Of a DNA stretch of 64,000 bases, positions 1 through 64,000 are shown one piece after another. The stretch is taken from contig NW_027266297.1 of the NCBI RefSeq assembly GCF_022045235.1, forward strand, positions 5,580,001-5,644,000. The letters are read 5' to 3'. The stretch's first letter is position 1. Every line of letters begins with the position of its first letter. The translations under genes and the position numbers were made by a program. The DNA is from Haliotis cracherodii (lineage: Eukaryota). The notes beneath the pieces were generated by a model, which saw only the letters and a list, made by a program, of their open reading frames with translations, did not search any database and was not told the origin of the DNA.

Positions 1-19
1 CCTTGCATATGCACATTTA

Positions 20-260
20 TAGTTGCCATGGAGATGTAGCTCACGAATTTGTCATGGCAGTTGCCATAGTGATAACGTGAATCTTACCTCCCCAAAATGT
101 GTGTCATGACGGTTGCCAAAGTGATAATGTATATCTTACCTCCCCTGAATATTCATCATGACGACTGCCATAGTGATAACGCATAAATTATCTTTCCTGT
201 CCTGTATATTTATCATAACGGTTGCCATAGTGATAACCCATATCTTACCTCCCCAGCATA
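20..260. repeat. Degenerate about 55-bp tandem repeat containing copies of the exon-249 donor
   Basis: ttgccatagtgataa...atcttacctcccc recurs (81, 133, 242). Confidence 0.75.
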
Positions 261-433
261 CTTATATTGGTAGTTCAGTCCAAACATCTCCAGGGGTCCC
301 TTCATCTGAACCACAAACGCTCCGTTGTTGGTGAACGCAGCCTTGTCCTTCTTAAAATCAGGCTGCATTGACGCCGCGCTGATCGGGGTGATTGTGCAGT
401 TTCCCTGTACCTGGTCTATGTTGTAGGCGATAC
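249..433 (-). CDS. Gene 1 exon (GIAYNIDQVQGNCTI...YKYAGE); gene continues left of the window
   Basis: gttcag|...|gtaaga; 185 nt, phase 1 to 0. Confidence 0.88.
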
Positions 434-3400
434 CTGAACGGAAGTGACGTAATTCCTTAATCCTGATCAAAACATTGCATCCGTCTTTATGATAAGCCGA
501 GACATTTTCTAATATTTGACATACCACGCTTCACTCCTACCCAGGGGAGTTCCTTTTGGCAGACGTGGTACCTCTGCCACGGGCCATGGCCAGCGAGATA
601 AGATGATTCGTCAAATCTTACACAGTCCATTCAACAAATAACACATGTTTTTCATCCGATTCACTTTTGATAAACCTACACACTTAGATAAACATATGTC
701 ATGAAATGGTTAACTTTCATTGAGAAAATACCTTAAAACGTGAAAAACTATTTCCATTTGCGTATTTCTCCTTTGTTTAAATTTGTTTGTACGGCTCCAC
801 GTGCTGTCGTCGAAGCCCATGTTGAACTATCGATACGGTAACTTTGCTGTATAAAGATATATATTCATGCACCTATCTACTGCAGGTGTAGTATCATACA
901 TATATCTAATTATTTAATTATGCAAAGCAATAGGCCAAGCGCCTTCAACGACTTCCATCAAGCCCCTCTGCTCTGGGTTCAGAAAAGGCGCGTTTGTTTA
1001 AAAACAATAGAAACGTCGGTCACGTGATATGGTGATTAACCTTTGGCAGTTGTGTAATGCTGGGTCATCACTGCGCCGGAACGGCGAAACAATTGCTCTC
1101 TCGGACTTGTTCAAAGGCATGGTTTTTTTCAAATTAATGCTTGAAATCAACAGCACCTTCGCACGTTTAAGACCCAAATAAACTTGACCATTATTTGATT
1201 CCAGAAGACCCCAGCATTGCAAGGTTACCGACATAATAATTCTTGTTTGATTTAGCGTTAATCTACATACCCGTGTTGAAGTCGTGTACATACGTCATCG
1301 TGTACGGTGAGTAGAAGGGAGGAGGACTGGTGACGTCGCGGGTGTCGTACCGAGCCAGTTTGTACTTGGAATCATACCAAACCTAACGCCGAAATCAAGA
1401 AAACATATATATCAATTCTGGTAGAAGATAACATATAGGCACTGCAAAAGTCAGCCAAAGTTTAACCTCGTTAATCAGAACGATACTGTGCGTATTAAAC
1501 CTCTCCGTATTAACTGATTTCCCGATTAGTTACTAAGGACAGAGTAATAAATATTCTTGGAGTGGATAATCCATTTATAGGCGAGCGTTTCAAGTTTAAA
1601 CGGGGGTGATGGGTAGCCCAGTGGTTAAAACGTTCGCTCAACAAGCCGAAGACTCGGGTTCGATTCCCTACATGGGTACAATGTGTGTAGCCCTTTTCTG
1701 GTGTAACCTGCCGTGATATTGGTGGAATATTGCTAAAAGCGGCGTAAAGCCATACTCATACACTACTCCAGCTCAAACGTGCCTCATGCATAACGGATAA
1801 GTCGTTGACGTGACTGACTTAATACCTCTAATGGACAACGACGTCACATAATGTAAGTATTTTAACAGTATTCCAGTTATATCACGGCTTGTCAGCTTAA
1901 TGTGGAGAAAATCCAGAAGTGACGCGGGTCTCAGACGTTTGCCACTTTGGTTAAACCCATGAGCAGAGGTATGGTGCTGACAAACCCGGGAAATAACCGG
2001 AATTTGAATCCACAATCATAGGTTTCTGGCATGCCCAAGGGACACAACTAGTGAATTGCGGCGCCTCAGTCGAATCGGCCACCCGTGCCCCCACGTCGCA
2101 GAACAAGCCAAAGGAATTTTATGTATTGACCCTGAGTTCATTTGAGAGCTTGTACACAACGTACGTCATACATGCATTCAGCGAAATACAAATGCAGGTA
2201 TTTTTAACCGTATTTGCAAGTCACCAGATGGCCACAATTTCGCATTCACAACACCTCGTATATAAGTGGGGTGATTGCTTTAGCAACTATCGCCATTGTG
2301 GTAGTAGAGTATACTTAAATATCATGGACTCAACACTTAAATATGTTTTATATGAACATTATCATCCGGCCTCACTACTTACATCTACAGTGGTGGTGGT
2401 CTTCTTATTTGGTATGACGATCTCCATTCTGTAGGAAAACTGCTCCGGCATCGAGGGCAACGGCTTTGAATCCGTGTAGCCTGCGTAGTGAGTGAGTGAG
2501 TGAGTGAGTGGGTGGCTGGGTGGTTGGGTGGGTGTTTGGGTGAGTGAGTGAGTGAGTGAGTGAGTGAGTGGGTGGGTGGGTGAGTGAGTGAGTGGGTGGG
2601 TGAGCTGGTTGTTTTGTGGGATTTGGGTGATCAAGTGAGTGTGTGGATGAGTGAGTGTGTGTATGAGTGAGTGAACAAATGAGTGAGTGAGTGAATGGGT
2701 GAGTGAGTGAGTTAGTGGGTGAGTGTGTATAATGAGACGGTTACGAGCTGGTAATAATTAAAAAACCACTATCACTGGAAATCTTGGGTTCGAACCCACG
2801 TACAGTTTTCTGGCACGCCTAAGCGACGGAAACCTGCACAGCGAAGTTCAGTCTCCAATAGTACATACACGTATGTCATATCAGGTCTAGCTCATATAAT
2901 TAATAAATAAAACTCTATGATAATTATGTCAACATGTCCATATTGAACGATCAGCAGAGACAGAATTGGTAAAAACACCAAGTGTGTTATAAGCGTGAAT
3001 ATCGAATCTATGAGAAATGTATGTAATATTCTCGCTTACAGCTGAAGGCATACTAACGGACGATGCACTACAGGATTGTCATAAACTGCCGGGCAAAAGT
3101 ATGCATTTGTAAACAGGAGTTGACCAAACAATTACAAACTTGGCAGAAAACAGTCGCTTGTTGTGAGATACACATTAATATATGTGGCCTGAGATACTCG
3201 TATCAAATACAATGCCTTCGAATAGCCATTTCTTGTTTGTTTCATATTTAGCCACTCAGCAATATTCCAGCTATATGACGGCGGTATGGACAAGACAATC
3301 CAGTGACTGATATTATGAGCATCGATCCACGCATTTGGGATACGATGACATGCATCAGCCAAGACAGCGAGCCTGACCATCCGATCCCGTTAGTCACCTT

Positions 3401-6400
3401 TTACGACAAACATAGTCGCCTTTTACGGCAACTATGGGTTGCTGAAGACCTATACTACTCCGGATCTACACGGGTCTCACCACATGTAATCATAGCAGAT
3501 AAAGCATCATGGTGTGTAACTCACCGAAGTCGATGGATGTATATATGGCGCCGTATGTCCGGGTCTGGGCAGAGAAACAATTTAACCATTTAAATTGTGT
3601 TATATACCGGTCGATATAGAAATATTATGATACATTAATATTGCCACGTGTGTATATACCCACATGTGTCACAACATACATTTAGAAGATTAACCTTCTG
3701 CATTTTGAATTCTGATGTAGATTGTTATACCTCTTATTTTTATTTTGAGCCGAGCTTTTAGCCAAAAGTTTCAAATGTATAAATAAGAGGTATTAATCCA
3801 CAATGGGACTACATCAGATTTCAAAACACAGAAGGTTTATCTCCATTTTACCATTTTACGCTTTGAAAATGGCGCTCTCATGGAATGCGTAATCACACAT
3901 GGGTACAAGGTAGAACATTCGTCACAGGTTGTTCTAAATGTAACAAATATTACTACAGTTCAAGATTAAAATAATCATAGTCTTGACAAGTTCAAAAGAA
4001 CGGTTCAAAACACATAGCCTTTCAAAAAGTTTCAACCTGCTGCATGTTTGCACTCAATCAAGTCACATGCCCAGGTTGTAGAATTAATTTTGGAAAAACA
4101 TTCTGAACGAATATATGTCTCCTACAAACATTATTAAATAACCGAACTTTATAACCGATATTTAAAAGTTGTACTTATGTAGCAGTTGGTTTGAAATACT
4201 TCCTCAACAGTAATACATGTTAAGAATGACTTTCTCAGCACCCCTAAATTCGACCTGGCTGAAATTTAGCTGCCGACGACACAAAGGAGACCGTGTATTT
4301 TTGAGATTTGATGATTGTGTGGCCCCGGCGGTGGTCAGTGTGTGTTCTACTTCATTGTGTGGCCCCGAAGGTGGTCAGTGAATGTTCTTCTTCATTGTGT
4401 GGCCCCGGCGGTGGTCAGTGTGTTCTACTTCATTGTGTGCACGTGGCCTTAGCGGTGGTCAGTGTGTGTTCTACTTCATTGTGTGGCCCTGCGGTGGTCA
4501 CTGTGTGTTTTACTTCATTGTGTGGCCCTGGCGGGGGTCAGTGGGTGTTCTACTTAATTGTGTGGCCCCGGCGGTGGTCAGTGTGTGTTCTTCTTCATCG
4601 TGTGGCCTCAGCGGTGGTCATTGTGTGTTCTACTTCATTGTGTGGCCTCAGCGGTGGTCAGTGTGTTCTACTTCATTGTGTGGAACTGGCGGTGGTCAGT
4701 GTGTGTTCTACTTCATTGTGTGACCCCGGTGGTGGTCATTGTGTGTTCTACTTAATTATGTGGCCCCAGCGGTGGCCAGTGTGTGTTCTACTTCATTGTG
4801 TGGCCCTTGCTGTGGTCAGTGTGTGTTCTAGTTAATTGTGCGGCCCTGGCGGTGGTCAGTGTGTGTTCTACTTCATTGTGTGACCCTGCGGTGGTCAGTG
4901 AGTGTTCTACTTCATTGTGTGGAACTTGCGGTGGTCAGTGAGTGTTCTACTTCATTGTGTGGCCTTGCGGTGGTCAGTGTGTGTTCTACTTCATTGTGTG
5001 GCTCTAGCGGTGGGATATGGCGTAACACGGTTAAGGTGAATCCAGGCAATATCACTACTCCCATTGCTGACTGAATGTAGATTTCGGAATACTGGGCCGG
5101 AGTGGCAATACGTACCGATCCATCGTCTTCCGGTATATCGATCTGAACCTGGTTTTGGTACACCAGATCTGCCATATCGCCGTAGGCTTCTGAGATCGTC
5201 TTCTCGTGTGCAGTCTCAGGGTTCACGGTGCCTGTGATAGCACACGGAACAAGGGATATAGAGGAAAAGGCAGGAGAAGTCTTAGTCATATTATAGTTGG
5301 ATAGAGAAAGACGGATATGGTGTTGACAAGCAAACTATATCAATCGGCACTAGGCTAGGATTTGAAAAAAACGATCAGCGGATCCTGGCAAGAACTAGGG
5401 AGGCAACTCTTTACAGCGATTAGCAACCCGCGTGTTGCCCCAGGGGATGAGTTAAAAAGTCACGTATTATGAGTCACGTATCCAGCTTTATGACAGCAGT
5501 CTGTAATTTAATCCAGTCTGGACAAGACAGACCACTAACTGACATCAAGAGCATCGATCCACGAGCATCAGTGACAAAAATGTTGTCCGATGCAATTCCC
5601 TATTTTGACTTGTATCATATGTTCCCTTGTTTTTTTTCAGGTGAACAAATTACCTTGCCTTTGCTTGTGTTTGTGACGGGTACTACCGGTGTGGCAGGAG
5701 AAGCTCACCTTTTCGCGAACACCTGGGCCCACTTGCACAAAGCGATGTTAGCGCTACAACTATTGTAAGCCTATGTTAAAGTATGGGAGTTACGATCTTA
5801 GAGCTAAGATCGCTTTGTGCAAGTGGGTCCTGGTATCTTCACTATTTGATAGTGATCAATAAACACATGATCACGAAACAGTCGGAATCGTACTATCGAC
5901 TGCAGAGATTCCAATAGGATATGGGAAGGGATTTATTTCGCTTTATTTACAACACTTACGGGAGAAATGGTCACATGCACTCTGCTTGAGAACAGAGGCC
6001 CCGTCTCCAATATGAGCCTTGCTTAGTTTACACTTGTACCCGTCTAGTGGGCAGAAGTCGAAACTGCGGCACACGATAGCTTCGTTAGAAACACACAGGC
6101 CGGCGCATGTTATAGGATCCGAGATGTTGTTCCACACCATGTCGTCTGTCCTTTCGATCTCCGACTTTGGAACGTACGTGAATTGTGCTAAAATGTACAA
6201 ATTGAAATTAGAAAATTCTCAACGATTACAAAATCGATGAACGATGTTTTAGCAGTATTTCCGTCACAGCCCGGAGTGATACAGATCCTAGACATTAACA
6301 CTTTGGTAAAAAAACAACGAGCATGTGTATGAGATACATATTCAGAGTGGATCTGGAATTCGGACACGTGACTTCTGGAACGCCTAATGGACGCAACTCT

Positions 6401-9400
6401 GCAAAAGCTTCAACAATAATTGGAGCAGCTGCCTTTTCATGTAGTTAGATGTACCTACACATAGAACACATAGAGAATGGACAACCGAGGGACTGATAAC
6501 CCAAAGCTGGTCTATTTAGATACTGAGCTGACAAAGATACGGCGAGTGCCTACTCTAAAATGTATCTTTTTTCAATATGAAGATAAACTTGCTACCTGCC
6601 TTAAAGTAGTCACTTGATTATTGACATGGAATAAATTCGGGTATTAGAATACAGTGTCCCTTTTTCCCTGTCACATTCACTCCCCACCGCCCTTCACCCC
6701 ACTTCCACCACCTCTTTACCCCTGTGTCTCGCAGTTGTGTCTCACCCCTCTCAACCCGGTCACATGCACTCCCCACCGCCTTTCACCCCATTCCACCCAC
6801 CCTCACCCCCACCCCCACCCTCTTTACCCCTGTGTCTCGCTGTTGTGTCTCACCCCTCTCTCCACGTCATCACCCTCACTCCCAGCCCTCCCCGATACGT
6901 CTTCCTCGCCACCCAATCAACCAAATCAACCTTGACCTACCAGCTGGGGGTGTTCGGTCCACCAACGTCGCGCTGACGTACACGTTGGTGTTGTCGTACT
7001 CGACTCTCAAGCGCCCTATTCGGATGGGGTTGACGTCCATGGCCCCCATGAAAGTCAGGTGTGACTTCAGGATCAGAAGGTCCTCCTTGTCCCGGTTGAA
7101 CTGTTTGGGTGCTGAGAAGGAAACATCTAGAATATAATGGCAACCGCTGGATCACGTGATCATCACACATATCTAGTACATCCCTACGTTCGTTCGATTA
7201 TACGAAATTGAGGTTACCACGTTTCTGACGAGCAGGGCTGACTAGATTAACCAGTTAACCAGTGTTAATTATGGTTAAGTTTAGACACTTCCAGAAATAA
7301 ATTTATAGCATGACAAATTAACTAACCGAAAGGATCGGGTGGTCCTTAACGAGTAGAATAATAACTATGTTTGATAAAATAGTTAAGAAACGGTTATTCG
7401 ATGGTGTCAGGAACACTCTCGCGTTGTTAAACCTCGTCCATATGACAGCGTCCCATATGATACCTCTGAGACGTTCATACATTCACATCGGACAATAATT
7501 AGGGCTGTCACCATTACTCCCAAGGGACGCAACTCTGCACAGCGAATTGCGGCGCCCAAGACGATTGGGNNNNNNNNNNNNNNNNNNNNNNNNNNNNNNN
7601 NNNNNNNNNNNNNNNNNNNNNNNNNNNNNNNNNNNNNNNNNNNNNNNNNNNNNNNNNNNNNNNNNNNNNNNNNNNNNNNNNNNNNNNNNNNNNNNNNNNN
7701 NNNNNNGAACAGGTTATTTTGAAAAAGATAAACGACAATTATTTTAAAGAAATGTTTGAATAAACTACTAAGTGTTAGTCTAACCTTCGCCCAGGAGTTG
7801 GAACTGAACTGTGAAACCTAGTTTTTTCGTGTCAGGAAAACAGTCGGAAATATCGAACACGCTTAGAGATGGACTGTCTGCCACAAAATCCAAGAAGTTG
7901 TAAACCACGTGAAAGCCCACCTGTAAACAACGTGCAAACTCAATTCAATGAAACCTTATTTATCCGGATGATACGGTCGAAGAACTGAGTCAGGATGAAG
8001 AAATGAAACCTTGTTAATCCGGACGATTCCGTTCCCTAGAAAGAGTACAGATTAACAACTTTCCGGATTAACGGATTGTGGGTACTAAATTTCGTTGCAT
8101 ATTGTCACAGCGCAGTATTTCAGTTCCACGGCGTGTCAACGTCATGTGGTGATAAGCAGGCCTTAGACGTTTACCATTTTGGTAAAACTGATGCCGACAA
8201 ACCTGGAGAAATAATCGAGGCGAATAAATTCAAACCCACAATCAGAGACGCAATTCTGCACAGCGAATTGCGGTGCCTTAAACGACAGAGCAACCGATGC
8301 CCCTCCTTCCCGCTCTGATGGGAGAGACCGCCTCGGTGGTCTAATGGTAGAGCGTCCGCCCGGAAAGCAGAAGGTCGGGGGTTCGATCCCCAAAAGACGT
8401 TAAAGATGGTATTTGTTGTTACCCTGCTCGGCATAAAGGGGCTAAAACAAGGACTGGTCGTCTCGGAGTCAGTATACTGTGTCTAGGTGGGGTATTTATT
8501 TTAAACTGCGGCATGCTAGCACTATAAAATCGGCATTGGTCTGGACAAGTTCAAGCAGCCACACACACATGCATGCATGTCACTATATGAGTGCAATAAA
8601 CCTGGACGCGACGTTAAACCCCATTTCACCTTACCTCTTCTTTGACGAGAGAATGAGGGTCGCTAAGTTGAAATGGCGTTAACACACGACGACATTAATA
8701 AAACGTAATTCAAATTATCCTACATTTGGGTTGTTTCCTACAAGAAAATATATTTCATTCAACAATTACAAAGGTCACATACATCCAAAGCCGTTATTTC
8801 CAGACGAAAGGGAAAGCCGGTCTGGTATGTGCTGTATCCGACGTTGGGATCGTCCGACCATCCTTCCTGACGGAAATACGAGAAAAGAGACATTGAGACT
8901 GGTACACCAACAAACAGACAGACAGACAACAATAGAGAGATAGTAGCGGGCTTAAACTGGACGCAGTCTCTATTTTCAATATGAAATTGTAAATAAAATA
9001 CAAAATCCGAAATCCGTTTCACCGATACTGGTATATGATTTCTGGGGTGAATGCTCAAACACACTTTTTCTTCATAACTTTGTTTCAAATAATAATTTTG
9101 TTACTGCATTTATATATTTTTTGGTTGTGGGTGTAGTCAAGTTAAAATATGACAAAAAGGGGGTCAACCCCAAACAAATTGCAACAAAGACCATTTTACC
9201 TGCATACAACTTGGAATTGCTCACTTAACAACATATTAAAAGTTTACCAAAATCGGAGGAGTGGAACAGTGCCTAATTTGCATATATTCAAAATGGCCGC
9301 CATTCAAACTAATTGTGCCGGCTATATCTCGGGACCTCGGATAGGTCGAGACTTAATTCTGGTGTCTACACCCATGTTTGGGGGGGGGGGGGGGGGGGGG

Positions 9401-12400
9401 GTGTCAATGAATTTGACTATAACAGTATTTACAAGGAACTACCTCGGATTCTTCAATATACATTCAGGAAGAAGGATCAAGCTGGCACATTATCTGATAT
9501 TTACAAGAGTATTCATTGAGCTATCGAAACAATACCATGGAATTAGGATTCGGAACTTTGTATTTCTATGTCAGGTACACACCAACATGAACAGTCAGAG
9601 TCAAACTTGTTGTCAAGGAAACAGAAAAAATATAAATTCTAACAATCCCTAAATAGCAAAAGGCCCCAGATGACAAACTGGTCATATGTGTGCATAGTTT
9701 CAAAGAAGAATACCTATTTGTTTTAAAGATGTAGTCAAAGTCAAACTTCTTGCCATGGAAACAGGAAAAACATATCTAAATTCCTAAATAGCAAAAGGCA
9801 CCACTTCAAGCCCTGAATAATACATGTTCCAAGTTTGGTTCAAATAGATATAATTTTTTTAATTTGAAGTTTACACGATATACGGCTTTTCCATTGGACG
9901 AGAGGTCGGTCACGTGGCCGCGAAATTGACGTTCATAAGTGTATGAACGACACAATTTGACGTTCATACGTTTTTCGCGATAAAATGGCGTAAAAACTGA
10001 CGGACTACTTCCACATTCCTGGGGAAAGCCCTGGGAATTCCCTAGCAAGAAAACATACATAAGCGTTCTTTCTGATCATTTAGAACCTTTATTCTTGGTC
10101 TCAGCGTTTCAGTATACATTGAGAAAGAGAGGGTGACTGCATGATTGTTCACTAATATCCTCGCTGCGGCGTATCCTAATGAACAAACGAAGAAATACAC
10201 ATCTAAACTATCGTGGTATCGACTCAACCCGTGCCTAGGCTGACACTGACCGTCTCCAGAAATCAAATTGTGTTTAAAATAAAATTGTGTTTAGATTTTG
10301 GCCTACATCATTTGAGGTAAGAAACTGTGATAAAAAAATTATAAGAATTGACTTTCACTTTGTGTGAGTTCATTGGAGTATGAACCTTCATAGAGTGAGG
10401 GCCAAACTGTATGAACGTCTTAAATCCAGCTGCTCCTTCAGAGACTTATAACATCGGGAACACGTCAAAACAGCAGCATTCAGAAGCATTCCAATATGAG
10501 TATTCCAGAATAAGTGCACTCCACGTCCAGCAAAAAAGGTTCAACTTGCTGATGCAATTTGGAGTCTGATGCCTCAAGAATGTCCATACCGCCTGGAGAT
10601 GTGCAGTATGTCCTAGATGGAGGAGTTTGCTTCACAGAATCATATGAAGCCCAGGGTCAAAATATGATGAGATATGTTAGCAGTATGTCAAGTATGTGAA
10701 TAGACGCTGTGGTAAGCCAGTCGTGGTATTTGATGGTTATCTCAGCGGTCCAAGCAAAAAGGATACAACGCAACAGCGAAGAGCAGGATCACGAGTTGGG
10801 CCTCTGTACAAGTCTCAGACTCTATGGTCTTCGATGGAAAGAAGCAGGACTTTCTTTCCAATAAGGATAATAAGCAGAAGTTCATCACCTTGCTTGATGA
10901 ACATCTACGACATCATGGATGTCGCTCACACCATGTTAGGGTAGATGCTGATCTACTAATTGCGCAGACTGCCATTGGCACTGCTGAGACAAGAAAGATG
11001 ACTTAGATATCCTTATTCTGATCTGCTTCCACTCTGAGCTCCCCGCAACAAAGTTTTACCTTAGACCCGAACCTCGCTATGGTGCATAGAAGCAGCCAAG
11101 ATGTTGGAACATAGCTGTTCTCAAAGCACTTTCACGGTTTTGGAAAGGGAGTTGCACTAAACCTGATTCGCACTAACAAGTTCTTTCAGGAGCAAGCTGA
11201 GAGATTTGGAAATCCAAACAGCACCACGGCAGATATTATAGCTGCAGGCGAGAAAGCACTAGTTACCTTGTACAAAGGCAGGCCTGATGATAACTTTTCT
11301 TCACCTTCAGCGATTCCAGCAGAAGGTCAGCAGTAGTACAACAAAGCAGAAGCAGAAGTGAAAGCAGAAGTCCTTCCTCCAACCTCAGCAGCAGCTGTAT
11401 GGTATGCGCGTCTACTTCTAAGTACAGCAGTGGATGGGGAACGAAGATGAGATGTAAACCTACCGAGTAGGGTTGCTGTGAGAAAGCTGGAAAGTACATT
11501 CCTGTTCTTACAGACAAAGAAGCCGCCCCTAAACATCTCCTGAATGTAATAAGGTGCATGTAGCAACAAGCAGTGTACCTGCAGAGCAAATAGTCTTGAG
11601 TGTACCAACGGATGTGAAGTGTGTACAGGTGTATGTAAAAATGTCAGCGCAGTCCTTGAAGAAACTGAAGATGCAAATAAATGCAAAATTGATGCAAATT
11701 AAACATTATGAAAGGAACCAATGATATAAGTACTGTTAAACTTGGAATCTTTGACAAAAAAACCGTGTAGAGACACCAGAATTAGATCTCTGCCAGTATC
11801 AGATCCTAATGTATAGTTAATGGGTTCAAAATGGCCTCCATTTTGAATTTATGCAAATTAGGCATAAAGAAATGATCCAGCTATTACAATATTATTTATA
11901 ATTGAAAACATGGTTGTAGACACCAGAATTACATCTCTGCCATCACCACCTACGAAGATATACTAAAAAATGATGGTTTCAAAAAAGCCGCCATTTTTAA
12001 TTTATGCAAATTAGGCACTTAGACATTACCCAACCATTAAAATACTGTTATAAATGAAATGGGTATAGACACCAGAATTAAGTCTCCACCAGTCTTAGAT
12101 CCCGAGATACAGGCAAACCCTTGCCAAATTAGTTTGAATGCGGGCATTTTGAAATTATGCAAATTAGACACTGTTCCACTACTCCGATTTGGGTAAACTT
12201 TTGATATGTTGTTTTGTGAGTTAATCCAAGTTATATGCAGGGCAAATTGTTTCTGTTGCAATTTGTTTGGGGTCAAATCATATTTTGACTAGATTAAAAG
12301 AGGTAGATGTAAGCAGATGGTTAGATATATACCAACGCCGAGACGAATTAATAGAGGTAGATGTATGTAGATAGGTAGATATATCGAGACGGATTAATAG

Positions 12401-15400
12401 AGGTAGATGTTTGTAAATAGGTAGATATAGAGCACCGAGACGGATTAATAGAGGTAGATGTTTGTAGATAGGTAGATATGTACCATCGCGACGGATTAAC
12501 AGAGGTAAATGTAAGTAGAAAGGTAGATATATACTATCGAGGCGGATTAATAAAGGTAGATGTATGTAGATAGGTAGATATAGAGCATCGAGACGAATTA
12601 ATAGAGGTAGATGTAAATAGAAAGGTAGATATATAACATCGAGACGGATTAATAGAGGTAGATGTATGTAGATAAGTAGATATGTAGCACCTTGACGGAT
12701 TAATAAAGATAGACGTATGTAGATAGGTAGATATATACCATCGAGACGGATAAATAGAGGTAGATATAAGTAGGTAGGTAGATATATAGTTAGGAAATGA
12801 ATCAGTTAGCGAAGATGCATGTATTTAGGCAGTTATCTAACAACGAGAAGGATTACTGGGTGGAGAAACAGAGGCTTCTACATCTACATTTACAAAGTTC
12901 AAAAAGTAGATTAAGTAGATAATTACGTGATAGGACATTTTTATATAAAAAAAGCCAAACACTAAGAATATTTCATTTTAGTTTTGACTTAGTTACGTTC
13001 ATGGACATCATCCGCCGAAGGAAAAACTCAACGTACAGACAGGAAGTAGTATTCGAAGGTCACATTGACACCGGGAGTGTTGGGAATTCTGAAATCTGAC
13101 CTCACAGAAGTGTACACGTCACAGAGGGCATCACGTGCATACCGCTGAAAATATGAATTCAACATTAAAAATGTATGTCAGTTAAGAGGTCGCAGCACTG
13201 AAGAAGGCCAAAGTTCATATAACAGCATTACACGTATTAAAGGGAGTCATCAAGCGATACCTAAAAGCTGGAGGACCTAATGTAACATGTGACCTGTCTT
13301 AACAGGACACCTGTGTTATGTCATGTGAAGATACAAATAGCACAATGGTGTAAACCTTGCTTGGAATTATAATTAGAGACTGAGATTAGTCTTGATGACT
13401 TTTAATGCCCAAAATCTTGTTGCCATCCTTGACTAATTTACAGAGATGGAAATGTGCGCCTCTCATCAATGGACACTGAGTAAAGTCGCTATTGCATCAT
13501 CAAATTATTGTCCATTCCAGACTAGATACGCTGAATGACCAACACGTTTGACACAAAATTGTCAGATATAGTGATCTAAAACAGACGGAAAGGACTAGTC
13601 TGGTATTGATCAGAACCAGTGAACGACTGATCAGAACTAGTGGACGACTGATCAGGAGAAGTGGATTTATGATCAGGACTAGTGGATGACTGACAAGGAC
13701 TAGTGGGTTATTGATCAGAACTAGTGAATGACTGATCAGGACCGGTGAACGACTGATCAGGACTAGTGAAGGAGTGATCAGGACTAGTGGATGACTGATC
13801 AGGAATAGTGAACGACTGATCAGGACTAGTGAACGGCTGATAAGGACTAGCTTATATAGTGGACGACTGATAAGGACTAGTGGACGACTGATCAGGACAA
13901 GTGGGTTATTGATCAGGACTAGTGAAGGACTGATAAGGAGTAGTTGACGATTGATGAGGGCTATTTATCAGAGCTAGTGAATCACTGATCAGGACTAATG
14001 GATGACTGATCAGGACAAGTGGACGACTGATAAGGACTAGTGGTTTATTGATCAGAACCAGTGAACGACTGATCAGAACTAGTGGACGACTGATCAGGAC
14101 AAGTGGATGACTGATCAGGACAAGTGGACGACTGATAAGGACTAGTGGGTTATTGATCAGAACCAGTGGACGACTGATCAGGACAAGTGGATGACTGATC
14201 AGGACAAGTGGACGACTGATAAAGACTTGTAGGCTATTGGTCAGAACCAGTGAACGACTGATCAGAACTAGTGGACGACTGATTAGGACAAGTGGACGAC
14301 TGATAAGGACTAGTGGACGACTGATCAGGACTAGTGAAGGTGTGATCAGGACTAGTGGATGACTGATCAGGACTAGTGAACAACTGATCAGGACCAGTGA
14401 ACGACTGATAAGGACTAGTGGACGACTGATAAGGACTAGTGGACGACTGATCAGGACTATTGGGTTATTGATCAGAACTACTGGACGACTGACAAGGACT
14501 AGTGGGTTATTGATCAGAACCAGTGGACGACTGATCAGGACTAGTGGACGACTGATCAGGACTAGTGAACGACTGATCAGGACTAGTTGATGACTGATAA
14601 GGACTATTGGATTTATGATCAGAACTAGTAAACGACTGATCAGGACTAGTGGACGACTGATAAGGACTAGCGGGTTATTGATAAGGACTAGTGGGTTATT
14701 GATCAGAACTAGTGGACGACTGATCAGGACTAGTGGGTTATTGATAAGGACTAGTAGGTTATTGATCAGAACTAGTGAACGACTGATCAGGACTAGTCGA
14801 CGACTGATAAGGACTAGTGGTTATTGATCAGAACTAGTGGACGACTGATCAGGACTAGTGGACGACTGATCAGGACTAGTAGACGACTGATCAGGGCTAC
14901 TGGGCGACTGGTCAGGACCAGTAGACGACTGATCAGGGCTAGTGGAGTATTCACCTGAAGCAACAACGTCAACTGACCTGTCCTGAGAAGGTGTAGTTGC
15001 TGTTGAGAGAGAAGAACTGCAGAGGGTTCTTCATTTGTAGAGTGAAGGAGCCATTCTGTTTGTAAGCCGGGGTATTCATCATGTCGTCAAAAGAACCGTT
15101 GACCAATGGAAGCACTGAACAGTTACCTGTCACCTGATCCCGGACATAACGGACACCTGGACATACACACATATAGGCATAACGGACACCTGAACATACA
15201 CATATATAGAAGTAGCGGACACCTCGACATACACACATATAGACATAGCGGGCACCTGGACATACACACAAATAGACATAGCGGACACCTGGACATACAC
15301 ACATATAGACATAGCGGGCACCTGGACATACAAACATATAGACATAGCGGGCACCTGGACATACAAACATATAGACATAGCGGACAACTGGACATAGACA

Positions 15401-18400
15401 CATGTAGACATAGCAGACACCTGGAAATACGCACATATAGGCATAACGGACACCTGGACATACACACATATAGACATAGCGGACACCTGGACATACACAC
15501 ATATAGACATAGTGGACACCTGGACATACACACATATAGAAGTAGTGGACACCTGGACATACACACATATAGACATAGCGGGCACCTGGGCATATACACA
15601 TATAGACATAGCGGACACCTGGACATACACACATATAGGCATAGCGGGCACCTTGACATACACACATATAGACATAGCGGACACCTGGACATACACACAT
15701 ATAGGCATAGTGGACACCTGGACATACACACATATAGACATAGCGGGCACCTGGACATACAGACATATAGACATAGTGGACACCTGGACATACACACATA
15801 TAGGCATAGTGGACACCTGGACATACACACATATAGACATAGCGGACACCTGGACATACACACATATAGACATAGTGGGCACCTGGACATACTTACATAT
15901 AGACATAGTGGGCACCTGGACATACACACATATAGGCATAGTGGACACCTGGACATACACACATATAGACATAGCGGGCACCTGGACATACACACATATA
16001 GACATAGCGGGCACCTTGACATACACACATATAGACATAGTGGACACCTGGACATACACACATATAGGCATAGCGGACACCTGGACATACACACATATAG
16101 ACATAGCGGGCACCTGGACATACACACATATAGGCATAGTGGATACCTGGACATACACACATATAGACATAGCGGACACCTGGACATACACACATATAGA
16201 CATAGCGGGCACCTTGACATACACACATATAGACATAGTGGACACCTGGACATACACACATATAGACATAACGGACACCTTGACATACACACATATAGAC
16301 ATAGCGGGCACCTGGACATACACACATATAGGCATAGTGGATACCTGGACATACACACATATAGACATAGCGGGCACCTTGACATACATACATATAGACA
16401 TAGCGGGCACCTTGACATACACACATATAGGCATAGCGGGCACCTTGACATACACACATATAGACATAGCGGGCACCTGGACATACACACATATAGACAT
16501 AGCGGGCACCTTGACATACACACATATAGACATAGTGGACACCTGGACATACACACATATAGACATAGCGGGCACCTGGACATACACACATATAGACATA
16601 GCGGGCACCTGGACATACACACATATAGACATAGCGGGCACCTTGACATACACACATATAGACATAGTGGACACCTGGACATACACACATATAGACATAA
16701 CGGACACCTGGACATACACACATATAGACATAGTGGACACCTGAACATACACACATATAGGCATAACGGACACCTGGACATACACACATATAGACATAGC
16801 GGGCACCTGGACATACACACATATAGACAAAGCGGACATCTGGAACATTCCAAACAGTAGGAGACAGTGGGGATATTCTGATCAATATGGTATTGGGCAA
16901 TAGAAATGATATTATCATATCTGCTGGGGAGCAGGCGATCCGATCTCGTGGGTTCTAATGGTTGGAGTTTGTGGCACACGAGGCCGTTAAAGATGTCGAT
17001 GGTCAAATTCGAAATTTTGTAGCCAACGTCACAGATATCGGATAAAAGTACCTCTGTTGACACAGATGCACGAATTCTTCGAGGCATGCTTCTGATGAGA
17101 GTGAACCTCGATTCGTCAGAAAAAAAATTACATTAGCCCAATGGCGATTATCCCAGTGCTCAGGTATCCCACACAACTGATGCGTCCTCAGTTGTTTAAA
17201 TGGCATTATGTGTGATCGAGATAGATTAATACACCAGAAGTTGTGAGGACATGCTTACCGTAGTTGAAGTCGTGTATCTCAGTTATTGGGTTTAGAGTGT
17301 TGATGGAATCTGACATTGACGTGGGCCTGTGGTCGACTCTAAGGTACTTGCTGTCAGAATTGTACCAAATCTAGAAATCAGGAAGCAGAGTTTTAATATG
17401 GTGTCGAACTAACTCACTCACTCACTCAAATATGTTTAACTGCCCCCGTAAGACCCTCATGTTACTCTCTAACCATGAACCTACATCAGCATGCATTATA
17501 ATTCCGTCCGCACCCTACGGTACTAACATACTCTCATCTTACTTTTTAACCCTGAACCTACATCGTCTAAGGCGCCGCGATTCGCTGTGCAGAGTTGCGT
17601 CCCTTATGAATGCCAGAAACCTATGATTGTGGGTTCGAATCCTGGTTCGCCCCGATTATGTTTCTAGGTTTGTAATACTCTCTAACCCTGAACGTACATC
17701 AGCCTGTATCATCATATCGTCCGCACCTCACAATACCCCCACCCCTCATCTTACTCTCTAACCCTGAACATACAACGGCCTACATTATAATTTGCCGCAC
17801 CTCACGATACCTCCACCCCTCACCTTACTCTCTAACCCTGAACATACAACGGCCTACATTATAATTTGCCGCACCTCACGATACCTCCACCCCTCATCTT
17901 ACTCTCTAACCCTGAACATACAACGGCCTCCATTATAATTTGCCGCACCTCACGATACCTCCACCCCTCATCTTACTCTCTAACCCTAAACATACAACGG
18001 CCTACATTATAATTTGCCGCACCTCACGATACCCCCACCCCTCATCTTACTCTCTAACCCTGAACATACAACGGCCTACATTATAATTTGCCGCACCTCA
18101 CGATACCCCCACCCCTCATCTTACTCTCTAACCCTGAACATACAACGGCCTCCATTATAATTTGCCGTACCTCACGATACCCCCACCCCTCATCTTACTC
18201 TCTAACCCTGAACATACAACGGCCTACATTATAATTTGCCGCACCTCACAATATCGCCACCCCTCATCTTACTCTCTAACCCTGAACATACAACGGCCTA
18301 CATTATAATTTGCCGTACCTCACAATACCCCCACCCCTCATCTTACTCTCTAACCCTGAACATACAACGGCCTCCATTATAATTTGCCGCACCTCACAAT

Positions 18401-21400
18401 ACCCCCACCCCTCATCTTACTCTCTAACCCTGAATATACAACGGCCTACATTATAATTTGCCGTACCTCACGATACCCCCACCCCTCATCTTACTCTCTA
18501 ACCCTGAACATACAACGGCCTCCATTATAATTTGCCGCACCTCACAATACCCCCACCCCTCATCTTACTCTCTAACCCTGAACATACAACGGCCTACATT
18601 ATAATTTGCCGCACCTCACGATACCCCTAGCCCTCATCTTACTCTCTAACCCTGAACCTACATCAGCCTGCATTATTAGATCGTCCGCAACGTCAATGAT
18701 TTCCTGGCGGTAATAGTAGTTTGTGGGCATTTGGGGTAACTTCTCTGTGTTCACTCTTCCCGGGCACTCCACATTGTTGGGCGTCTGAAAGAATCCGATA
18801 CAACGACATATTAGCTGGAGAAAAGGTAAATCCTTTAGACTTAAATATGCGGAACATATACTGACCGCCAATAGAAACGCGACCATAGAAACATAGGGAG
18901 AAGTATATGCGTTAAGAAGAGGTGTTTCCAATGTGTTTCAATTAATGACAAAACAAATAATCAGTCAAGTGTTACCATGGTATCCTTAATCTTATCACGA
19001 AAAGCTGCCCGTGATTTCCAAACTTTACACGCTAATCCTGCACTAGACAAAAGATGCACCTGGAGTCATGGACCTATGACATCACATGTGATGCGTTTAT
19101 CAGCGTCGGTCCACACAAGATACCAGTATGTTAGTTTGTGCGTCGAAATCTAATATCTCTTGAATGTGAGCAGTTCTTCATATATTATTGAGTGGTATTC
19201 GTGTGGATAAAGGTGGGGTTGTGTATAAGGGGTTGGTGGTTGATTGGAGCTGCATCGTGGATTAGGGTAGGATGGGTTGGGGTGTTAATCCTGTAATCTT
19301 CTTAATGGCTTTCCTTTTTTTCAGGGGCTCCGTGAACGTTCAGGCCATTTTTTTTCAAAATACGTTGTATCAATATCTAAAAGGTAAAATGCATCTACTT
19401 TCATACCCTGTCAATGTCTAAAGTTGTAAAGTTTTCGAGAAACAGATTCGATGTCAATGTACCTGAAATATAGACGAATCAACGTCGGAGTCGGCCCTGA
19501 AGTCAAAGTAGTCGTAGACGTGGTGGAACGTCCTCGGGGTGGAGCCGTTAGTGAAGGTCTGTTCCCCTTGCATTTCGATCCTAACCGGAACCATCACGTG
19601 GGTTGATGACGTGGACCAGTTAGAGGCTGGTGAAACGCCAAAGGTGAGTACATGAAGTCACCAAGAATGGTTATTTTGACTAGTTATTTAGAAATAGTTA
19701 TAATAACGTTACCCGCATTTTAAATAGCCATAAGAAGTTGCTATTACTCGACGAGGATAGGGTGGAGAGAGAATAATAGCTTTGCTTAAGTTGGTTTTCA
19801 TTTCTATTTTTCTAGCTATTGTTTCGCTTGCAATATGTACAATGCTCTTATTTAGAAGTCTTGGTAAACTAGGATGTGAGTTGTGACACAAAATAGGCAG
19901 AATAAACCAATAACTGCAAGGTTATGCGTTCTGAACACCTTTAATAAGGCAAGACAACAGTTATCTACGCATGTGTATAGTTACAGAAATTAACGGTTAT
20001 ATGCGCGTGTGCAGTAACACAAAGTAATAGTTATCGGCACAAGTGTAGTAACACAAATTAACAGTTATCTGCACATGTGTAGTAACACAAATTAACAGTT
20101 ATCTGCACATGTGTATAGTTACAGAAATTAACAGTTATCTGCACATGTGTAGTAACACAAATTAACAGTTATCTGCACATGTGTAGTAACGCAAATTAAC
20201 AGTTATCTGCACATGTGTAGTAACACAAATTAACAGTTATCTGCACATGTGTAGTAACACAAATTAACAGTTATCTGCACATGTGTAGTAACACAAATTA
20301 ACAGTTATCTGCGCATGTGTATAGTTGCAGAAATTAACAGTTATCTGCGCATGTGTAGTAACACAAATTGACAGTTATCTGCACATGTGTAGTAACACAA
20401 ATTAACAGTTATCTGCGCATGTGTAGTAACACAAATTAACAGTTATCTGCGCATGTGTATTAACATAATTAACAGTTATCTGCACGTGGGTAGTAACACA
20501 TGTGAACATGTTATGTGACAAAGTTGCTTCACCTGTGAAGTAGTGGTCAAGGGTGAAGTTGGTGTTGGCTGTGGCCCAGAACATACACGTCTGCCAGTGT
20601 ACGGTGGGGAGACCACGGGTGGTGCTGTAGCCTTTGAACACCTGCAACATGACAATGTTTAAATATGCCAATAAATAACAGCAAAACCGTTTCCATATTC
20701 ATAAGAAATCTCTGCCCTGATTCCGACTATATCATGAGCAGCTGTTTATGAATCAAATCATGATGATACCACGTGTTCATGAAAAGGCGAGCTTTGGCTG
20801 TCCCATCGGTGGCACCCGTCACAAACACATGCGAAGGCAAGTAAATTATAAGTAAAATAGGGAATTGCATCATTAGGAAACACAGGGAACAATAGGATAC
20901 ACAATTATCTTTAAGCATGTACGGTCTTAAACATTTTTATCGCGTCTTTTGCACGTTCCTGTTACATGATGATGATGTGAATACATTACCGGTCCTCTTT
21001 GAGACCCGAATCGAAGAGCCTCTGCAGCTGGTGGTATATGGCTCCGCCCATCCGTGACGTCATCGCCAAACAGATTCATTTCATTGGACGTTGTGAGATT
21101 CACGACCTGACAATGTGACTCTGCAACAACATAAGTTGATTTGAAACTGATGCTTCCATTTATGATCATGTATCCATCAAATGTTATACAATTATGGTTA
21201 TAAATTAAATTGGTCAATTAAAGAAGACACTCTCTGAGTTGATTGCGAACTGAGTGTTAAAATATAGAGTAATAGACCAACTCTTGTACAACTTGAAGAA
21301 GTAAACATCCTTTATTCACTGACTATTTCAGTGTAATAATTATTTACACACGCACCTGAGTCAATATTAAAAATCTCGCCGGTATTATAGCTGTAGATGG

Positions 21401-22934
21401 AACGGGACTCCATGCCGTTTGCAAAAAATTTTATTAAGCCGTTGTTGCCGTCGAAGTCGAGATATTGTTCGGCGTCCATTGTGTAGCCTTTGTCCATCAA
21501 GTTGACCTCCACGTGTGCCTGGAACGACTGGAACGACATGTCCGGCAGAGGAGGGTCTGCACGGTGGACAATGGGCAAAAATAACATGTGATACAAGGAA
21601 GGATCGTAAACCCTAACGCAGTTAGTGAGTGTCTCGTGGCACGTGTCCAACAAGTTCTAACGTAGATTAGTGAGTATCTCGTACCACGGGTCCGTCAAGT
21701 TATAACGTAGGTTAGTGAGTGTCTGGTATCATGGATCAAACACGTTATAATGTAGATTAGTGAGTGTCTCGTACCAAAGGTCTAACAAGTTATAACGTAG
21801 ATTAGTGAGTGTCTCGTGCCATGGATCAAACACGTTATAACGTAGATTAGTGAGTGTCTGGTGCCATGGATCCAACACGTTATAATGTAGATTAGTGAGT
21901 GTCTCTTACCAAAGGTCTAACAAGTTATAATGTAGATTAGTGAGTGTCTCGTACCAAAGGTCAAACAAGTTATAATGTAGATTAGTGAGTGTCTCGTACC
22001 AAAGGTCTAACAAGTTATAATGTAGCTTAGTGAGTGTCTCGTACCAAAGGTCTAACAAGTTATAATGTAGATTAGTGAGTGTCTCGTGCCATGGATCCAA
22101 CACGTTATAAAGTAGATTAGTGAGTGTCTTGTACCATGTGAGACTCTCTTTCGGGTTTGGCCCAGCAAGTTATAAAGTAGGTTGGTGAGACTCTCTTTCG
22201 GGTTTGGCCCAGCAAATTATAAAGTAGGTTTGCGAGCATCTCGGCCAAAGGGTCAAACCATGTATAAGAAGTTTGTGTGCAGCGTGTGTCTGACGGACCC
22301 GATATGGTATGGAGTGTACGAATGGTTCACCTGACGGACCCGACATGGTATGGAGTGTACGAATGTCTCACCTGACGGACCCGATATGGCATATAGTATA
22401 CGAGTGTCTCACCCGAAGGGCCCGATATGGTATGTAGTATACGAGTGTCTTACCTGACGGACCCGATATGGTATGGAGTGTACGAATGGTTCAACTGACG
22501 GACCCGATATGGTATGGAGTGTACGAATGGTTCACCTGACGGACCCGATATGGTATGGAGTGTACGAATGGTTCACCTGACGGACCCGATATGGTATGTA
22601 GTATACGAACGTCTCACCTGACGGACCCGATATGGTATGTAGTATATGAATGTCTCACCCGACGGACCCGATATGGTATGGAGTGTACGAATGGTTCACC
22701 TGACGGACCCGATATGGTATGTAGTATACGAATGTCTCACCTGACGGACCCGATATGGTATGTAGTATACGAATGTCTCACCTGACGGACCCGATATGGT
22801 ATGTAGTATACGAATGTCTCACCTGACGGGCTTGGCATGGTACCTGGACCCCCAGTACAGAAGGGCGTGAGGGAAGACACCCCGCTGCCACACAGCCACA
22901 CCCAGGTCACCAGCACTGACACTCGCCGTGACAT
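249..22934 (-). CDS. Multi-exon gene, 3'-incomplete in window: secreted/surface protein with tandem ependymin-related (LolA-fold-like) repeats and a PAN/Apple domain. Coding exons: 22934-22823, 21556-21356, 21120-20990, 20641-20533, 19626-19463, 18784-18662, 17370-17259, 15156-14978, 13144-13037, 8866-8783, 7920-7785, 7111-6941, 6187-5960, 5231-5116, 3564-3525, 2480-2383, 1382-1271, 433-249
   Basis: All 18 exons have AG/GT boundaries and matching phases, giving 2409 nt (803 codons) without a stop. N-terminal hydrophobic signal MSRRVSVLVTWVWLCGSGVSS. Internal repeat with identical exon phasing: IWYNSD...EIHDFNY/GVRYVRDQVTGNC...MKNPLQFF versus VWYDSK...YVHDFNT/GIAYNIDQVQGNC...MKGPLEMF. Apple motif CAGLC...CRSFDFC...CKLS...CDHF. 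Family naming is from motif recognition, not a database search. Confidence 0.88.
1271..1382 (-). CDS. Gene 1 exon (VWYDSKYKLARYD...YVHDFNT)
   Basis: cgttag|...|gtatgt; 112 nt, phase 0 to 1. Confidence 0.88.
1602..1770 (+). mobile_element. SINE family A copy
   Basis: Diverged copy of 44111-44278. Confidence 0.8.
2383..2480 (-). CDS. Gene 1 exon (GYTDSKPLPSMPEQFSYRMEIVIPNKKTTTTVD)
   Basis: acgcag|...|gtaagt; 98 nt, phase 1 to 0. Confidence 0.85.
2487..2725. repeat. (GAGT/GGGT)n microsatellite abutting the exon 2480 acceptor
   Basis: Direct reading. Confidence 0.9.
3525..3564 (-). CDS. Gene 1 small exon (TRTYGAIYTSIDF)
   Basis: tctgcccag|...|gtgagt; 40 nt; supplies the phase 0 to 1 bridge needed between the neighbouring exons. 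Confidence 0.75.
3687..3842. mobile_element. Hairpin (fold-back) MITE-like element
   Basis: agattaaccttctg..ttttgaa.tctgatgtag versus ctacatcaga.ttcaaaa..cagaaggtttatct. Confidence 0.55.
4310..5010. repeat. About 40-bp minisatellite, about 17 copies
   Basis: ttgtgtggccccggcggtggtcagtgtgtgttctacttca. Confidence 0.95.
5116..5231 (-). CDS. Gene 1 exon (RTVNPETAHEK...IDIPEDDGS)
   Basis: tcacag|...|gtacgt; 116 nt, phase 1 to 0. Confidence 0.82.
5726..5829. mobile_element. Same palindromic MITE, inserted into another dispersed repeat, CTG TSD
   Basis: acCTG|ggcccacttgcacaaagcg...cgctttgtgcaagtgggtc|CTGgtatc. An uninterrupted relative of the host repeat lies at about 20760-20830 (opposite strand). 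Confidence 0.75.
5960..6187 (-). CDS. Gene 1 exon encoding the PAN/Apple domain
   Basis: ttttag|...|gtaagt; 228 nt, phase 1 to 1; CAGLC-x6-CRSFDFC-x6-CKLS-x14-CDHF. Confidence 0.9.
6941..7111 (-). CDS. Gene 1 exon (APKQFNRDKED...VNPIRIGRLRVEYDNTNVYVSATLVDRTPPA); an alternative in-frame acceptor would start the exon at 7126
   Basis: ttctcag|...|gtaggt; 171 nt, phase 1 to 1. Confidence 0.82.
7570..7706. other. Assembly gap
   Basis: Run of N. Confidence 1.
7785..7920 (-). CDS. Gene 1 exon (VGFHVVYNFLDF...VFDISDCF...FQLLGE)
   Basis: ttacag|...|gttaga; 136 nt, phase 0 to 1. Confidence 0.83.
8327..8637 (+). mobile_element. SINE family B copy
   Basis: Colinear with 56528-56885. Confidence 0.8.
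8783..8866 (-). CDS. Gene 1 exon (EGWSDDPNVGYSTYQTGFPFRLEITALD)
   Basis: cgtcag|...|gtatgt; 84 nt, phase 0 to 0. Confidence 0.8.
9134..12291 (+). mobile_element. Decayed, internally deleted Academ (AcademX-type) DNA transposon inside a gene 1 intron
   Basis: Termini TAGTCAA...TTGACTA; about 240-bp imperfect TIRs (9134-9378 versus 12058-12291); internal frameshifted XPG/PIN-like and Cys-rich remnants. No TSD recognised. Confidence 0.72.
10490..11650 (+). pseudogene. Academ-type ORF remnant (XPG-like nuclease region plus C-terminal CxC zinc finger)
   Basis: Fragments VQYVLDGG, VVVFDGY..GPSKKD, FLSNKDNKQKFI, DADLLIAQTA, AGEKALVTLY, LPPTSAAA, APKHLLNVIRC, CTCRANSLECTNGC across frameshifts and stops. 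Confidence 0.75.
12292..12790. repeat. About 50-bp minisatellite
   Basis: gagacggattaatagaggtagatgtatgtagataggtagatata... Confidence 0.9.
13037..13144 (-). CDS. Gene 1 exon (RYARDALCDVYTSVRSDF...FEYYFLS)
   Basis: tttcag|...|gtacgt; 108 nt, phase 0 to 0. Confidence 0.85.
13605..14945. repeat. 21-bp minisatellite, about 60 copies
   Basis: gactgatcaggactagtggac. Confidence 0.95.
14978..15156 (-). CDS. Gene 1 exon (GVRYVRDQVTGNCSV...MKNPLQFFSLNSNYTFSGQ)
   Basis: gtccag|...|gtcagt; 179 nt, phase 1 to 0; paralogous to exon 433-249. Confidence 0.87.
15140..16845. repeat. 33-bp minisatellite, about 52 copies, unit spans the exon-15156 acceptor
   Basis: ggacacctggacatacacacatatagacatagc. Confidence 0.97.
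17259..17370 (-). CDS. Gene 1 exon (IWYNSDSKYLRVDH...EIHDFNY)
   Basis: ttctag|...|gtaagc; 112 nt, phase 0 to 1; paralogous to exon 1382-1271. Confidence 0.88.
17690..18700. repeat. 74-bp minisatellite, about 13 copies, unit spans the exon-18662 donor
   Basis: ccctcatcttactctctaaccctgaacatacaacggcctacattataatttgccgcacctcacgatacccccac. Confidence 0.95.
18662..18784 (-). CDS. Gene 1 exon (TPNNVECPGRVNTEKLPQMPTNYYYRQEI...MQAD)
   Basis: tttcag|...|gtaggt; 123 nt, phase 0 to 0. Confidence 0.87.
19463..19626 (-). CDS. Gene 1 exon (ASNWSTSSTHVMVPVRIEMQG...HHVYDYFDF...SSIFQ)
   Basis: caccag|...|gtacat; 164 nt, phase 1 to 0. Confidence 0.87.
19955..20500. repeat. 33-36-bp minisatellite
   Basis: gtagtaacacaaattaacagttatctgcacatgt. 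Confidence 0.95.
20533..20641 (-). CDS. Gene 1 exon (VFKGYSTTRGLPTVHWQTC...LDHYFT)
   Basis: ttgcag|...|gtgaag; 109 nt, phase 0 to 1. Confidence 0.87.
20990..21120 (-). CDS. Gene 1 exon (ESHCQVVNL...ALRFGSQRGP)
   Basis: ttgcag|...|gtaatg; 131 nt, phase 1 to 0. Confidence 0.85.
21356..21556 (-). CDS. Gene 1 exon (DPPLPDMSFQSFQAHVEVNLMDKGY...GEIFNIDS)
   Basis: gtgcag|...|gtgcgt; 201 nt, phase 1 to 1. Confidence 0.88.
21620..22140. repeat. 45-bp minisatellite
   Basis: gttataatgtagattagtgagtgtctcgtaccaaaggtctaacaa. Confidence 0.93.
22287..22830. repeat. 41-bp minisatellite, about 13 copies, unit spans the exon-22823 donor
   Basis: cctgacggacccgatatggtatgtagtatacgaatgtctca. Confidence 0.95.
22823..22934 (-). 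CDS. Gene 1 exon with signal peptide (MSRRVSVLVTWVWLCGSGVSSLTPFCTGGPGTMPSPS)
   Basis: gtacag|ATG ... CCGTCAG|gtgaga; 112 nt, ends phase 1. Confidence 0.8.
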
Positions 22935-23312
22935 CTGTACACAAATAGTTTTGAGAATCGACAAAGTTGTTCATGTTTAGACAACAGTGTTTTAGACTTT
23001 GCTTGAAGAGCAAAGGTCACATGTCAACACGGAGTGTGAAGTTTGTTGTGGAACTGATTTGAATACCCTTGAGTAATTGAAATCGATAAATCAACGTACA
23101 GTTTCAAATGAACTATTTTTTTACAACATTTAGGATCGCGTTTACAAGCTAATCGTTTTTAGGGTCCAAGGGCTATTGGGTCTATTTATACATTATTATG
23201 TCAATAACGTTGTAAGTCCGTGTACCATGTGATAATGAAAGTGCCTGTGAAACTTGTTGCACGTCTAATTTCAATGTATTGAAACGCCAAATCATATACA
23301 TGTTTAGATTAT

Positions 23313-23685
23313 TAATAATAATAATAACTACAGATTTATATAGCGCTGGTATCCAGTTCGAAGAACTGCTCAAAAGCGTTTCATTTGAGTCTACACAAAA
23401 AAGAGTCATTACACAGCTAGGAAAACACAAAGCCTCAATACTCCAAGACGGATTTGGTGAAAAGATAGGTTTTGAGTCTTGATCGGAACAAAGTAGGACT
23501 GTCAATGTTCCTGATATCCAATGGCAGCCTATTCCATAGCCCGGGGGCAACTTTGGCGAAACTCCGACCTCCAAAAGTCGCCGTTCTAACACTAGGCACA
23601 GAGAGTAGGGACTGGCAGCTTGATCTGAGAGTAATATTAGGATATTACACAATGATTAATAAACATGTTTAGGGTATGGGGGTAC
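23313..23685 (-). mobile_element. L2/CR1-group LINE 3' fragment
   Basis: Minus-strand translation TLRSSCQSLLSVPSVRTATFGGRSFAKVAPGLWNRLPLDIR...FRSRLKTYLF, then GCGCTATATAAAT and a (TAT)n tail. Confidence 0.8.
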
Positions 23686-24218
23686 AAACAACTGTGAGAC
23701 AGCGTTTCGTGTTGAGGCCCTAAACTTGTGTAGATAGCACACACCAAACGTGTATCAGGTTTTGGATTTAAACAAATACCTAAACACGTTTACATCTAAA
23801 CACGTCTTGTACGTGTTGTCATACTATACACATGTTTACAGTATACTGAATTTGAAACATGTGAAGTGACTTTAAAAATTAAAATGTAATAATAATATTA
23901 TATAATGTTCAGCAAATACAATTGATAGGGCTAATACTGATAAGGCACTTTTGAACTTTGAAAAAACGGTTATGTAAACTTTGGGGTTTTCTTCATAAAA
24001 GGTAATAAGACTGTCAGATAGAAGATCTTTTTTCGGTCTTGTAGGGGTGTAGCGTTATATGAAAAGGTCAATGCTAATAGCAATTATGTCTTCCTGGGCT
24101 GTTCACCCTAACAGTAAATGACAGCTCCCTTGACATAAGCTTGGAGTACGTGAGGAACAACGACAGTACCTATATCTGGCACAGAAGAAATACATGTACA
24201 TGTATATGATACAGAAAC

Positions 24219-25196
24219 AATTATCTACGAGTGGTGAGGAATGACGGATTATCTGTCCCGAGTGGAATTAATGTTTGATAGTTGAAGGTGGAAAGTCCCG
24301 AGCCTTCACGAGGAACTTTCAAACATTAACGAGGGACAGATAATCAAGAAAGGTTTATTGTTTTTATTACCCATCGTCAAGTTTTGACCAAGAAACCAAG
24401 AAACCAAGAAACCATAAGAAACCGTTGACTCTTATAACAGAGGCGAAGTCGCATTTCATAATATTTATAAACTCGAGTGAAGCGAATTCTTGGAATGTTA
24501 TTTGATCACACTCAGTGAAATAGTTCGTTTGAGTGGCATTATTTCTTCAACAATTTAAGCAATATAATGAATTTGGGGGATAATAATACATTGATTCATG
24601 TATAATAGTACAACAATGGTTTAATAATGACTTGGCATTATTGTTAATACAAAATTCAAAAACATGTAGTTCAAACTGTTCGCCATTTTCTTTGGGTGGC
24701 ATTGCCGCCAGCCGCCTCAAAGTCACTAGCTGTCATGACTACGAAAGGAAAACCAAAACTTTTGTCTGTCTCCACATTCTCATCAACAACAAACTATGTA
24801 AATTGATTCTACAACATGTAAGATTTATTTAACAGCCTCTTTCAGGTCATCATTTATCTTACTTTTTAAGACAACAGTCAATGTTTCCTACTCGAACATT
24901 GGAATGTGGCTTGGCCTTGGCCTTAAACTGATAGATCAAGGCCAGAGAGTCTATGCAGCATTTTCAAGAAAGTTAAACGTATATGTGGATTAACCAAGAA
25001 CATTGGAGCCAGTTGATTCGAACGTTGGATTGACTGCCCTAAACGTCTCCGCATTGTCGACAAATCTCCGGACTGAGTGTGAACTCTTGTACCTATGCTC
25101 ATGGTTAATGCTCGTGAAATAATGTTTGAAAGTTCCTCGCCAAGGGTCGTACTCGGGACAGATAATTCGTCATTCTTCGTCACTCGTAAATTATTC
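24219..25196. mobile_element. Unclassified non-autonomous element with terminal inverted repeats and an internal hairpin
   Basis: 24219-24263 (aattatctacgagtggtgaggaatgacggattatctgtcccgagt) is the imperfect inverse of 25151-25195. Confidence 0.6.
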
Positions 25197-25490
25197 TCTT
25201 TGAACACAACAGACAAGAAGCATCAACGCGATTGATCCTTTGAGTTTGTTAAATTAAAATGAGACAAAGCTACACATTTTGTTTAATTAGTCGGGTTTTT
25301 TAAATAAAAGGATTATAAGATCATAACTTGTTTTATTTAAAACTAATTACGTGTCATTCTCAATTTTTTTGGATAGTTTGTTTTCAATACATCTTGACAT
25401 CCGTGTATCATGTGGACTTATTTATCGATGTATGTAATAGTAAACAATATAAGAACATTGTTATTTTGAGTGATGTACACAGTTACTCAC

Positions 25491-25526
25491 TGTCAATCTG
25501 CTAGGCCACCGACTAGTATCCACCAT
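25491..25526 (-). CDS. Possible upstream first coding exon of gene 1 (MVDTSRWPSRLT)
   Basis: ATG in good context (GACAATGG), 12 codons, donor ACA|gtgagt in phase 0 matching the acceptor at 22934. No transcript evidence. Confidence 0.4.
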
Positions 25527-26321
25527 TGTCGCGTCCTTGCTCTTGATACACGGTGTAAAGTGCGATGTTATCTTGGGGAGAATGGCGGTGTTATCTCCTA
25601 GAGAATACTGTGTTATCATGTCACCTATCAGCACAGGTAGGACCACTGTTACTGACCGTACCTGGTGGCGCCACGTTCGCTTTTAACTCATTGTCAAATG
25701 TTATTATTTATTTTCTTGCTGTAAAGTTATTAATGTTACTACCAATAACCGCGTAGAGAGTGTTTGGTTGAACATTATTCTAGGTCTAAGCACGGGGTGT
25801 CAGCTTCGTGAGGCTGGAAAGTAAGAAATGACGCAGGCCTCAGACGTTTACCACTTAGGTAAAACCCACGAACACGGGTATGGTGCTAACAAACCTAGAA
25901 ACATAATCAAGCCGAACCAGGATTCGAACCCACGATCAGATGCACAGTGAATTGCGGCGCCTCAGACGACTGGGCTACACATGTCCAAATTGAAAAGATG
26001 ACAGTCCTTTGAAAGGCATTATTGCGGACGCCATGTTATTGTCGACTTTGGGAACGAACGTCTTTGTTGTGGCAACAGAATAAAGATGTATTGTCATATA
26101 AATGTATACCAAAGCACTTCCGAGAGAAACTTCTTCATGAGCGGTGATTTTCAGCTCGCATCTCCTCCTCAACCAGAAGGGGCGGTGGGGTAGCCTATTG
26201 GTAACAATATTTTGTCTTCATTAATATATGGAGAATCTCACTCTCGCGTGTTTTGATATCCAATATATCAATATTAGTCGATAAAAAATTAAAACTGTTG
26301 AAATGACGAGGAGTTACCTTG

Positions 26322-26430
26322 AGGAGTTGTCAAATGTCAAGGTCCATTCCCCGACAACAACCAGTCGTCTTCAGCCTCTAGATGCCGGTATAATCCAGTC
26401 CTTCAAAGCCCAATACCGGAAGCTGCAGTT
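26322..26430 (+). pseudogene. pogo/Tigger DDE transposase fragment
   Basis: LSNVKV..PTTTSRLQPLDAGIIQSFKAQYRKL. Confidence 0.7.
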
Positions 26431-27339
26431 TAATCACCCAGCTGTCTAACCATGCATGAGTGGTTTCTCTGTGGCTCAGTGTTAACTGTGTAGTCACAGT
26501 CCCGTATTATCTGTTAGGGGGAAACTGTAAATGGGCATAGGGGTGTTTGGGTGGGGACAGCTTGAGATGGGGATTAATAAAGCAGTGTATTTATTCAAAT
26601 TCTTAGTAATGGAATAAGATTAATTAAAGGGAGTTTTCATTCAAGAAATGTATGTAAAATAACACAGAGTCATAGCAGATAATAGAAACAATGTCGTTAG
26701 AACTGATTGTAACTGAAATACTTCAAACCACAGGTAGGTAGATCGGTAGTTATACTTAATATTTCAATAGCAATTGTCTGTGAAACATTTGATCTGGTTT
26801 TAACGGGCAAATAATTGTTGAATGTTATGCTTGTCGTGAACGGTGTAGTGTCTGTGTGGAATAATTGTTGACAACATTATGCTTGTGTCATTTGTTAATA
26901 TAAGAGAGATAAATAAATTTTGCAAGAAAATGTGACTTCTTGTTATAATTTTGTGCATCCCTGTTCACAGTAAAATGAATTGATCCACGCGCGTACTTTA
27001 TCTAACTAGCAAAGTAACTAATCCCTGACTTTACCGGGGTTGTCAAATAGCTACTGTTTACCTGTTTTAAACAGAACAAGAACAAGAACAAGAAGAATGA
27101 TATTTTATTAAAGTGTCACATGTTGTACATAAGCAGATAAATTACATTTTATTCATATTAAAAAAACACAACATCCGGCCAAAGAGACCCATGGGACGCT
27201 CGTGCCACTAAGATAACAATAAAAATCCGCAAAGTGCATGTAGGTAAATAATTGATAAAATATTTAACATTTTAAACCTCTTATTAAATATTAAAGTTAA
27301 CACAGAATTTACGACGCTGAAACATTTATATCTTAACTT

Positions 27340-27970
27340 ACAACTCTCTAAGTTAAGATTGCTTTGTGGAATGGGCGGCTGATCGTAACAAAAATTTAAA
27401 ATGGCGTACTTAGTGAGTTACAATCAACTTAGCCCTTAGATCGCTTTGTCGAACGGGGCAGGGCCTACTTGCACAAAGCGATCTTAGCGCTAAGATGATC
27501 GTAACTCCCATACTTTGGCATAGTCTTACAATAGTCTTAGCGCTAAGATCGCTTTGTGCAAGTGGGCCCTGGGGCCTGTTCCACGAAGCGATCTTAGTGC
27601 TATGATTGTCGTAAGCCTATGTTAAAGAATGGGAGCTACGATCATCTTAGCGCTAAGATCATTTTGTGGAACGGGGTCCTGGACCAGTTTAGGATCGCTA
27701 AAATCGATCTTAAATATGGTACCATAACAACAAAGATGGCGACTTGTATTATGATGTGCAAGGGAATGGACCGTGTCTTACACAAAGTGAGGGTTTTTAG
27801 ATATATTCATTATTTCAAAGGTATGGTGCATGTTTGGGTACGTATGTTGACTTACTATTATATCAGATAACATTCTGACAGTCCACAGCTCACTTACTTG
27901 TTAGCGATGTTTTCGCTACGACACCCTTACGCCAATCTAAGCGCTAAAGCAGCTTCGTGAATAGGCCTTC
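27340..27970. mobile_element. Cluster of palindromic about 105-bp MITEs (complete copies at about 27462-27568 and 27572-27679, plus partial copies)
   Basis: TIR GGCCYACTTGCACAAAGCGATCTTAGCGCTA; copies are flanked by CAG/CTG trinucleotides. Confidence 0.75.
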
Positions 27971-29283
27971 AGAGTCTTTGGAGTACAGGATATATACAGT
28001 AACCAGCTTCACTGTCAGAGTGAGTAGTGAGATCATTTGATTATGACGTCATGGTAAGCGATGAAGTCACAATCATCTGCAAAGCATTATGATGCAGTTT
28101 CATTGAAGCGGTATGTCCTTTGAGGTATGGAGGCTATCTAAAAGCGGCGAAATCCACATTCGTTCACTCTAACTTTCTCTCATCGACGGCCAAAGGAAAC
28201 CCTTATCATTGTAACCTGATCACAATGTAACATATCGTCACGATTATTTTACCATAGTCTGAACGGTCATGGTTTTCCAAAACCTTCTCTCACTATGGCT
28301 GATATCGACAGGGCAGGACACCCGTTTCACCAACACCTGGTGTCATCTCAGTGTGTTTTAGGGTGTTCCGTGTGTAGTTTCTGCAGGTTTTTTAAACATG
28401 TGGAAAATAAAAGAAGCCATATATATATATATATATCACTGATTATTGTATTTCAGTTCCTACATAGCCAACAAAATCACCATGGGGTTACAATATGTTC
28501 CCAGTATCCCTTGACGGTTTTAAGAGGAGATTTTACGGATTGGGTGGTCTGGCACGGTGACTTGGTTGATTGCGTTTCATTGTACCCCGACGCCTGTATT
28601 GCTTGTTCCAGATTTGATTATTTACATGTTCAAAATATAGCTGAAATATTGTTGAGAAAGACGTTATAACGGCCAACAAAATGCGAAGAAATTATAAAAA
28701 CACGCATGTTTGATAATCATATCTATAATATTTCTGGTAAATACGTAAAATGCATGTTACAAGATTTTAACAAGCTCCAAAATGTGTATTGATTGAAATA
28801 GCTTATATCAAAAACAAAACTATACCGAGTTTGCTTTTATGTCATTGATTATGAATTTTGTCTATTTAACTCTCACTCATTCCTGCAACAGTAATCTGTT
28901 GCTTGGTAATTTTGTGTAAAGATAAATTGGTACAATGAAGACTTGGGTAAGAAATGAATTTGCAACCACATAACCCCAACCATGTTTGAAATGTAAATTT
29001 GAGCCGGAAAAAAAGCAAAGCTTCTAAATCAAATTATATCTTTAAAAAAAGAAGCTTGTACAAATATTTTTTTGAGTGCTGATTAAGTGCTAGTACAGTT
29101 CATTTTTCGGGTATGGTATCGCTAACTTAAGAAATTATTTACTGAAAAAAATACATATAAGATCAACTTTGAGGTATAGTATATTAGACTAAAAGTAACA
29201 GACTGCTGGGTTCGTATACCCGACTGAGGACACTCTCGCTAGTAAAGAATCATAAGCTTGTAAATTCAATCACTTGTTAACAA

Positions 29284-30363
29284 TCATTTCTTGATCCAGA
29301 TCATATTATCTGGCCAGGCGGAATATTCTTCAACTTCGAGGAGGTCGTGAGCAGAGACGTCTGTGTAGGGCAGGAAGCCGTTCCTGGTGAGGAAGTTGGC
29401 GATCTCGCGCCCGTGAGGGGAGTGACGCTGAAACATCCACTCCATCATGATGTAACGGACGTCAAACGTTTGGAAGAACTGGGAGGCCCGACGAAACGCG
29501 TTCACCTCGTGACCTTCAATGTCCATCTTGATAAACACCTTCTTGAAGTCCACAACACGTACCAGATCATCCAACACTATCGAATCAACAATGGTGTCGT
29601 TGTCGTTACGTGTTGACTCAGATACGGGTTCGATCCTGGACCCGCCGACGTTGTACCGGTTGATGAGGACTTTGACAGGCGCCACGTGGTCGGAGACAGC
29701 GTTGAGAAGGAGCTGGACGTTGTTCCGGAGTCCGGCGTACGTGAGAGAGGAATGGAGCAAGAACAAGTTTGAACTGATTGGATCCACGGCAACAACCTTC
29801 CTCCCCATTAGAGCAGCGTACATCGTGTACATGCCGACATTACACCCGATATCAACTACGTGCATTCTGGGAATGGATGACAGAGCCGTTGCCATGGCAG
29901 CGAGAATATCCGGTTCCCAGGATCCAGTGTCCCGGATGTGAGATGAAATGAACTGATCTCGTTTGCTGTATACACAAAGACGAGTTCCATTCTTCATAGT
30001 CTTGAATGGAACACAACTTCTCCTGCCAACGAGTCTGTGTGGATTATATACATACAGTTTACCCTTCTTATTTCTCTTTCCTATCTTCTCAGCGTATTTT
30101 TTATCTTTCCCTTCTTTAAAGATGTGTTTGTTGAAATGCACACGGTTGATGTAGTCATCAAATGGTTCTGTGGGTTGGCGAAGTCGTGAGTCGTGGATGA
30201 AGTCCACGTAATCCTTTTCCTCCTTCAGGCGATGCTCCCAGTATCTCGCTCCCCCAGACCCTCCCCCAATAGATAAATATGTATACCACGCCAGCAGGAG
30301 CGCTAGTAGCGCCACGATCAGTATCGCCGCACAAGACGACTTCGTCATGGACCGCCGTATCAT
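29284..30363 (-). CDS. FkbM-family (Methyltransf_21) SAM-dependent methyltransferase, type II membrane, copy A, 359 aa, intronless CDS
   Basis: N-terminal TM helix AAILIVALLALLLAWYTYL; motif I VDIGCNVGMYT; VAVDP; NAVSD; KMDIEGHE; IMMEW. First ATG is at 30363, with an in-frame TGA upstream. 5'UTR acceptor gtttcag| at 30593. Confidence 0.92.
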   Translation of the reverse strand: MIRRSMTKSSCAAILIVALLALLLAWYTYLSIGGGSGGARYWEHRLKEEKDYVDFIHDSRLRQPTEPFDDYINRVHFNKHIFKEGKDKKYAEKIGKRNKKGKLYVYNPHRLVGRRSCVPFKTMKNGTRLCVYSKRDQFISSHIRDTGSWEPDILAAMATALSSIPRMHVVDIGCNVGMYTMYAALMGRKVVAVDPISSNLFLLHSSLTYAGLRNNVQLLLNAVSDHVAPVKVLINRYNVGGSRIEPVSESTRNDNDTIVDSIVLDDLVRVVDFKKVFIKMDIEGHEVNAFRRASQFFQTFDVRYIMMEWMFQRHSPHGREIANFLTRNGFLPYTDVSAHDLLEVEEYSAWPDNMIWIKK

Positions 30364-31039
30364 GATCTTCACCCTTGCCACAAACACAGGAACATGGAGT
30401 GGAGTTGGACAAGTATCACAGTGCCATTGATCACCCACTTCCTCGTCCAACAGTTCTCAGAACGGGCGATCCTTGATAAAGTAGCAATGTAAAGTCTGTA
30501 CCTTTGTTCGTGGTATTTTCCGTTCATTGTAGTTTTGACTTGGGAACGATGGTGTTCACACTGAATATATCCTTGTTTAGAACATCGTAGAAGCTGAAAC
30601 GTTTGAACAGATTGTTTAGACATGACGGAAAACTAGGGGGGGAATTAACTTGTGGAACAACAAGAAACATTTTACAAGTCGAATAATTAAGCCTAACACA
30701 TACAGTTTCTGTGTTTTGCTTTATGTGTTTGTTGCTTAACGCCGAACTCAGCAATATTGCGGCTACATGACGGCGGTCTGTAAATAATTGAGTCTGCACC
30801 AGTCAAGACAGTGATTGAAATCATGAACATCGATCCACGCAATTGAGATACGATGACATTCATCAACCAAGTCATCAACCCGATCAAGCATGGTTTGTTG
30901 AAGTCCAGTGTATTCTAGGATGCCTTATCAACGCTGAAGTACATGATCAATACGGGTCTCCTTTAATGTGTAGTCGGATATTAAATATACCTCCTCCCTG
31001 TAAAATTTTGATCGGTATAGAATCAGGGCGACAACATTT

Positions 31040-31760
31040 ATTTTGGGCCTATAGATGTTTTGTTTATTCAAACTGAATGAAGCGCCTTCAGAGTTACTTC
31101 CCTTTGCATAGCTGCGTGCTTCGCGTGCCTTGAGGAAATCTATCAACTAGCTGGGACGGAATTGATGTGTTTTATCGCTGTGTTTTCTTCTTAACCCTGA
31201 GTTTAATGAATGCTAGCTTTGTCTACTATATTCCGAGGCTTCTACCACAAAATTGCATTTGTTTTAATAGGCCTGGGGCAAAATATGGCCAGTGGATACA
31301 ACACTTCCGCATTGTGATAGGGAATCAGGCAGGGAGGCACATTTAGCCCCAGTAACTTCGATAAATGGACTATTATATACCCTGTAACAATAGTTTAAAG
31401 CATGATTATAATTTTTTTCCTCATTTCTTTCAACAGTGAAAAATCCGAAATACACGTGTCATAATGTAAACAACTGAATAAACATACTATTGCCGATAGC
31501 TGTTCAACTGCTATGTGTGCAATACTACACTGCTGATACAAATGAATGTAATCTCTGTTCCTACCTTTGGGGTTAATGTTGAAGCCCCACCTCCTGCTAG
31601 ACCCCCTCCTGATACCCAGGGACGGGGCTTGTCCCTCATCCTGTCTCCTGCATATGACAGTACATACGGTAGCCGAGTGACCTTGACATACGGCATTCAG
31701 TCAGATTACCGTCCACAGCCCAGGTGTGTCACCTGATAGCGACAGATAACACAGGTGGCT
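31040..31760 (-). promoter_or_regulatory. Duplicated 5' region of FkbM copy A (putative promoter, non-coding first exon and intron start), paralogous to about 39720-40430
   Basis: Colinear similarity between the two blocks, strongest around a candidate donor GGCTACC|gtatgt (about 31666 and 40343) and CAGGTGTGTCACCTG. Confidence 0.55.
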
Positions 31761-31966
31761 ATTGTGCAGTCCCTGGCTCTATACAACTGAGGTATTGTTA
31801 CTATTTACTGGAGTTTCTATAGGAAGGATGGGAATGAATGCTGACACTCCAAAATGTTCCCATCAATGAGGATGCCTGAATTGTTCAGGAGGTTCGAATC
31901 TGACACGACAGCCATATTCAAAACCCAATTGTGGCCATTATTCGTCCAGTTATTGTTTTATATGTA

Positions 31967-32143
31967 CAGTAAACTACGGTTCAATACAACGAACTCAAAG
32001 GGGCCACTAATTTTAGTTCGTAATATCCGTAGTTCGTTATAAGCATATATACAGCATATGTATATCTAACAGACGGGACCCAAAAGAGTTCGTTATATCC
32101 GCCAGTTCGCTGTAAGCGCGTTCGTTATAAACGTAGTTTACTG
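31967..32143. mobile_element. Tc1/mariner-pogo type MITE
   Basis: TA|CAGTAAACTACG ... CGTAGTTTACTG|TA. Confidence 0.8.
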
Positions 32144-32207
32144 TATTTAAATTTGATACGTGGGGAGTTTGTAGTTGGGGTTAATTTGTGTGTTCTTACT
32201 TTTGAGT

Positions 32208-32375
32208 GGGCGGTCGGGTAGCCTAGTGGTTAAAGCGTTCGCTCGTCACGCCGAAGACCCGGGTTCGATTCCCGACATGGGTACAATGTGTGAAGCCCAT
32301 TTCTGGTGTCCCCCGCCGTGATATTGCTGCAATATTGCTAAAAGCGGCGTAAAACCAAACTCACTCACTCACTCT
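32208..32375 (+). mobile_element. SINE family A copy
   Basis: Near-identical to the 44111 copy; TSD tcttacttt.gagt. Confidence 0.88.
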
Positions 32376-32694
32376 TACTTTAGAGTTATTGTAAATACTG
32401 ATCTTGATTTTACCTTTGTATTTTGATCATATTCTTTAACGTCTTCTTCTACCCTGAAGCTGCTTGTCTACTTCAAAAAATGGAATCTTTACTAAGGTCG
32501 TACATGTTATAACCCTGCTCAATAAGAGTCATTTCACGTTCTTTGAAATAGTCATAGAAAGGTCAGGCTTAATTGTACCCCAAAAGTTGTGAGATGTACA
32601 CACTAATGGCGGAAGCTGCTGGAACACTGTTCCACGCGAAGGGGAAGTCAGTGAAGTCGGTGATGTCTTAGCTCTTGGCATAAAATGGATGATA

Positions 32695-34178
32695 AACTGA
32701 CGTCCAAAAGAAACTTTACCAACTGAAAATATAAATTTCAGACAAAGTATAAAATTATTTTCGATGAAGTGTATCTAAAACACATAACCTAAATCAACAG
32801 TAATGTATGCAGAAAATGTTAATCGTCTGTTACGTGTTTGCGAGACAACACGCGAGTGAAAAACTCGTGCACCACGGACAACTGCAAATGCACGTGCGGG
32901 TAAGGGTATAAAACGATTGCAACGGCAAGTCAGACATCCACAGTGATAAAAAAAATACAAAAGAAGTGCCACGACTCACAGTCGAACAACGTGAACGAGC
33001 CTTGGGTATGGTACAGATGGGAGCCACCCACGCCCATATTGCACGAACCTTCGGTTGCTCCCGTGTTGCCGTTACCAACTTGATGCAACGTTACGAATAG
33101 GGCGGACCGCTGACAGGCTAAGAACAGGCAGGCCAAGGGTGACCACGCCCCATGATGACCGGTACTTGCGTACCTTGCACCTCCGAAATCGCTTCCTGAC
33201 AGTGACGTCATAGGCGACAAATGCCTTAGGTTACAGGGTTAGTCGACAGACAGTTGACAGGAGAATCAGCGCTTTTAGACCATACAGATGACAGCTATTG
33301 ACAGCGCAACATCGTCGTCCCCGATTGAGATGGGCCCGGACTGTACGACGTTGGCAACGACCTGACTGGCAGGGGTTGTCTTCACTGACGAAAGTCGATT
33401 CTGCATTCACGTGTTTACCGCCGAAGAGGTGAACGAACGGCGGCGGGTTGCGTGCAGGAGGTCGTACCATATAGTGGAGGGAGTGCCATGGTGTGGGGAG
33501 GGATCTGTGGGCAGGAGAGGACACCGCTGGTCATCGTTGACGGAAATTTGACAGCTCAGCGTTACATGGATAACATTCTTCGTCCAGCTCCAACAGCAGC
33601 CACGTGGTGTCATTTATCAGCATGACAACGCTAGAGCCCATACAGCCAGAATTGTCACTAACTTCCTCGCAGCCAACAACGTCAACGTCCTGCCGTGGCC
33701 TGCACGCTCACCCGACATGTCCCCCGTAGAACACCTCTGGGACTTGATGGATCGTCGTGTTCGACAACGACCACACTCTCCAGCCAACCGGCAAGAACTG
33801 ATCTTGGCCCTCCAAGAAGAATGGCGTCAAATCCCACGTCACCTCATCAGACGACTGACTTTTTCTGTGCGTCGAAGATTTTTGCGTGTGTTGAGGCATT
33901 TGGTGGTCACACACGCTACTAATGACTTGTTATTGAACGTGAGCGATTGTTTATGTACTCTGCCTATTGTCCATGATTCTGAAAGCTCGAGTTTTGTACC
34001 ACACCCAACTTTGGGGGGTTCTGACGTCATTCTCGGTCGCGGTATGATTGTCATTTTCAGTTTTGATTATGTTGATATATTGATCTTCTCAATACACTTT
34101 ACTTCATGCATGTATGTTTTGTTGTTTTTGAGCAAGAGTGATTTCAAACTCTGGTAAAAAAAATGTTGGACGTCAGTT
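32695..34178 (+). mobile_element. Tc1-family (DD34E) transposon with pseudogenised transposase (about 32966-33920)
   Basis: TA|AACTGACGTCCAA ... TTGGACGTCAGTT|TA; HTH PRLTVEQRERALGM..IARTFGCS; VFTDESRF; QHDNARAH; WPARSPDMSPVEHLWD; frameshifts. Confidence 0.9.
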
Positions 34179-35776
34179 TATATTGTCAGTCTTAATCTTA
34201 ATGCACAGATCTGATAGGAGACAGATTCCACTGGTCTCTTATACGTATAGTTCTGGTGGGTACATCAATGAAACAAAAGAAGCTATTTGATCAGATCACC
34301 ACAAAAATAAAGCCATCCAAGTCATTAATTAACAATATCACAAGTTGTATAATGATCAATAAAGATTCATTTTCTCAACACCTACAAAGAAGAACGCCAG
34401 TTTTTAAGCGCCAAGCGTACGTAATAACATATCTATGCTGAAAACCGTTGTTTAAATGTTTTAGCTCCTAAATACAAACATCAACTCGTTCCTTGTCCGA
34501 TAACTTTCCTTGTCCGAAAAAACATGTTTAGGATTGTGTTTAAACCTTAATATGTTAATCTGTTTGGAAGATATTATTATAATATGACGCAGTGAGAGAT
34601 CACTTCAAAACGGTATTAGCTTCAGACTTCAGCCTCGCACAACGACCAAGATTTTTTTTCTGACCTCTGCATGATCTAAGCGACCTTTTGATAAAACTTC
34701 TCCGAGGTTCCTCTTAAATGAAATACTGTTCAAATCGGCCTTAACCCCGACAAACGCTCACGTACACACAAGGCTAACCAACGTCATATACCCATTGATA
34801 CAACTGTAGATCTGCTGTAAACATTTCTCAGTATATTCCAACGTTTCCTTAAATGGATTACAGGAAATCACGAAGTCACGAAGTGATTTCATGTTTGTTT
34901 ATCTGTTGTTTAAAGCCGCATTCGGCAATATTTTAGCTATATGACGATGGTCTGTACACAATCGAGTCTAGATTGGGCAATCCAGTGGTTGACGTCATGA
35001 GCATCGATCTACGCAGATTGGATACGATGATATCCATAAGGTCTGTGAGTCTGCCCACCCGATCCCGTTAGTCGCCTCTACGACAAGCATGGGTTGCTGA
35101 AGACTAATACTTGGATCTCCTCCGGACGGGGAAATTGATATCAACAAGGTATTTATTTCTCTGAGCGTGTGCGTATTGGTGTGTGGGTCTGTGGTCTTAT
35201 GAAATATGAACAAGAGATCACAACTTATAACTGATAATTTTATTTCATTTTGTAAAAACCCAACATAGTATAGTTTTAATACAACGCTGAACACATAGAC
35301 ATGTATTTTCACATTATATTATTTATAGTAAATATTTAGGAAGCGATAACATGTGTATTTTGTGCATTTTTCCAAATATAAGAGTATAAAAATCATCATA
35401 TAAATGTATAATATATAGAGAAACATAAATATCTAAAATGCGTGTAACAACAAGATATAAAGGCGATAACACGAGGTCAAACTTATTATCGCTTAGACAT
35501 GTCAACTCTTTGTATTATTTCAAATATATAATAAATGATCCACACACAATCACCTTGTGTTTACGCAATACCAACACGTCTCGTGTATACGCAACTAAAT
35601 CATAAAAATAAGGAAAAATCTTAACAAGAAGATTTATTTATAATGAAGGGCCTTAAATGTTTTACGAAATAACACAATAACGCGCTCCTAATATACTGTC
35701 ATGGAGAAATATTTAAAAGTCTTTGTTGAAAGTCTACTTATATTTTAACATCACACACAGTTTAAATCGTGTTCAC

Positions 35777-36045
35777 GGGCGGCCCAGTCGTCTAATGCGC
35801 CGCAATTCGCTGTGCAGAGTTGCGCCCCTTGGACACGCCAGTAACAAATGAACGTTGGTTCGAATCCCGGTTCGCCCCGATTATGTTTCCAGGTTTGTCA
35901 GCACCATACCCGTGCTCGTGCGTGTCACCAAAGTGGTAAACTCTGAGACCTGCATAACTTCGGGCTTTCCTCCCACATTAAGCTGACACGCCGTGATATA
36001 ACTGGAATACTGTTGAAATCGGTGTTAAATAATACTCACTCTCTC
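35777..36045 (+). mobile_element. tRNA-derived SINE family D (V-SINE-like 3' half). Other copies or fragments: 1855-2085 -, 7520-7568 -, 8110-8290 -, 17562-17675 +, 25830-25975 -, 45815-45885 -, 61710-61880 -
   Basis: A box CAGTCGTCTAA.GCG, widely spaced B box GGTTCGAATCCC, 3' CTTTCCTCCCAC..AAGCTGACACGCCGTGATATAACTGGAATAC. Confidence 0.8.
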
Positions 36046-36262
36046 ACAGTTTAGATCACAATGTTTACACGGTTAACACCCATTGAGAACAGACCATTGC
36101 CATGGAAGTTAAAAAACCTGTTATTAAGGACACCGACGAATACTATAGAGATTACAACATTCGTACAGTTAACACCCAACATATCACTGAGAATACTCTG
36201 AATACTCTGACTATTAACGAATAATGCATACAAACCCACTGGCTGATCCTACTTTACAATAG

Positions 36263-37345
36263 TCATCTCTTGATCCAGATCATATTATCTGGCCAGGCGG
36301 AATATTCTTCAACCTCGAGGAGGTCGTGAGCAGAGACGTCTGTGTAGGGCAGGAAGCCGTTCCTGGTGAGGAAGTTGGCGATCTCGCGCCCGTGAGGGGA
36401 GTGACGCTGAAACATCCACTCCATCATGATGTAACGGACGTCAAACGTTTGGAAGAACTGGGAGGCCCGACGGAACGCGTTCACCTCGTGACCTTCAATG
36501 TCCATCTTGATAAACACCTTCTTGAAGTCCACAACACGTACCAGATCATCCAACACTATCGAATCAACAATGGTGTCGTTGTCGTTACGTGTTGACTCAG
36601 ATACGGGTTCGATCCTGGACCCGCCCACGTTGTCTTTATTGACGAGGACTTTGACAGGCTCCACGTGGTCGGAGACAGCGTTGAGAAGGAGTTGGACGTT
36701 GTTCCGGAGTCCGGCGTACGTGAGAGAGGAATGGAGCAAGAACAAGTTTGAACTGATTGGATCTACGGCAACAACCTTCCTCCCCATTAGAGCAGCGTAC
36801 ATCGTGTACATGCCGACATTACACCCGATATCAACTACGTGCATTCTGGGAACGGATGACAGAGCCATTGCCATGGCAGCGAGAAGATCCGGTTCCCAGG
36901 ATCCAGTGTCCCGGATGTGAGATGAAATGAACTGATCTCGGCGTCTGCTGTATACACAAAGACGAGTTCCATTCTTCATAGTCTTGAATGGAACACAGCT
37001 GCTCCTGCCAACGAGTCTGTGTGGATTATATACATACAGTTTACCCTTTTTGTTCCTCTTTGATATCTTCTCAGCGTAAATTTTATCCCTCCTTTTTATA
37101 AAGTTATGGTAATTGAAATGCACAGGGTTGATATAGTCTTCAAATGATTCCGTGGGATGATGAAGTCGTGAGTCCTGGATGTAGTCTACGTAATCATGTT
37201 CCTCCTTCAGACGATTCTCCCAGTATCTCGCTCCCCCAGACCCTCCCCCAATAGATGAATATGTGTACCACGCCAGCATGAACGCCAGTAGCGCCACGAT
37301 CAGTATCGCCGCACAAGACGACTTCGTCATGGACCGCCGTATCAT
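36263..37345 (-). CDS. FkbM-family methyltransferase, type II membrane, copy B, 360 aa (tandem paralogue of copy A)
   Basis: Same motifs and near-identical catalytic domain to 29284-30363. 5'UTR acceptor gtttcag| at 37630. Confidence 0.92.
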   Translation of the reverse strand: MIRRSMTKSSCAAILIVALLAFMLAWYTYSSIGGGSGGARYWENRLKEEHDYVDYIQDSRLHHPTESFEDYINPVHFNYHNFIKRRDKIYAEKISKRNKKGKLYVYNPHRLVGRSSCVPFKTMKNGTRLCVYSRRRDQFISSHIRDTGSWEPDLLAAMAMALSSVPRMHVVDIGCNVGMYTMYAALMGRKVVAVDPISSNLFLLHSSLTYAGLRNNVQLLLNAVSDHVEPVKVLVNKDNVGGSRIEPVSESTRNDNDTIVDSIVLDDLVRVVDFKKVFIKMDIEGHEVNAFRRASQFFQTFDVRYIMMEWMFQRHSPHGREIANFLTRNGFLPYTDVSAHDLLEVEEYSAWPDNMIWIKR

Positions 37346-38305
37346 GATCTTCACCCTTGCCACAAACACAGGAACATGGAGTGGAGTTGGACAAGTATCA
37401 CAGTGCCATTGATCACCCACTTCCTCGTCCAACAGTTCTCAGAACGGGCGATCCTTGATAACGGGAGGTGAAAGTTTGTGTCTTGCACTGTTCGTGAAAA
37501 CATCAGTTCTTTTATTCTTCAGTTGTATGTACATCATGTACGTCATTACAGTAGCTTATATTGTGGCCCTCTCCGGAATTGACAGTGTTTGTTATCACAG
37601 GGAATGTCCTTGTTTAGATCAGTATAGAAGCTGAAACATAAAGAATATATTGTATTTTTATTACCCTCCCCTAGAGCCTGTTATACGTTTTCGTGGCCCT
37701 CCGCTAATTCCCTCTGACCCACCCACCCCTATAATAAATGTCCGGTCAGTTTTACCTCATGGGTCTATCTTCGTTATAAAAGATTCTGCAAATCATGTGC
37801 GTGTCATGAAGAAACATGAGATTGTCGGATACAGAGCTCGGTATCCCGCGTCCCAAAAGTGCACTCTCATGTGGTATTCCGGATACCCCCTCAACCCACC
37901 CTAAAAACAGTTTCAGTTTCTAATGTCTTAATAATGACGACACAAATTATTCCGTCTCTCATAAAAATCCCAGATACGGAAGGTCTTGCCGCGTTACGGG
38001 ATTTTACGAGATGAACTTATCTGTGTACACCCCTTGTACTGGTATTCGGTTTTAAATAGCCCCGCTCGTGAGACATATATAACGAATTTATCATTACGAG
38101 TTCACATAGATATTTTCGGTGAAATATTTAATGTGTCACAGCTCGATCTCTCATTTGACCGCTCTCAGTACTACGATAACTCCCAGTGCCCACAGGGTCA
38201 GTTGTGACGTAACAAGCCAATGACGTTACATCATACATTATGACGTCATGCAATCCGTCTAGGGGTATCCGGTAGCTAGATTATTTAACGAGTGTTGATA
38301 ATGTG

Positions 38306-38735
38306 TTTTATAGCTAAAATGGATAGAACTATCATTAAACTGCCCGCATGTTATCAGAAATCGGCGGGCCACTGTAACTTGATAATGCCCTCATATTGCT
38401 TGACGAAGGGCCATTATCACGCCCGTTGTTAGGTGACGTCATAGGGTAGGGGTAGTGACGTCATATGGTTTGCTCTATGACGTTTCCATATTTATAAAAG
38501 TGGGTCAGTGACATTCGTGTCGATTGCAGTAAATGTTTCAAAACCGACATTGTTGTTTCTATTTATATGATAACAAATTTAATCCACTTTAGCTATAATA
38601 GCGGTAACGCTCTTTTTCAGGGCATTATCATTTGCAGAAGCCCTCGGTCTTTTCAACTGCCCTCCTTCGTCAGGCAGTTAATGGAAGACCTCGGCCTTCT
38701 GCAAATGATAATGCCCTGAAAAATAGCGTTACCCT
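38306..38735. mobile_element. Fold-back element(s) in the FkbM-B 5' intron, absent from the paralogous copy A region
   Basis: ttatagctaaaatggat / atccacttttagctataa, and a long hairpin at 38603-38733. Confidence 0.55.
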
Positions 38736-39719
38736 TATAGTAACAGGGAAAATATGGGGCGGTTTTATTGTCCCGATTTTTTGGCCGACAGTCATTGTAT
38801 CAAAGTCGCACACGGGAGGCACAAACGTCGCCATCCTTTGTAAAGGCCCTATTAACTCTATCCACTTGACCACGGAGGCGGTCTGTTCCAAGAGGCGGTG
38901 ATGAGATGGCCAGAGGTTGACGTCACAAGTTTCCCTGATAATATGACATATGCCTGATTGACCAATTTCTGCTGAATGTTAGAGGTGTAACTTCTGTATT
39001 TAGTAAACTAACGAAAGGTAGATATGAATTTTAAGTACCAAATGTAATACATTCGAGCGGCTATATGTACCAGCGTGTGCAGTGTACGTACATTACCAGA
39101 ACTGGATGAAAAATACGTGTAGATGTAATATTTAAAGCGCTATTGACCAAGGACACAGTTAAATATAGTCCCTCGCAGTCACCCGACTATCGATTCCAAT
39201 CCGGATATTAGCCACCTGATCAATTCTCAATGATGATGTTTCTCCCTAAGAAAATGGACATTTCTTGAAAAGCGCACTTTACAATTTTTCTCATTACTGT
39301 TTGTAATATTCCTTATCGCAGGAATTTCTTGTTTTAACTTTATAAGTATTAGCCCACATGTTTCTATCTTCGTTAATTAATCATCGCCATATTTCGTGAT
39401 TCTGGTGGCGAAGACTACAGAACATATTCATCTATACATGGTGCATGTATTCAATCACTCAGACTATACCCTGACAAATGGGAACATCCAATATGGCGGT
39501 CAAGGTTTCGCGCATAACGAACGACGGAGGTAATGAACAAATGTCAGCACAACACCGTTGTTTACTAAACTATGTTTCCGTGTTTTCAAAGCATGTCCAC
39601 TTTATTCACTTTCTAATACGGTACTCGAGTATCTCAACAATACCGATCCCACTTTATATAGTCTAGTCGGATATAAAATACTGCCACCTGCAAACTTTTG
39701 AGAGCAAAAGAATCCGACA

Positions 39720-40430
39720 ACATTATTTTAGGCCTCGAGTCGTTTTGTGAAACTAATTGAAGCGCCTTCAGAGTTGCTTCCCTTTGTACAGCCGCTGGCT
39801 TTGTCTGCCTACGGCAAAATTGTAAACTGGAAGGAAATTGATCGGTTTTAACGTAATCTACTTCTTAATCCAGAGTTACCTGAATGCTGGCTTTGTCTAC
39901 AATATACCCGGGCTTTATACTGTAATACGTCACCTGTGTTTATCGGCCTGGGGCGCAATATCATTGTTAATGGTCGCAACACATTTTACTTCCGCATTGT
40001 ATGATGGAATCAGGCAGGGAGACACATTTAGCCCCGATACGTTCGATACACGGACTTTTATCCAACATGTATCGATCATTTGAAGCATGGTTATATATAG
40101 TTTACATATGTCTTACCATAATGCAATATCTGAAATACACATGCATTATTATAATGCAGCAGCTGCAAGATTGTAACGTGTGCAACACTCTACTGCGGAT
40201 ACAAATGAATGCAAATCTATCATGATCTCTGTACATACCTTGGCGGTTGACGTGGAGGCCCCACCCCCTGCTAGACCCCCTCCTGATCCCCTGGGACGAA
40301 GCTTGTCCCCCCATTGTGTCTCCTGCATATAACAGTACATACGGTAGCCGAGTGACCTTGACATACGGCATTCAGTCCGATTAGCGTCCCTAGCCCAGGT
40401 GTGTCACCTGATAGCGACAGCTCACACAGA
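39720..40430 (-). promoter_or_regulatory. Duplicated 5' region of FkbM copy B
   Basis: Paralogous to 31040-31760. Confidence 0.55.
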
Positions 40431-40738
40431 TAGTTATTATGCAGCTGGCTGTGTGCTATTTAAAACTCATATATTGTTTTAAGAACTGTTGACATTTGCT
40501 CTGCTTTATTCACGTTGAAAGATAATTTCTGAAACACATCAATTAAAAATAACGTAATTAAAATGAAGACGAGGGCCGGGAGGGGGTGGGGGTATATTTA
40601 TTGTTTTAGGGGACTGGATGAAACTGATAATCTTTCTGGTCTAGTAAAGCGTCCGGAGAGAGGAAAGTTGGGTATTCATGTTAAACTGCAACATGGTATC
40701 TCAGTGGGCTAGCAATATAAAATCGGCATTAGTCGGGA

Positions 40739-40867
40739 NNNNNNNNNNNNNNNNNNNNNNNNNNNNNNNNNNNNNNNNNNNNNNNNNNNNNNNNNNNNNN
40801 NNNNNNNNNNNNNNNNNNNNNNNNNNNNNNNNNNNNNNNNNNNNNNNNNNNNNNNNNNNNNNNNNNN
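40739..40867. other. Assembly gap (inside a SINE B copy)
   Basis: Run of N. Confidence 1.
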
Positions 40868-41851
40868 GCAATAATCCTGGACGCGACGTTAAACCCGATT
40901 TCACCTCACCTCACCTCACCTCTTGAGAATGGTTATTCAGTCATAAACTCGGAATATCAATATTAATATCTTGTTGAATTTAGCTTTCATTGTTTTCCTT
41001 CTTGTCGAGTTTTTTATGATAAATAAGTAAGATTGGTAAATAAGAACTGTGAAACCTCGTTAGACCAGACTCCGCTAATCCTGAAACCCGTGTACCGGAG
41101 ATTACTGCTAGGAACACTCGCACGTCTATAAGTTGAATTAATCCGTACCCATAATTCGTTAATCCGGTTGTTCATCCGTAAGATTTCAATTGCACTGCTA
41201 CCGTCCGGGTTAACAAGGTTTCGTTATCCAACAAAAGAGTAACATTTTTATCATGTGAAAATTATTACCAGTTTTGGTTATTCGGCTATTTATAAAAGGG
41301 TGCATTAAATACGAAGAATGCACAATGTTATTAGAGACCCGGCTATTCAAACCTATCCCAAATGTATGTTTTCCCCCTCTCTGGTGCATTCCGAATGCAT
41401 TAAAACCTATTTTTGGAGCTCATTTCAAATTACAAGTTTGTCGTTAAATTTAGTTGTTTTGCTTGTATAAAGGTAATGTGAGATGTCATTATTTTATAAT
41501 AAATTGGAGACCGCTGCAGTCTAGCAGCTTATATGAACAACGGATGCTAAAATATTGCAATAAAGCATGTCCCTTTGCCATCATTGATTTCAAGGACGAT
41601 ATTCTTAAGTAGCGGTGTCATCTGTCAGAGAGTCTCGGCTTTTGTATTGACTCTATTCATCCCCGCCATCTGTGGCTTTTCCAGTTACTTTTATTGACAC
41701 AAGACATTCACTAGCTCGTGACACACAGCAATATTTCAACATTAATGGACTGTGGTGCACGAGTCGTTCGTAAAGTCAAAGGATATTTTTTTCTCTGGAT
41801 ATTTAGCGAGATCGTACTTATCATATTACCAGATGGAGCGATCAGTTAACC

Positions 41852-43630
41852 ATGGAGAAGTTTAAAGATGTGTCTTATAAACGGCTAGAAGAAGGAAAAG
41901 ACAAAGACAACACCGATATGCGTTGCTTGAAAAGGGTGGTGGTGATACTGGTGATAGCGTGTGTAGCGTTGCTGTGTTTCGTCGCGTATTCGGTTGGAAT
42001 AAAGAGTTCCCCGGACGTGGAACAGACAGAACAGTCTGGCCAGAACGTTGGGGCAGTTGGAGTGGTACAACAAGCGGGAGACAGCATAGAAAAGGATGAT
42101 CAACAGAAGGAAGGGCTACAGAAGGATGTACAACAGAAGGAAGGGCTACCGAAGGATGTACAACAGAAGGAAGGGCTACAGAAGGATGTACAACAGAACG
42201 ATGGGCTACAGAAGGATGTCGAGGAACCCGGAGAGCTACACGAACCCCAACTCGTTCCTTCATATTCAAACGGGTCAAATGAATGGCATGAGCATGATTC
42301 CTCGCGGAAAAATACCAATGCCCAAACTGCCACTCCTAACAATTCTCAGAATCTGACAGCTGCTAACGCTCAGGCCGATCAGAATAAGACACGGGAACAG
42401 TTTATTAAAGAAATTAGAGAAGATTTACTCAAACTTAAACATCAAATGAAGGCTAAGGGCAAACATGCGGAAGTAACCTCACAGAAACCGAAACCTACAC
42501 GTCCTTCTACGACAAGTTATCACATGCCTAAGAATGTTTCATTGCCAGCAGATCCGCATCCAGAGATAACTAAACAACAACTCCACGCTCGACTCAACAT
42601 GGTCTTGTCTGACATCAGGAACGACATTGGCGATAGAAGGTCTTTGCAGGCGACACTGCAGTTCCTTCAGCGAGCTATCCAGGTGATCGAGCAGAAGGAG
42701 CTTGCTGCGGATCTTGCGGCGGAGGGACAGACCCTTCCCACACTACCCCCAGGCTGGAAGGAATTTACGACCCCCACTCTCAAGAACCCCCGTGTTAAAG
42801 ACATGATGAAGACACTGGGGACCACACCGCATAAGCTCGACAAGTATGACCTTGCCAAACCATACGAATGGGACTTCCGGTGTGTGTTCCTCAAGGTGCC
42901 AATGAAGCATGAGCCAATGATTTGCATCAATGATCCCGAGTTTGATAAACCGATGTCCAGCTCCCTGGCCGAAACTGGACAATATGAAGCTAAAATGGTT
43001 GGGTTCTTCCTTGAGATTCTTCACTCGGATATTACGTTACAAGCAGTAGACTTAGGAGCCAACATTGGGTTGTATAGTTTAGCAGCGGCCGCCATCGCCA
43101 GACCCGTGTTGGCAGTAGAACCAAACGTACAAAATATTCGCCCTTTCCACAAATCAGTCAAAATGAACGGGTTCCAAAGGCTGGTGACGCTCGTCACAAA
43201 CTGTCTGTCCGACCGATACAAACTCGTGCAGCTAGTCTACAACAAGATGGGTAACCTTGGTGATACGAAAACTGTCGAGGTTGTGGAATCGATGCTGAAG
43301 AATGATATCGTTTCTGCTGAGGATGTCGTGCGGACCGTCGAACTGGATGACCTTATTCCGGCCATGACCTTCAAGAGAGCAATTGTCAAGGTCGATGTCC
43401 AAGGAGACGAAGTCCGGATGTTCCGTGGTGCGCAGATGTTCTTCAAAAATATTCACGTGCGTTACGTACTAATGCATTGGTTTTACATGGACGATCCAGT
43501 TGGATATAACTATATTTACGGATTTCTGAAAGACAGAAACTATTTGCCTAACTACTCCCCACACGGGAGGGTTATCAGTGAGGAGGCCATGAAGGAAGAC
43601 CAATCAATCGTTGTATGGATCAAATTCTGA
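41852..43630 (+). CDS. FkbM-family methyltransferase, type II membrane with long stem, copy C, 592 aa
   Basis: Short basic/acidic tail, TM VVVILVIACVALLCFVAYSVGI, 10-aa repeats QKDVQQKEGL, C-terminal VDLGANIGLYS / VEPN / KVDVQGDE. AATAAA about 45 nt after the stop. Confidence 0.92.
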   Translation: MEKFKDVSYKRLEEGKDKDNTDMRCLKRVVVILVIACVALLCFVAYSVGIKSSPDVEQTEQSGQNVGAVGVVQQAGDSIEKDDQQKEGLQKDVQQKEGLPKDVQQKEGLQKDVQQNDGLQKDVEEPGELHEPQLVPSYSNGSNEWHEHDSSRKNTNAQTATPNNSQNLTAANAQADQNKTREQFIKEIREDLLKLKHQMKAKGKHAEVTSQKPKPTRPSTTSYHMPKNVSLPADPHPEITKQQLHARLNMVLSDIRNDIGDRRSLQATLQFLQRAIQVIEQKELAADLAAEGQTLPTLPPGWKEFTTPTLKNPRVKDMMKTLGTTPHKLDKYDLAKPYEWDFRCVFLKVPMKHEPMICINDPEFDKPMSSSLAETGQYEAKMVGFFLEILHSDITLQAVDLGANIGLYSLAAAAIARPVLAVEPNVQNIRPFHKSVKMNGFQRLVTLVTNCLSDRYKLVQLVYNKMGNLGDTKTVEVVESMLKNDIVSAEDVVRTVELDDLIPAMTFKRAIVKVDVQGDEVRMFRGAQMFFKNIHVRYVLMHWFYMDDPVGYNYIYGFLKDRNYLPNYSPHGRVISEEAMKEDQSIVVWIKF

Positions 43631-44110
43631 CCAGCCCTCTCGTTCAATGGATGTGTCACTGTGTGAAATGTTGAATAAATGTGTTCCTGTTGCAAGAATT
43701 CATCAATTCATGGCATGAAGGATCCCAAGCTAGAGGGATGTTGACAGACAGTTCACGGAATGGTGTATTTTGCAGACAATTCGTCACCACTCGGCCTTTT
43801 CAGTAACTGCATGGAACATCGATCAATGTTATTATTGTTATGATTGTGCGAAAAAACGGCTATCTAATGTCATTTAGCGTATCGATAAAAGTCCTTTGGA
43901 CAATTACCCACTCCTTAATATTTTGTGTTTATAAAAGCAGGTTGTATCTTTAGAGCAAAGTGACAGTCACAAGCGTTTCACCACTTTACATACTAGAATG
44001 GATACATAAATGGAAACTGTGTTCTATTTATAGAAAACTCACGTAACTTATGTATAGGTACATGTGGCACAACAATTTGACTATGGTTTTCGCTATGTTC
44101 GTTTGCGCGA

Positions 44111-44278
44111 GGGGCGGTCGGGTAGCCCAGTGGTTAAAGCGTTCGCTCGTCACGCCGAAGACCCGGGTTCGATTCCCGACATGGGTAAAATGTGTGAAGC
44201 CCATTTCTGGTGTCCCCCGCCGTGATATTGCTGGAATATTGCTAAAAGCGGCGTAAAACCATACTCACTCACTCACTC
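44111..44278 (+). mobile_element. tRNA-derived SINE family A, full copy. Other copies: 1602-1770 +, 32208-32375 +, about 44377-44535 -, and a split copy at 51694-52390 +
   Basis: A box TAGCCCAGTGG, B box GGTTCGATTCC, (TCAC)n tail, TSD of about 11 bp (cgtttgcgcSa). Confidence 0.88.
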
Positions 44279-47230
44279 GTTTGCGCCAAGACAGAACCAA
44301 CTTGACAAAATGGCCGCGAGAGGATATCGAGTCACCATTCGGCATTAACTAAACTGAAATAACTTTGGAATAAGTGCGTGAGTGAGTATGTTTTTTTTGC
44401 CGCTTTTAGCGATATTCAATGTCACGGAGGGACACAAGACATTGTATTCGCATGCTTGTACTCCTGGAAGGAATCATACCGAGGAAATCGGCTAGGTGAG
44501 CGAACGCTGACCACAAGGCCAGCCCACCACCGCTTGTAGAATAGGACGACAATGAGTCAAAAGTTTCTTAGACTTAAGCTAATCCTCACCAAAACAATTC
44601 CACCTTTAGTGATTATCGGGGTTAGGTCTGTCAAGACAAGGTGAAGTGAGGTTAAATGGGGTTCAATATTGCGTCCAAGATTACTGCACTTATAAAGCGA
44701 CGTGTGTGCACATGTGTGTGTGGCCGCTTGAACTTATCCGGACTGATGCCGATTTATAGTGCTAGCCCACTGACATACCATGCCGCTGTTTAACATGAAT
44801 ACCCCACTCAGACACAGTATACTGATTGTGTAGCCCCTTTCCTTGTAGCCCCTTTATGAGAACGCCAAGCAGGGTAACAACAAGTACCACCTTTTAACCT
44901 CTTTTGGTATGACGCGTCAAGACAAGGATGTTTTTCTCATCCTCCTCTTATCCTTCACTTGATCTGACAATGATTTTCTCCCATTATTGCAAAAACCATA
45001 TCATTTGCAAACTAGATTCCCGTATTGGGGGAGGAGGTGCTCTGTATGTTCTTCTTGTTGTTAAAAGGATTATTTAACTACGAAAGTGTAATGGTGTCAC
45101 TTTAGTAGCATTTATAAGTTTGGTTTTTTTAATCGAAATTTTGAGTATTTATCTTGTTACTTCAATTATTTTCAAACAACAAAATTCCTGGGTGGGGGGG
45201 TATCAGAACTTCGATTATTTTCTCGTCACTTCTATTACTTTCGAATTCGAAATTTCGAAAAATGAACCGAATTAAGAACATTAATCGAACTAAATAATTT
45301 TTCTAAATAACTACAGCTGAAATTACTAGAATGTAATGAATTGACGAGAAAATAATTGAAATTACAGTGACAATCGAAATTTCGATGGAATATTTTTTTT
45401 AAATATTCGAAATAACGAGAAATGAAGTATGTTGCTATCAATTAGTGTTTCCATTGGGCTTTCATACATAATGGTGTTCTATAGTGTGTGCTCCTTTCAG
45501 AGTACTCGCCGTGAAACTGTGATAGATTCTTCGCTGAGACGAAAGTGGGCAGGACAACACAGCCTCATCTGTTCATCCATCATTATCAGCTGTTTTATAG
45601 TAGTATATATCCATATATCCTGATTTACTTCTCTCTTTATATGTATACTAGTACTTTAGTATACTTTATACACCATCTATCGACCATTGTGTTATGTCTG
45701 CGAAAACTGTCATACAATTGTAATATTTATTCTTATAAATTGTTTAATGAGAGTATTTGTAAAGACTCCTGATCTAAAGTAAGACAAAAGAATGTTAAAA
45801 TTTTGGTGAGGACGCATCGAGGATTCGAACCCTTCATCATAGGATCATAGAATCGTGACACGTCCAAGGGACGCAACTCTGGGCCATCGTCCGAACAAAT
45901 ATCGCGGTATATTCGTACATTATCAAGTATCTCATGGGATAGTCCAAGCCATCCGTTCATGGTACAGCATGAATAAATATTATAATACATCTCGTGACGA
46001 TGACGTAATGAGGTTTGTTTACAGCAGTTTGTGTAATTCTTTGTAAAAACCATTCGCTTATCACACAGGAACATTGGTCAGTAAATACAATATGTACCTC
46101 CTATATGGAAGTACTTACATATTTTATTAACTGACCAATAACGCGTTTCCGTGGCTTATCATCTCACTCGCTTACTGTATTACGTACCCGTGGAGATCCG
46201 GGTTATAAAAGGTCTTCATCAACCCATGCTTACCGAAAAAAGGCGACTGTGCTTGTCATAAATGGCGACTGACGGGATCGAGTGGTCAGGTTCGCTGACT
46301 GTGTTGATATTGATATTGCTGTCTGTGGCGTTAAACAACAAACGAACAAAACTGAATTACTAAACCTGAAGTCAGTGCTTTATTGTCAACCTTCTGTTAA
46401 CACCATGGATCACGGAACCAAGGACAGCATCCACCGCTTTCAAGGGTATGCTGTAGTATTTTAAGAAGAAATGTAGGAATATTTCTTGTATATTGATTCA
46501 AAGACAATATTAGATTTAAACACACACAAAATCCTCTTTCTTTTCCGTATACGGAAGCTCTTGCATACATTGCCAGGAAACTTTCGCTACGAATTGATGC
46601 AACATCGCCATCACATACTGCCTGGCCAGAGAAAGTAGGCACCCATGTTTGATGGTGGCTAAACAAGAAGCAAAGGAGAAATGGTTATTCGATGGTGATG
46701 TATTATTTCATTAATAATAATCATGATCATCATCATCATCTCATCAATGAGTATCTCACAACTGGTGACGTGCACATGGCGTCTCAAGGAACATGGGGTC
46801 GCAATTTCACAGTACACGGTGTTGAGCAGAGTGAAACAGGTATTGTCAAATGTATGCTATATTTTGCCCGGCAGTCACGTTGTACGGCCCGCCTATATAA
46901 CCAGAGAAGGATATAATGTTCGATATTTTGTCGATTTCCTTTTATATCTCCATAGTATTCGCTCAAGTCGGGTTATGTTACCAAAATATTATCCTTGACT
47001 TATGCTGCAAGTGTTTGAATAGCAAATGAGAAATTGTCAGCATCAGTCGATGCCATCCTGCCGCAGCTGTGAGTGACTCGCTTCAGCCTAAACAGCTGTG
47101 TGGAGATATAATTCTTTTCTCTTCTATAATAATGTCATTCCAGAATAATTGACCCGTATGTATGCCGACGTGACACGGACGTTGACAATTGACTTGCGAT
47201 GCATTATCCGTATTTCTTCACATGAAAGGT

Positions 47231-47775
47231 CATCTTCCCGAGGCAAGAGAGTTAACTGACTTTAAAAGTCCAGTTTCCACCCTTGCCGAACTATGCTGGA
47301 ATAACTGGGCTCGATCGTAGCGCCACCAGTGGCTATTACCAATTATGTCCCTTCTAAGCCTCTCGTAAGGACCAATCAGATTCCACCTCTCGAATCACTT
47401 GCATTTGCTTCACACAAAATGGTTGCGCTCGGTCAGGACGATCTGATCGATAATCAACATCTATGTTGTGATAAAACGGGTCTTACATCGCGAAATGCAT
47501 CAAATCACGTAGGCACCTTGATTAAAAACATGAGAAGATTTTGAAAATATCTGCTGACATCGAGTTGGTGGTGCACATGCTTTGCAAATCCTGCAATCGA
47601 CCGAAATCTGCACGACAGTTTACGAACCGAATTTCAATTTCGGTGCGCGATTTTTATTGGACTATGCATAGACTCATTAGTCCAGCCACAATGTAACTCC
47701 ATGATACCAGCCTAGTTCGGCAAGGGTGGAAACTGGACTTTTATAGTCAGTTAACTCTCTTGCCTCGAGAAGATG
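47231..47775. mobile_element. Non-autonomous TIR element with 9-bp TSD (Mutator-like by TSD length)
   Basis: TSD ATGAAAGGT at 47222-47230 and 47776-47784; about 65-bp TIR CATCTTCYCGAGGCAAGAGAGTTAACTGAC... Confidence 0.85.
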
Positions 47776-48374
47776 ATGAAAGGTGCGATGTAGCTGTATC
47801 TCTAGGCATCCGAGGATTGATCCGTATGTCTGTCACAGATGTTGGTTTAAGACACAATTTCACGATTTTAGAGATAACAGATATACAGTATTTTAAGTCA
47901 TTAATATAATATTCGTTTTTCAAAACATCAAATATGCGAACACAATCATGTTATATTTAGGATAACACTTTCTAGGTAAAGTACCAAGGGTTACTCAAAG
48001 TACGTGATCTAGACTACCAGTTGTCGGACTTTCATTTTGTGGAAGCCTCAGTGGCTGAGTGGGTTAGATCGCTGACTTTGTGTGCTGGCGATTAGGTGCC
48101 TCACTCTGGCAGTGTGGGTTCGAATCCCGGACGGGACTCAACCCAAACAAGTACGGGAATCTGTACCTATACTCAGAAAGTGTTACCCCAAAAATAACAT
48201 GTGTTACATTTGACCACTTTCTTAATGGCATTGTGTGTTCATCAAATATGCTATCTGTATTCAAGATATCGTATACACTAGCCGGAAGTCTGGACATCAG
48301 CTGTATATCCAGGTCTATGCTCAAACTTTCAACATGAACCACAAATACCTGGTAATATGGTGTAAGCTCTGCGG

Positions 48375-48815
48375 AGGCATTATCAGTTGGAGGTAGTGTA
48401 CGAGTAATATAGTAAAAGCTTTAAGGCGGTATTATCAGTTGGATGTATTGTATAACTCCGGTACCCAGTAATATAGTAAAGCTGTATGGCGGTATTATCA
48501 GTTGAAGGTATTGTATAACTCCGGTACCCAGTAATATAGTAAAGGTGTATGGCGGTATTATCAGTTGGATGTATTGTATAACTCCGGTACCCAGTAATAT
48601 AGTAAAGGTGTATGGCGGTATTATCAGTTGGAGGTATTGTATAACTCCGGTACCGAGTAATATAGTAAAGGTGTATGGCGGTATTATCAGTTGGAGGTAT
48701 TGTATAACTCCGGTACCGAGTTATATAGTAAAGGTGTATGGCGGTATTATCAGTTGGAGGTACTGTATAACTTCGGTACCGAGTAATAAAGTAAAAGCTA
48801 TACGGCGGTATTATA
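48375..48815. repeat. 63-bp minisatellite
   Basis: gtatggcggtattatcagttggaggtattgtataactccggtacccagtaatatagtaaaggt. Confidence 0.93.
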
Positions 48816-49234
48816 AGGCCTAAAGCCGCTTGGTAATATACAAGACAAATAGGACTAATAGAAAATGAATTATAATTTTATTATAAAAATGAAAAGGTTA
48901 AAGAGTAAATATTCCAGAAAAATAATTTCAAACACTGGAAACTTTCCGATGGCAGAATGAACAAATGTTATTTTTTAAATGTAACGTTTAAAATACCGGC
49001 GCTTTAACTAAATAAACACAAGACTTACAACGATTATAGTTGGAACACACTGGCTACAATCACGGTGACCTAGTCGAAAATAAATGTCTGTTCAAGCTGT
49101 GGTGCCGTTGTCGAATCAAGGAAACTGTATCGTTGTTGATGATGATGGATTCTAACGATGCACTTTACAGTTTTGCATCTGGCTGCTACACTTAGTTTAT
49201 AGAAGTCATCGCGATGCATGACGATGGTGAATAC

Positions 49235-49555
49235 AGAGAAGTCTTCATGATGACTATAAGAAATACAGATCGTCACAAGTCTTCGTGATGACGATATCAA
49301 ATACAGAATGTCACATGTCTTCGTGATGACGATATCAAATACAGAATGTCACAAGTCTTCGTGATGACCATAAGAAATACAGATCGTCACAAGTCTTCAT
49401 GATGACGATATGAAATACAGAATGTCACATGTCTTCGTGATGACGATATCAAATACAGAATGTCACATGTCTTCGTGATGACGATATCAAATACAGAATG
49501 TCACATGTCTTCGTGATGACGATATCAAATACAGATTGTCGTCACCATGACGATA
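49235..49555. repeat. 38-39-bp minisatellite, possibly within the PHF24 3'UTR
   Basis: gtcttcgtgatgacgatatcaaatacagaatgtcacat. Confidence 0.9.
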
Positions 49556-50012
49556 ATGAACACATCACGTTTCATGCCATTGTATTGACACGGTGTAAAC
49601 CGCACATTCAGAACCTTAAGTTCAGTGTGCGGTGCCTATGCCACTGAATATATGCAGCTGACAATGCCGTCATTCAATTCCTGTCCTGTTATATTCATAC
49701 AATTACACGTGTCGATCATTGAAGCTATGACATGACCCTTCCTGGTAGTCTTATAGACCGTTCCCGGAAACCATGCGATGAGACAGTCATACACGTATAC
49801 ACTGGTGCATGTGAGGGTGGATGTCATGTTTGTGATTGAGGGTAGTCATGTCTATGAGGGTGGGTGTCCCGTCCATGACAAGTGGGAAGTCGCATCTGTG
49901 ACTTTGGGTGTCACGTCAATGGTCGGTGGGCAACCACGTCTGTGATGCTAGGTGTCTGTGATGGTGGTAGTCACGCTCGTGACAGGGTGTTCGGTATGCA
50001 GGTGTGACCGCG

Positions 50013-50094
50013 TCACTTGCTGAAAGTTATGTTGGGTCTGTTGCACAGCAGATAGAGGCCTTGTTCCATCAGAAACGAAGCCCATGTTAGTACC
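50013..50094 (-). CDS. PHF24: PHF24 last coding exon
   Basis: tttcag|VLTWASFLMEQGLYLLCNRPNITFSK*. Confidence 0.88.
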
Positions 50095-53000
50095 CTGAAA
50101 ACAGTTTTAAAATCTGTTACTATGGAGACATATCTACACAAGCATTTAATTGCAATGGGTAAAAGGTAAGCGACACCGTACCCATGGAAAACTGACATGT
50201 TTAATTCTCCCCCACGCCAAAAAAGTGTGCACACAGCACTGACCACTTCCGTGGTCTAGTAGTAGAGCGTCTGACCGCAGAGCGGAAGGTCGGTAGTTTG
50301 ATAACTGCCTGCGTCATACCAAAAGACGTTAACAGATGGTACTTCTTGTTACCCTGCCTGACGCTCGGCATTCAGGGATGTGACAAGGACTGGTTGGCTT
50401 GGTATCTCGATCAGTGGGCTAGCACTATAAAATCGGCGGTAGTCAGTTCTAGTACAAGCAGCCCCACACATAAACACACACATGCACATGCGTCGCTACA
50501 TAAGTACAATAATATTCATAAACCAATTTCAGCTCATATCACACACGCCCTGTCCACACACCATTGCCATGTTGCCCAAACGATCCACAAAACCACCTCG
50601 CCTTCTACGACAAGCAATGACAACGGAAGCCATCGTCCCAAGGTAGAACCTACATGGGGAAAGAACAATGAACGATATTACTACATAGATCACTGTTAAA
50701 TAAAATAAATAATAATGCCCTGAACACCTTCGGACGGAGCGACCGTGACCCACGACGGTAACGTTACCCTTACAACTAGCAACAACCAGGCGTTGTAATC
50801 GTCAAACCTCAGTCGTTCTCTGCTGAAGTTATTGTACCAGCATGCTGTACAATGCATAGTCTGAGCTTTGAGGATTAGCCGTCACTGGGGTCAGTTCGGT
50901 TGCCAGGGTAACGTCACCACAATAACGCGACTCACTCTCGGTCGCAGCTGTCCACATGCATGATCATCTTCGTGTTGAGGTTGACGTGCAACTCCAGACT
51001 CGAACTCTCACGTCCAAGACGGCGTCTGAAACAAAGGAAGTTTCCGATATAACCCTGACCTTCACCACAGAGAAAACATGTTGTATTAAACTGCCGGACA
51101 AAAGAAACTAAACACTACAAAAAATAACAAGAAAATAACAAACGTTATCAAAACCTTACAACATTGCCAAAAAAAGAGTCACTGAGAACTGGAACAACAT
51201 CGCTATCATATACTGATAGTGATAAGAAAGTACACGCTTAAAAAATCGATTTGATAAACAAATTACAAACTTTATCAAAACGTTACTAGGCTGAAAACAC
51301 TGGAAATTTAAAGGTCCAAAATATAGTTATCATACACGTATCAAATACATCACCATCGAAAAAAACATTTCTTGTTTGTTTCATTTGAAGCCAACATCAA
51401 ACATGGGTGTAGACTTTTTTTTGTCCGGCAGTTTCGTAGGGCTTCAGTACGCGTTTTTTTTACACGTTTTAGACACGTTTTTTTTCATAACTTAAACGAC
51501 TAGATTTTGGGGCTGCTGTTGGTATGAAGTGAGATCCTGTCCCCTTTCGTTTGGTTTGATCATAAACATCTTCAGATAAAACACGCATAGCGATTGTTCC
51601 GTTTCGGGTATTAACACACACATAAACACACTTTCTCTGTATATGTTTTATTCATATTTTTTTTAAAATCGCTTCATCAGCTCCAAATCGTTTGGTGCGG
51701 TGGTGTAGGCTAACCGTTTAAGCGTTCTCTCGTCAGTCTTGTTTGTCTGTTGTTCAGCAATAGCCAAACTTTATGACGGCGGTCTGTAAATAATTCAGCC
51801 TGGACCAGAAATAATTCAGCCTGGACCAGGCAATCCAGTGATTGCCATCATGAGCATCGATCTTCGCAACTGGGATACGATTACATGTATTAAACAAGTA
51901 AGGGAGCCTGACCACCCGATCCTGTTAGTCGCCTCTTACTCATTTTGTGAGAATATATGGTATTGCCCTAACCACAACGTTAAACGTTTGTTCGTTCGAT
52001 TGTTGTTTAACGCCGCACTCAGCAATATTCCAGCTATGTGACAGCGGTCTGTAAATAATCGAGTCTGGACCAGACAATTCAGTGATTGGCATCATGAGCA
52101 TCGATCCGAGCAATTGGGATACGATGACATGCATCAACCAATTCAGGGAGCCTGACCTCCCGATCCCGTTAGACGCCTCTTACGACAAGCAAAGTCGTCA
52201 TTTACGACAAGCATGGGTTACTGAAGGCCTATTCTACCCCGGATTTATTCACGGATCGTTAAAACAAAGCACCAGGTTCGAATCCCTTTATGGGTAAAAT
52301 GTACGAAGTCCATAAAAAACCGTTTATGGTGTCCCCCGCCATGATAGTGCGGGGATATAAACGGTTACACTCACTCACTCACTCACTCTCATCATGGCCT
52401 GTTCTGTCATAACCGTATCAACATATTTCTGACTGGCATTTTTAACGCGAGGCATGGACATTATCAACTTCTACGGCAGGATAGCAGTAAGTCCTCACTC
52501 CATCTCCTCATCCTCGAAGTGTCTGTACCAGTGTCTGAAGGCTTCTCGCGCCTCCAACTCTGTGACGGTTCCATCTCCGTTCTTGTCCAGCGTCCGGAAC
52601 AGCGCCTTGGCCACCAGCAGCTCCTTCTCCGTCAGCAACTCCACCAACTCCCTCTGTAAACCAGTTTTGATCCACCATAAATTTGAAATAACTCGATTCT
52701 GATTGGTGAATCAAAGGTTACATATTTCATGAAGCAGCTGTTTTGACGACCGCATAGCCACGGAAGCTAATATCTATAGAAAGGTACATCTTTCTCGGCT
52801 ACTGACGGATTACATTTTTAAATAATGATATGCACAATTATAGGTTCCACTTAGGACATGTGTAAAAAACAATGACCTAAAATAGTACGATACCGTAAGC
52901 GGCGTTTGAGTATTAGGCAGCAACTGGGATGAATGCTCGATGACTACTTTTAAACAGAGATCTGTCCCCTTAGAAAACCTCAAATTTGGCTAAGCTCTTA

Positions 53001-56000
53001 AAAATAAATATATGCGTGAATCAAACCCTCATGTGTGTTATCTGATAGATATCATTTATGATGGCCATCGCACGTGGACGAAATGCCAAGACACCGTGTA
53101 CGTCATCGCAGTGCATTGCGTCATACGGGTCAGCGAGACTCACGCCAGTGACGTACCCTATCTCTCTTAGCCAGCAGTTTCTTGGCCTCGTGGTTGAGGA
53201 ATTCCCACCAGTCCAGCTTGCCGTCACTGTCCACGTCGGCCACTTGGAAGTCCACCTTCATCAGCCGTTTGTCGAACTCCGTCACCTGACGTTCTTCACG
53301 CTGCTCCAGCAGGTGACCTTTACCTTCGCTGAACTCATCCCACGACACAGAGCCATCTGTCGGAGAAGTGAGACACGCAATGAGAGAGTTGGGTTGTATC
53401 TGCGAGGGGTGAGATGAAGTAATCTCCGGGCGAACGCTCTTACCGCTACACTACGGAGGCAGTGTGTGTTATGTTCATATCACGGCGTGACTGGAGGAAA
53501 GCATTTAAATTATAAGTCACAGGTCGTAGACATTTACTTCTTTGGTTTAAGCAGCGAGGATAAATAAATACTGATAAACCTAGGATCGTGTCGAACAATC
53601 CTACGATGAGCTGATCCATGATTAAGGGCGGCGATTGTGGGAGAGAGAGAGAGAGAAGAGAGAGAGATTGTGTGTGCGTTTGTGTGTGTGCGCGCGCGTG
53701 TGTCGTAAGTCTATGCAGAGGCCACATGCGGCACATGGTTTCTGGTGAATGTCAGTTAAAAACCGTCGTCTTTGTGCTATGGTCACTTTGTGGAACGGAG
53801 CTCTTTCCGCCGTCCTTAGCAATTAGTTGTACAGATCGAGCACCATGTCCGTTGAAGAGGGGTCTTTCGAAACATAGCACAATCCATAGAATTGAAACTT
53901 GTCGACTTACCTTTGTCTTTGTCGTAGTTCTCAAAAGATTCTATCAACTCCTCCAGTTCGTCATCATTCAGCAACAAACTGAGGTTACTCTGAAACAAAC
54001 ACGATCAATATTGCACCACCGGTGTCTGTATTTGAAGCCTTACGTCAATTAACATTGCTTCTAAATACAATATAAGCGCAATAACGCTTTCTTTACGACT
54101 AACAGCCTCCGAGGTCAAGTGGATAGAACGTCTGCCTGGACAGCAGAAGGTCGGTGGTTCGATCCCGTGAACGCGTCATACCAAATAGACGTTATAAGAA
54201 TGTAGTTGTTGTTACCCTGCCTGGCGCTCGGCATTTATGGTATACAACAAGAGCTGGTCGGGTGGCTCGGAGTCTACTGTGTCAGTCGGGTATTCATGTT
54301 AAAAGTGCAGGGTAGTATCTCAGTGGGCTAGCACTATTAAACCGTTATTAGTCTAGATTTGTACAAGCTGTCACACACATATACTCAAACACACACGTGA
54401 AGCCCGTTGCTATATAACTGCAATGATTTTGAACGCGACGTCAAACCCCATTTCACCTCACCCCTCTACGACTATACCAGTGAACATGCGACTGTTCCAA
54501 TTATGTCCCTTTAAATTTATAACTGCAAGTAAAGCTCGACCTTTCGTTACTTTATAGGTGTGTATCGATTAGTTGAGCTATCGATGCATCGCAATAGTTA
54601 ATCTCACGATGGCTAGCTATAGCATCGATTCCACGATACATAATCTATATATACAAATCGTACCATAACCGTTACATTTTCAATTCGTTTTTATCCAAAA
54701 TACACCTCGCTTGAATAGACATGGGTATCCGTTCAGAAAGTGTTTGTAATTCCTCGAGTTAACTCCCTTACTCCAAAACAACTGATGCCAGGACGTTTTG
54801 ATGTTTTGTCATCCTGCCGGAACAGAACTCCACATCACTCAGAAACGCATCAAAGTCAACCTGTATCGCAATGGGATTTCAAAACTATGAGAATATTTTT
54901 GCAGTAGCGAATATGATAAATTATAGAGAGCACGTCTTATCCACAATAGTCCCTGCTCAAGGGCGCTCAGTCACAGGCTCTTTTGAAGTGGATGGTCTTG
55001 AAGGTAGACAAAGAGCGATGGACACCCTTGCATCAACACCCTTGCATCACCTGACATACACTGGAAGCTCATGTCTTACAACATCCCCAGCAAAGCTGAG
55101 AATCTACGCAAAACCTATTACCTTTGGCTTTGGCACGATTACCTTGAAGCACAAAATCTGCTTGTTGGAGGTTAAAGACACATCATTACAAAAGCAAATT
55201 TATACAGTACTAGTATCACAATGGTGTTTTTAACAGTCACGGTAGTATAAAAACAAGTTGATTTGTCCCAAATAGTAATTCCCAGAGTGAGTGAGTGTGT
55301 ATCACACCAAGACACCAAGAATGATCATTTGTGGAATCAAACCGGGGTTTATAGTGACGGCGAGCGTTTGAACTACTAGCCCATTCCATCGTGTCCCGTG
55401 AAGATTCCGGATTAGAAATGATCCTCAGCAACCCATGCTTGTCGTAAAAGGCGACTAACAGGATCGGGTGGTCAGGCTCGCTGACTTGGTTAATGCATGT
55501 CATCATATCTCAACATGCGTAGATCGATGCTCATGATGTCAATCACTTGAATGTGTGGTCCAGGCTCGATTATTTACAGACCGCTGTCATATAGCTAGAA
55601 TATTGCTGAGTGCAGCGTTACACAAAGAACAAAACAAAAAGAGACTCACGCAGATGTAGCAGCTCCAGCCTATATTTGTCCTTGACCTCGCGGTGAGGAG
55701 GGCGTCCACCTTGCGGCACTCCCCACACTGTTCCAGGCACTCCTGGTGGAAGATCCGCGTACATACTCGGCACGGGTGGGCGTCGTCATCGGCAGCTTTC
55801 CGGCACAGCCAACACTTGGGGTCAGAATGGTACTGAAAAGGGCAGTGAATCAGACTGTGCTTAAATCATATTGAAATTTGGTGACAAACATCAGCGAGCC
55901 TGGCAATCCGATCCTGTTAGACGCCTCTTACGACAAGCATGGGAAGCTGAAGGCCTATTCTTACTCGAATCATTAGAGGTTCTGAAAACAGTATAGGACA

Positions 56001-59000
56001 CACAGATACTGCCTTGGAAAACTTAACTGGCAATGTGGAAGGTGGGCCGTTGGGATTTGTCCTAGGACTGTAACATACCCTGCAGACACCACCCTTCCCT
56101 CCACCCCCAGCCCCCATTTCAGTCGTTTTTTTCACCCCCAACCCACACAATACCTGTAACACTTTCTTCGTTGTCATTCCCTACGATAAATTTATAATCC
56201 GTAAAAAATGTTTAAGTGAATACAACCCGTGAAGGTCCTGGTAGAGAATAGGTCTTCTATGCTTGGCTATGCTTGTCGTAAAAGGCGACCAACGGGATCG
56301 GGCGGTTAGACTTGCTGACTTGTTTGATACATGTCATCGTATCCCAACTGCGTGGATCGATGCCCATGATGGCAATCACTGCATTGTCTGGTCCAGACTC
56401 GATTATTTACAGACCGCCGTCATATAGCTGGAATGTTGCTGAGTGTGGCGTTAACCAACAAACAAATCAAATGAATAATACATTAATATTTTTTAAATAG
56501 AACTGTGTCATATCTTCACCCGTTCCTGACCGCCTCCGTGGTCTAGTGGTAGAGCGTCCGCCCGGAGAGCGAAAGGTCCGGGGTTCGATCCCTGGCCGCG
56601 TCATACCAAAAGACGTTGAAAGATGGTACTTGTTGTTACCCTGTCTGGCGCTCAGCATTAAGGGGCTAAAACAAGGACTGGTCGGCTCGGAGTCAGTATA
56701 CTGTGTCTGAGTGGGGTATTCATGTTAAACTGCGGCATGAATCTCAGTGAGCTAGCACTATAAATCGGCATCAGTCCGGACTAGTACAAGCAGCCACACA
56801 AACACACACACGTACATGCACGTCGCTATATAAGTGCAATAATCTTGCACGCGACGTTAAACCCCATTTCACCTCACCTCACCTTACCCCTTCCCACGTC
56901 TCGTCGTGAGTTTTGGAAACTATACACTCTGCAGTATGAAAGGCTAGGAAACATGCTTCAGGTGGCATCACCGATGCTCATGGCGTTCTGTTCTGTATAG
57001 AGGAATTAAGCAAGTCGTCCCAGCATTATGCAGGGGGAAGTTTTCTGACCATTGATCGACATCGGTATTTTCAAGCGGCACTCAGTGGCAACAGATCTGG
57101 AGGCATGGTCTCATTATGCGTGGCCTCGGCCGTACTATTCGGCGTGGGCTTCTGTGACGAAAGCAATCCCAGTGCAGGTACAACTGATGCGCTCCATGTA
57201 TAGCTCAAGAACTAATCCGTTCTCAAGCCAAAATGTCATTGATTGCCCATAAGCGGTATCGAATGTTATCAAAGCTATTTAAATGGATTTGGTTGAAGAT
57301 GCCTGCACCTTCAATGTGATGATTGGTAACAGGTGACCAACAATATACGCATGAATGACTGGCAAGCTAAGCCAAAACAAATGGAAACACGGGAATCTGA
57401 AGTTGTGAATAAATATACAAGGTCAGTGCCAGATAACAATAATTCTAGATTATCTGCGAAACAGATTCCATGGGGCACAATATACAAGATAGCGGTGAAA
57501 TTATGTGAATGGATCATATAAAAAATAAAGTAAATGATTTGGGGTGGGGGATGGGATGGACACTCTCGCAGGAGATCGCACATTAATCCCATGCATTCTG
57601 TCATGACTTCATGGGAGGAAGAAAAACAGATGGGAACCATTTCGCAAAGTGTGAAGTTCAGGTGTTCATTTATCCGCTGTTGAAATCAGCGCTTTACGCA
57701 CCTGCTGTTCACGTCGGTGCTTTACAGATCAACTATTCATGTCAGTGCTTTACAGATCAACTATTCATGTCAGTGCGTTACAGATCAACTATTCATGTCA
57801 GTGCGTTACAGATCAACTATTCATGTCAGTGCTTTACAGATCAACTATTCATGTCAGTGCGTTACAGATCAACTATTCATGTCGGTGCTGTACAGATCAA
57901 CTATTCATGTCGGTGCGTTACAGATCATCTATTCATGTCAGTGCTTTACAGATCAACTATTCATGTCAGTGCTTTACAGATCAACTATTCATGTCAGTAC
58001 GTTACAGATCAACTATTCATGTCAGTGCGTTACAGATCAACTATTCATGTCAGTGCTTTACAGATCAAATATTCATGTCAGTGCATTACAGATCAACTAT
58101 TCATGTCAGTGCGTTACAGATCAACTATTCATGTCGGTGCTGTACGTCTTTGCGTTACAGATCAACTATTCATGTCAGTGTTGTACGTATTTGCGTTACA
58201 GATCAACTATTCAAGTCAGTGTTGTACGTCTTTGCGTTACAGATCAACTATTCATGTCAGTGTTGTACGTATTTGCGTTACAGATCAACTATTCATGTCA
58301 GTGCTGTACGTCTCTGCGTTACAGATCAACTATTCATGTCAGCGCTGTACGTCTTTGCGTTACAGATCAACTATTCATGTCAGTGGTGTACGTCTTTGCG
58401 TTAAAGATCAACTATTCATGTCAGTGCTGTACGTCTTTGCGTTAAAGATCAACTATTCATGTCAGTGGTGTACGTCTTTGCGTTACAGATCAACTATTCA
58501 TGTCAGTGGTGTACGTCTTTGCGTTAAAGATCAACTATTCATGTCAGTGCTCATATATCCATTTCATGACAATAAGTATCCACACTGATTCCCGCAGCGG
58601 TGTTGCTTAACTTTTGATCAACAGTATAAGTTCTTTGATACACGTCAGAGACACTACCCTCAACCCCCGCAACGGATCGATACGAGGGACAAAGAGAGAT
58701 ATTGATGCCACAAATTGAGATATGATTGCCATATATAGAATCAATGACCATCCGGATAACGTGATGTGAGTTTTCAATTGCCAGTTTACCCCAGACCGAC
58801 CCGCTAAGCTGAATCAATAGCCAAGTTATGGACGTAAACTATAAATGGCTGCCAATATAATAACATCGATGGAGAGCATTTAGATGGGGTTATTGCACGC
58901 CAACTGCGCAACAGATGATAAATGTAGCATTTACTACTGTAAGTCAGTTTTGATCGGCAGCGACGTACTTTGAATATATCAAAATACCATCGAGACGTAA

Positions 59001-60593
59001 TGGTGTTTATAACATGCCATTTACCTTCATTTTCTTTATGTGTATATTCACAGCTGTGGGTCACATCGATATCAGTTTTTTCATCGTCAACTGTAAATGA
59101 CTGTACTGGATCACTGTGACGGACCACTGTACTGGATCGCCGCACTGGATTACTGTACCGGACCGTTGTACTGGATCACTGTACTGGATCACCGCACTGG
59201 GTCACTGTACTAGATCACTGTACTAGATCATTGTACTGGATCACTGTACTGGATCACTGTACTGGATCACCGCACTGGATCACTGTACTGGACCGTTGTA
59301 CTGGATCACTGTACTGGATCACTGCACCGGACCACTGTACATGGTCACCGTACCTGATCACTGTACCGGATCACTGTACTGGATCACTGTACTAGACCAC
59401 TGTACCGGATCACTGTACTAGACCACTGTACTGGATCACTTTACTAGACCACTGTACTGGATCACTGTACTAGACCACTGTACCGGATCACTGTACTAGA
59501 CCACTGTACCGGATCACTGTACTGGATCACTGTACCGGATCACTGTACTAGGCCGCTGTACTGGATCACTGTACGGGACCTCTGTACTGGATCACTGTAC
59601 TAGACCACTGTACCGGATCACTGTACCGGATCACTGTACTAGACCACTGTACTGGATCACTGTACGGGACCTCTGTACTGGATCATTGTACCGGATCACT
59701 GTACTGGACCACTGTACTAGATCACTGTACTAGATCACTGTACTGGATCACTGTATTGGGTCACTGCACTGGATCTCTGTACGGGACCACTGTACTGGAT
59801 CTCTGTACCGGACCACTATACTCGATCACTGTACTGGATCACTGTACCAGACCACTGTACTGGATCACTGTACTAGACCACTGTACTAGACCACTGTATC
59901 GGATCACTGTTCTAGATCACTGTATTGGATCACTGTACTAGACCACTGTACCGGATCACTGTATTAGATCACTGAACTGGATCACTTTACTGGACCGATA
60001 TCTTTCAAAACCAAATGATGGAATACGACAGCAATGTCGACCTTTCAAATGTCTTTTTCCAACTATCGTGCTTCCTGCCAATAGTCTTGACATATCACTA
60101 CGGGGGACAACAGAAATTGGTTTTCACACTTTTCAACCGTGTTAATTAAACCCGGACCTTCGTCGTGAGAAACCAACGCATTAACCACCAGACTACCCAC
60201 ACAGCACTTTCAACCGTACATATGAAAAAATATGAAATCTCAAACAATACATTATGGGACAACTTGGCTCACACTGGCGAGTCTACTCACCGCTGCCCAC
60301 GTGGGCTTGTCCGTATCCGGTACGATGTCGTCTCCCACATCAATGTCTTTCCGCGAAGTAGCGGAACTCTGCCGAAACCTGTGGGGGTCTGCGTTCCCCC
60401 TGACAACCTCCTCATAGTCCGCGTTATTCTCCATCTTGATCCTCTCGATGTGCATAATCAGCTCCAGGCGCTTCTGCTGCTTCCGCGCCTGGTTCGTGTG
60501 CTTGGAGAATGTGCCGATCACCATCACGGCGTTCTTGTAGCGTCTCTTCTTCGCTTCCGGGCCCTTGCCCTCCGTCGATGCCCCGCTGCCCAT
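50013..60593 (-). CDS. PHF24: PHD finger protein 24 (GINIP/KIAA1045) orthologue, about 363 aa. Exons 60593-60291, 55832-55650, 53989-53911, 53356-53157, 52653-52499, 51025-50936, 50094-50013
   Basis: Phase-consistent GT-AG exons (0,0,1,0,2,2). Family signatures PCRVCTRIFHQECL, GWSCYIC-NLSLLL, WWEFLNHE, LLTEKE and C-terminal WASFLMEQGLYLLCNRPN match PHF24 as I recall it. N-terminus MGSGAS. Confidence 0.9.
50936..51025 (-). CDS. PHF24: PHF24 exon
   Basis: tttcag|...RRLGRESSSLELHVNLNTKMIMHVDSCDR|gtgagt; phase 2 to 2. Confidence 0.8.
51089..51433. mobile_element. Tc1-like MITE in a PHF24 intron
   Basis: TIR AACTGCCGGACAAAA / TTTTGTCCGGCAGTT, resembling the TIR of the 32695 element. Confidence 0.65.
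52499..52653 (-). CDS. PHF24: PHF24 EF-hand exon
   Basis: ttacag|RELVELLTEKE...DKNGDGTVTELE...|gtgagg. Confidence 0.88.
53157..53356 (-). CDS. PHF24: PHF24 EF-hand exon
   Basis: cgacag|DGSVSWDEF...DVDSDGKLDWWEF...KRDR|gtacgt. Confidence 0.9.
53911..53989 (-). CDS. PHF24: PHF24 exon (SNLSLLLNDDELEELIESFENYDKDK)
   Basis: tttcag|...|gtaagt. Confidence 0.9.
55394..55640 (+). mobile_element. SINE-like family C with no tRNA head. Other copies: 3232-3475 -, 5470-5570 -, 30725-30920 -, 34895-35120 -, 46186-46351 +, 51740-51935 -, 51987-52256 -, 55885-55965 -, 56225-56470 +
   Basis: About 10 colinear copies beginning ACCCGTGAAGATCC and ending GGAATATTGCTGAGTGCGGCGTTAAAC plus (AAAC)n. Confidence 0.85.
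55650..55832 (-). CDS. PHF24: PHF24 PHD-finger exon
   Basis: tttcag|YHSDPKCWLC...GWSCYIC|gtgagt. Confidence 0.92.
56225..56470 (+). mobile_element. SINE-like family C copy
   Basis: Colinear with 55394-55640. Confidence 0.85.
56528..56885 (+). mobile_element. tRNA-derived SINE family B with Meta/MESC-like core. Other copies: 8327-8637 +, 40640-40922 + (gap inside), 44640-44920 -, 50240-50530 +, 54100-54465 +
   Basis: tRNA head GGTCTAGTGGTAGAGCG...GGTTCGATCCC; core GTCATACCAAAAGACGTT..ATGGTAC..CCCTG.CTGGCGCTCAGCATTAAGG; (TCACC)n tail. Confidence 0.85.
57720..58550. repeat. 28-bp minisatellite switching to a 41-bp unit at about 58140
   Basis: ttacagatcaactattcatgtcagtgcg; later units gain tgtacgtctttgc. 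Confidence 0.95.
59095..59995. repeat. 13-bp minisatellite, about 69 copies
   Basis: ctgtactggatca. Confidence 0.95.
60291..60593 (-). CDS. PHF24: PHF24 first coding exon
   Basis: ATGGGCAGC ... GCAGCG|gtgagt; 303 nt. Confidence 0.78.
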
Positions 60594-62529
60594 TCCGACA
60601 CTCTTCGGTTCTTTGTTAACGCGAAGACTCTTCCCAGGGCGTTCAGATCCTCAGGTTATGTACCTCCTGATGTTCATAAAGGATTTCTTACCCCGAATAT
60701 TTATGGTGTCCAATGTTCTTTCTATTCAACCTCGGCAGATTTGACAATCAGAAGGTACAAAAGATGTCCTCGGCCCTCTAACCGTTATTTCCGTGTCAGG
60801 GAAATAATGAGAGCAATTTCTATACACCCGCAGCGTATAGTCTGACCCGCTGCCAATCGTCGTTCAGGTAGGTAGAAAGTCTCTGATCTCCTCACCTGAA
60901 AATACCCGCATTATATTCACCTTGATAATCTACTCCAACACAGGCAAACCACACTTACTGCAAGACATTGTGTCGATTATTGTATTATCCCATTAACGTA
61001 AGCTGAAAGCTGTTAATGCAAAATTACTTTATTACAGCTTACTACTGTCCATATTTAGAGACACAATGTCTTAGAGTCTTAAAGCCCTGACCTCATAATC
61101 TGCAGTTGTTGACTGCGTCTCGCCAAGCTAACTAAGGTCACATTGTTTGTGTGTCTAACCTGGCGTTAACAGGTGAACTTAATCTATACTGACACATAAG
61201 GGCACATCAATGTCGTATGCGACATGTAGTAAACAGTAACATAACACACAAAAACATTGGTATTAAACATGATTAGATATAATGTAGATACTTTGGTTTG
61301 AATGTCATTAGATTTTATTCAAACGATTTCAAGTAAGTGGAAAACCTGTACACCTGCTGTGACTACCGTCGGGGAATTATGTAATCCCAGACGAGACGTT
61401 GTGATATGGTCTCGCATTTCATAATATTTCTGGTTGTTACCAAATGGCGACAATGCGACAACGCGATAATGTCCTTTCGTGGATACCCCGTAATACCTGT
61501 ATGGATAACCAGTGCCCTTGGATGACCAGAGAATCGCCCACCTTCACCTCGACCTGGTTCAAAGAGTGTCATCGTATCGACGAAGACGAAGATGCTCACA
61601 CTCTCAACCTCTGGTTTGCCTCTGCTCTACGGATAGCGCGGTAACACTATAAATACCATACACTCATTCATCCCGCTTAGAACAGTATTTTAGATTCACC
61701 ACTGCGTTCCAGCTTGATGTGGGCGGAAAGCCCGAAGTGATGTGGGTCGTTTATCACTTTGGTGAAACCCACGAGCATGGGTATGGTGCTGACAAACCTA
61801 GAAACATAATCAGGGCAAATCTGGGATTCGAACCCACAATCTAAGGTTTCCGTCACGCAAAGTGTGGCACCTTTGACGACGTCGACACCTGTTCCCCCAC
61901 TGAGGTCAAGAATGTTCGATGGTCGTGCGGCATTATTCTCGAACTCCAAAACTATTCAGGTACGCGTATACAGTTCGCATTTTACTATTCTGGGAAATTA
62001 AAATACAATGACCAGCTTTCTACGTACGGTTCTATTCGGAGTGTGCCCTATTCACACTGGGAATATATGTTAGAAGGAACACCATTCCGTATTCCGTGAA
62101 CACACGGACCAGTGCAAACACTGCTTGACGATAGACAAGCAAATTGCATTTCAATATTTGATAGGTAACTCGGTGTTGATACTATGCAAGGTGAACGATT
62201 CCAGAAATTAACACGCGATGAACACCTGTTAGAGATGAATCCAACCAATCAGCGACGGAGGTTGAAAGTGAATAATGTGATTGATGTGCTATTGGCACCG
62301 TCAGCGTAGGCCCGTGCTGACATTCGGCAGAGATCATCTTGCAAGTTACACTGTAGATAATTAAATCAACTTGATGATAAGTACATAAAAAATAAACAGA
62401 TGGGTGTTGCAAAATAGATAAGATAACGTTGTCTTTACAAGTTCAAAAGACAGTTCAAGATATTGTTTATTTCACAAGTAGCTATAAGCCAGAGAAATAT
62501 AGGTCATCATGCGGCTCCTAAATAGATGC

Positions 62530-63365
62530 ATATCTCTCCAAGTCAGGAACATATGGCTATCCAGCCAGTAACATACGTCTCCAAGTCAGGAACACATGGC
62601 TAATAAGCCAGGAACATATGGCTAACGTCTCCAAATCAGGAACATATGGCTTCAAGACAGGAACATATGTCTCCAAGTCAGGAACATGTGGCGAATAAGC
62701 TGGGAATATATGGCTTAAGGACAGGAAGATGTTCTCAAAGCCAGAAACATACGTCTGCCAGAAACATACGTCTCAAAGTCAGGAACATATGACTTCAAGC
62801 CAAAAACATATGGTTTCAAGTTAGGAACATACGTCTCTAAATCAGGAACATATGTCTTCAAGCCAAGACCATACGTCTCCAAATCAGGAACATATTGCTT
62901 CAAGACAGGAACATGTGGCTTCAAGACCGGAACATATGGCTTCAAGCCAGTAACATGCGTCTCCAAGTCAGGAACACATGGCTAATAAGTCAGGAACATA
63001 TGGTTAACGTCTCCAAATCAGGAACAGGCTTCAAGACAGGAATATGTTCTCCAAGACAGGAACATCTGGCTAACAAGCCAGGAACATGTGGCTTCAAGCA
63101 AGAACATACGTCTCCAAATCAGGAACAAATGGCTAACAAGCCAGGATTATGTGACTTCAAGACAGGAACATGTAGCTTCAAGTCAGGAGCATGTGGCTTC
63201 AAGCCAAGAGCATATGTCTTCAAGACAGTGACATGTTCTCCGAGTCAGGATCATGTGACTAACAAGCCTGGAACATGTGGCTTCAAGACAGGAACATATG
63301 GGTTCAAGACAGGAACATATCATTTTAAACAGGAACATATGGCTTCAAGACAAGGAACATGTGGG
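62530..63365. repeat. Degenerate 21-22-bp minisatellite
   Basis: caggaacatatggcttcaagc variants. Confidence 0.88.
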
Positions 63366-64000
63366 TGTAAACATCTTGGACAGCTGCTTTGTCAAAATTA
63401 ACAACAGTTCGTCAAATGTCCCAACGGTTGCTGTTAAAAGCCGACATTTTCGCCACGGCTGTCCGACAGCTGTGTAACATGAAGCTTGTGCAATGACGTG
63501 TGACTTTCAGTGACGAGTGTGACCCCGTGAACAAGGACAACTGCCTCACGTCGCCTCGGTATGCTCAGAATGAGGAGGTCTGCGGATCAAGAGCCACTCA
63601 TCTAGAAGCGCTGCAAAGAGTTTGCAGTTCCTAGAGTAGGGAGTTAAAGGTAGTTGGCGCACACAACATTCAACTTCATCCCACAGATGTCCAGTGGGGT
63701 CATCAGTCATCAGGAGAAATAGCTGACCAGGGCAGGACCCGGATGTTCACGGTCCTTAAATATTCTATATATATTAACAAGCGGGTGTCCTCTTGTTCGA
63801 ACTGGCGTCAGCCCTACACATTGATTACTGGTTCACCTCACTGATAGGAGAGACGGTTAACTTTACTTTAATGTTACTGATTAAATTCACTGGAAGAAGA
63901 GATGGTTAATTTAGTGACAGGAGAGCGGATTAAATTCACTGGCAGGAGATTGGGTTAACCTCACTGTCATGATAGATGATTAAATTCAATCACAGGAGAG

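Follow-up and report, generated by a model that had tools for sequence, protein, structure and literature searches.

Why should a single gene carry several minisatellites, each built from one of its own exon–intron junctions, and are the additional splice sites contained in these arrays used? This question is raised by a locus of the abalone Haliotis cracherodii (contig NW_027266297.1, positions 5,580,001–5,644,000 of one assembly; this whole stretch of 64,000 nucleotides is hereafter called the window). The arrays belong to the following gene:

1..22934, continuing about 17 kb to the left of the window, minus strand: host gene (Haliotis protein-based model and domain matches)

The model, obtained from the Haliotis proteins P0003 and P0004, has 30 introns (60 splice sites) and a coding sequence of 4257 nt with 0 internal stops, which aligns with each protein as a single gap-free block (identities 1391/1418 and 1152/1416). 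The predicted protein (about 1420 aa) carries a LolA-like/ependymin-related domain (PF25898) and five PAN domains (PF00024) and ends in a hydrophobic C-terminal segment. The five exon boundaries proposed in a preliminary description of this DNA (249, 15156, 18662, 20533 and 22823) all coincide with boundaries of the model, with no gap relative to the two proteins.

Four arrays of the window repeat exon–intron junctions of this very gene head to tail, the real site being located in the exon-adjacent copy. These arrays and the exons that concern them are:

47..265, minus strand: decayed 52–57-bp junction minisatellite (4.1 copies, donor 249; core-fixed shuffle p 0.004)
249..433, minus strand: coding exon with its donor repeated in the 52–57-mer (protein-based model)
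14978..15156, minus strand: coding exon with its acceptor repeated in the 33-mer (protein-based model)
15143..16844, minus strand: 33-bp junction minisatellite (51.6 copies; unit made of the intron end, acceptor 15156 and about 13 exon nt)
17259..17370, minus strand: coding exon between the introns of the 74-mer and the 33-mer (model and contigs)
17455..17565, minus strand: older outlying copies of the 74-mer (24/30 positions agree between the copy at 17485 and the real exon end)
17676..18676, minus strand: 74-bp junction minisatellite (13.5 copies of a unit that contains donor 18662 and about 30 exon-like nt)
18662..18784, minus strand: coding exon with its donor repeated in the 74-mer (model; joined to exon 17259–17370 in RNA-type contigs)
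22290..22829, minus strand: 41-bp junction minisatellite (13.2 copies; unit made of the final 8 exon nt, donor 22823 and the intron start)
22823..22934, minus strand: coding exon with its donor repeated in the 41-mer (protein-based model)

Junction origin was tested by comparing a 30-nt junction probe with the array, using a plain shuffle and a core-fixed (motif-matched) shuffle as controls. For each of the four arrays, the probe of its own junction scores higher than those of the gene's 29 remaining same-type junctions, with p 0.001 for the plain shuffle and 0.001–0.004 for the core-fixed one (0.001 and 0.002, respectively, for the 41-mer). Five such arrays had been announced; the assignment holds for donors 22823, 18662 and 249 and for acceptor 15156 and has to be abandoned for the remaining one:

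19956..20500, minus strand: intronic 34-bp minisatellite close to donor 20533 (15.9 copies; origin from the junction unsupported)
20533..20641, minus strand: coding exon beside the 34-mer (protein-based model)

The 34-mer ends 32 nt short of donor 20533 and is out of register, as its nearest look-alike lies 47 nt from the donor, which is not one period. It matches the junction at 15/24 positions (p 0.020 by the plain shuffle and 0.227 by the core-fixed one), and its look-alike donors have a median score of 1.4 versus 7.2 for the real donor, 0/7 reaching the 5th percentile of real donors. When the same probe was applied to six other near-junction arrays of the gene (21-, 40-, 45-, 45-, 51- and 82-mers, located 25–248 nt from the junction), no match to their own junction was found (core-fixed p 0.24–0.85). 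Two further junction arrays lie outside the window, just to its left, and keep the GT/AG signals in 9/11 and 6/7 copies. Within the whole gene, 6 of the 60 splice sites (four donors and two acceptors) are spanned by arrays, whose periods are 33, 41, 47, 52–57, 74 and 77 bp.

The banks of decoy splice sites that the preliminary description had postulated are real. GT is intact in 11/12 decoys of the 41-mer, 5/12 of which score like the real donor, in 2/3 decoys of the 52–57-mer and in 13/13 decoys of the 74-mer, yet the interior copies of the latter are weakened. In the 33-mer, AG is intact in 50/50 decoys, 36/50 score at least as high as the real acceptor, and the decoy acceptors are in frame and stop-free over 22 units. 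As also described previously, the real site is the exon-proximal terminal copy and the array runs into the intron in all four cases; this pattern is largely built in, because an array would count as exon were another copy used. In the 74-mer, the one array compared in this way, the interior is homogenised and the edge copies are excluded from homogenisation, which is one of the marks of a 'mirage' minisatellite: interior copies, which share a diverged exon part, match the real exon end at 17/30 positions, whereas the distal copy matches it at 25/30 and an outlying copy at 24/30. The outlying copies are severed from the main array by a SINE-like high-copy insert (about 17563–17670), where contig depth is very high; 'SINE' is our own reading, made without a repeat-library match.

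The arrangement itself has already been described and named, as 'mirage' minisatellites in amphioxus and as junction VNTRs in human F7 and CBS. According to the available parts of the amphioxus accounts, mirages are known from Adh3, the globin genes BflGb6 and BflGb9, troponin C and PGBD5 (PMC3087553, PMC3902484), with unit lengths of 10–160 bp (PMC3087553). The six periods of the host gene (33–77 bp) fall within this range and many copies keep GT/AG, as in the mirages of that account; likewise, the edge copies of the 74-mer are nearer to the real exon end (24–25/30) than the interior ones (17/30) (PMC3087553). However, the host is a mollusc, not a cephalochordate, and six arrays, with up to 51 copies, occur in one gene. 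In human, junction VNTRs are reported from F7 intron 7 (37 bp), CBS intron 13, 6-16 intron 2, LMNB2 and PDGF intron 4; the upstream-most donor is normally used in F7, LMNB2 and PDGF, first-donor scanning having been shown for F7, whereas in 6-16 and CBS some use is made of the two closest pseudo-donors (available part of PMC1557585). The abalone arrays resemble them in that the first monomer spans the exon–intron boundary and the donor is reiterated, but the human VNTRs, as far as this source goes, are donor-side and one per gene, whereas the abalone gene also has acceptor-side arrays (PMC1557585). Variable internal tandem repeats at exon–intron boundaries are also reported from human segmental duplications, where they give young paralogs additional introns or alternative transcripts (available part of PMC2812944); these boundary repeats are likewise able to alter gene structure, but the abalone introns are older than their arrays, and altered transcripts were not seen (PMC2812944).

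Which sites are spliced was examined in contigs from four runs (including X1, X2 and X8) that were taken as RNA by guess, none being recorded as RNA, and whose assembly drops rare forms. In one contig each of X2 and X8, exon 17257–17370 directly abuts exon 18662–18784 (positions 3400–3513 then 3514–3636, and 2392–2505 then 2506–2628, respectively), so that the real donor 18662 is used. This direct joint is found in 2/4 runs and the other 2/4 are consistent with it, at the resolution of assembled contigs, where rare forms are invisible. Donor 18662 is the only array site seen directly in contigs, the three other sites being placed by predicted proteins. Exon 17257–17370 is covered by one contig per run in 4/4 runs, and this single contig continues unbroken past donor 17259 in all of them. 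X1 also contains array-unit contigs and a 95-nt contig (depth 3.7) that reads from the exon into the 74-mer, which may be unspliced RNA or DNA, or reflect some intron retention. The upstream-most donor is used and the first monomer spans the boundary, as in F7, according to contigs for the 74-mer and to protein models for the 41-mer and the 52-mer. Among the frame-keeping decoys tested in this gene outside the 33-mer, a premature stop is predicted for 11/11. No alternative use of decoys was seen in the contigs of the four RNA-type runs or in the two protein models, unlike the pseudo-donor use of 6-16 and CBS (PMC1557585, available part) and at contig resolution, and the spare splice signals are likely to be normally skipped.

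Taken together, the four arrays of the window, copies of the gene's own junctions, are probably neutral mirage minisatellites, and their surplus splice signals would usually be passed over. Their history could be viewed as follows. A short duplication straddling the junction would be copied to the intron side and would grow by slippage or unequal exchange, the end copies escaping homogenisation. Splicing would keep the exon-proximal site, by first-donor scanning and, with introns about 0.8 kb long, by exon definition; the mRNA would remain unchanged and selection would let the array persist. A mirage would also retain one undeletable copy, and no function would be required for the arrays. Decoys are not purged, GT/AG being intact in 637/704.

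The frequency of such arrays was estimated from 691 introns of 79 further gene regions, which were picked by protein family and not by repeats, and divided into 60 discovery and 19 hold-out regions. Protein search gave class II myosins only, unconventional myosins being modelled by an iterated profile, and P450 loci were left out of the count as they have few introns. SLC6 introns were dropped if they were off the 13 shared positions or beside exons shorter than 40 nt (discovery 115/482, hold-out 75/235), myosin introns on a local score filter (96/265), and five introns after inspection, the aligner having placed a false exon inside an array. Junctions are spanned by 40 of the 186 intronic arrays versus 14.0 expected from uniform placement (2.9-fold, P 1e-8); the hold-out regions gave 7 versus 2.4 (P 0.013), whereas support from myosin genes alone was weak (8 versus 4.0, P 0.049). 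About 3 in 100 splice sites of these other abalone genes bear junction arrays, and one sampled SLC6 region has four at 18 sites; the host gene is a good example but no outlier. The preliminary description was to be given up if there were no enrichment over chance or if the boundaries were unused; enrichment was found (40 versus 14 in the 79 regions), and the boundaries fit the proteins, that at 18662 also fitting the RNA-type contigs.

These counts bear on the simplest alternative, namely that arrays fall anywhere in a minisatellite-rich genome and some of them on junctions. In the 264-kb neighbourhood, 15% of the sequence consists of arrays, the window is one selected out of many, the 34-mer fits such a view, and the uniform null depends on collapsed intron lengths that are inflated by recent transposon insertions. 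However, the excess was found in family-chosen genes and replicated in the hold-out, and a looser, probe-only null still gives an about 2-fold excess (33/734 sites versus about 2.2–2.4% of random intron positions), making pure chance hardly credible. The least favourable null, placement within the same intron (25 versus 16.4), was set aside, since long arrays fill the intron and touch its edge under any placement.

The excess extends beyond the junctions themselves: arrays that stop no more than 100 nt from an exon they do not span likewise exceed expectation (64 versus 36), and arrays at distances above 400 nt fall short of it (30 versus 67); GC alone predicts an excess of about 1.2-fold. Most of the excess probably reflects a general bias in the origin or survival of minisatellites toward old, constrained and slightly GC-richer DNA at exon edges. 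Preferential nucleation at junctions and tolerance of junction duplications had been offered as alternatives; both seem to contribute. Tolerance permits the arrays, but it cannot by itself exceed the neutral rate, so the 2.9-fold excess also needs an origin or survival bias near exon edges.

In the discovery set, this general edge bias does not explain why the donor-spanning count exceeds the near-exon level (24 spanning versus 22 within the next 100 nt, P 0.0005). Splice sites, and 5' ones in particular, might instead be favoured places for tandem duplications to arise across them, through a process linked to transcription or splicing, such as pausing, R-loops or breaks at exon ends. Discovery counts were 24 donors and 9 acceptors, each versus 5.9 expected, all data give 28 and 12, each versus 7.0, and the host gene has four donors and two acceptors. 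However, the donor bias, predicted beforehand from the discovery ratio of 24:9, gave only 4:3 in the 19 hold-out regions, where the near-acceptor excess of the discovery set was also absent; the pooled comparison of spanning arrays with the next 100 nt reaches just P 0.043, and standing counts cannot part origin from survival. Such a junction-specific origin is therefore unlikely, and the donor bias and near-acceptor excess are kept only as a lead. If abalone minisatellites were, against our expectation, born preferentially across junctions, and most of all at donors, through coupling to transcription or splicing, leaving near-perfect decoy banks at about 3% of sites, they would form a genome-wide natural experiment on the choice of the spliceosome among as many as 50 identical sites, and banks that are in frame, like the 33-mer, would be poised for exon extension.

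Decoys could also be used or selected as functional banks, for example if the in-frame acceptors of the 33-mer gave rise to a Cys-rich insertion of variable length or content, or if the decoys provided extra U1 binding or served as back-up donors. The open frame and high scores of the 33-mer decoys agree with this, as does the use of the nearest pseudo-donors in human 6-16 and CBS (available part of PMC1557585). Retention of decoy GT/AG also tends to exceed that of base-matched positions (0.93 versus 0.90, p 0.052; an earlier test giving p 0.001 was biased). However, neither protein model contains an insertion, the contig past donor 17259 is unbroken in 4/4 runs, and the median decoy is stronger than the real site in 0/37 arrays, weaker in 17 and equal in 20. 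Frame is not selected either, since the periods of the 40 spanning arrays are distributed 10/19/11 modulo 3, multiples of 3 not being favoured. A function of the banks is accordingly highly unlikely.

The same lack of frame preference bears on the route to exon extension or intron gain suggested in the preliminary description, of which no instance was found. Among the six array-bearing introns, 5/6 are old, sharing position and phase with an intron in a sister internal repeat (about 33% protein identity); this comparison covered five introns, the one after 22823 having no sister repeat. These matches argue against intron gain by tandem duplication, in which a new intron would be built of the duplicated unit.

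The added value of these data is the count of junction arrays rather than the arrangement. The present estimate puts junction arrays at about 3% of sites, or about 2.9 times the chance level, whereas the available parts of the amphioxus accounts give no frequency (PMC3087553, PMC3902484), and a literature search, with most subscription journals outside its reach, found no count of mirages in molluscs. If about 3% of abalone sites bear decoy banks at about three times the neutral rate, mirages would be a common by-product of minisatellite-rich genomes with long introns and not a lancelet curiosity, and they would offer many natural test cases for the choice of donors, and of the less-studied acceptors, among identical sites. 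Mirages can also mislead gene predictors: a first-pass protein alignment took a decoy copy of the 77-mer as an exon.

Two Haliotis proteins, P0003 (1430 aa; source name Haliotis rufescens) and P0004 (1420 aa; source name H. asinina), were matched by a one-exon query, and both carry PF25898 and PAN domains, the latter in five stretches. The host gene model was built from the window, extended by 100 kb in both directions, by tblastn followed by junction refinement, the junction of the other protein being used wherever one protein was diverted. It comprises 30 introns on the minus strand, and the spliced CDS (4257 nt, no internal stops) aligns with each protein in one gap-free block (98.1% identity with P0003 and 81.4% with P0004). 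All five exon boundaries proposed in the preliminary description (249, 15156, 18662, 20533 and 22823) are present in this protein-based model. Five minisatellites had been considered to derive from these boundaries; TRF places the splice junction inside four of them, and two other junction arrays of the same gene lie left of the window.

Junction arrays of the host gene (minus strand)
22290-22829: 41-mer, contains donor 22823
17676-18676: 74-mer, contains donor 18662
15143-16844: 33-mer, contains acceptor 15156
47-265: 52-mer (52-57 bp), contains donor 249
G000:C34:5577611-5578186 (fetched regions L002/L003): 47-mer, 12 copies, contains an acceptor (TRF)
G000:C34:5567486-5568089 (L002/L003): 77-mer, 8 copies, contains a donor and carries 59 exon nt (TRF)

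The real splice site lies in the exon-proximal end copy in all six arrays, as had been claimed for the four in the window; the other two are to its left. A 30-nt junction probe scores 34-60 against its own array, versus 18-28 for the best of the 29 other same-type junctions, and a core-fixed shuffle gives p values of 0.001-0.016. The 77-mer array adds seven tblastn matches to a PAN exon end. The fifth array of the preliminary description, a 34-mer at 19956-20500, was not counted because its probe score is low (21; core-fixed p 0.227) and because it ends 32 nt from donor 20533, out of register. The same probe test found no junction match in six further arrays near host-gene junctions. Arrays at 13607-14946, 21622-22230 and 4314-5013 start 22-106 nt from a splice site that they do not contain, as do three more left of the window; they belong to a general concentration of minisatellites around exon edges. 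The history of the 74-mer array shows in the divergence between its edge and interior copies: agreement with the real exon end is 17 of 30 positions for interior copies, 25 for the distal copy and 24 for a copy severed by a high-copy insert. This SINE-like insert (17563-17670) splits the array, older copies remaining at ~17455-17565.

The frequency of junction arrays in other genes was estimated in 79 regions of 18-20 kb (60 in a discovery set and 19 SLC6 regions held out), chosen by protein family (SLC6, with loci taken from a profile search list, and myosin head). Introns were called by a profile-based spliced aligner; SLC6 introns were retained only at 13 paralog-shared positions, myosin introns by local score, and the rest were dropped. 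Junction arrays were defined by TRF overlap together with a probe copy confined to the intron side. The null distributed array seeds uniformly over introns in which each array had been reduced to a single unit, and a seed was allowed to straddle a junction. Taken as a whole, 40 of 186 arrays span a junction versus 14.0 expected (P 1e-8): 25 of 101 in SLC6 genes (7.9 expected), 8 of 50 in myosin genes (4.0 expected) and 7 of 35 in the hold-out (2.4 expected, P 0.013). Less favourable nulls give an excess of about 2-fold (probe only) or 25 versus 16.4 (same intron). Junction arrays occupy 40 of 1382 splice sites (2.9%), in 26 regions. Two SLC6 paralogs that are 90% identical (L100-L103, G000:C2:40.54-40.59 Mb) carry the same donor array in the same intron; therefore, the independent junction arrays may number 39, and such an array can outlast gene duplication. 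The host gene has junction arrays at 6 of 60 sites (P 0.011 versus the discovery rate, for a gene that was selected), and one SLC6 gene (L150-L151, G000:C41:79001-99000) is denser, with four at 18 scored sites. The host gene is a rich example and not an exceptional one. A cluster of ~15 tandem myosin-head genes lies at G000:C12:64.58-64.96 Mb; the two that were modelled have class II myosin-like scores.

Junction arrays are of an already known kind, and the sample-based 3-fold enrichment is the sole addition made here. Amphioxus globin and Adh3 "mirages", whose unit spans an exon-intron boundary, duplicate 5' and 3' boundaries, leave splicing undisturbed and undergo a homogenisation that excludes edge copies, and a model of intron gain was proposed with them (PMC3087553). 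Troponin C and PGBD5 are further cases (PMC3902484), human ones include F7, CBS, 6-16, LMNB2 and PDGF, with first-donor scanning reported (PMC1557585), and boundary-located repeats are described among human duplicates (PMC2812944). The available text on intronic minisatellites of earthworm and abalone draws no link to junctions (PMC12783039, PMC6905558).

Tolerance of junction-spanning duplications, one of the two explanations put forward in the preliminary description, yields on its own no more than the neutral rate of junction arrays. Arrays that do not touch exons are commoner than expected within 100 nt of them (64 versus 36), arrays more than 400 nt away are rarer (30 versus 67), and GC content explains ~1.2-fold; much of the excess is therefore a general pull toward exon edges, which may reflect old DNA protected from deletion. 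In the discovery set, 24 junction arrays lie at donors versus 9 at acceptors, and donor-spanning arrays exceed those of the next 100 nt (P 0.0005). The donor bias predicted from this set before the hold-out was scored gave 4 donors versus 3 acceptors there (28 versus 12 overall, P 0.017), so that it stays a lead. Exon definition, and slippage or unequal exchange, are the general concepts of splicing and repeat expansion invoked.

Extra splice sites in array copies (decoys) were scored, using 367 SLC6 introns to train the matrices. They equal or exceed the real site in 5 of 12 cases in the 41-mer, 0 of 13 in the 74-mer, 36 of 50 in the 33-mer and 2 of 3 in the 52-mer. A matrix from the host gene's own sites ranks the distal 74-mer copy above the real donor, so its rank is matrix-dependent. 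The median decoy is stronger than the real site in none of 37 arrays, decoy GT/AG dinucleotides exhibit neither purging nor clear conservation, and the periods of the 40 junction arrays modulo 3 are distributed 10/19/11. The 33-mer decoy acceptors are in frame and free of stops over 22 units, and their use is predicted to add a Cys-rich repeat of 11 residues; in the remaining five arrays, 11 decoys that keep the frame were checked, and each would lead to a premature stop.

The model was compared with four contig sets, each from a different study and organism code; their RNA type is presumed, none being recorded as RNA, and contigs drop rare splice forms. Exon 17257-17370 is covered by one contig in each run, and in X2 and X8 the next sequence of this contig is exon 18662-18784, the joint lying at record places 3513/3514 in X2 and 2505/2506 in X8. 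A loose end at 18662 in X2 reads into the next exon, X4 pieces start at 18662, and intron 19463-18784 is bridged in all four runs. In X1 the spliced contigs are interrupted at 18662, and a contig of 95 nt with a depth of 3.7 crosses this site into the 74-mer array (18530-18691), array-unit contigs having a depth of ~40; this read-through contig may come from a retained intron or unspliced RNA, or from DNA. X1 has no cover over the parts of the neighbouring intron free of multi-copy repeats. For donors 249, 20533 and 22823, and for acceptor 15156, the basis is predicted proteins and not contig joints. No decoy joint occurs among the loose ends listed for the four sets, and the decoys look silent.

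The host protein contains two blocks that are ~33% identical, plus repeated PAN exons. The introns with the 74-, 33-, 52-, 47- and 77-mers share position and phase with the sister repeat and therefore predate their arrays; the 41-mer intron has no sister repeat, and the comparison covers the other five. The suggested intron gain is not seen in these five of the six array-bearing introns.

Other features of the window
10400-11700: decayed transposase-like coding remnant (by eye), within a 4.2-kb intron
~9070-9230 and ~12130-12290: apparent inverted repeat flanking this remnant (by eye)
29287-30456, minus strand: FkbM-type methyltransferase gene (PF05050), long single ORF
36266-37438, minus strand: FkbM-type methyltransferase gene (PF05050), long single ORF
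41807-43627, plus strand: FkbM-type methyltransferase gene (PF05050), long single ORF
~52500-60650, minus strand: gene with a KIAA1045-type RING finger (PF16744) and EF hands

The two minus-strand PF05050 genes look like near-identical tandem duplicates. The gene at ~52500-60650, which we take to be PHF24-like, has three arrays in its long upstream intron (57686-58551, 59100-59994), located off the junctions by eye.

Follow-up and report, generated by a model that had tools for sequence, protein, structure and literature searches.

The window analysed here is a 64,000-nucleotide stretch of a Haliotis cracherodii contig. Coding exons 1-19 of a 31-exon gene occupy positions 249..25526 on its minus strand, and the remaining exons lie to the left of the window. 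With the adjoining 40 kb included, the NCBI-labelled H. cracherodii isoform X1 of this gene (P0004, 1430 aa) threads exactly, giving 31 coding exons separated by 30 introns, all GT-AG. RefSeq has one alternative isoform, P0003, and what it lacks is exon 3. The protein has a signal-like N-terminus taken as a signal peptide, two PF25898 regions and five PAN domains. A Pfam scan of P0004 gave PAN in five stretches plus a sub-threshold Ependymin match, while the PF25898 assignment was taken from precomputed columns; we take this family to be the one called 'LolA-like'. An earlier note on this DNA had called the product secreted. By eye there is a C-terminal hydrophobic stretch at about residues 1388-1410 of P0004, and because it is combined with a signal-like N-terminus the product is more likely a type I membrane protein.

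This work will focus on intron 8 (15157..17258, minus strand, 2102 nt, phase 1). It separates coding exon 8 (17259..17370, minus strand, 112 nt), whose donor is joined to position 15156, from coding exon 9 (14978..15156, minus strand, 179 nt, residues 330-389 of P0004), which is spliced at both ends in assembled contigs. The exact threading of P0004 and the spliced contigs confirm the intron and both of its flanking exons, and exon 9 matches Haliotis proteins. About 80% of the intron is a minisatellite. Tandem Repeats Finder places it at 15143-16844 on the minus strand with a 33-bp period, 51.6 copies, 91% matches and 0% indels; this length comes from one assembly, and short-read contigs collapse the array. 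The unit consists of the last 19 nt of intron 8 and the first 14 nt of exon 9, so the array runs 14 nt into the exon. The authentic acceptor AG, at 15157..15158 on the minus strand, is the sole acceptor we saw in use. Upstream of it lie 51 units in register, and all 51 end in AG.

These counts agree with the earlier claim of about 52 tandem acceptors in phase with the one at 15156. The upstream units end in CAG|G (39 units), AAG|G (9), GAG|G (1), CAG|T (1) and CAG|A (1), which means CAG is kept in 41 of the 51, and the change from CAG to AAG that had been noticed in some units is found in nine. The most upstream AG (16841-16840) belongs to a diverged distal edge at 16840..16872 on the minus strand, which is either the ancestral end of the intron or a decayed edge unit. 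The array also holds 48 donor-like hexamers. A single consensus donor hexamer starts at 15896, made by the same change in unit 23 that made an in-frame TAA.

The first question is where such a unit comes from. We searched the acceptors of the gene for copies of their own junction words: 50 copies passed this test at the acceptor of intron 8, and the other 29 acceptors yielded none. Chance does not come near to explaining how well the unit matches the junction. A genome search, which skips simple repeats, found no close copies of the array elsewhere, and its best outside matches have 68-71% identity. A dispersed repeat family that happens to resemble an exon was considered and can be dismissed, since the array is specific to this locus and the exon part of the unit encodes conserved protein. 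For the same reasons, the conserved protein in the exon part and the lack of a close genomic copy, the unit was probably derived from the host junction itself.

Arrays of this kind have a name. Tandem-duplicated intron-exon boundaries were described in amphioxus as 'mirages', in Adh3 and in the globins BflGb6 and BflGb9 (Ebner et al. 2010, PMC3087553). That paper reports acceptor-side mirages with regular splicing, in which the splice signal survives in many units but is lost from some. We believe the abalone array is very probably an acceptor-side mirage at the boundary of intron 8 and exon 9, its upstream copies being silent pseudo-acceptors that are removed with the intron and are likely neutral. 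The unit spans the boundary and is specific to this locus, the AGs are kept, contigs are spliced at the exon-proximal site, and the edges of the array are less homogenised than its interior.

Why one acceptor is used among so many cannot be explained by the acceptor itself. Under a matrix derived from the 29 remaining acceptors of the gene, 36 of the 51 upstream copies equal or exceed the score of the used one. The predicted unpaired probability is 0.03 at the used AG and ranges from 0 to 0.51 among the copies. These values dispose of the idea that the authentic AG is stronger or more exposed. Since it is neither, the choice is more likely set by position than by sequence. We infer that exon definition is the mechanism. 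The AG closest to the downstream donor would mark out the usual 179-nt exon, complete in its exonic sequence. Upstream copies each have just 14 bases of the exon, and exons starting at them would be longer, from 212 to 1862 nt.

The earlier note offered two readings, a tunable device for isoforms and nonsense-mediated decay (NMD), or a test case for how the spliceosome picks the last of many identical AGs. The second is a fair description, because 30 of the 51 upstream AGs are identical to the real acceptor over positions -20..+2 and 36 score as well or better. However, test cases for splice-site choice of this sort are already in print (PMC3087553, PMC1557585). The first reading is not supported by the comparison with RNA-like data, homologs and other arrays that follows.

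The search for runs listed 24, none of them recorded as RNA, and five of these were compared. Four were guessed to be RNA (X1, X4, X6 and X14) and one is DNA-like (X15); three raw-read runs are miRNA libraries and were left out. The RNA evidence consists of assembled contigs, which drop rare forms, and junctions were read from the loose ends of contigs at the acceptor side (14960-15230) and the donor side (16765-17450) separately. At this contig level all four RNA-like runs, which come from four studies, show the junction 17259->15156 exclusively. On the acceptor side a single long contig in each of X1, X4 and X14 covers exactly exon 9 (3/3; depths 25, 16 and 25), and the loose ends of these contigs, compared by eye, run on into the neighbouring exons. 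On the donor side X1, X14 and X6 each have one loose end at the exon 8 donor, which continues into exon 9 at 15156 (3/3). No joint between exon 8 and an array unit is listed in any record of X1, X4 and X6 or in the 8 of 10 donor-side records shown for X14. Only X1 is letter-identical to the window in both exons; the other RNA-like runs differ by 1-2 letters.

Two of the four RNA-like runs also contain contigs of the array itself, 63 nt long, at depth 2.4 in X1 and 6.5 in X14. None of them contains an exon junction, and a 33-nt cycle that has collapsed would account for their length. Corrected for a 31-mer multiplicity of about 10.5, these depths come to about 1% (X1) and 2-3% (X14) of exon depth, figures we do not rely on, since the depth of contigs is no basis for ranking the parts of a gene. 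The unique sequence of intron 8 is uncovered in X1, which we do not count as evidence. The source of the array contigs may be pre-mRNA, DNA or rare use of upstream acceptors. Low-level use of upstream AGs may occur, as contigs drop rare forms and the source of these contigs is ambiguous.

The main alternative builds on this. It says that splicing is leaky but not under selection: a small share of transcripts would use the first or second AG upstream, adding 11 or 22 residues, farther ones would lead to NMD, and all of it would be functionless noise. The identity of 30 upstream sites with the real acceptor and the collapsed array contigs in X1 and X14 speak for it, as does the use of the two nearest pseudo-donors in human 6-16 and CBS (PMC1557585). 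But joints between exon 8 and a unit are missing from the contigs of all four RNA-like runs, and the array contigs show 5 and 8 mismatches to the two proximal units, against 1 and 3 to distal units. Because other units fit better than the two proximal ones, these contigs are not the +33 and +66 forms. We consider leakage unlikely. A further reading makes the array a copy-number rheostat, in which upstream AGs would serve in a few percent of transcripts and the length of the array together with the place of its stop would tune protein output. If this were true, the 22 proximal AGs would add Cys-rich blocks of 11 residues, the 29 distal ones would feed NMD, and a genome-wide layer of splice-site copies could serve likewise. 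We think the rheostat very unlikely.

The proposal of a device grew out of the reading frame, and the description of that frame is accurate. In the frame of the exon the consensus unit reads GVRYVYMCVCP. A single in-frame TAA lies at 15893..15895 (minus strand, unit 23), 29 units lie upstream of it, and the 22 proximal units at 15157..15882 (minus strand) are open. They encode 41 Cys, in keeping with the two per unit previously claimed. It is important to realize that the other two frames on the same strand contain no stop across the array at all, so the open exon frame is unremarkable. The distinct unit variants comprise 5 synonymous and 21 replacement changes against 22:77 possible (P=1.0), a comparison of low power with 26 variants. 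No coding constraint on the units is visible. That the units read in frame and are rich in Cys is likely no more than a consequence of TG-rich sequence repeated every 33 nt.

A selected device, in which a ladder of Cys-rich isoforms and the fraction sent to NMD are set by the number of copies and by where the TAA falls, would draw support from a period that is a multiple of three, from the 22 open units, from the extracellular position of the would-be insert and from the persistence of the array in a run with another organism label. Its matching isoform, however, is absent from contigs and proteins. Upstream acceptors were not found in mRNA in any of the four RNA-like runs at the level of contigs, where only 15156 is used. 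No purifying signal is seen on the units, and no selection on the added sequence or its frame was detected at the low power available. In 26 homologs the motif around the junction of exons 8 and 9 is free of gaps and has two positions conserved to each side, and an insert there is absent from all 26 aligned mollusc homologs. Finally, arrays whose period is not a multiple of three are common in this genome, and 12 of 14 comparable arrays would be out of frame. We think a selected device very unlikely.

Recursive splicing is the last alternative for the junctions inside the array. The AG|GT sequences in the units would serve as ratchet points, so that the intron is removed stepwise and the same mRNA results. 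The sequence CAG|G followed by T in 39 units and the 48 donor-like hexamers are what this idea has to offer. On the other hand, the intron is only 2.1 kb long, the regenerated donors match the consensus poorly by eye, and no intermediate junction is listed in the contigs. We regard stepwise removal as wildly improbable.

If the mirage reading is right, its history would be simple. One short tandem duplication across the acceptor would have been followed by expansion and homogenisation through ordinary minisatellite turnover, and the array would be tolerated, as splicing at the copy next to the exon still yields the same mRNA. The distribution of variants is what minisatellite turnover would produce where the interior is homogenised. 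Rare variants cluster proximally, with 18 in units 1-14, 7 in units 15-50 and 2 in unit 51; together with the diverged distal edge they mark both ends as less homogenised than the interior. The DNA-like run X15, which carries another organism label and differs from the window at two positions of exon 9, has the array in collapsed form, and its distal boundary is the same. Base 16839 is A in the window and G in X15. The shared boundary under another organism label indicates that the array has persisted. Summed array depth in X15 reaches 186 and 260 against 5-8 for exons, which is not a copy number.

Among the closest relatives of this array in the literature are the amphioxus mirages. In BflGb6, as here, the unit joins the 3' end of an intron to the 5' part of the exon that follows, and in both systems many units hold a splice signal, regular splicing is unaffected and the edges escape homogenisation (PMC3087553). 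The differences are of scale and setting. The abalone has 51 copies of 33 bp where the amphioxus mirages have 3-6 copies of 150-160 bp, the host is a mollusc, and a period divisible by three keeps the frame for 22 units.

The 37-bp VNTR of intron 7 (IVS7) of the human F7 gene makes the same point from the other side (Borensztajn et al. 2006, PMC1557585). Its first monomer spans the exon-intron boundary, its identical pseudo-donors are functional but silent, and the exon-proximal donor wins. With the nearer sites mutated, donors at greater distance are used less and the exon is skipped more often. The same source lists other human boundary minisatellites in 6-16, CBS, lamin B2 and PDGF, and in 6-16 and CBS the two nearest pseudo-donors are used. 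The abalone array shares with F7 a unit that spans the boundary, identical pseudo-sites and, in contigs, use of the exon-proximal site. Yet all of these human arrays are on the donor side, so an acceptor-side array is their mirror case, where simple 5'-to-3' scanning would choose the wrong, first AG. Pseudo-sites are used in 6-16 and CBS, whereas none is seen used in the abalone contigs.

A repeat at an intron-exon junction can become coding. According to the summary in PMC6410882, the notothenioid antifreeze glycoprotein gene arose from a 9-nt element lying across a junction of intron and exon in a trypsinogen-like gene. Both cases have an in-frame repeat seeded on such a junction, but the antifreeze repeat became coding and selected, whereas the abalone repeat is spliced out in all contigs and is without coding constraint. 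For abalone, the available text of PMC6905558 describes an intronic 27-bp minisatellite and mentions no boundary, and our search of papers outside subscription journals turned up no abalone array described as spanning a boundary.

Such arrays are nevertheless common in this genome. Within the host gene alone they straddle 6 of 60 splice sites. Sister arrays, on the minus strand where positions are given, lie at the donors of intron 2 (22290..22829, 41 bp, 13 copies), intron 7 (17676..18676, 74 bp, 13.5 copies), intron 19 (50..265, 52 bp, 4 copies) and intron 27 (77 bp, 7.8 copies), and at the acceptor of intron 20 (47 bp, 12 copies). For a sample outside the gene we used 124 of 125 kinesin-domain matches, covering 337 kb, with exon edges predicted by matrices; one intron-less match with 20 stops was dropped. 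Here 7 of 248 predicted junctions are straddled, among 71 arrays in all. Five are at donors (83 bp with 28 copies, one of about 40 bp, 33 bp with 58 copies, 35 bp with 22 and 34 bp with 85) and two at acceptors (49 bp with about 55 units and 29 bp with 38). Under a crude null of random seeding 2.3 are expected in the kinesin sample where 7 are observed (P=0.01), and 1.2 in the host gene where 6 are observed. Pooling both without the array that was picked gives 12 observed against about 3.5 expected, P about 3e-4 under the same crude null.

The periods give no signal of selection for or against keeping the frame, with 2 of 14 divisible by three (P=0.11). One in-frame array among many is what would be expected by chance. 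Taken singly this locus is ordinary, although it is useful as a ready-made substrate, with 30 identical acceptors at 33-nt steps and an in-frame readout, that would carry the donor question posed by F7 over to acceptors. The apparent density of straddling arrays may matter more than any single one. If a rate of about 3% of junctions holds, roughly threefold over random seeding, the abalone would by extrapolation have thousands of such arrays, and so enough to measure from public RNA data how site choice depends on distance, strength and frame. Arrays in such abundance would also let the mirage route to intron gain be tested. At myosin loci, of which 21 of 30 were inspected by eye, we found one further donor array with a period of 79 bp and 7 copies.

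Besides the main 33-bp array, five further tandem repeats in the host gene straddle an exon-intron boundary, four of them at donors and one at an acceptor, and none of the five has a period divisible by three. Within the window they span the donors of intron 2 (22290-22829, with a 41-bp unit), intron 7 (17676-18676) and intron 19 (50-265); the arrays at the acceptor of intron 20 and the donor of intron 27 are on L011 and L012, the sequence to the left that carries the rest of the gene. Several other arrays in the gene do not straddle a boundary and start 22-65 nt away from a splice site (window 13607-14946, 19956-20500 and 21622-22138, and introns 22, 26 and 29). Judged by position, the arrays give the impression of keeping close to exon edges. 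Intron 24, which lies on L011 at about 6321-9148 bases beyond the left edge of the window, is filled by a trinucleotide microsatellite with some 940 repeats.

Outside the host gene we find eight additional straddling arrays, seven in kinesin genes (L077, L082 with two, L089, L096, L112 and L113; exon edges predicted) and one in a myosin gene (L032); copy numbers reach 85 at donors and about 55 at acceptors. A possible ninth is at L104, where the donor copies are degenerate and the first lies 14 nt past the donor. About 15 myosin-head genes form a tandem cluster in the source genome (G000:C12:64.58-64.96 Mb).

One change in the main array (15896-15891) creates both the TAA and the only consensus donor hexamer of the array. 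Together with an upstream AG this hexamer could close a micro-exon within the array; no junction of a micro-exon using it was seen. RefSeq isoform X2 (P0003) skips exon 3 in frame (21356-21556, 201 nt). This exon comes directly after intron 2, the site of the 41-bp donor array.

Elsewhere in the window, a multi-exon minus-strand gene (about 52495-60650) has matches to a KIAA1045-type RING finger and to EF-hands, and by eye the ends of the arrays in its region (57686-58551 and 59100-59994) have no obvious exon overlap. A plus-strand DDE_3 transposase remnant is divided between two frames (33389-34157). Three FkbM-domain methyltransferase genes are each a single ORF: those on the minus strand (29284-30456 and 36263-37438) are close paralogs, and the third (41807-43630, plus strand) has a 15/30-bp repeat in its coding sequence (42092-42219).

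Follow-up and report, generated by a model that had tools for sequence, protein, structure and literature searches.

The cluster of three FkbM-domain genes found in a 64-kb stretch of Haliotis cracherodii DNA (hereafter, the window) raises the question of whether these genes encode the enzymes that O-methylate glycans in gastropods. Two premises of the preliminary description, which had proposed such a role, agree with the literature. First, gastropod glycoproteins carry methylated hexoses, as hemocyanin glycans of Haliotis tuberculata are described as containing methylhexose (PMC7690630, PMC8699351); in oysters, Fuc, Hex and HexNAc are methylated at several positions (PMC10301044). For squid and Volvarina, glycan methylation is reported to be low. 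Second, the animal enzymes were said not to be identified: the glycan methyltransferases of C. elegans were stated in 2019 and 2023 as still to be identified (PMC7614267, PMC6422873), and a search of the open literature brought up no report that names an animal glycan methyltransferase. In our best reading, the three genes probably encode FkbM-type glycan O-methyltransferases of the secretory pathway.

Gene 1 (29284..30363, minus strand) encodes, in an uninterrupted ORF, a 359 amino acid protein with a basic tail (residues 1-10), a hydrophobic anchor (approximately residues 11-32), a stem and an FkbM catalytic domain (residues 117-359). Gene 2 (36263..37345, minus strand) encodes a 360 amino acid protein with the same layout, and gene 3 (41852..43630, plus strand), which lies head to head with gene 2, encodes a 592 amino acid protein with a charged tail of 28 residues, an anchor (approximately residues 29-50), a long stem with short repeats and a divergent FkbM domain (residues 344-592). 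For genes 1, 2 and 3, respectively, PF05050 scored 41.3, 42.4 and 27.5 bits (curated cut-off 22.7) and TIGR01444 scored 63.4, 66.6 and 62.2 bits (curated cut-off 37.7). Kyte-Doolittle analysis (19-residue windows above 1.6) revealed one peak per protein, with window starts at residues 5-17, 5-15 and 21-35, each preceded by a basic tail and followed by 2, 2 and 6 N-glycosylation sequons, respectively. With the ORFs in place and both HMMs above cut-off, the described architecture holds: in each of the three genes, an uninterrupted coding sequence specifies a short basic tail, a single hydrophobic segment, a stem and the FkbM domain. The term intronless, also used for these genes, applies to the coding part of all three but not to gene 2 as a whole, which has a 5'-UTR intron. 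Judged by hydropathy, all three proteins have the layout of Golgi type II glycan-modifying enzymes (a single N-terminal segment, a tail, a stem and a C-terminal domain), for which a size criterion of 300-600 amino acids has been used (PMC7614267); "luminal" and "Golgi", as applied here, are predictions from this topology.

The idea of a dedicated glycan-methylation locus is not supported. No fourth copy was detected within the window by tblastn, and the N stretches at 7570-7706 and 40739-40867 are too small to conceal one; no glycosylation gene was found next to the cluster among the 148 window frames scanned. The cluster is one of several small ones in a family that counts at least 28 relatives, spread over 10 contigs of the abalone genome; in 26 of them a single open frame holds the domain, and the three-gene window is an ordinary sample of this family. 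A hydrophobic anchor is present in 24 of the 25 open-frame abalone copies scored, and a hydrophobic window of at least 1.6 within the first 80 residues in 122 of 135 full-length family matches (29 of 164 rows were dropped as short, lacking a starting methionine or lacking the motif). Members with a named source come from gastropods, bivalves, annelids and a nemertean. Among these, which are the best-scoring matches only, none is from a nematode, although nematodes methylate glycans. Databases already tag such proteins as "Methyltransferase FkbM domain-containing". No glycosyltransferase fusion was found among 34 multi-domain matches scanned or among three longer matches, which consist of FkbM repeats or FkbM only and are weak evidence of the absence of fused forms. 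A Pinctada model combines P450 and FkbM, and may be a gene-prediction join. Several family members also match PF05575 (RfbT), one single-domain protein scoring above its cut-off.

The predicted structure of the gene 1 domain (residues 117-359; pLDDT 93.7) shows seven core strands and a class I methyltransferase fold, with the FkbM protein 2py6 as the top Foldseek match; a PDB sequence search returned generic SAM-motif matches only. RNA, catechol and cobalamin methyltransferases are level at Z 12-14 in the structure comparison, and thus the fold does not discriminate substrate. Conservation across the family is pronounced: D171, G173 and G177 are present in 183 of 183 rows, K279 and E286 in 181, D281 in 180, E308 in 177, S140 in 172, D136 in 170 and E283 in 166 (Q in 13). 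In the model, D281 directly follows strand 4 and E308 closes strand 5, which we take to be the acidic metal-ligand positions of COMT and MycF. COMT-type structures do rank high, level with RNA enzymes, and the family profile gave no alignment with a TylF-family protein (probability 0.5), leaving the metal-site reading without sequence support.

Among characterized proteins, the family profile could be aligned by hhalign with NoeI over 173 columns (probability 94.7, E 6e-8). NoeI is the Nod-factor fucose 2-O-methyltransferase of Sinorhizobium fredii NGR234 (PMC4881576), is itself a PF05050/TIGR01444 protein like the abalone proteins, and shares with them the D-x-G-x-N-x-G, E/D-P, A-x-S-D, LDD and D-x-E/Q-G-x-E motifs and the strand-5 Glu. 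It differs in being soluble, bacterial and anchorless, is approximately 19% identical and lacks the D-S-WE N-terminal motif. Since NoeI reaches 11.9 bits compared with about 45-87 for uncharacterized FkbM proteins (seven other FkbM proteins compared), NoeI is, judging by these alignments, a homologue across the catalytic domain and not the nearest bacterial relative or an orthologue. The nearest sequence and structure neighbors outside animals are bacterial, phage and giant-virus FkbM proteins (PF05050, RfbT-like PF05575; 2py6), which frequently adjoin or are fused to glycan genes and are themselves uncharacterized; those inspected have no type II anchor layout, unlike the abalone proteins. 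Glycosyltransferase or capsule genes lie within 7 kb of five of the six plasmid matches inspected (of 30), the exception, H7, having no glycan genes nearby. It should be noted that this context comprises six plasmid regions and one phage region without a control, and that rhizobial plasmids are rich in glycan genes. A single-query search for relatives of one FkbM protein in prokaryote genomes found none.

The proteins could instead be active secretory-pathway methyltransferases with non-glycan acceptors: lipids, pigments, small molecules of a phenolic or polyketide-like type, or proteins that are luminal or secreted. The namesake FkbM methylates a macrolide hydroxyl, and the best structural matches include RNA and catechol-type O-methyltransferases. 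In addition, METTL9 has been reported as a secreted protein methyltransferase (bioRxiv 10.64898/2025.12.23.696137), and a clam FkbM-domain transcript is described as responsive to Vibrio (PMC9125321). We nevertheless consider this alternative unlikely, given that the layout and single coding exon fit Golgi glycan-modifying enzymes, that the bacterial relatives lie mostly in a glycan gene context, and that the family expansion suits the range of methylated sugars that molluscs carry.

The assumption that FkbM-family enzymes are O-methyltransferases stands for the few characterized members, but the PANTHER family to which Drosophila Star belongs (PTHR34009) falls under PF05050 as well, a comparison made by the shared Pfam domain alone. 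Star is a type II membrane protein of the secretory pathway, a trafficking factor that escorts the EGF ligand Spitz, and we know of no methyl transfer by it. The abalone proteins might likewise have kept the methyltransferase fold without catalysis and serve in the lumen as chaperones or cargo adaptors: PF05050 occurs in the Star PANTHER family, which is expanded in an annelid (PMC12403961), some abalone copies (L025, L027) are degenerate, and gene 3 carries Gln and His at positions 283 and 308. However, near-invariant SAM-binding and acidic residues are expected of an enzyme, and ordinary FkbM methyltransferases are the closest structural neighbors, making a Star-like role quite improbable.

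Glycan methylation in the Golgi lumen would call on luminal SAM. Plant Golgi polysaccharide methyltransferases with GoSAMT, and C. elegans SAMT-1, resemble the logic proposed for abalone, with luminal glycan methylation and an MFS_5 SAM importer; the plant methyltransferases belong to other families (DUF579, QUA2/CGR types). To our knowledge, humans do not methylate glycans. The MFS_5 family, linked to Golgi SAM supply, is present in humans too (bioRxiv 2021.07.06.451061), and the transporter is therefore only a prerequisite. Two MFS_5 loci were identified in the abalone genome, one encoding 458 amino acids in a single frame and one in several exons, suggesting that a luminal supply is available, with SAM as the putative MFS_5 substrate. 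This bears on another alternative, in which the proteins act extracellularly, for example on mucus or on glycans of microbes or algae, and their hydrophobic segment serves as a surface anchor or is cleaved off as a signal peptide. Hydropathy does not separate a signal peptide from a signal anchor here, and the tails of genes 1 and 2 have only about 10 residues, but the 28-residue tail of gene 3 is long for a signal peptide. SAM is scarce outside cells, whereas the Golgi importer family is present, and we regard extracellular action as very improbable.

The intronless coding sequences had also raised the question of a retroposed or bacterial origin. The 5'-UTR intron of gene 2 (37631..40238, minus strand; 2608 bases, donor GTATGT, acceptor TTTCAG) is supported by contigs of runs X1 and X7, from two studies, which end at 37630-37632 and whose loose end exactly matches 40241-40264, within a non-coding 5' exon (40239..40444, minus strand; upstream end approximate); none of the read sets behind the contigs of X1, X2 and X7 is catalogued as RNA. 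Gene 1, which is 91% identical to gene 2, has by homology to gene 2 only a predicted 5'-UTR intron (30594..31564, minus strand; GT..AG) and a predicted non-coding 5' exon (31565..31769, minus strand; upstream end approximate). The donor and acceptor are conserved in the alignment of both genes, whose 5' exons fall inside an 847-base block with 74% identity; no splice junction was seen in the contigs for gene 1 or gene 3. As this homology extends into the intron and upstream (5' exon and promoter) and is not confined to the mRNA, genes 1 and 2 are, on the alignment, a DNA-level tandem duplication. A dN/dS of 0.39-0.44 (gene 2 vs. gene 1 approximately 0.44) suggests, from small counts, purifying selection on the pair, and both genes probably catalyze the same reaction.

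Recent bacterial transfer, contamination or functionless recent retrocopies, which the single coding exon and the nearest language-model clusters (bacterial FkbM proteins, score 0.97) might suggest, are hardly credible and we reject them, given the spliced 5'-UTR intron of gene 2, the duplicated promoter and 5' exon, an intron-bearing abalone paralogue (L028), the spread of relatives over four animal groups, orthologues with 81-83% identity in other Haliotis and 39-41% in named bivalves vs. 24-35% for the best plasmid and phage matches, and animal monophyly that is not rejected in rough trees (p-AU 0.76). An ancient transfer or ancient retroposition may lie at the base of the single-exon subfamily. 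In rough trees, grouping all abalone copies is marginally rejected (p-AU 0.045).

Gene 3, which is covered by two contigs of run X2 and shares a 90% cluster with a Haliotis rufescens protein, is 32% identical to genes 1 and 2 over 250 amino acids. Its FkbM domain has Gln for Glu283 and His for Glu308, and Trp350 is absent; gene 3 may differ in reaction, or be weakened. Paralogues specialized for other sugars, as proposed for the cluster, are plausible only for gene 3 against genes 1 and 2. One rough tree places gene 3 with annelid and nemertean proteins, and its grouping with genes 1 and 2 is not rejected (p-AU 0.53), so we claim no order of origin. The mycobacterial proteins Rv2954c, Rv2955c and Rv2956, which we take to be linked to the FkbM family, offer a precedent for clustered paralogues with one sugar position each. 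They are described as methylating the fucose of PGL at positions 3, 4 and 2, respectively (PMC3594219), and differ in being cytosolic and bacterial; that article does not use the name FkbM. In animals, the starfish sialate 8-O-methyltransferase is a SAM-using glycan O-methyltransferase activity (cited in PMC6994554), known as an enzyme activity.

Thus, the reading of the three genes as glycan O-methyltransferases draws on the conserved SAM-binding and acidic residues, the NoeI alignment, the bacterial glycan context, the methylhexose of Haliotis and the MFS_5 genes, which provide independent but circumstantial support. We propose that these FkbM proteins, with one N-terminal anchor and a predicted type II topology, likely act in the Golgi lumen and transfer methyl groups from SAM to hydroxyls of terminal Man, Gal, Fuc or GalNAc on glycoproteins, mucins or glycolipids. 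Held by the basic tail and anchor, the domain would face the lumen, SAM would enter via an MFS_5 (SAMT-1/GoSAMT-type) transporter and would be bound at D171-x-G-x-N-x-G and D/E194. By analogy with COMT and TylF-type enzymes, and with about even chances of being correct, D281 and E308 would bind either a divalent metal or the diol of the sugar, with E283 or E286 as the base. The family-wide D136/S140/W149/E150, N238-x-G and W350 may line the acceptor site, and the many paralogues would share out sugars, positions or tissues.

For the family as a whole, we lean slightly toward the view that anchored lophotrochozoan FkbM proteins are the missing animal glycan O-methyltransferases, a bacterial-type enzyme recruited to the Golgi whose more than 20 paralogues would mark mollusc N- and O-glycans with a methyl code specific for position, to be read by tectonin-type lectins. 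Further secretory methyltransferase-like families are present in the same abalone genome and could be the true glycan enzymes. The value of the finding lies in this functional proposal and not in the three-gene cluster: with a defined family of single-exon genes for well-folding proteins, whose active-site residues are predicted, the enzyme question becomes directly testable. Methylated sugars characterize the glycans of molluscs and nematodes, influence lectin-based defence and have been discussed for oyster virus binding, and, if the proposal is true, the family would provide tools for site-specific glycan methylation.

The three open reading frames named in the preliminary description were re-found at the same coordinates: gene 1 at 29284-30363 (minus strand, 359 aa), gene 2 at 36263-37345 (minus strand, 360 aa) and gene 3 at 41852-43630 (plus strand, 592 aa). 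All three exceed the curated HMM cut-offs of PF05050 (Methyltransf_21) and TIGR01444 (fkbM_fam), and they represent a real, ancient, multigene family within the FkbM family. Circumstantial evidence points to a Golgi glycan O-methyltransferase as the most likely, and in our judgment probable, identity of this family. Each protein has a single hydrophobic stretch near its N-terminus, preceded by a basic tail, with sequons located C-terminal to it. Genes 1 and 2 share 91% identity, gene 3 shares 32% with them over the domain, and the dN/dS between genes 1 and 2 is ~0.44 overall (0.39 within the domain alone), from counts of 22.5 synonymous against 35.5 non-synonymous differences.

A Tc1/mariner-type DDE transposase fragment (33552-34154, plus strand, PF13358 match) lies between genes 1 and 2, and a second one, recognised by eye only, lies at ~16900-17130 (minus strand). 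High-copy short repeats resembling tRNA-like SINEs occur at ~32200-32400, 35800-36000 and 44100-44280, where contig depth is very high; ARAGORN found no tRNA in them. Long minisatellite arrays (13584-14946, 15143-16848, 17676-18676, 57686-58551 and 59097-59996) give rise to spurious long open frames. Exons resembling PHF24/KIAA1045 span 52498-60650 (minus strand) and probably belong to one gene; they include an exon near 60255-60650 whose start, MGSGAS, may be N-myristoylated, a KIAA1045 RING finger scoring over cut-off (55590-55865) and EF hands (53133-53450 and 52498-52710), all on the minus strand.

A search of the abalone genome gave at least 28 family matches on 10 contigs, several of them in small tandem groups as in the window, and the three-gene cluster itself is unremarkable. 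The domain lies in one open frame (333-607 codons) in 26 of the 28; of the other two, L026 is split by a frameshift and L028 has introns. A hydrophobic peak of at least 1.8 falls within the first 35 residues in 24/25 open-frame copies scored. L025 and L027 are degenerate members, whereas L047, a gene with several exons, belongs to a different methyltransferase-like family. Among proteins with a named source, those of Haliotis asinina and H. rubra come closest (81-83%), followed by those of bivalves (39-41%), and gene 3 falls in one 90% cluster with an H. rufescens protein. A profile search returned 983 representatives at E <= 1e-30, and an N-terminal hydrophobic window was present in 122 of 135 full-length matches (29/164 rows left out). 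Organisms were looked up for 30 of the best 150 matches, and the 15 named comprise gastropods, bivalves, annelids (Paralvinella, Owenia), a nemertean (Lineus) and one ichthyosporean; this sample is skewed to the closest matches and therefore does not delimit the family's range. Four proteins from Mytilus and unnamed sources (P0020, P0021, P0218 and P0219) carry at least three tandem FkbM domains each, preceded in P0020 by one anchor, an arrangement that would suit sequential methylation. The 1699-aa protein P0036 of Chromosphaera perkinsii has a multi-pass membrane region followed by four FkbM domains of related type. The membrane region weakly resembles CRT/SLC35F transporters, which is no more than a lead (atlas score 0.86-0.87), and the protein may represent a transporter-methyltransferase fusion or a gene-model join.

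The family profile aligned over 173 columns (probability 94.7) with NoeI, an FkbM protein by domain assignment that methylates Nod-factor fucose (PMC4881576), although NoeI is more distant from the family than FkbM proteins lacking characterisation. Glycosyltransferase or capsule genes lay within 7 kb of 5/6 inspected plasmid matches (of 30; a raw count) and 4 kb from the match in one phage region. Methylhexose is present on H. tuberculata hemocyanin (PMC7690630, PMC8699351), and in oysters fucose, hexose and HexNAc are methylated at several positions (PMC10301044), a variety that requires more than one enzyme; bacteria offer a precedent for clustered sugar methyltransferases that are each specific to one position (PMC3594219). 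The abalone genome also has two loci of the MFS_5 family, to which C. elegans SAMT-1 and plant GoSAMT belong (bioRxiv 2021.07.06.451061): L048 (G000:C11) and L049-L052 (G000:C56), one single-exon and one multi-exon.

The AlphaFold2 model is a confident class I methyltransferase fold (pLDDT 93.7), with the FkbM structure 2py6 on top in the PDB and giant-virus and phage FkbM proteins on top in BFVD (Foldseek, TM up to 0.82). In VIA-align, catechol-type O-methyltransferases score level with RNA methyltransferases (Z 12-14), so a substrate cannot be read off the fold. The leading alternative, that the acceptors are not glycans, is unlikely. No glycosylation gene was found near genes 1-3 among 148/206 non-repetitive window frames scanned, and no glycosyltransferase fusion was seen among multi-domain and longer family matches; the presence of other secretory methyltransferase-like genes in the abalone genome also counts against the glycan reading. 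So does the fact that PF05050 covers Drosophila Star (PMC12403961), yet a Star-like non-enzyme is improbable: the SAM motif (D171-x-G-x-N/H-x-G) and an acidic residue at 194 are invariant across the 183 rows of the family alignment, and K279, D281, E283, E286, E308, D136, S140, E150, N238 and W350 are near-invariant. In the model, D281 lies just after strand 4 and E308 at the end of strand 5, the positions at which COMT and TylF-type enzymes hold metal. By this analogy D281 and E308 might, at about even odds, form a metal site; we keep this as an inference because the profile comparison with a TylF protein failed to match, its residue pattern being similar by eye. Because gene 3 has Gln at 283 and His at 308 and lacks Trp350, its chemistry may differ from that of its relatives; NoeI also has Gln at the 283 position. 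Action outside the cell we regard as quite improbable.

Genes 1, 2 and 3 are covered partly or almost entirely by contigs of runs guessed to be RNA, and expression is shown for gene 2 only. Contigs of runs X1 and X7, which come from two studies, break at 37630-37632 and continue with letters matching 40241-40264 exactly, with no other match within the window. The stretch missing from them, 37631-40238, is bounded by a GT donor and a TTTCAG acceptor. Gene 2 is therefore spliced, with a non-coding first exon; as 2-4% of contig letters differ from the window, the spliced gene may instead be the gene 2 orthologue of a closely related species. All three CDSs are intronless, as described, but gene 2 as a whole is not. 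The donor, acceptor and first exon of gene 1 are homologous to those of gene 2, in a block of 847 bases at 74% identity; because this block takes in intron sequence, the pair arose by DNA duplication. The splicing and this duplication lead us to reject contamination as well as any recent retroposition or transfer from bacteria, so the retroposed or bacterial origin that was raised as a question is not borne out as a recent event, and recent transfer or dead copies are highly improbable. Since L028 has introns, the single-exon subfamily may have begun with an ancient retroposition or a loss of introns. Animal monophyly was not rejected (p-AU 0.76) in a thinly sampled tree that included 15 sequences either unplaced or from outside the animals.

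DUF672 presumably later became PF05050. It is listed among secreted C. elegans families (PMC3534327), and the methyltransferases of this nematode were stated to be unknown in 2019 (PMC6422873) and again in 2023 (PMC7614267). The latter source already names "potential methyltransferases" in its set of clustered genes for candidate Golgi proteins with a single anchor. Full-text searches, with most subscription literature out of reach, found no paper tying FkbM-domain proteins to animal glycan methylation and, with the gene-list figures of PMC7614267 also out of reach, none naming an animal glycan methyltransferase; an earlier mention of this family may exist. Reading the abalone family as probable glycan methyltransferases makes the question of the animal enzymes testable.
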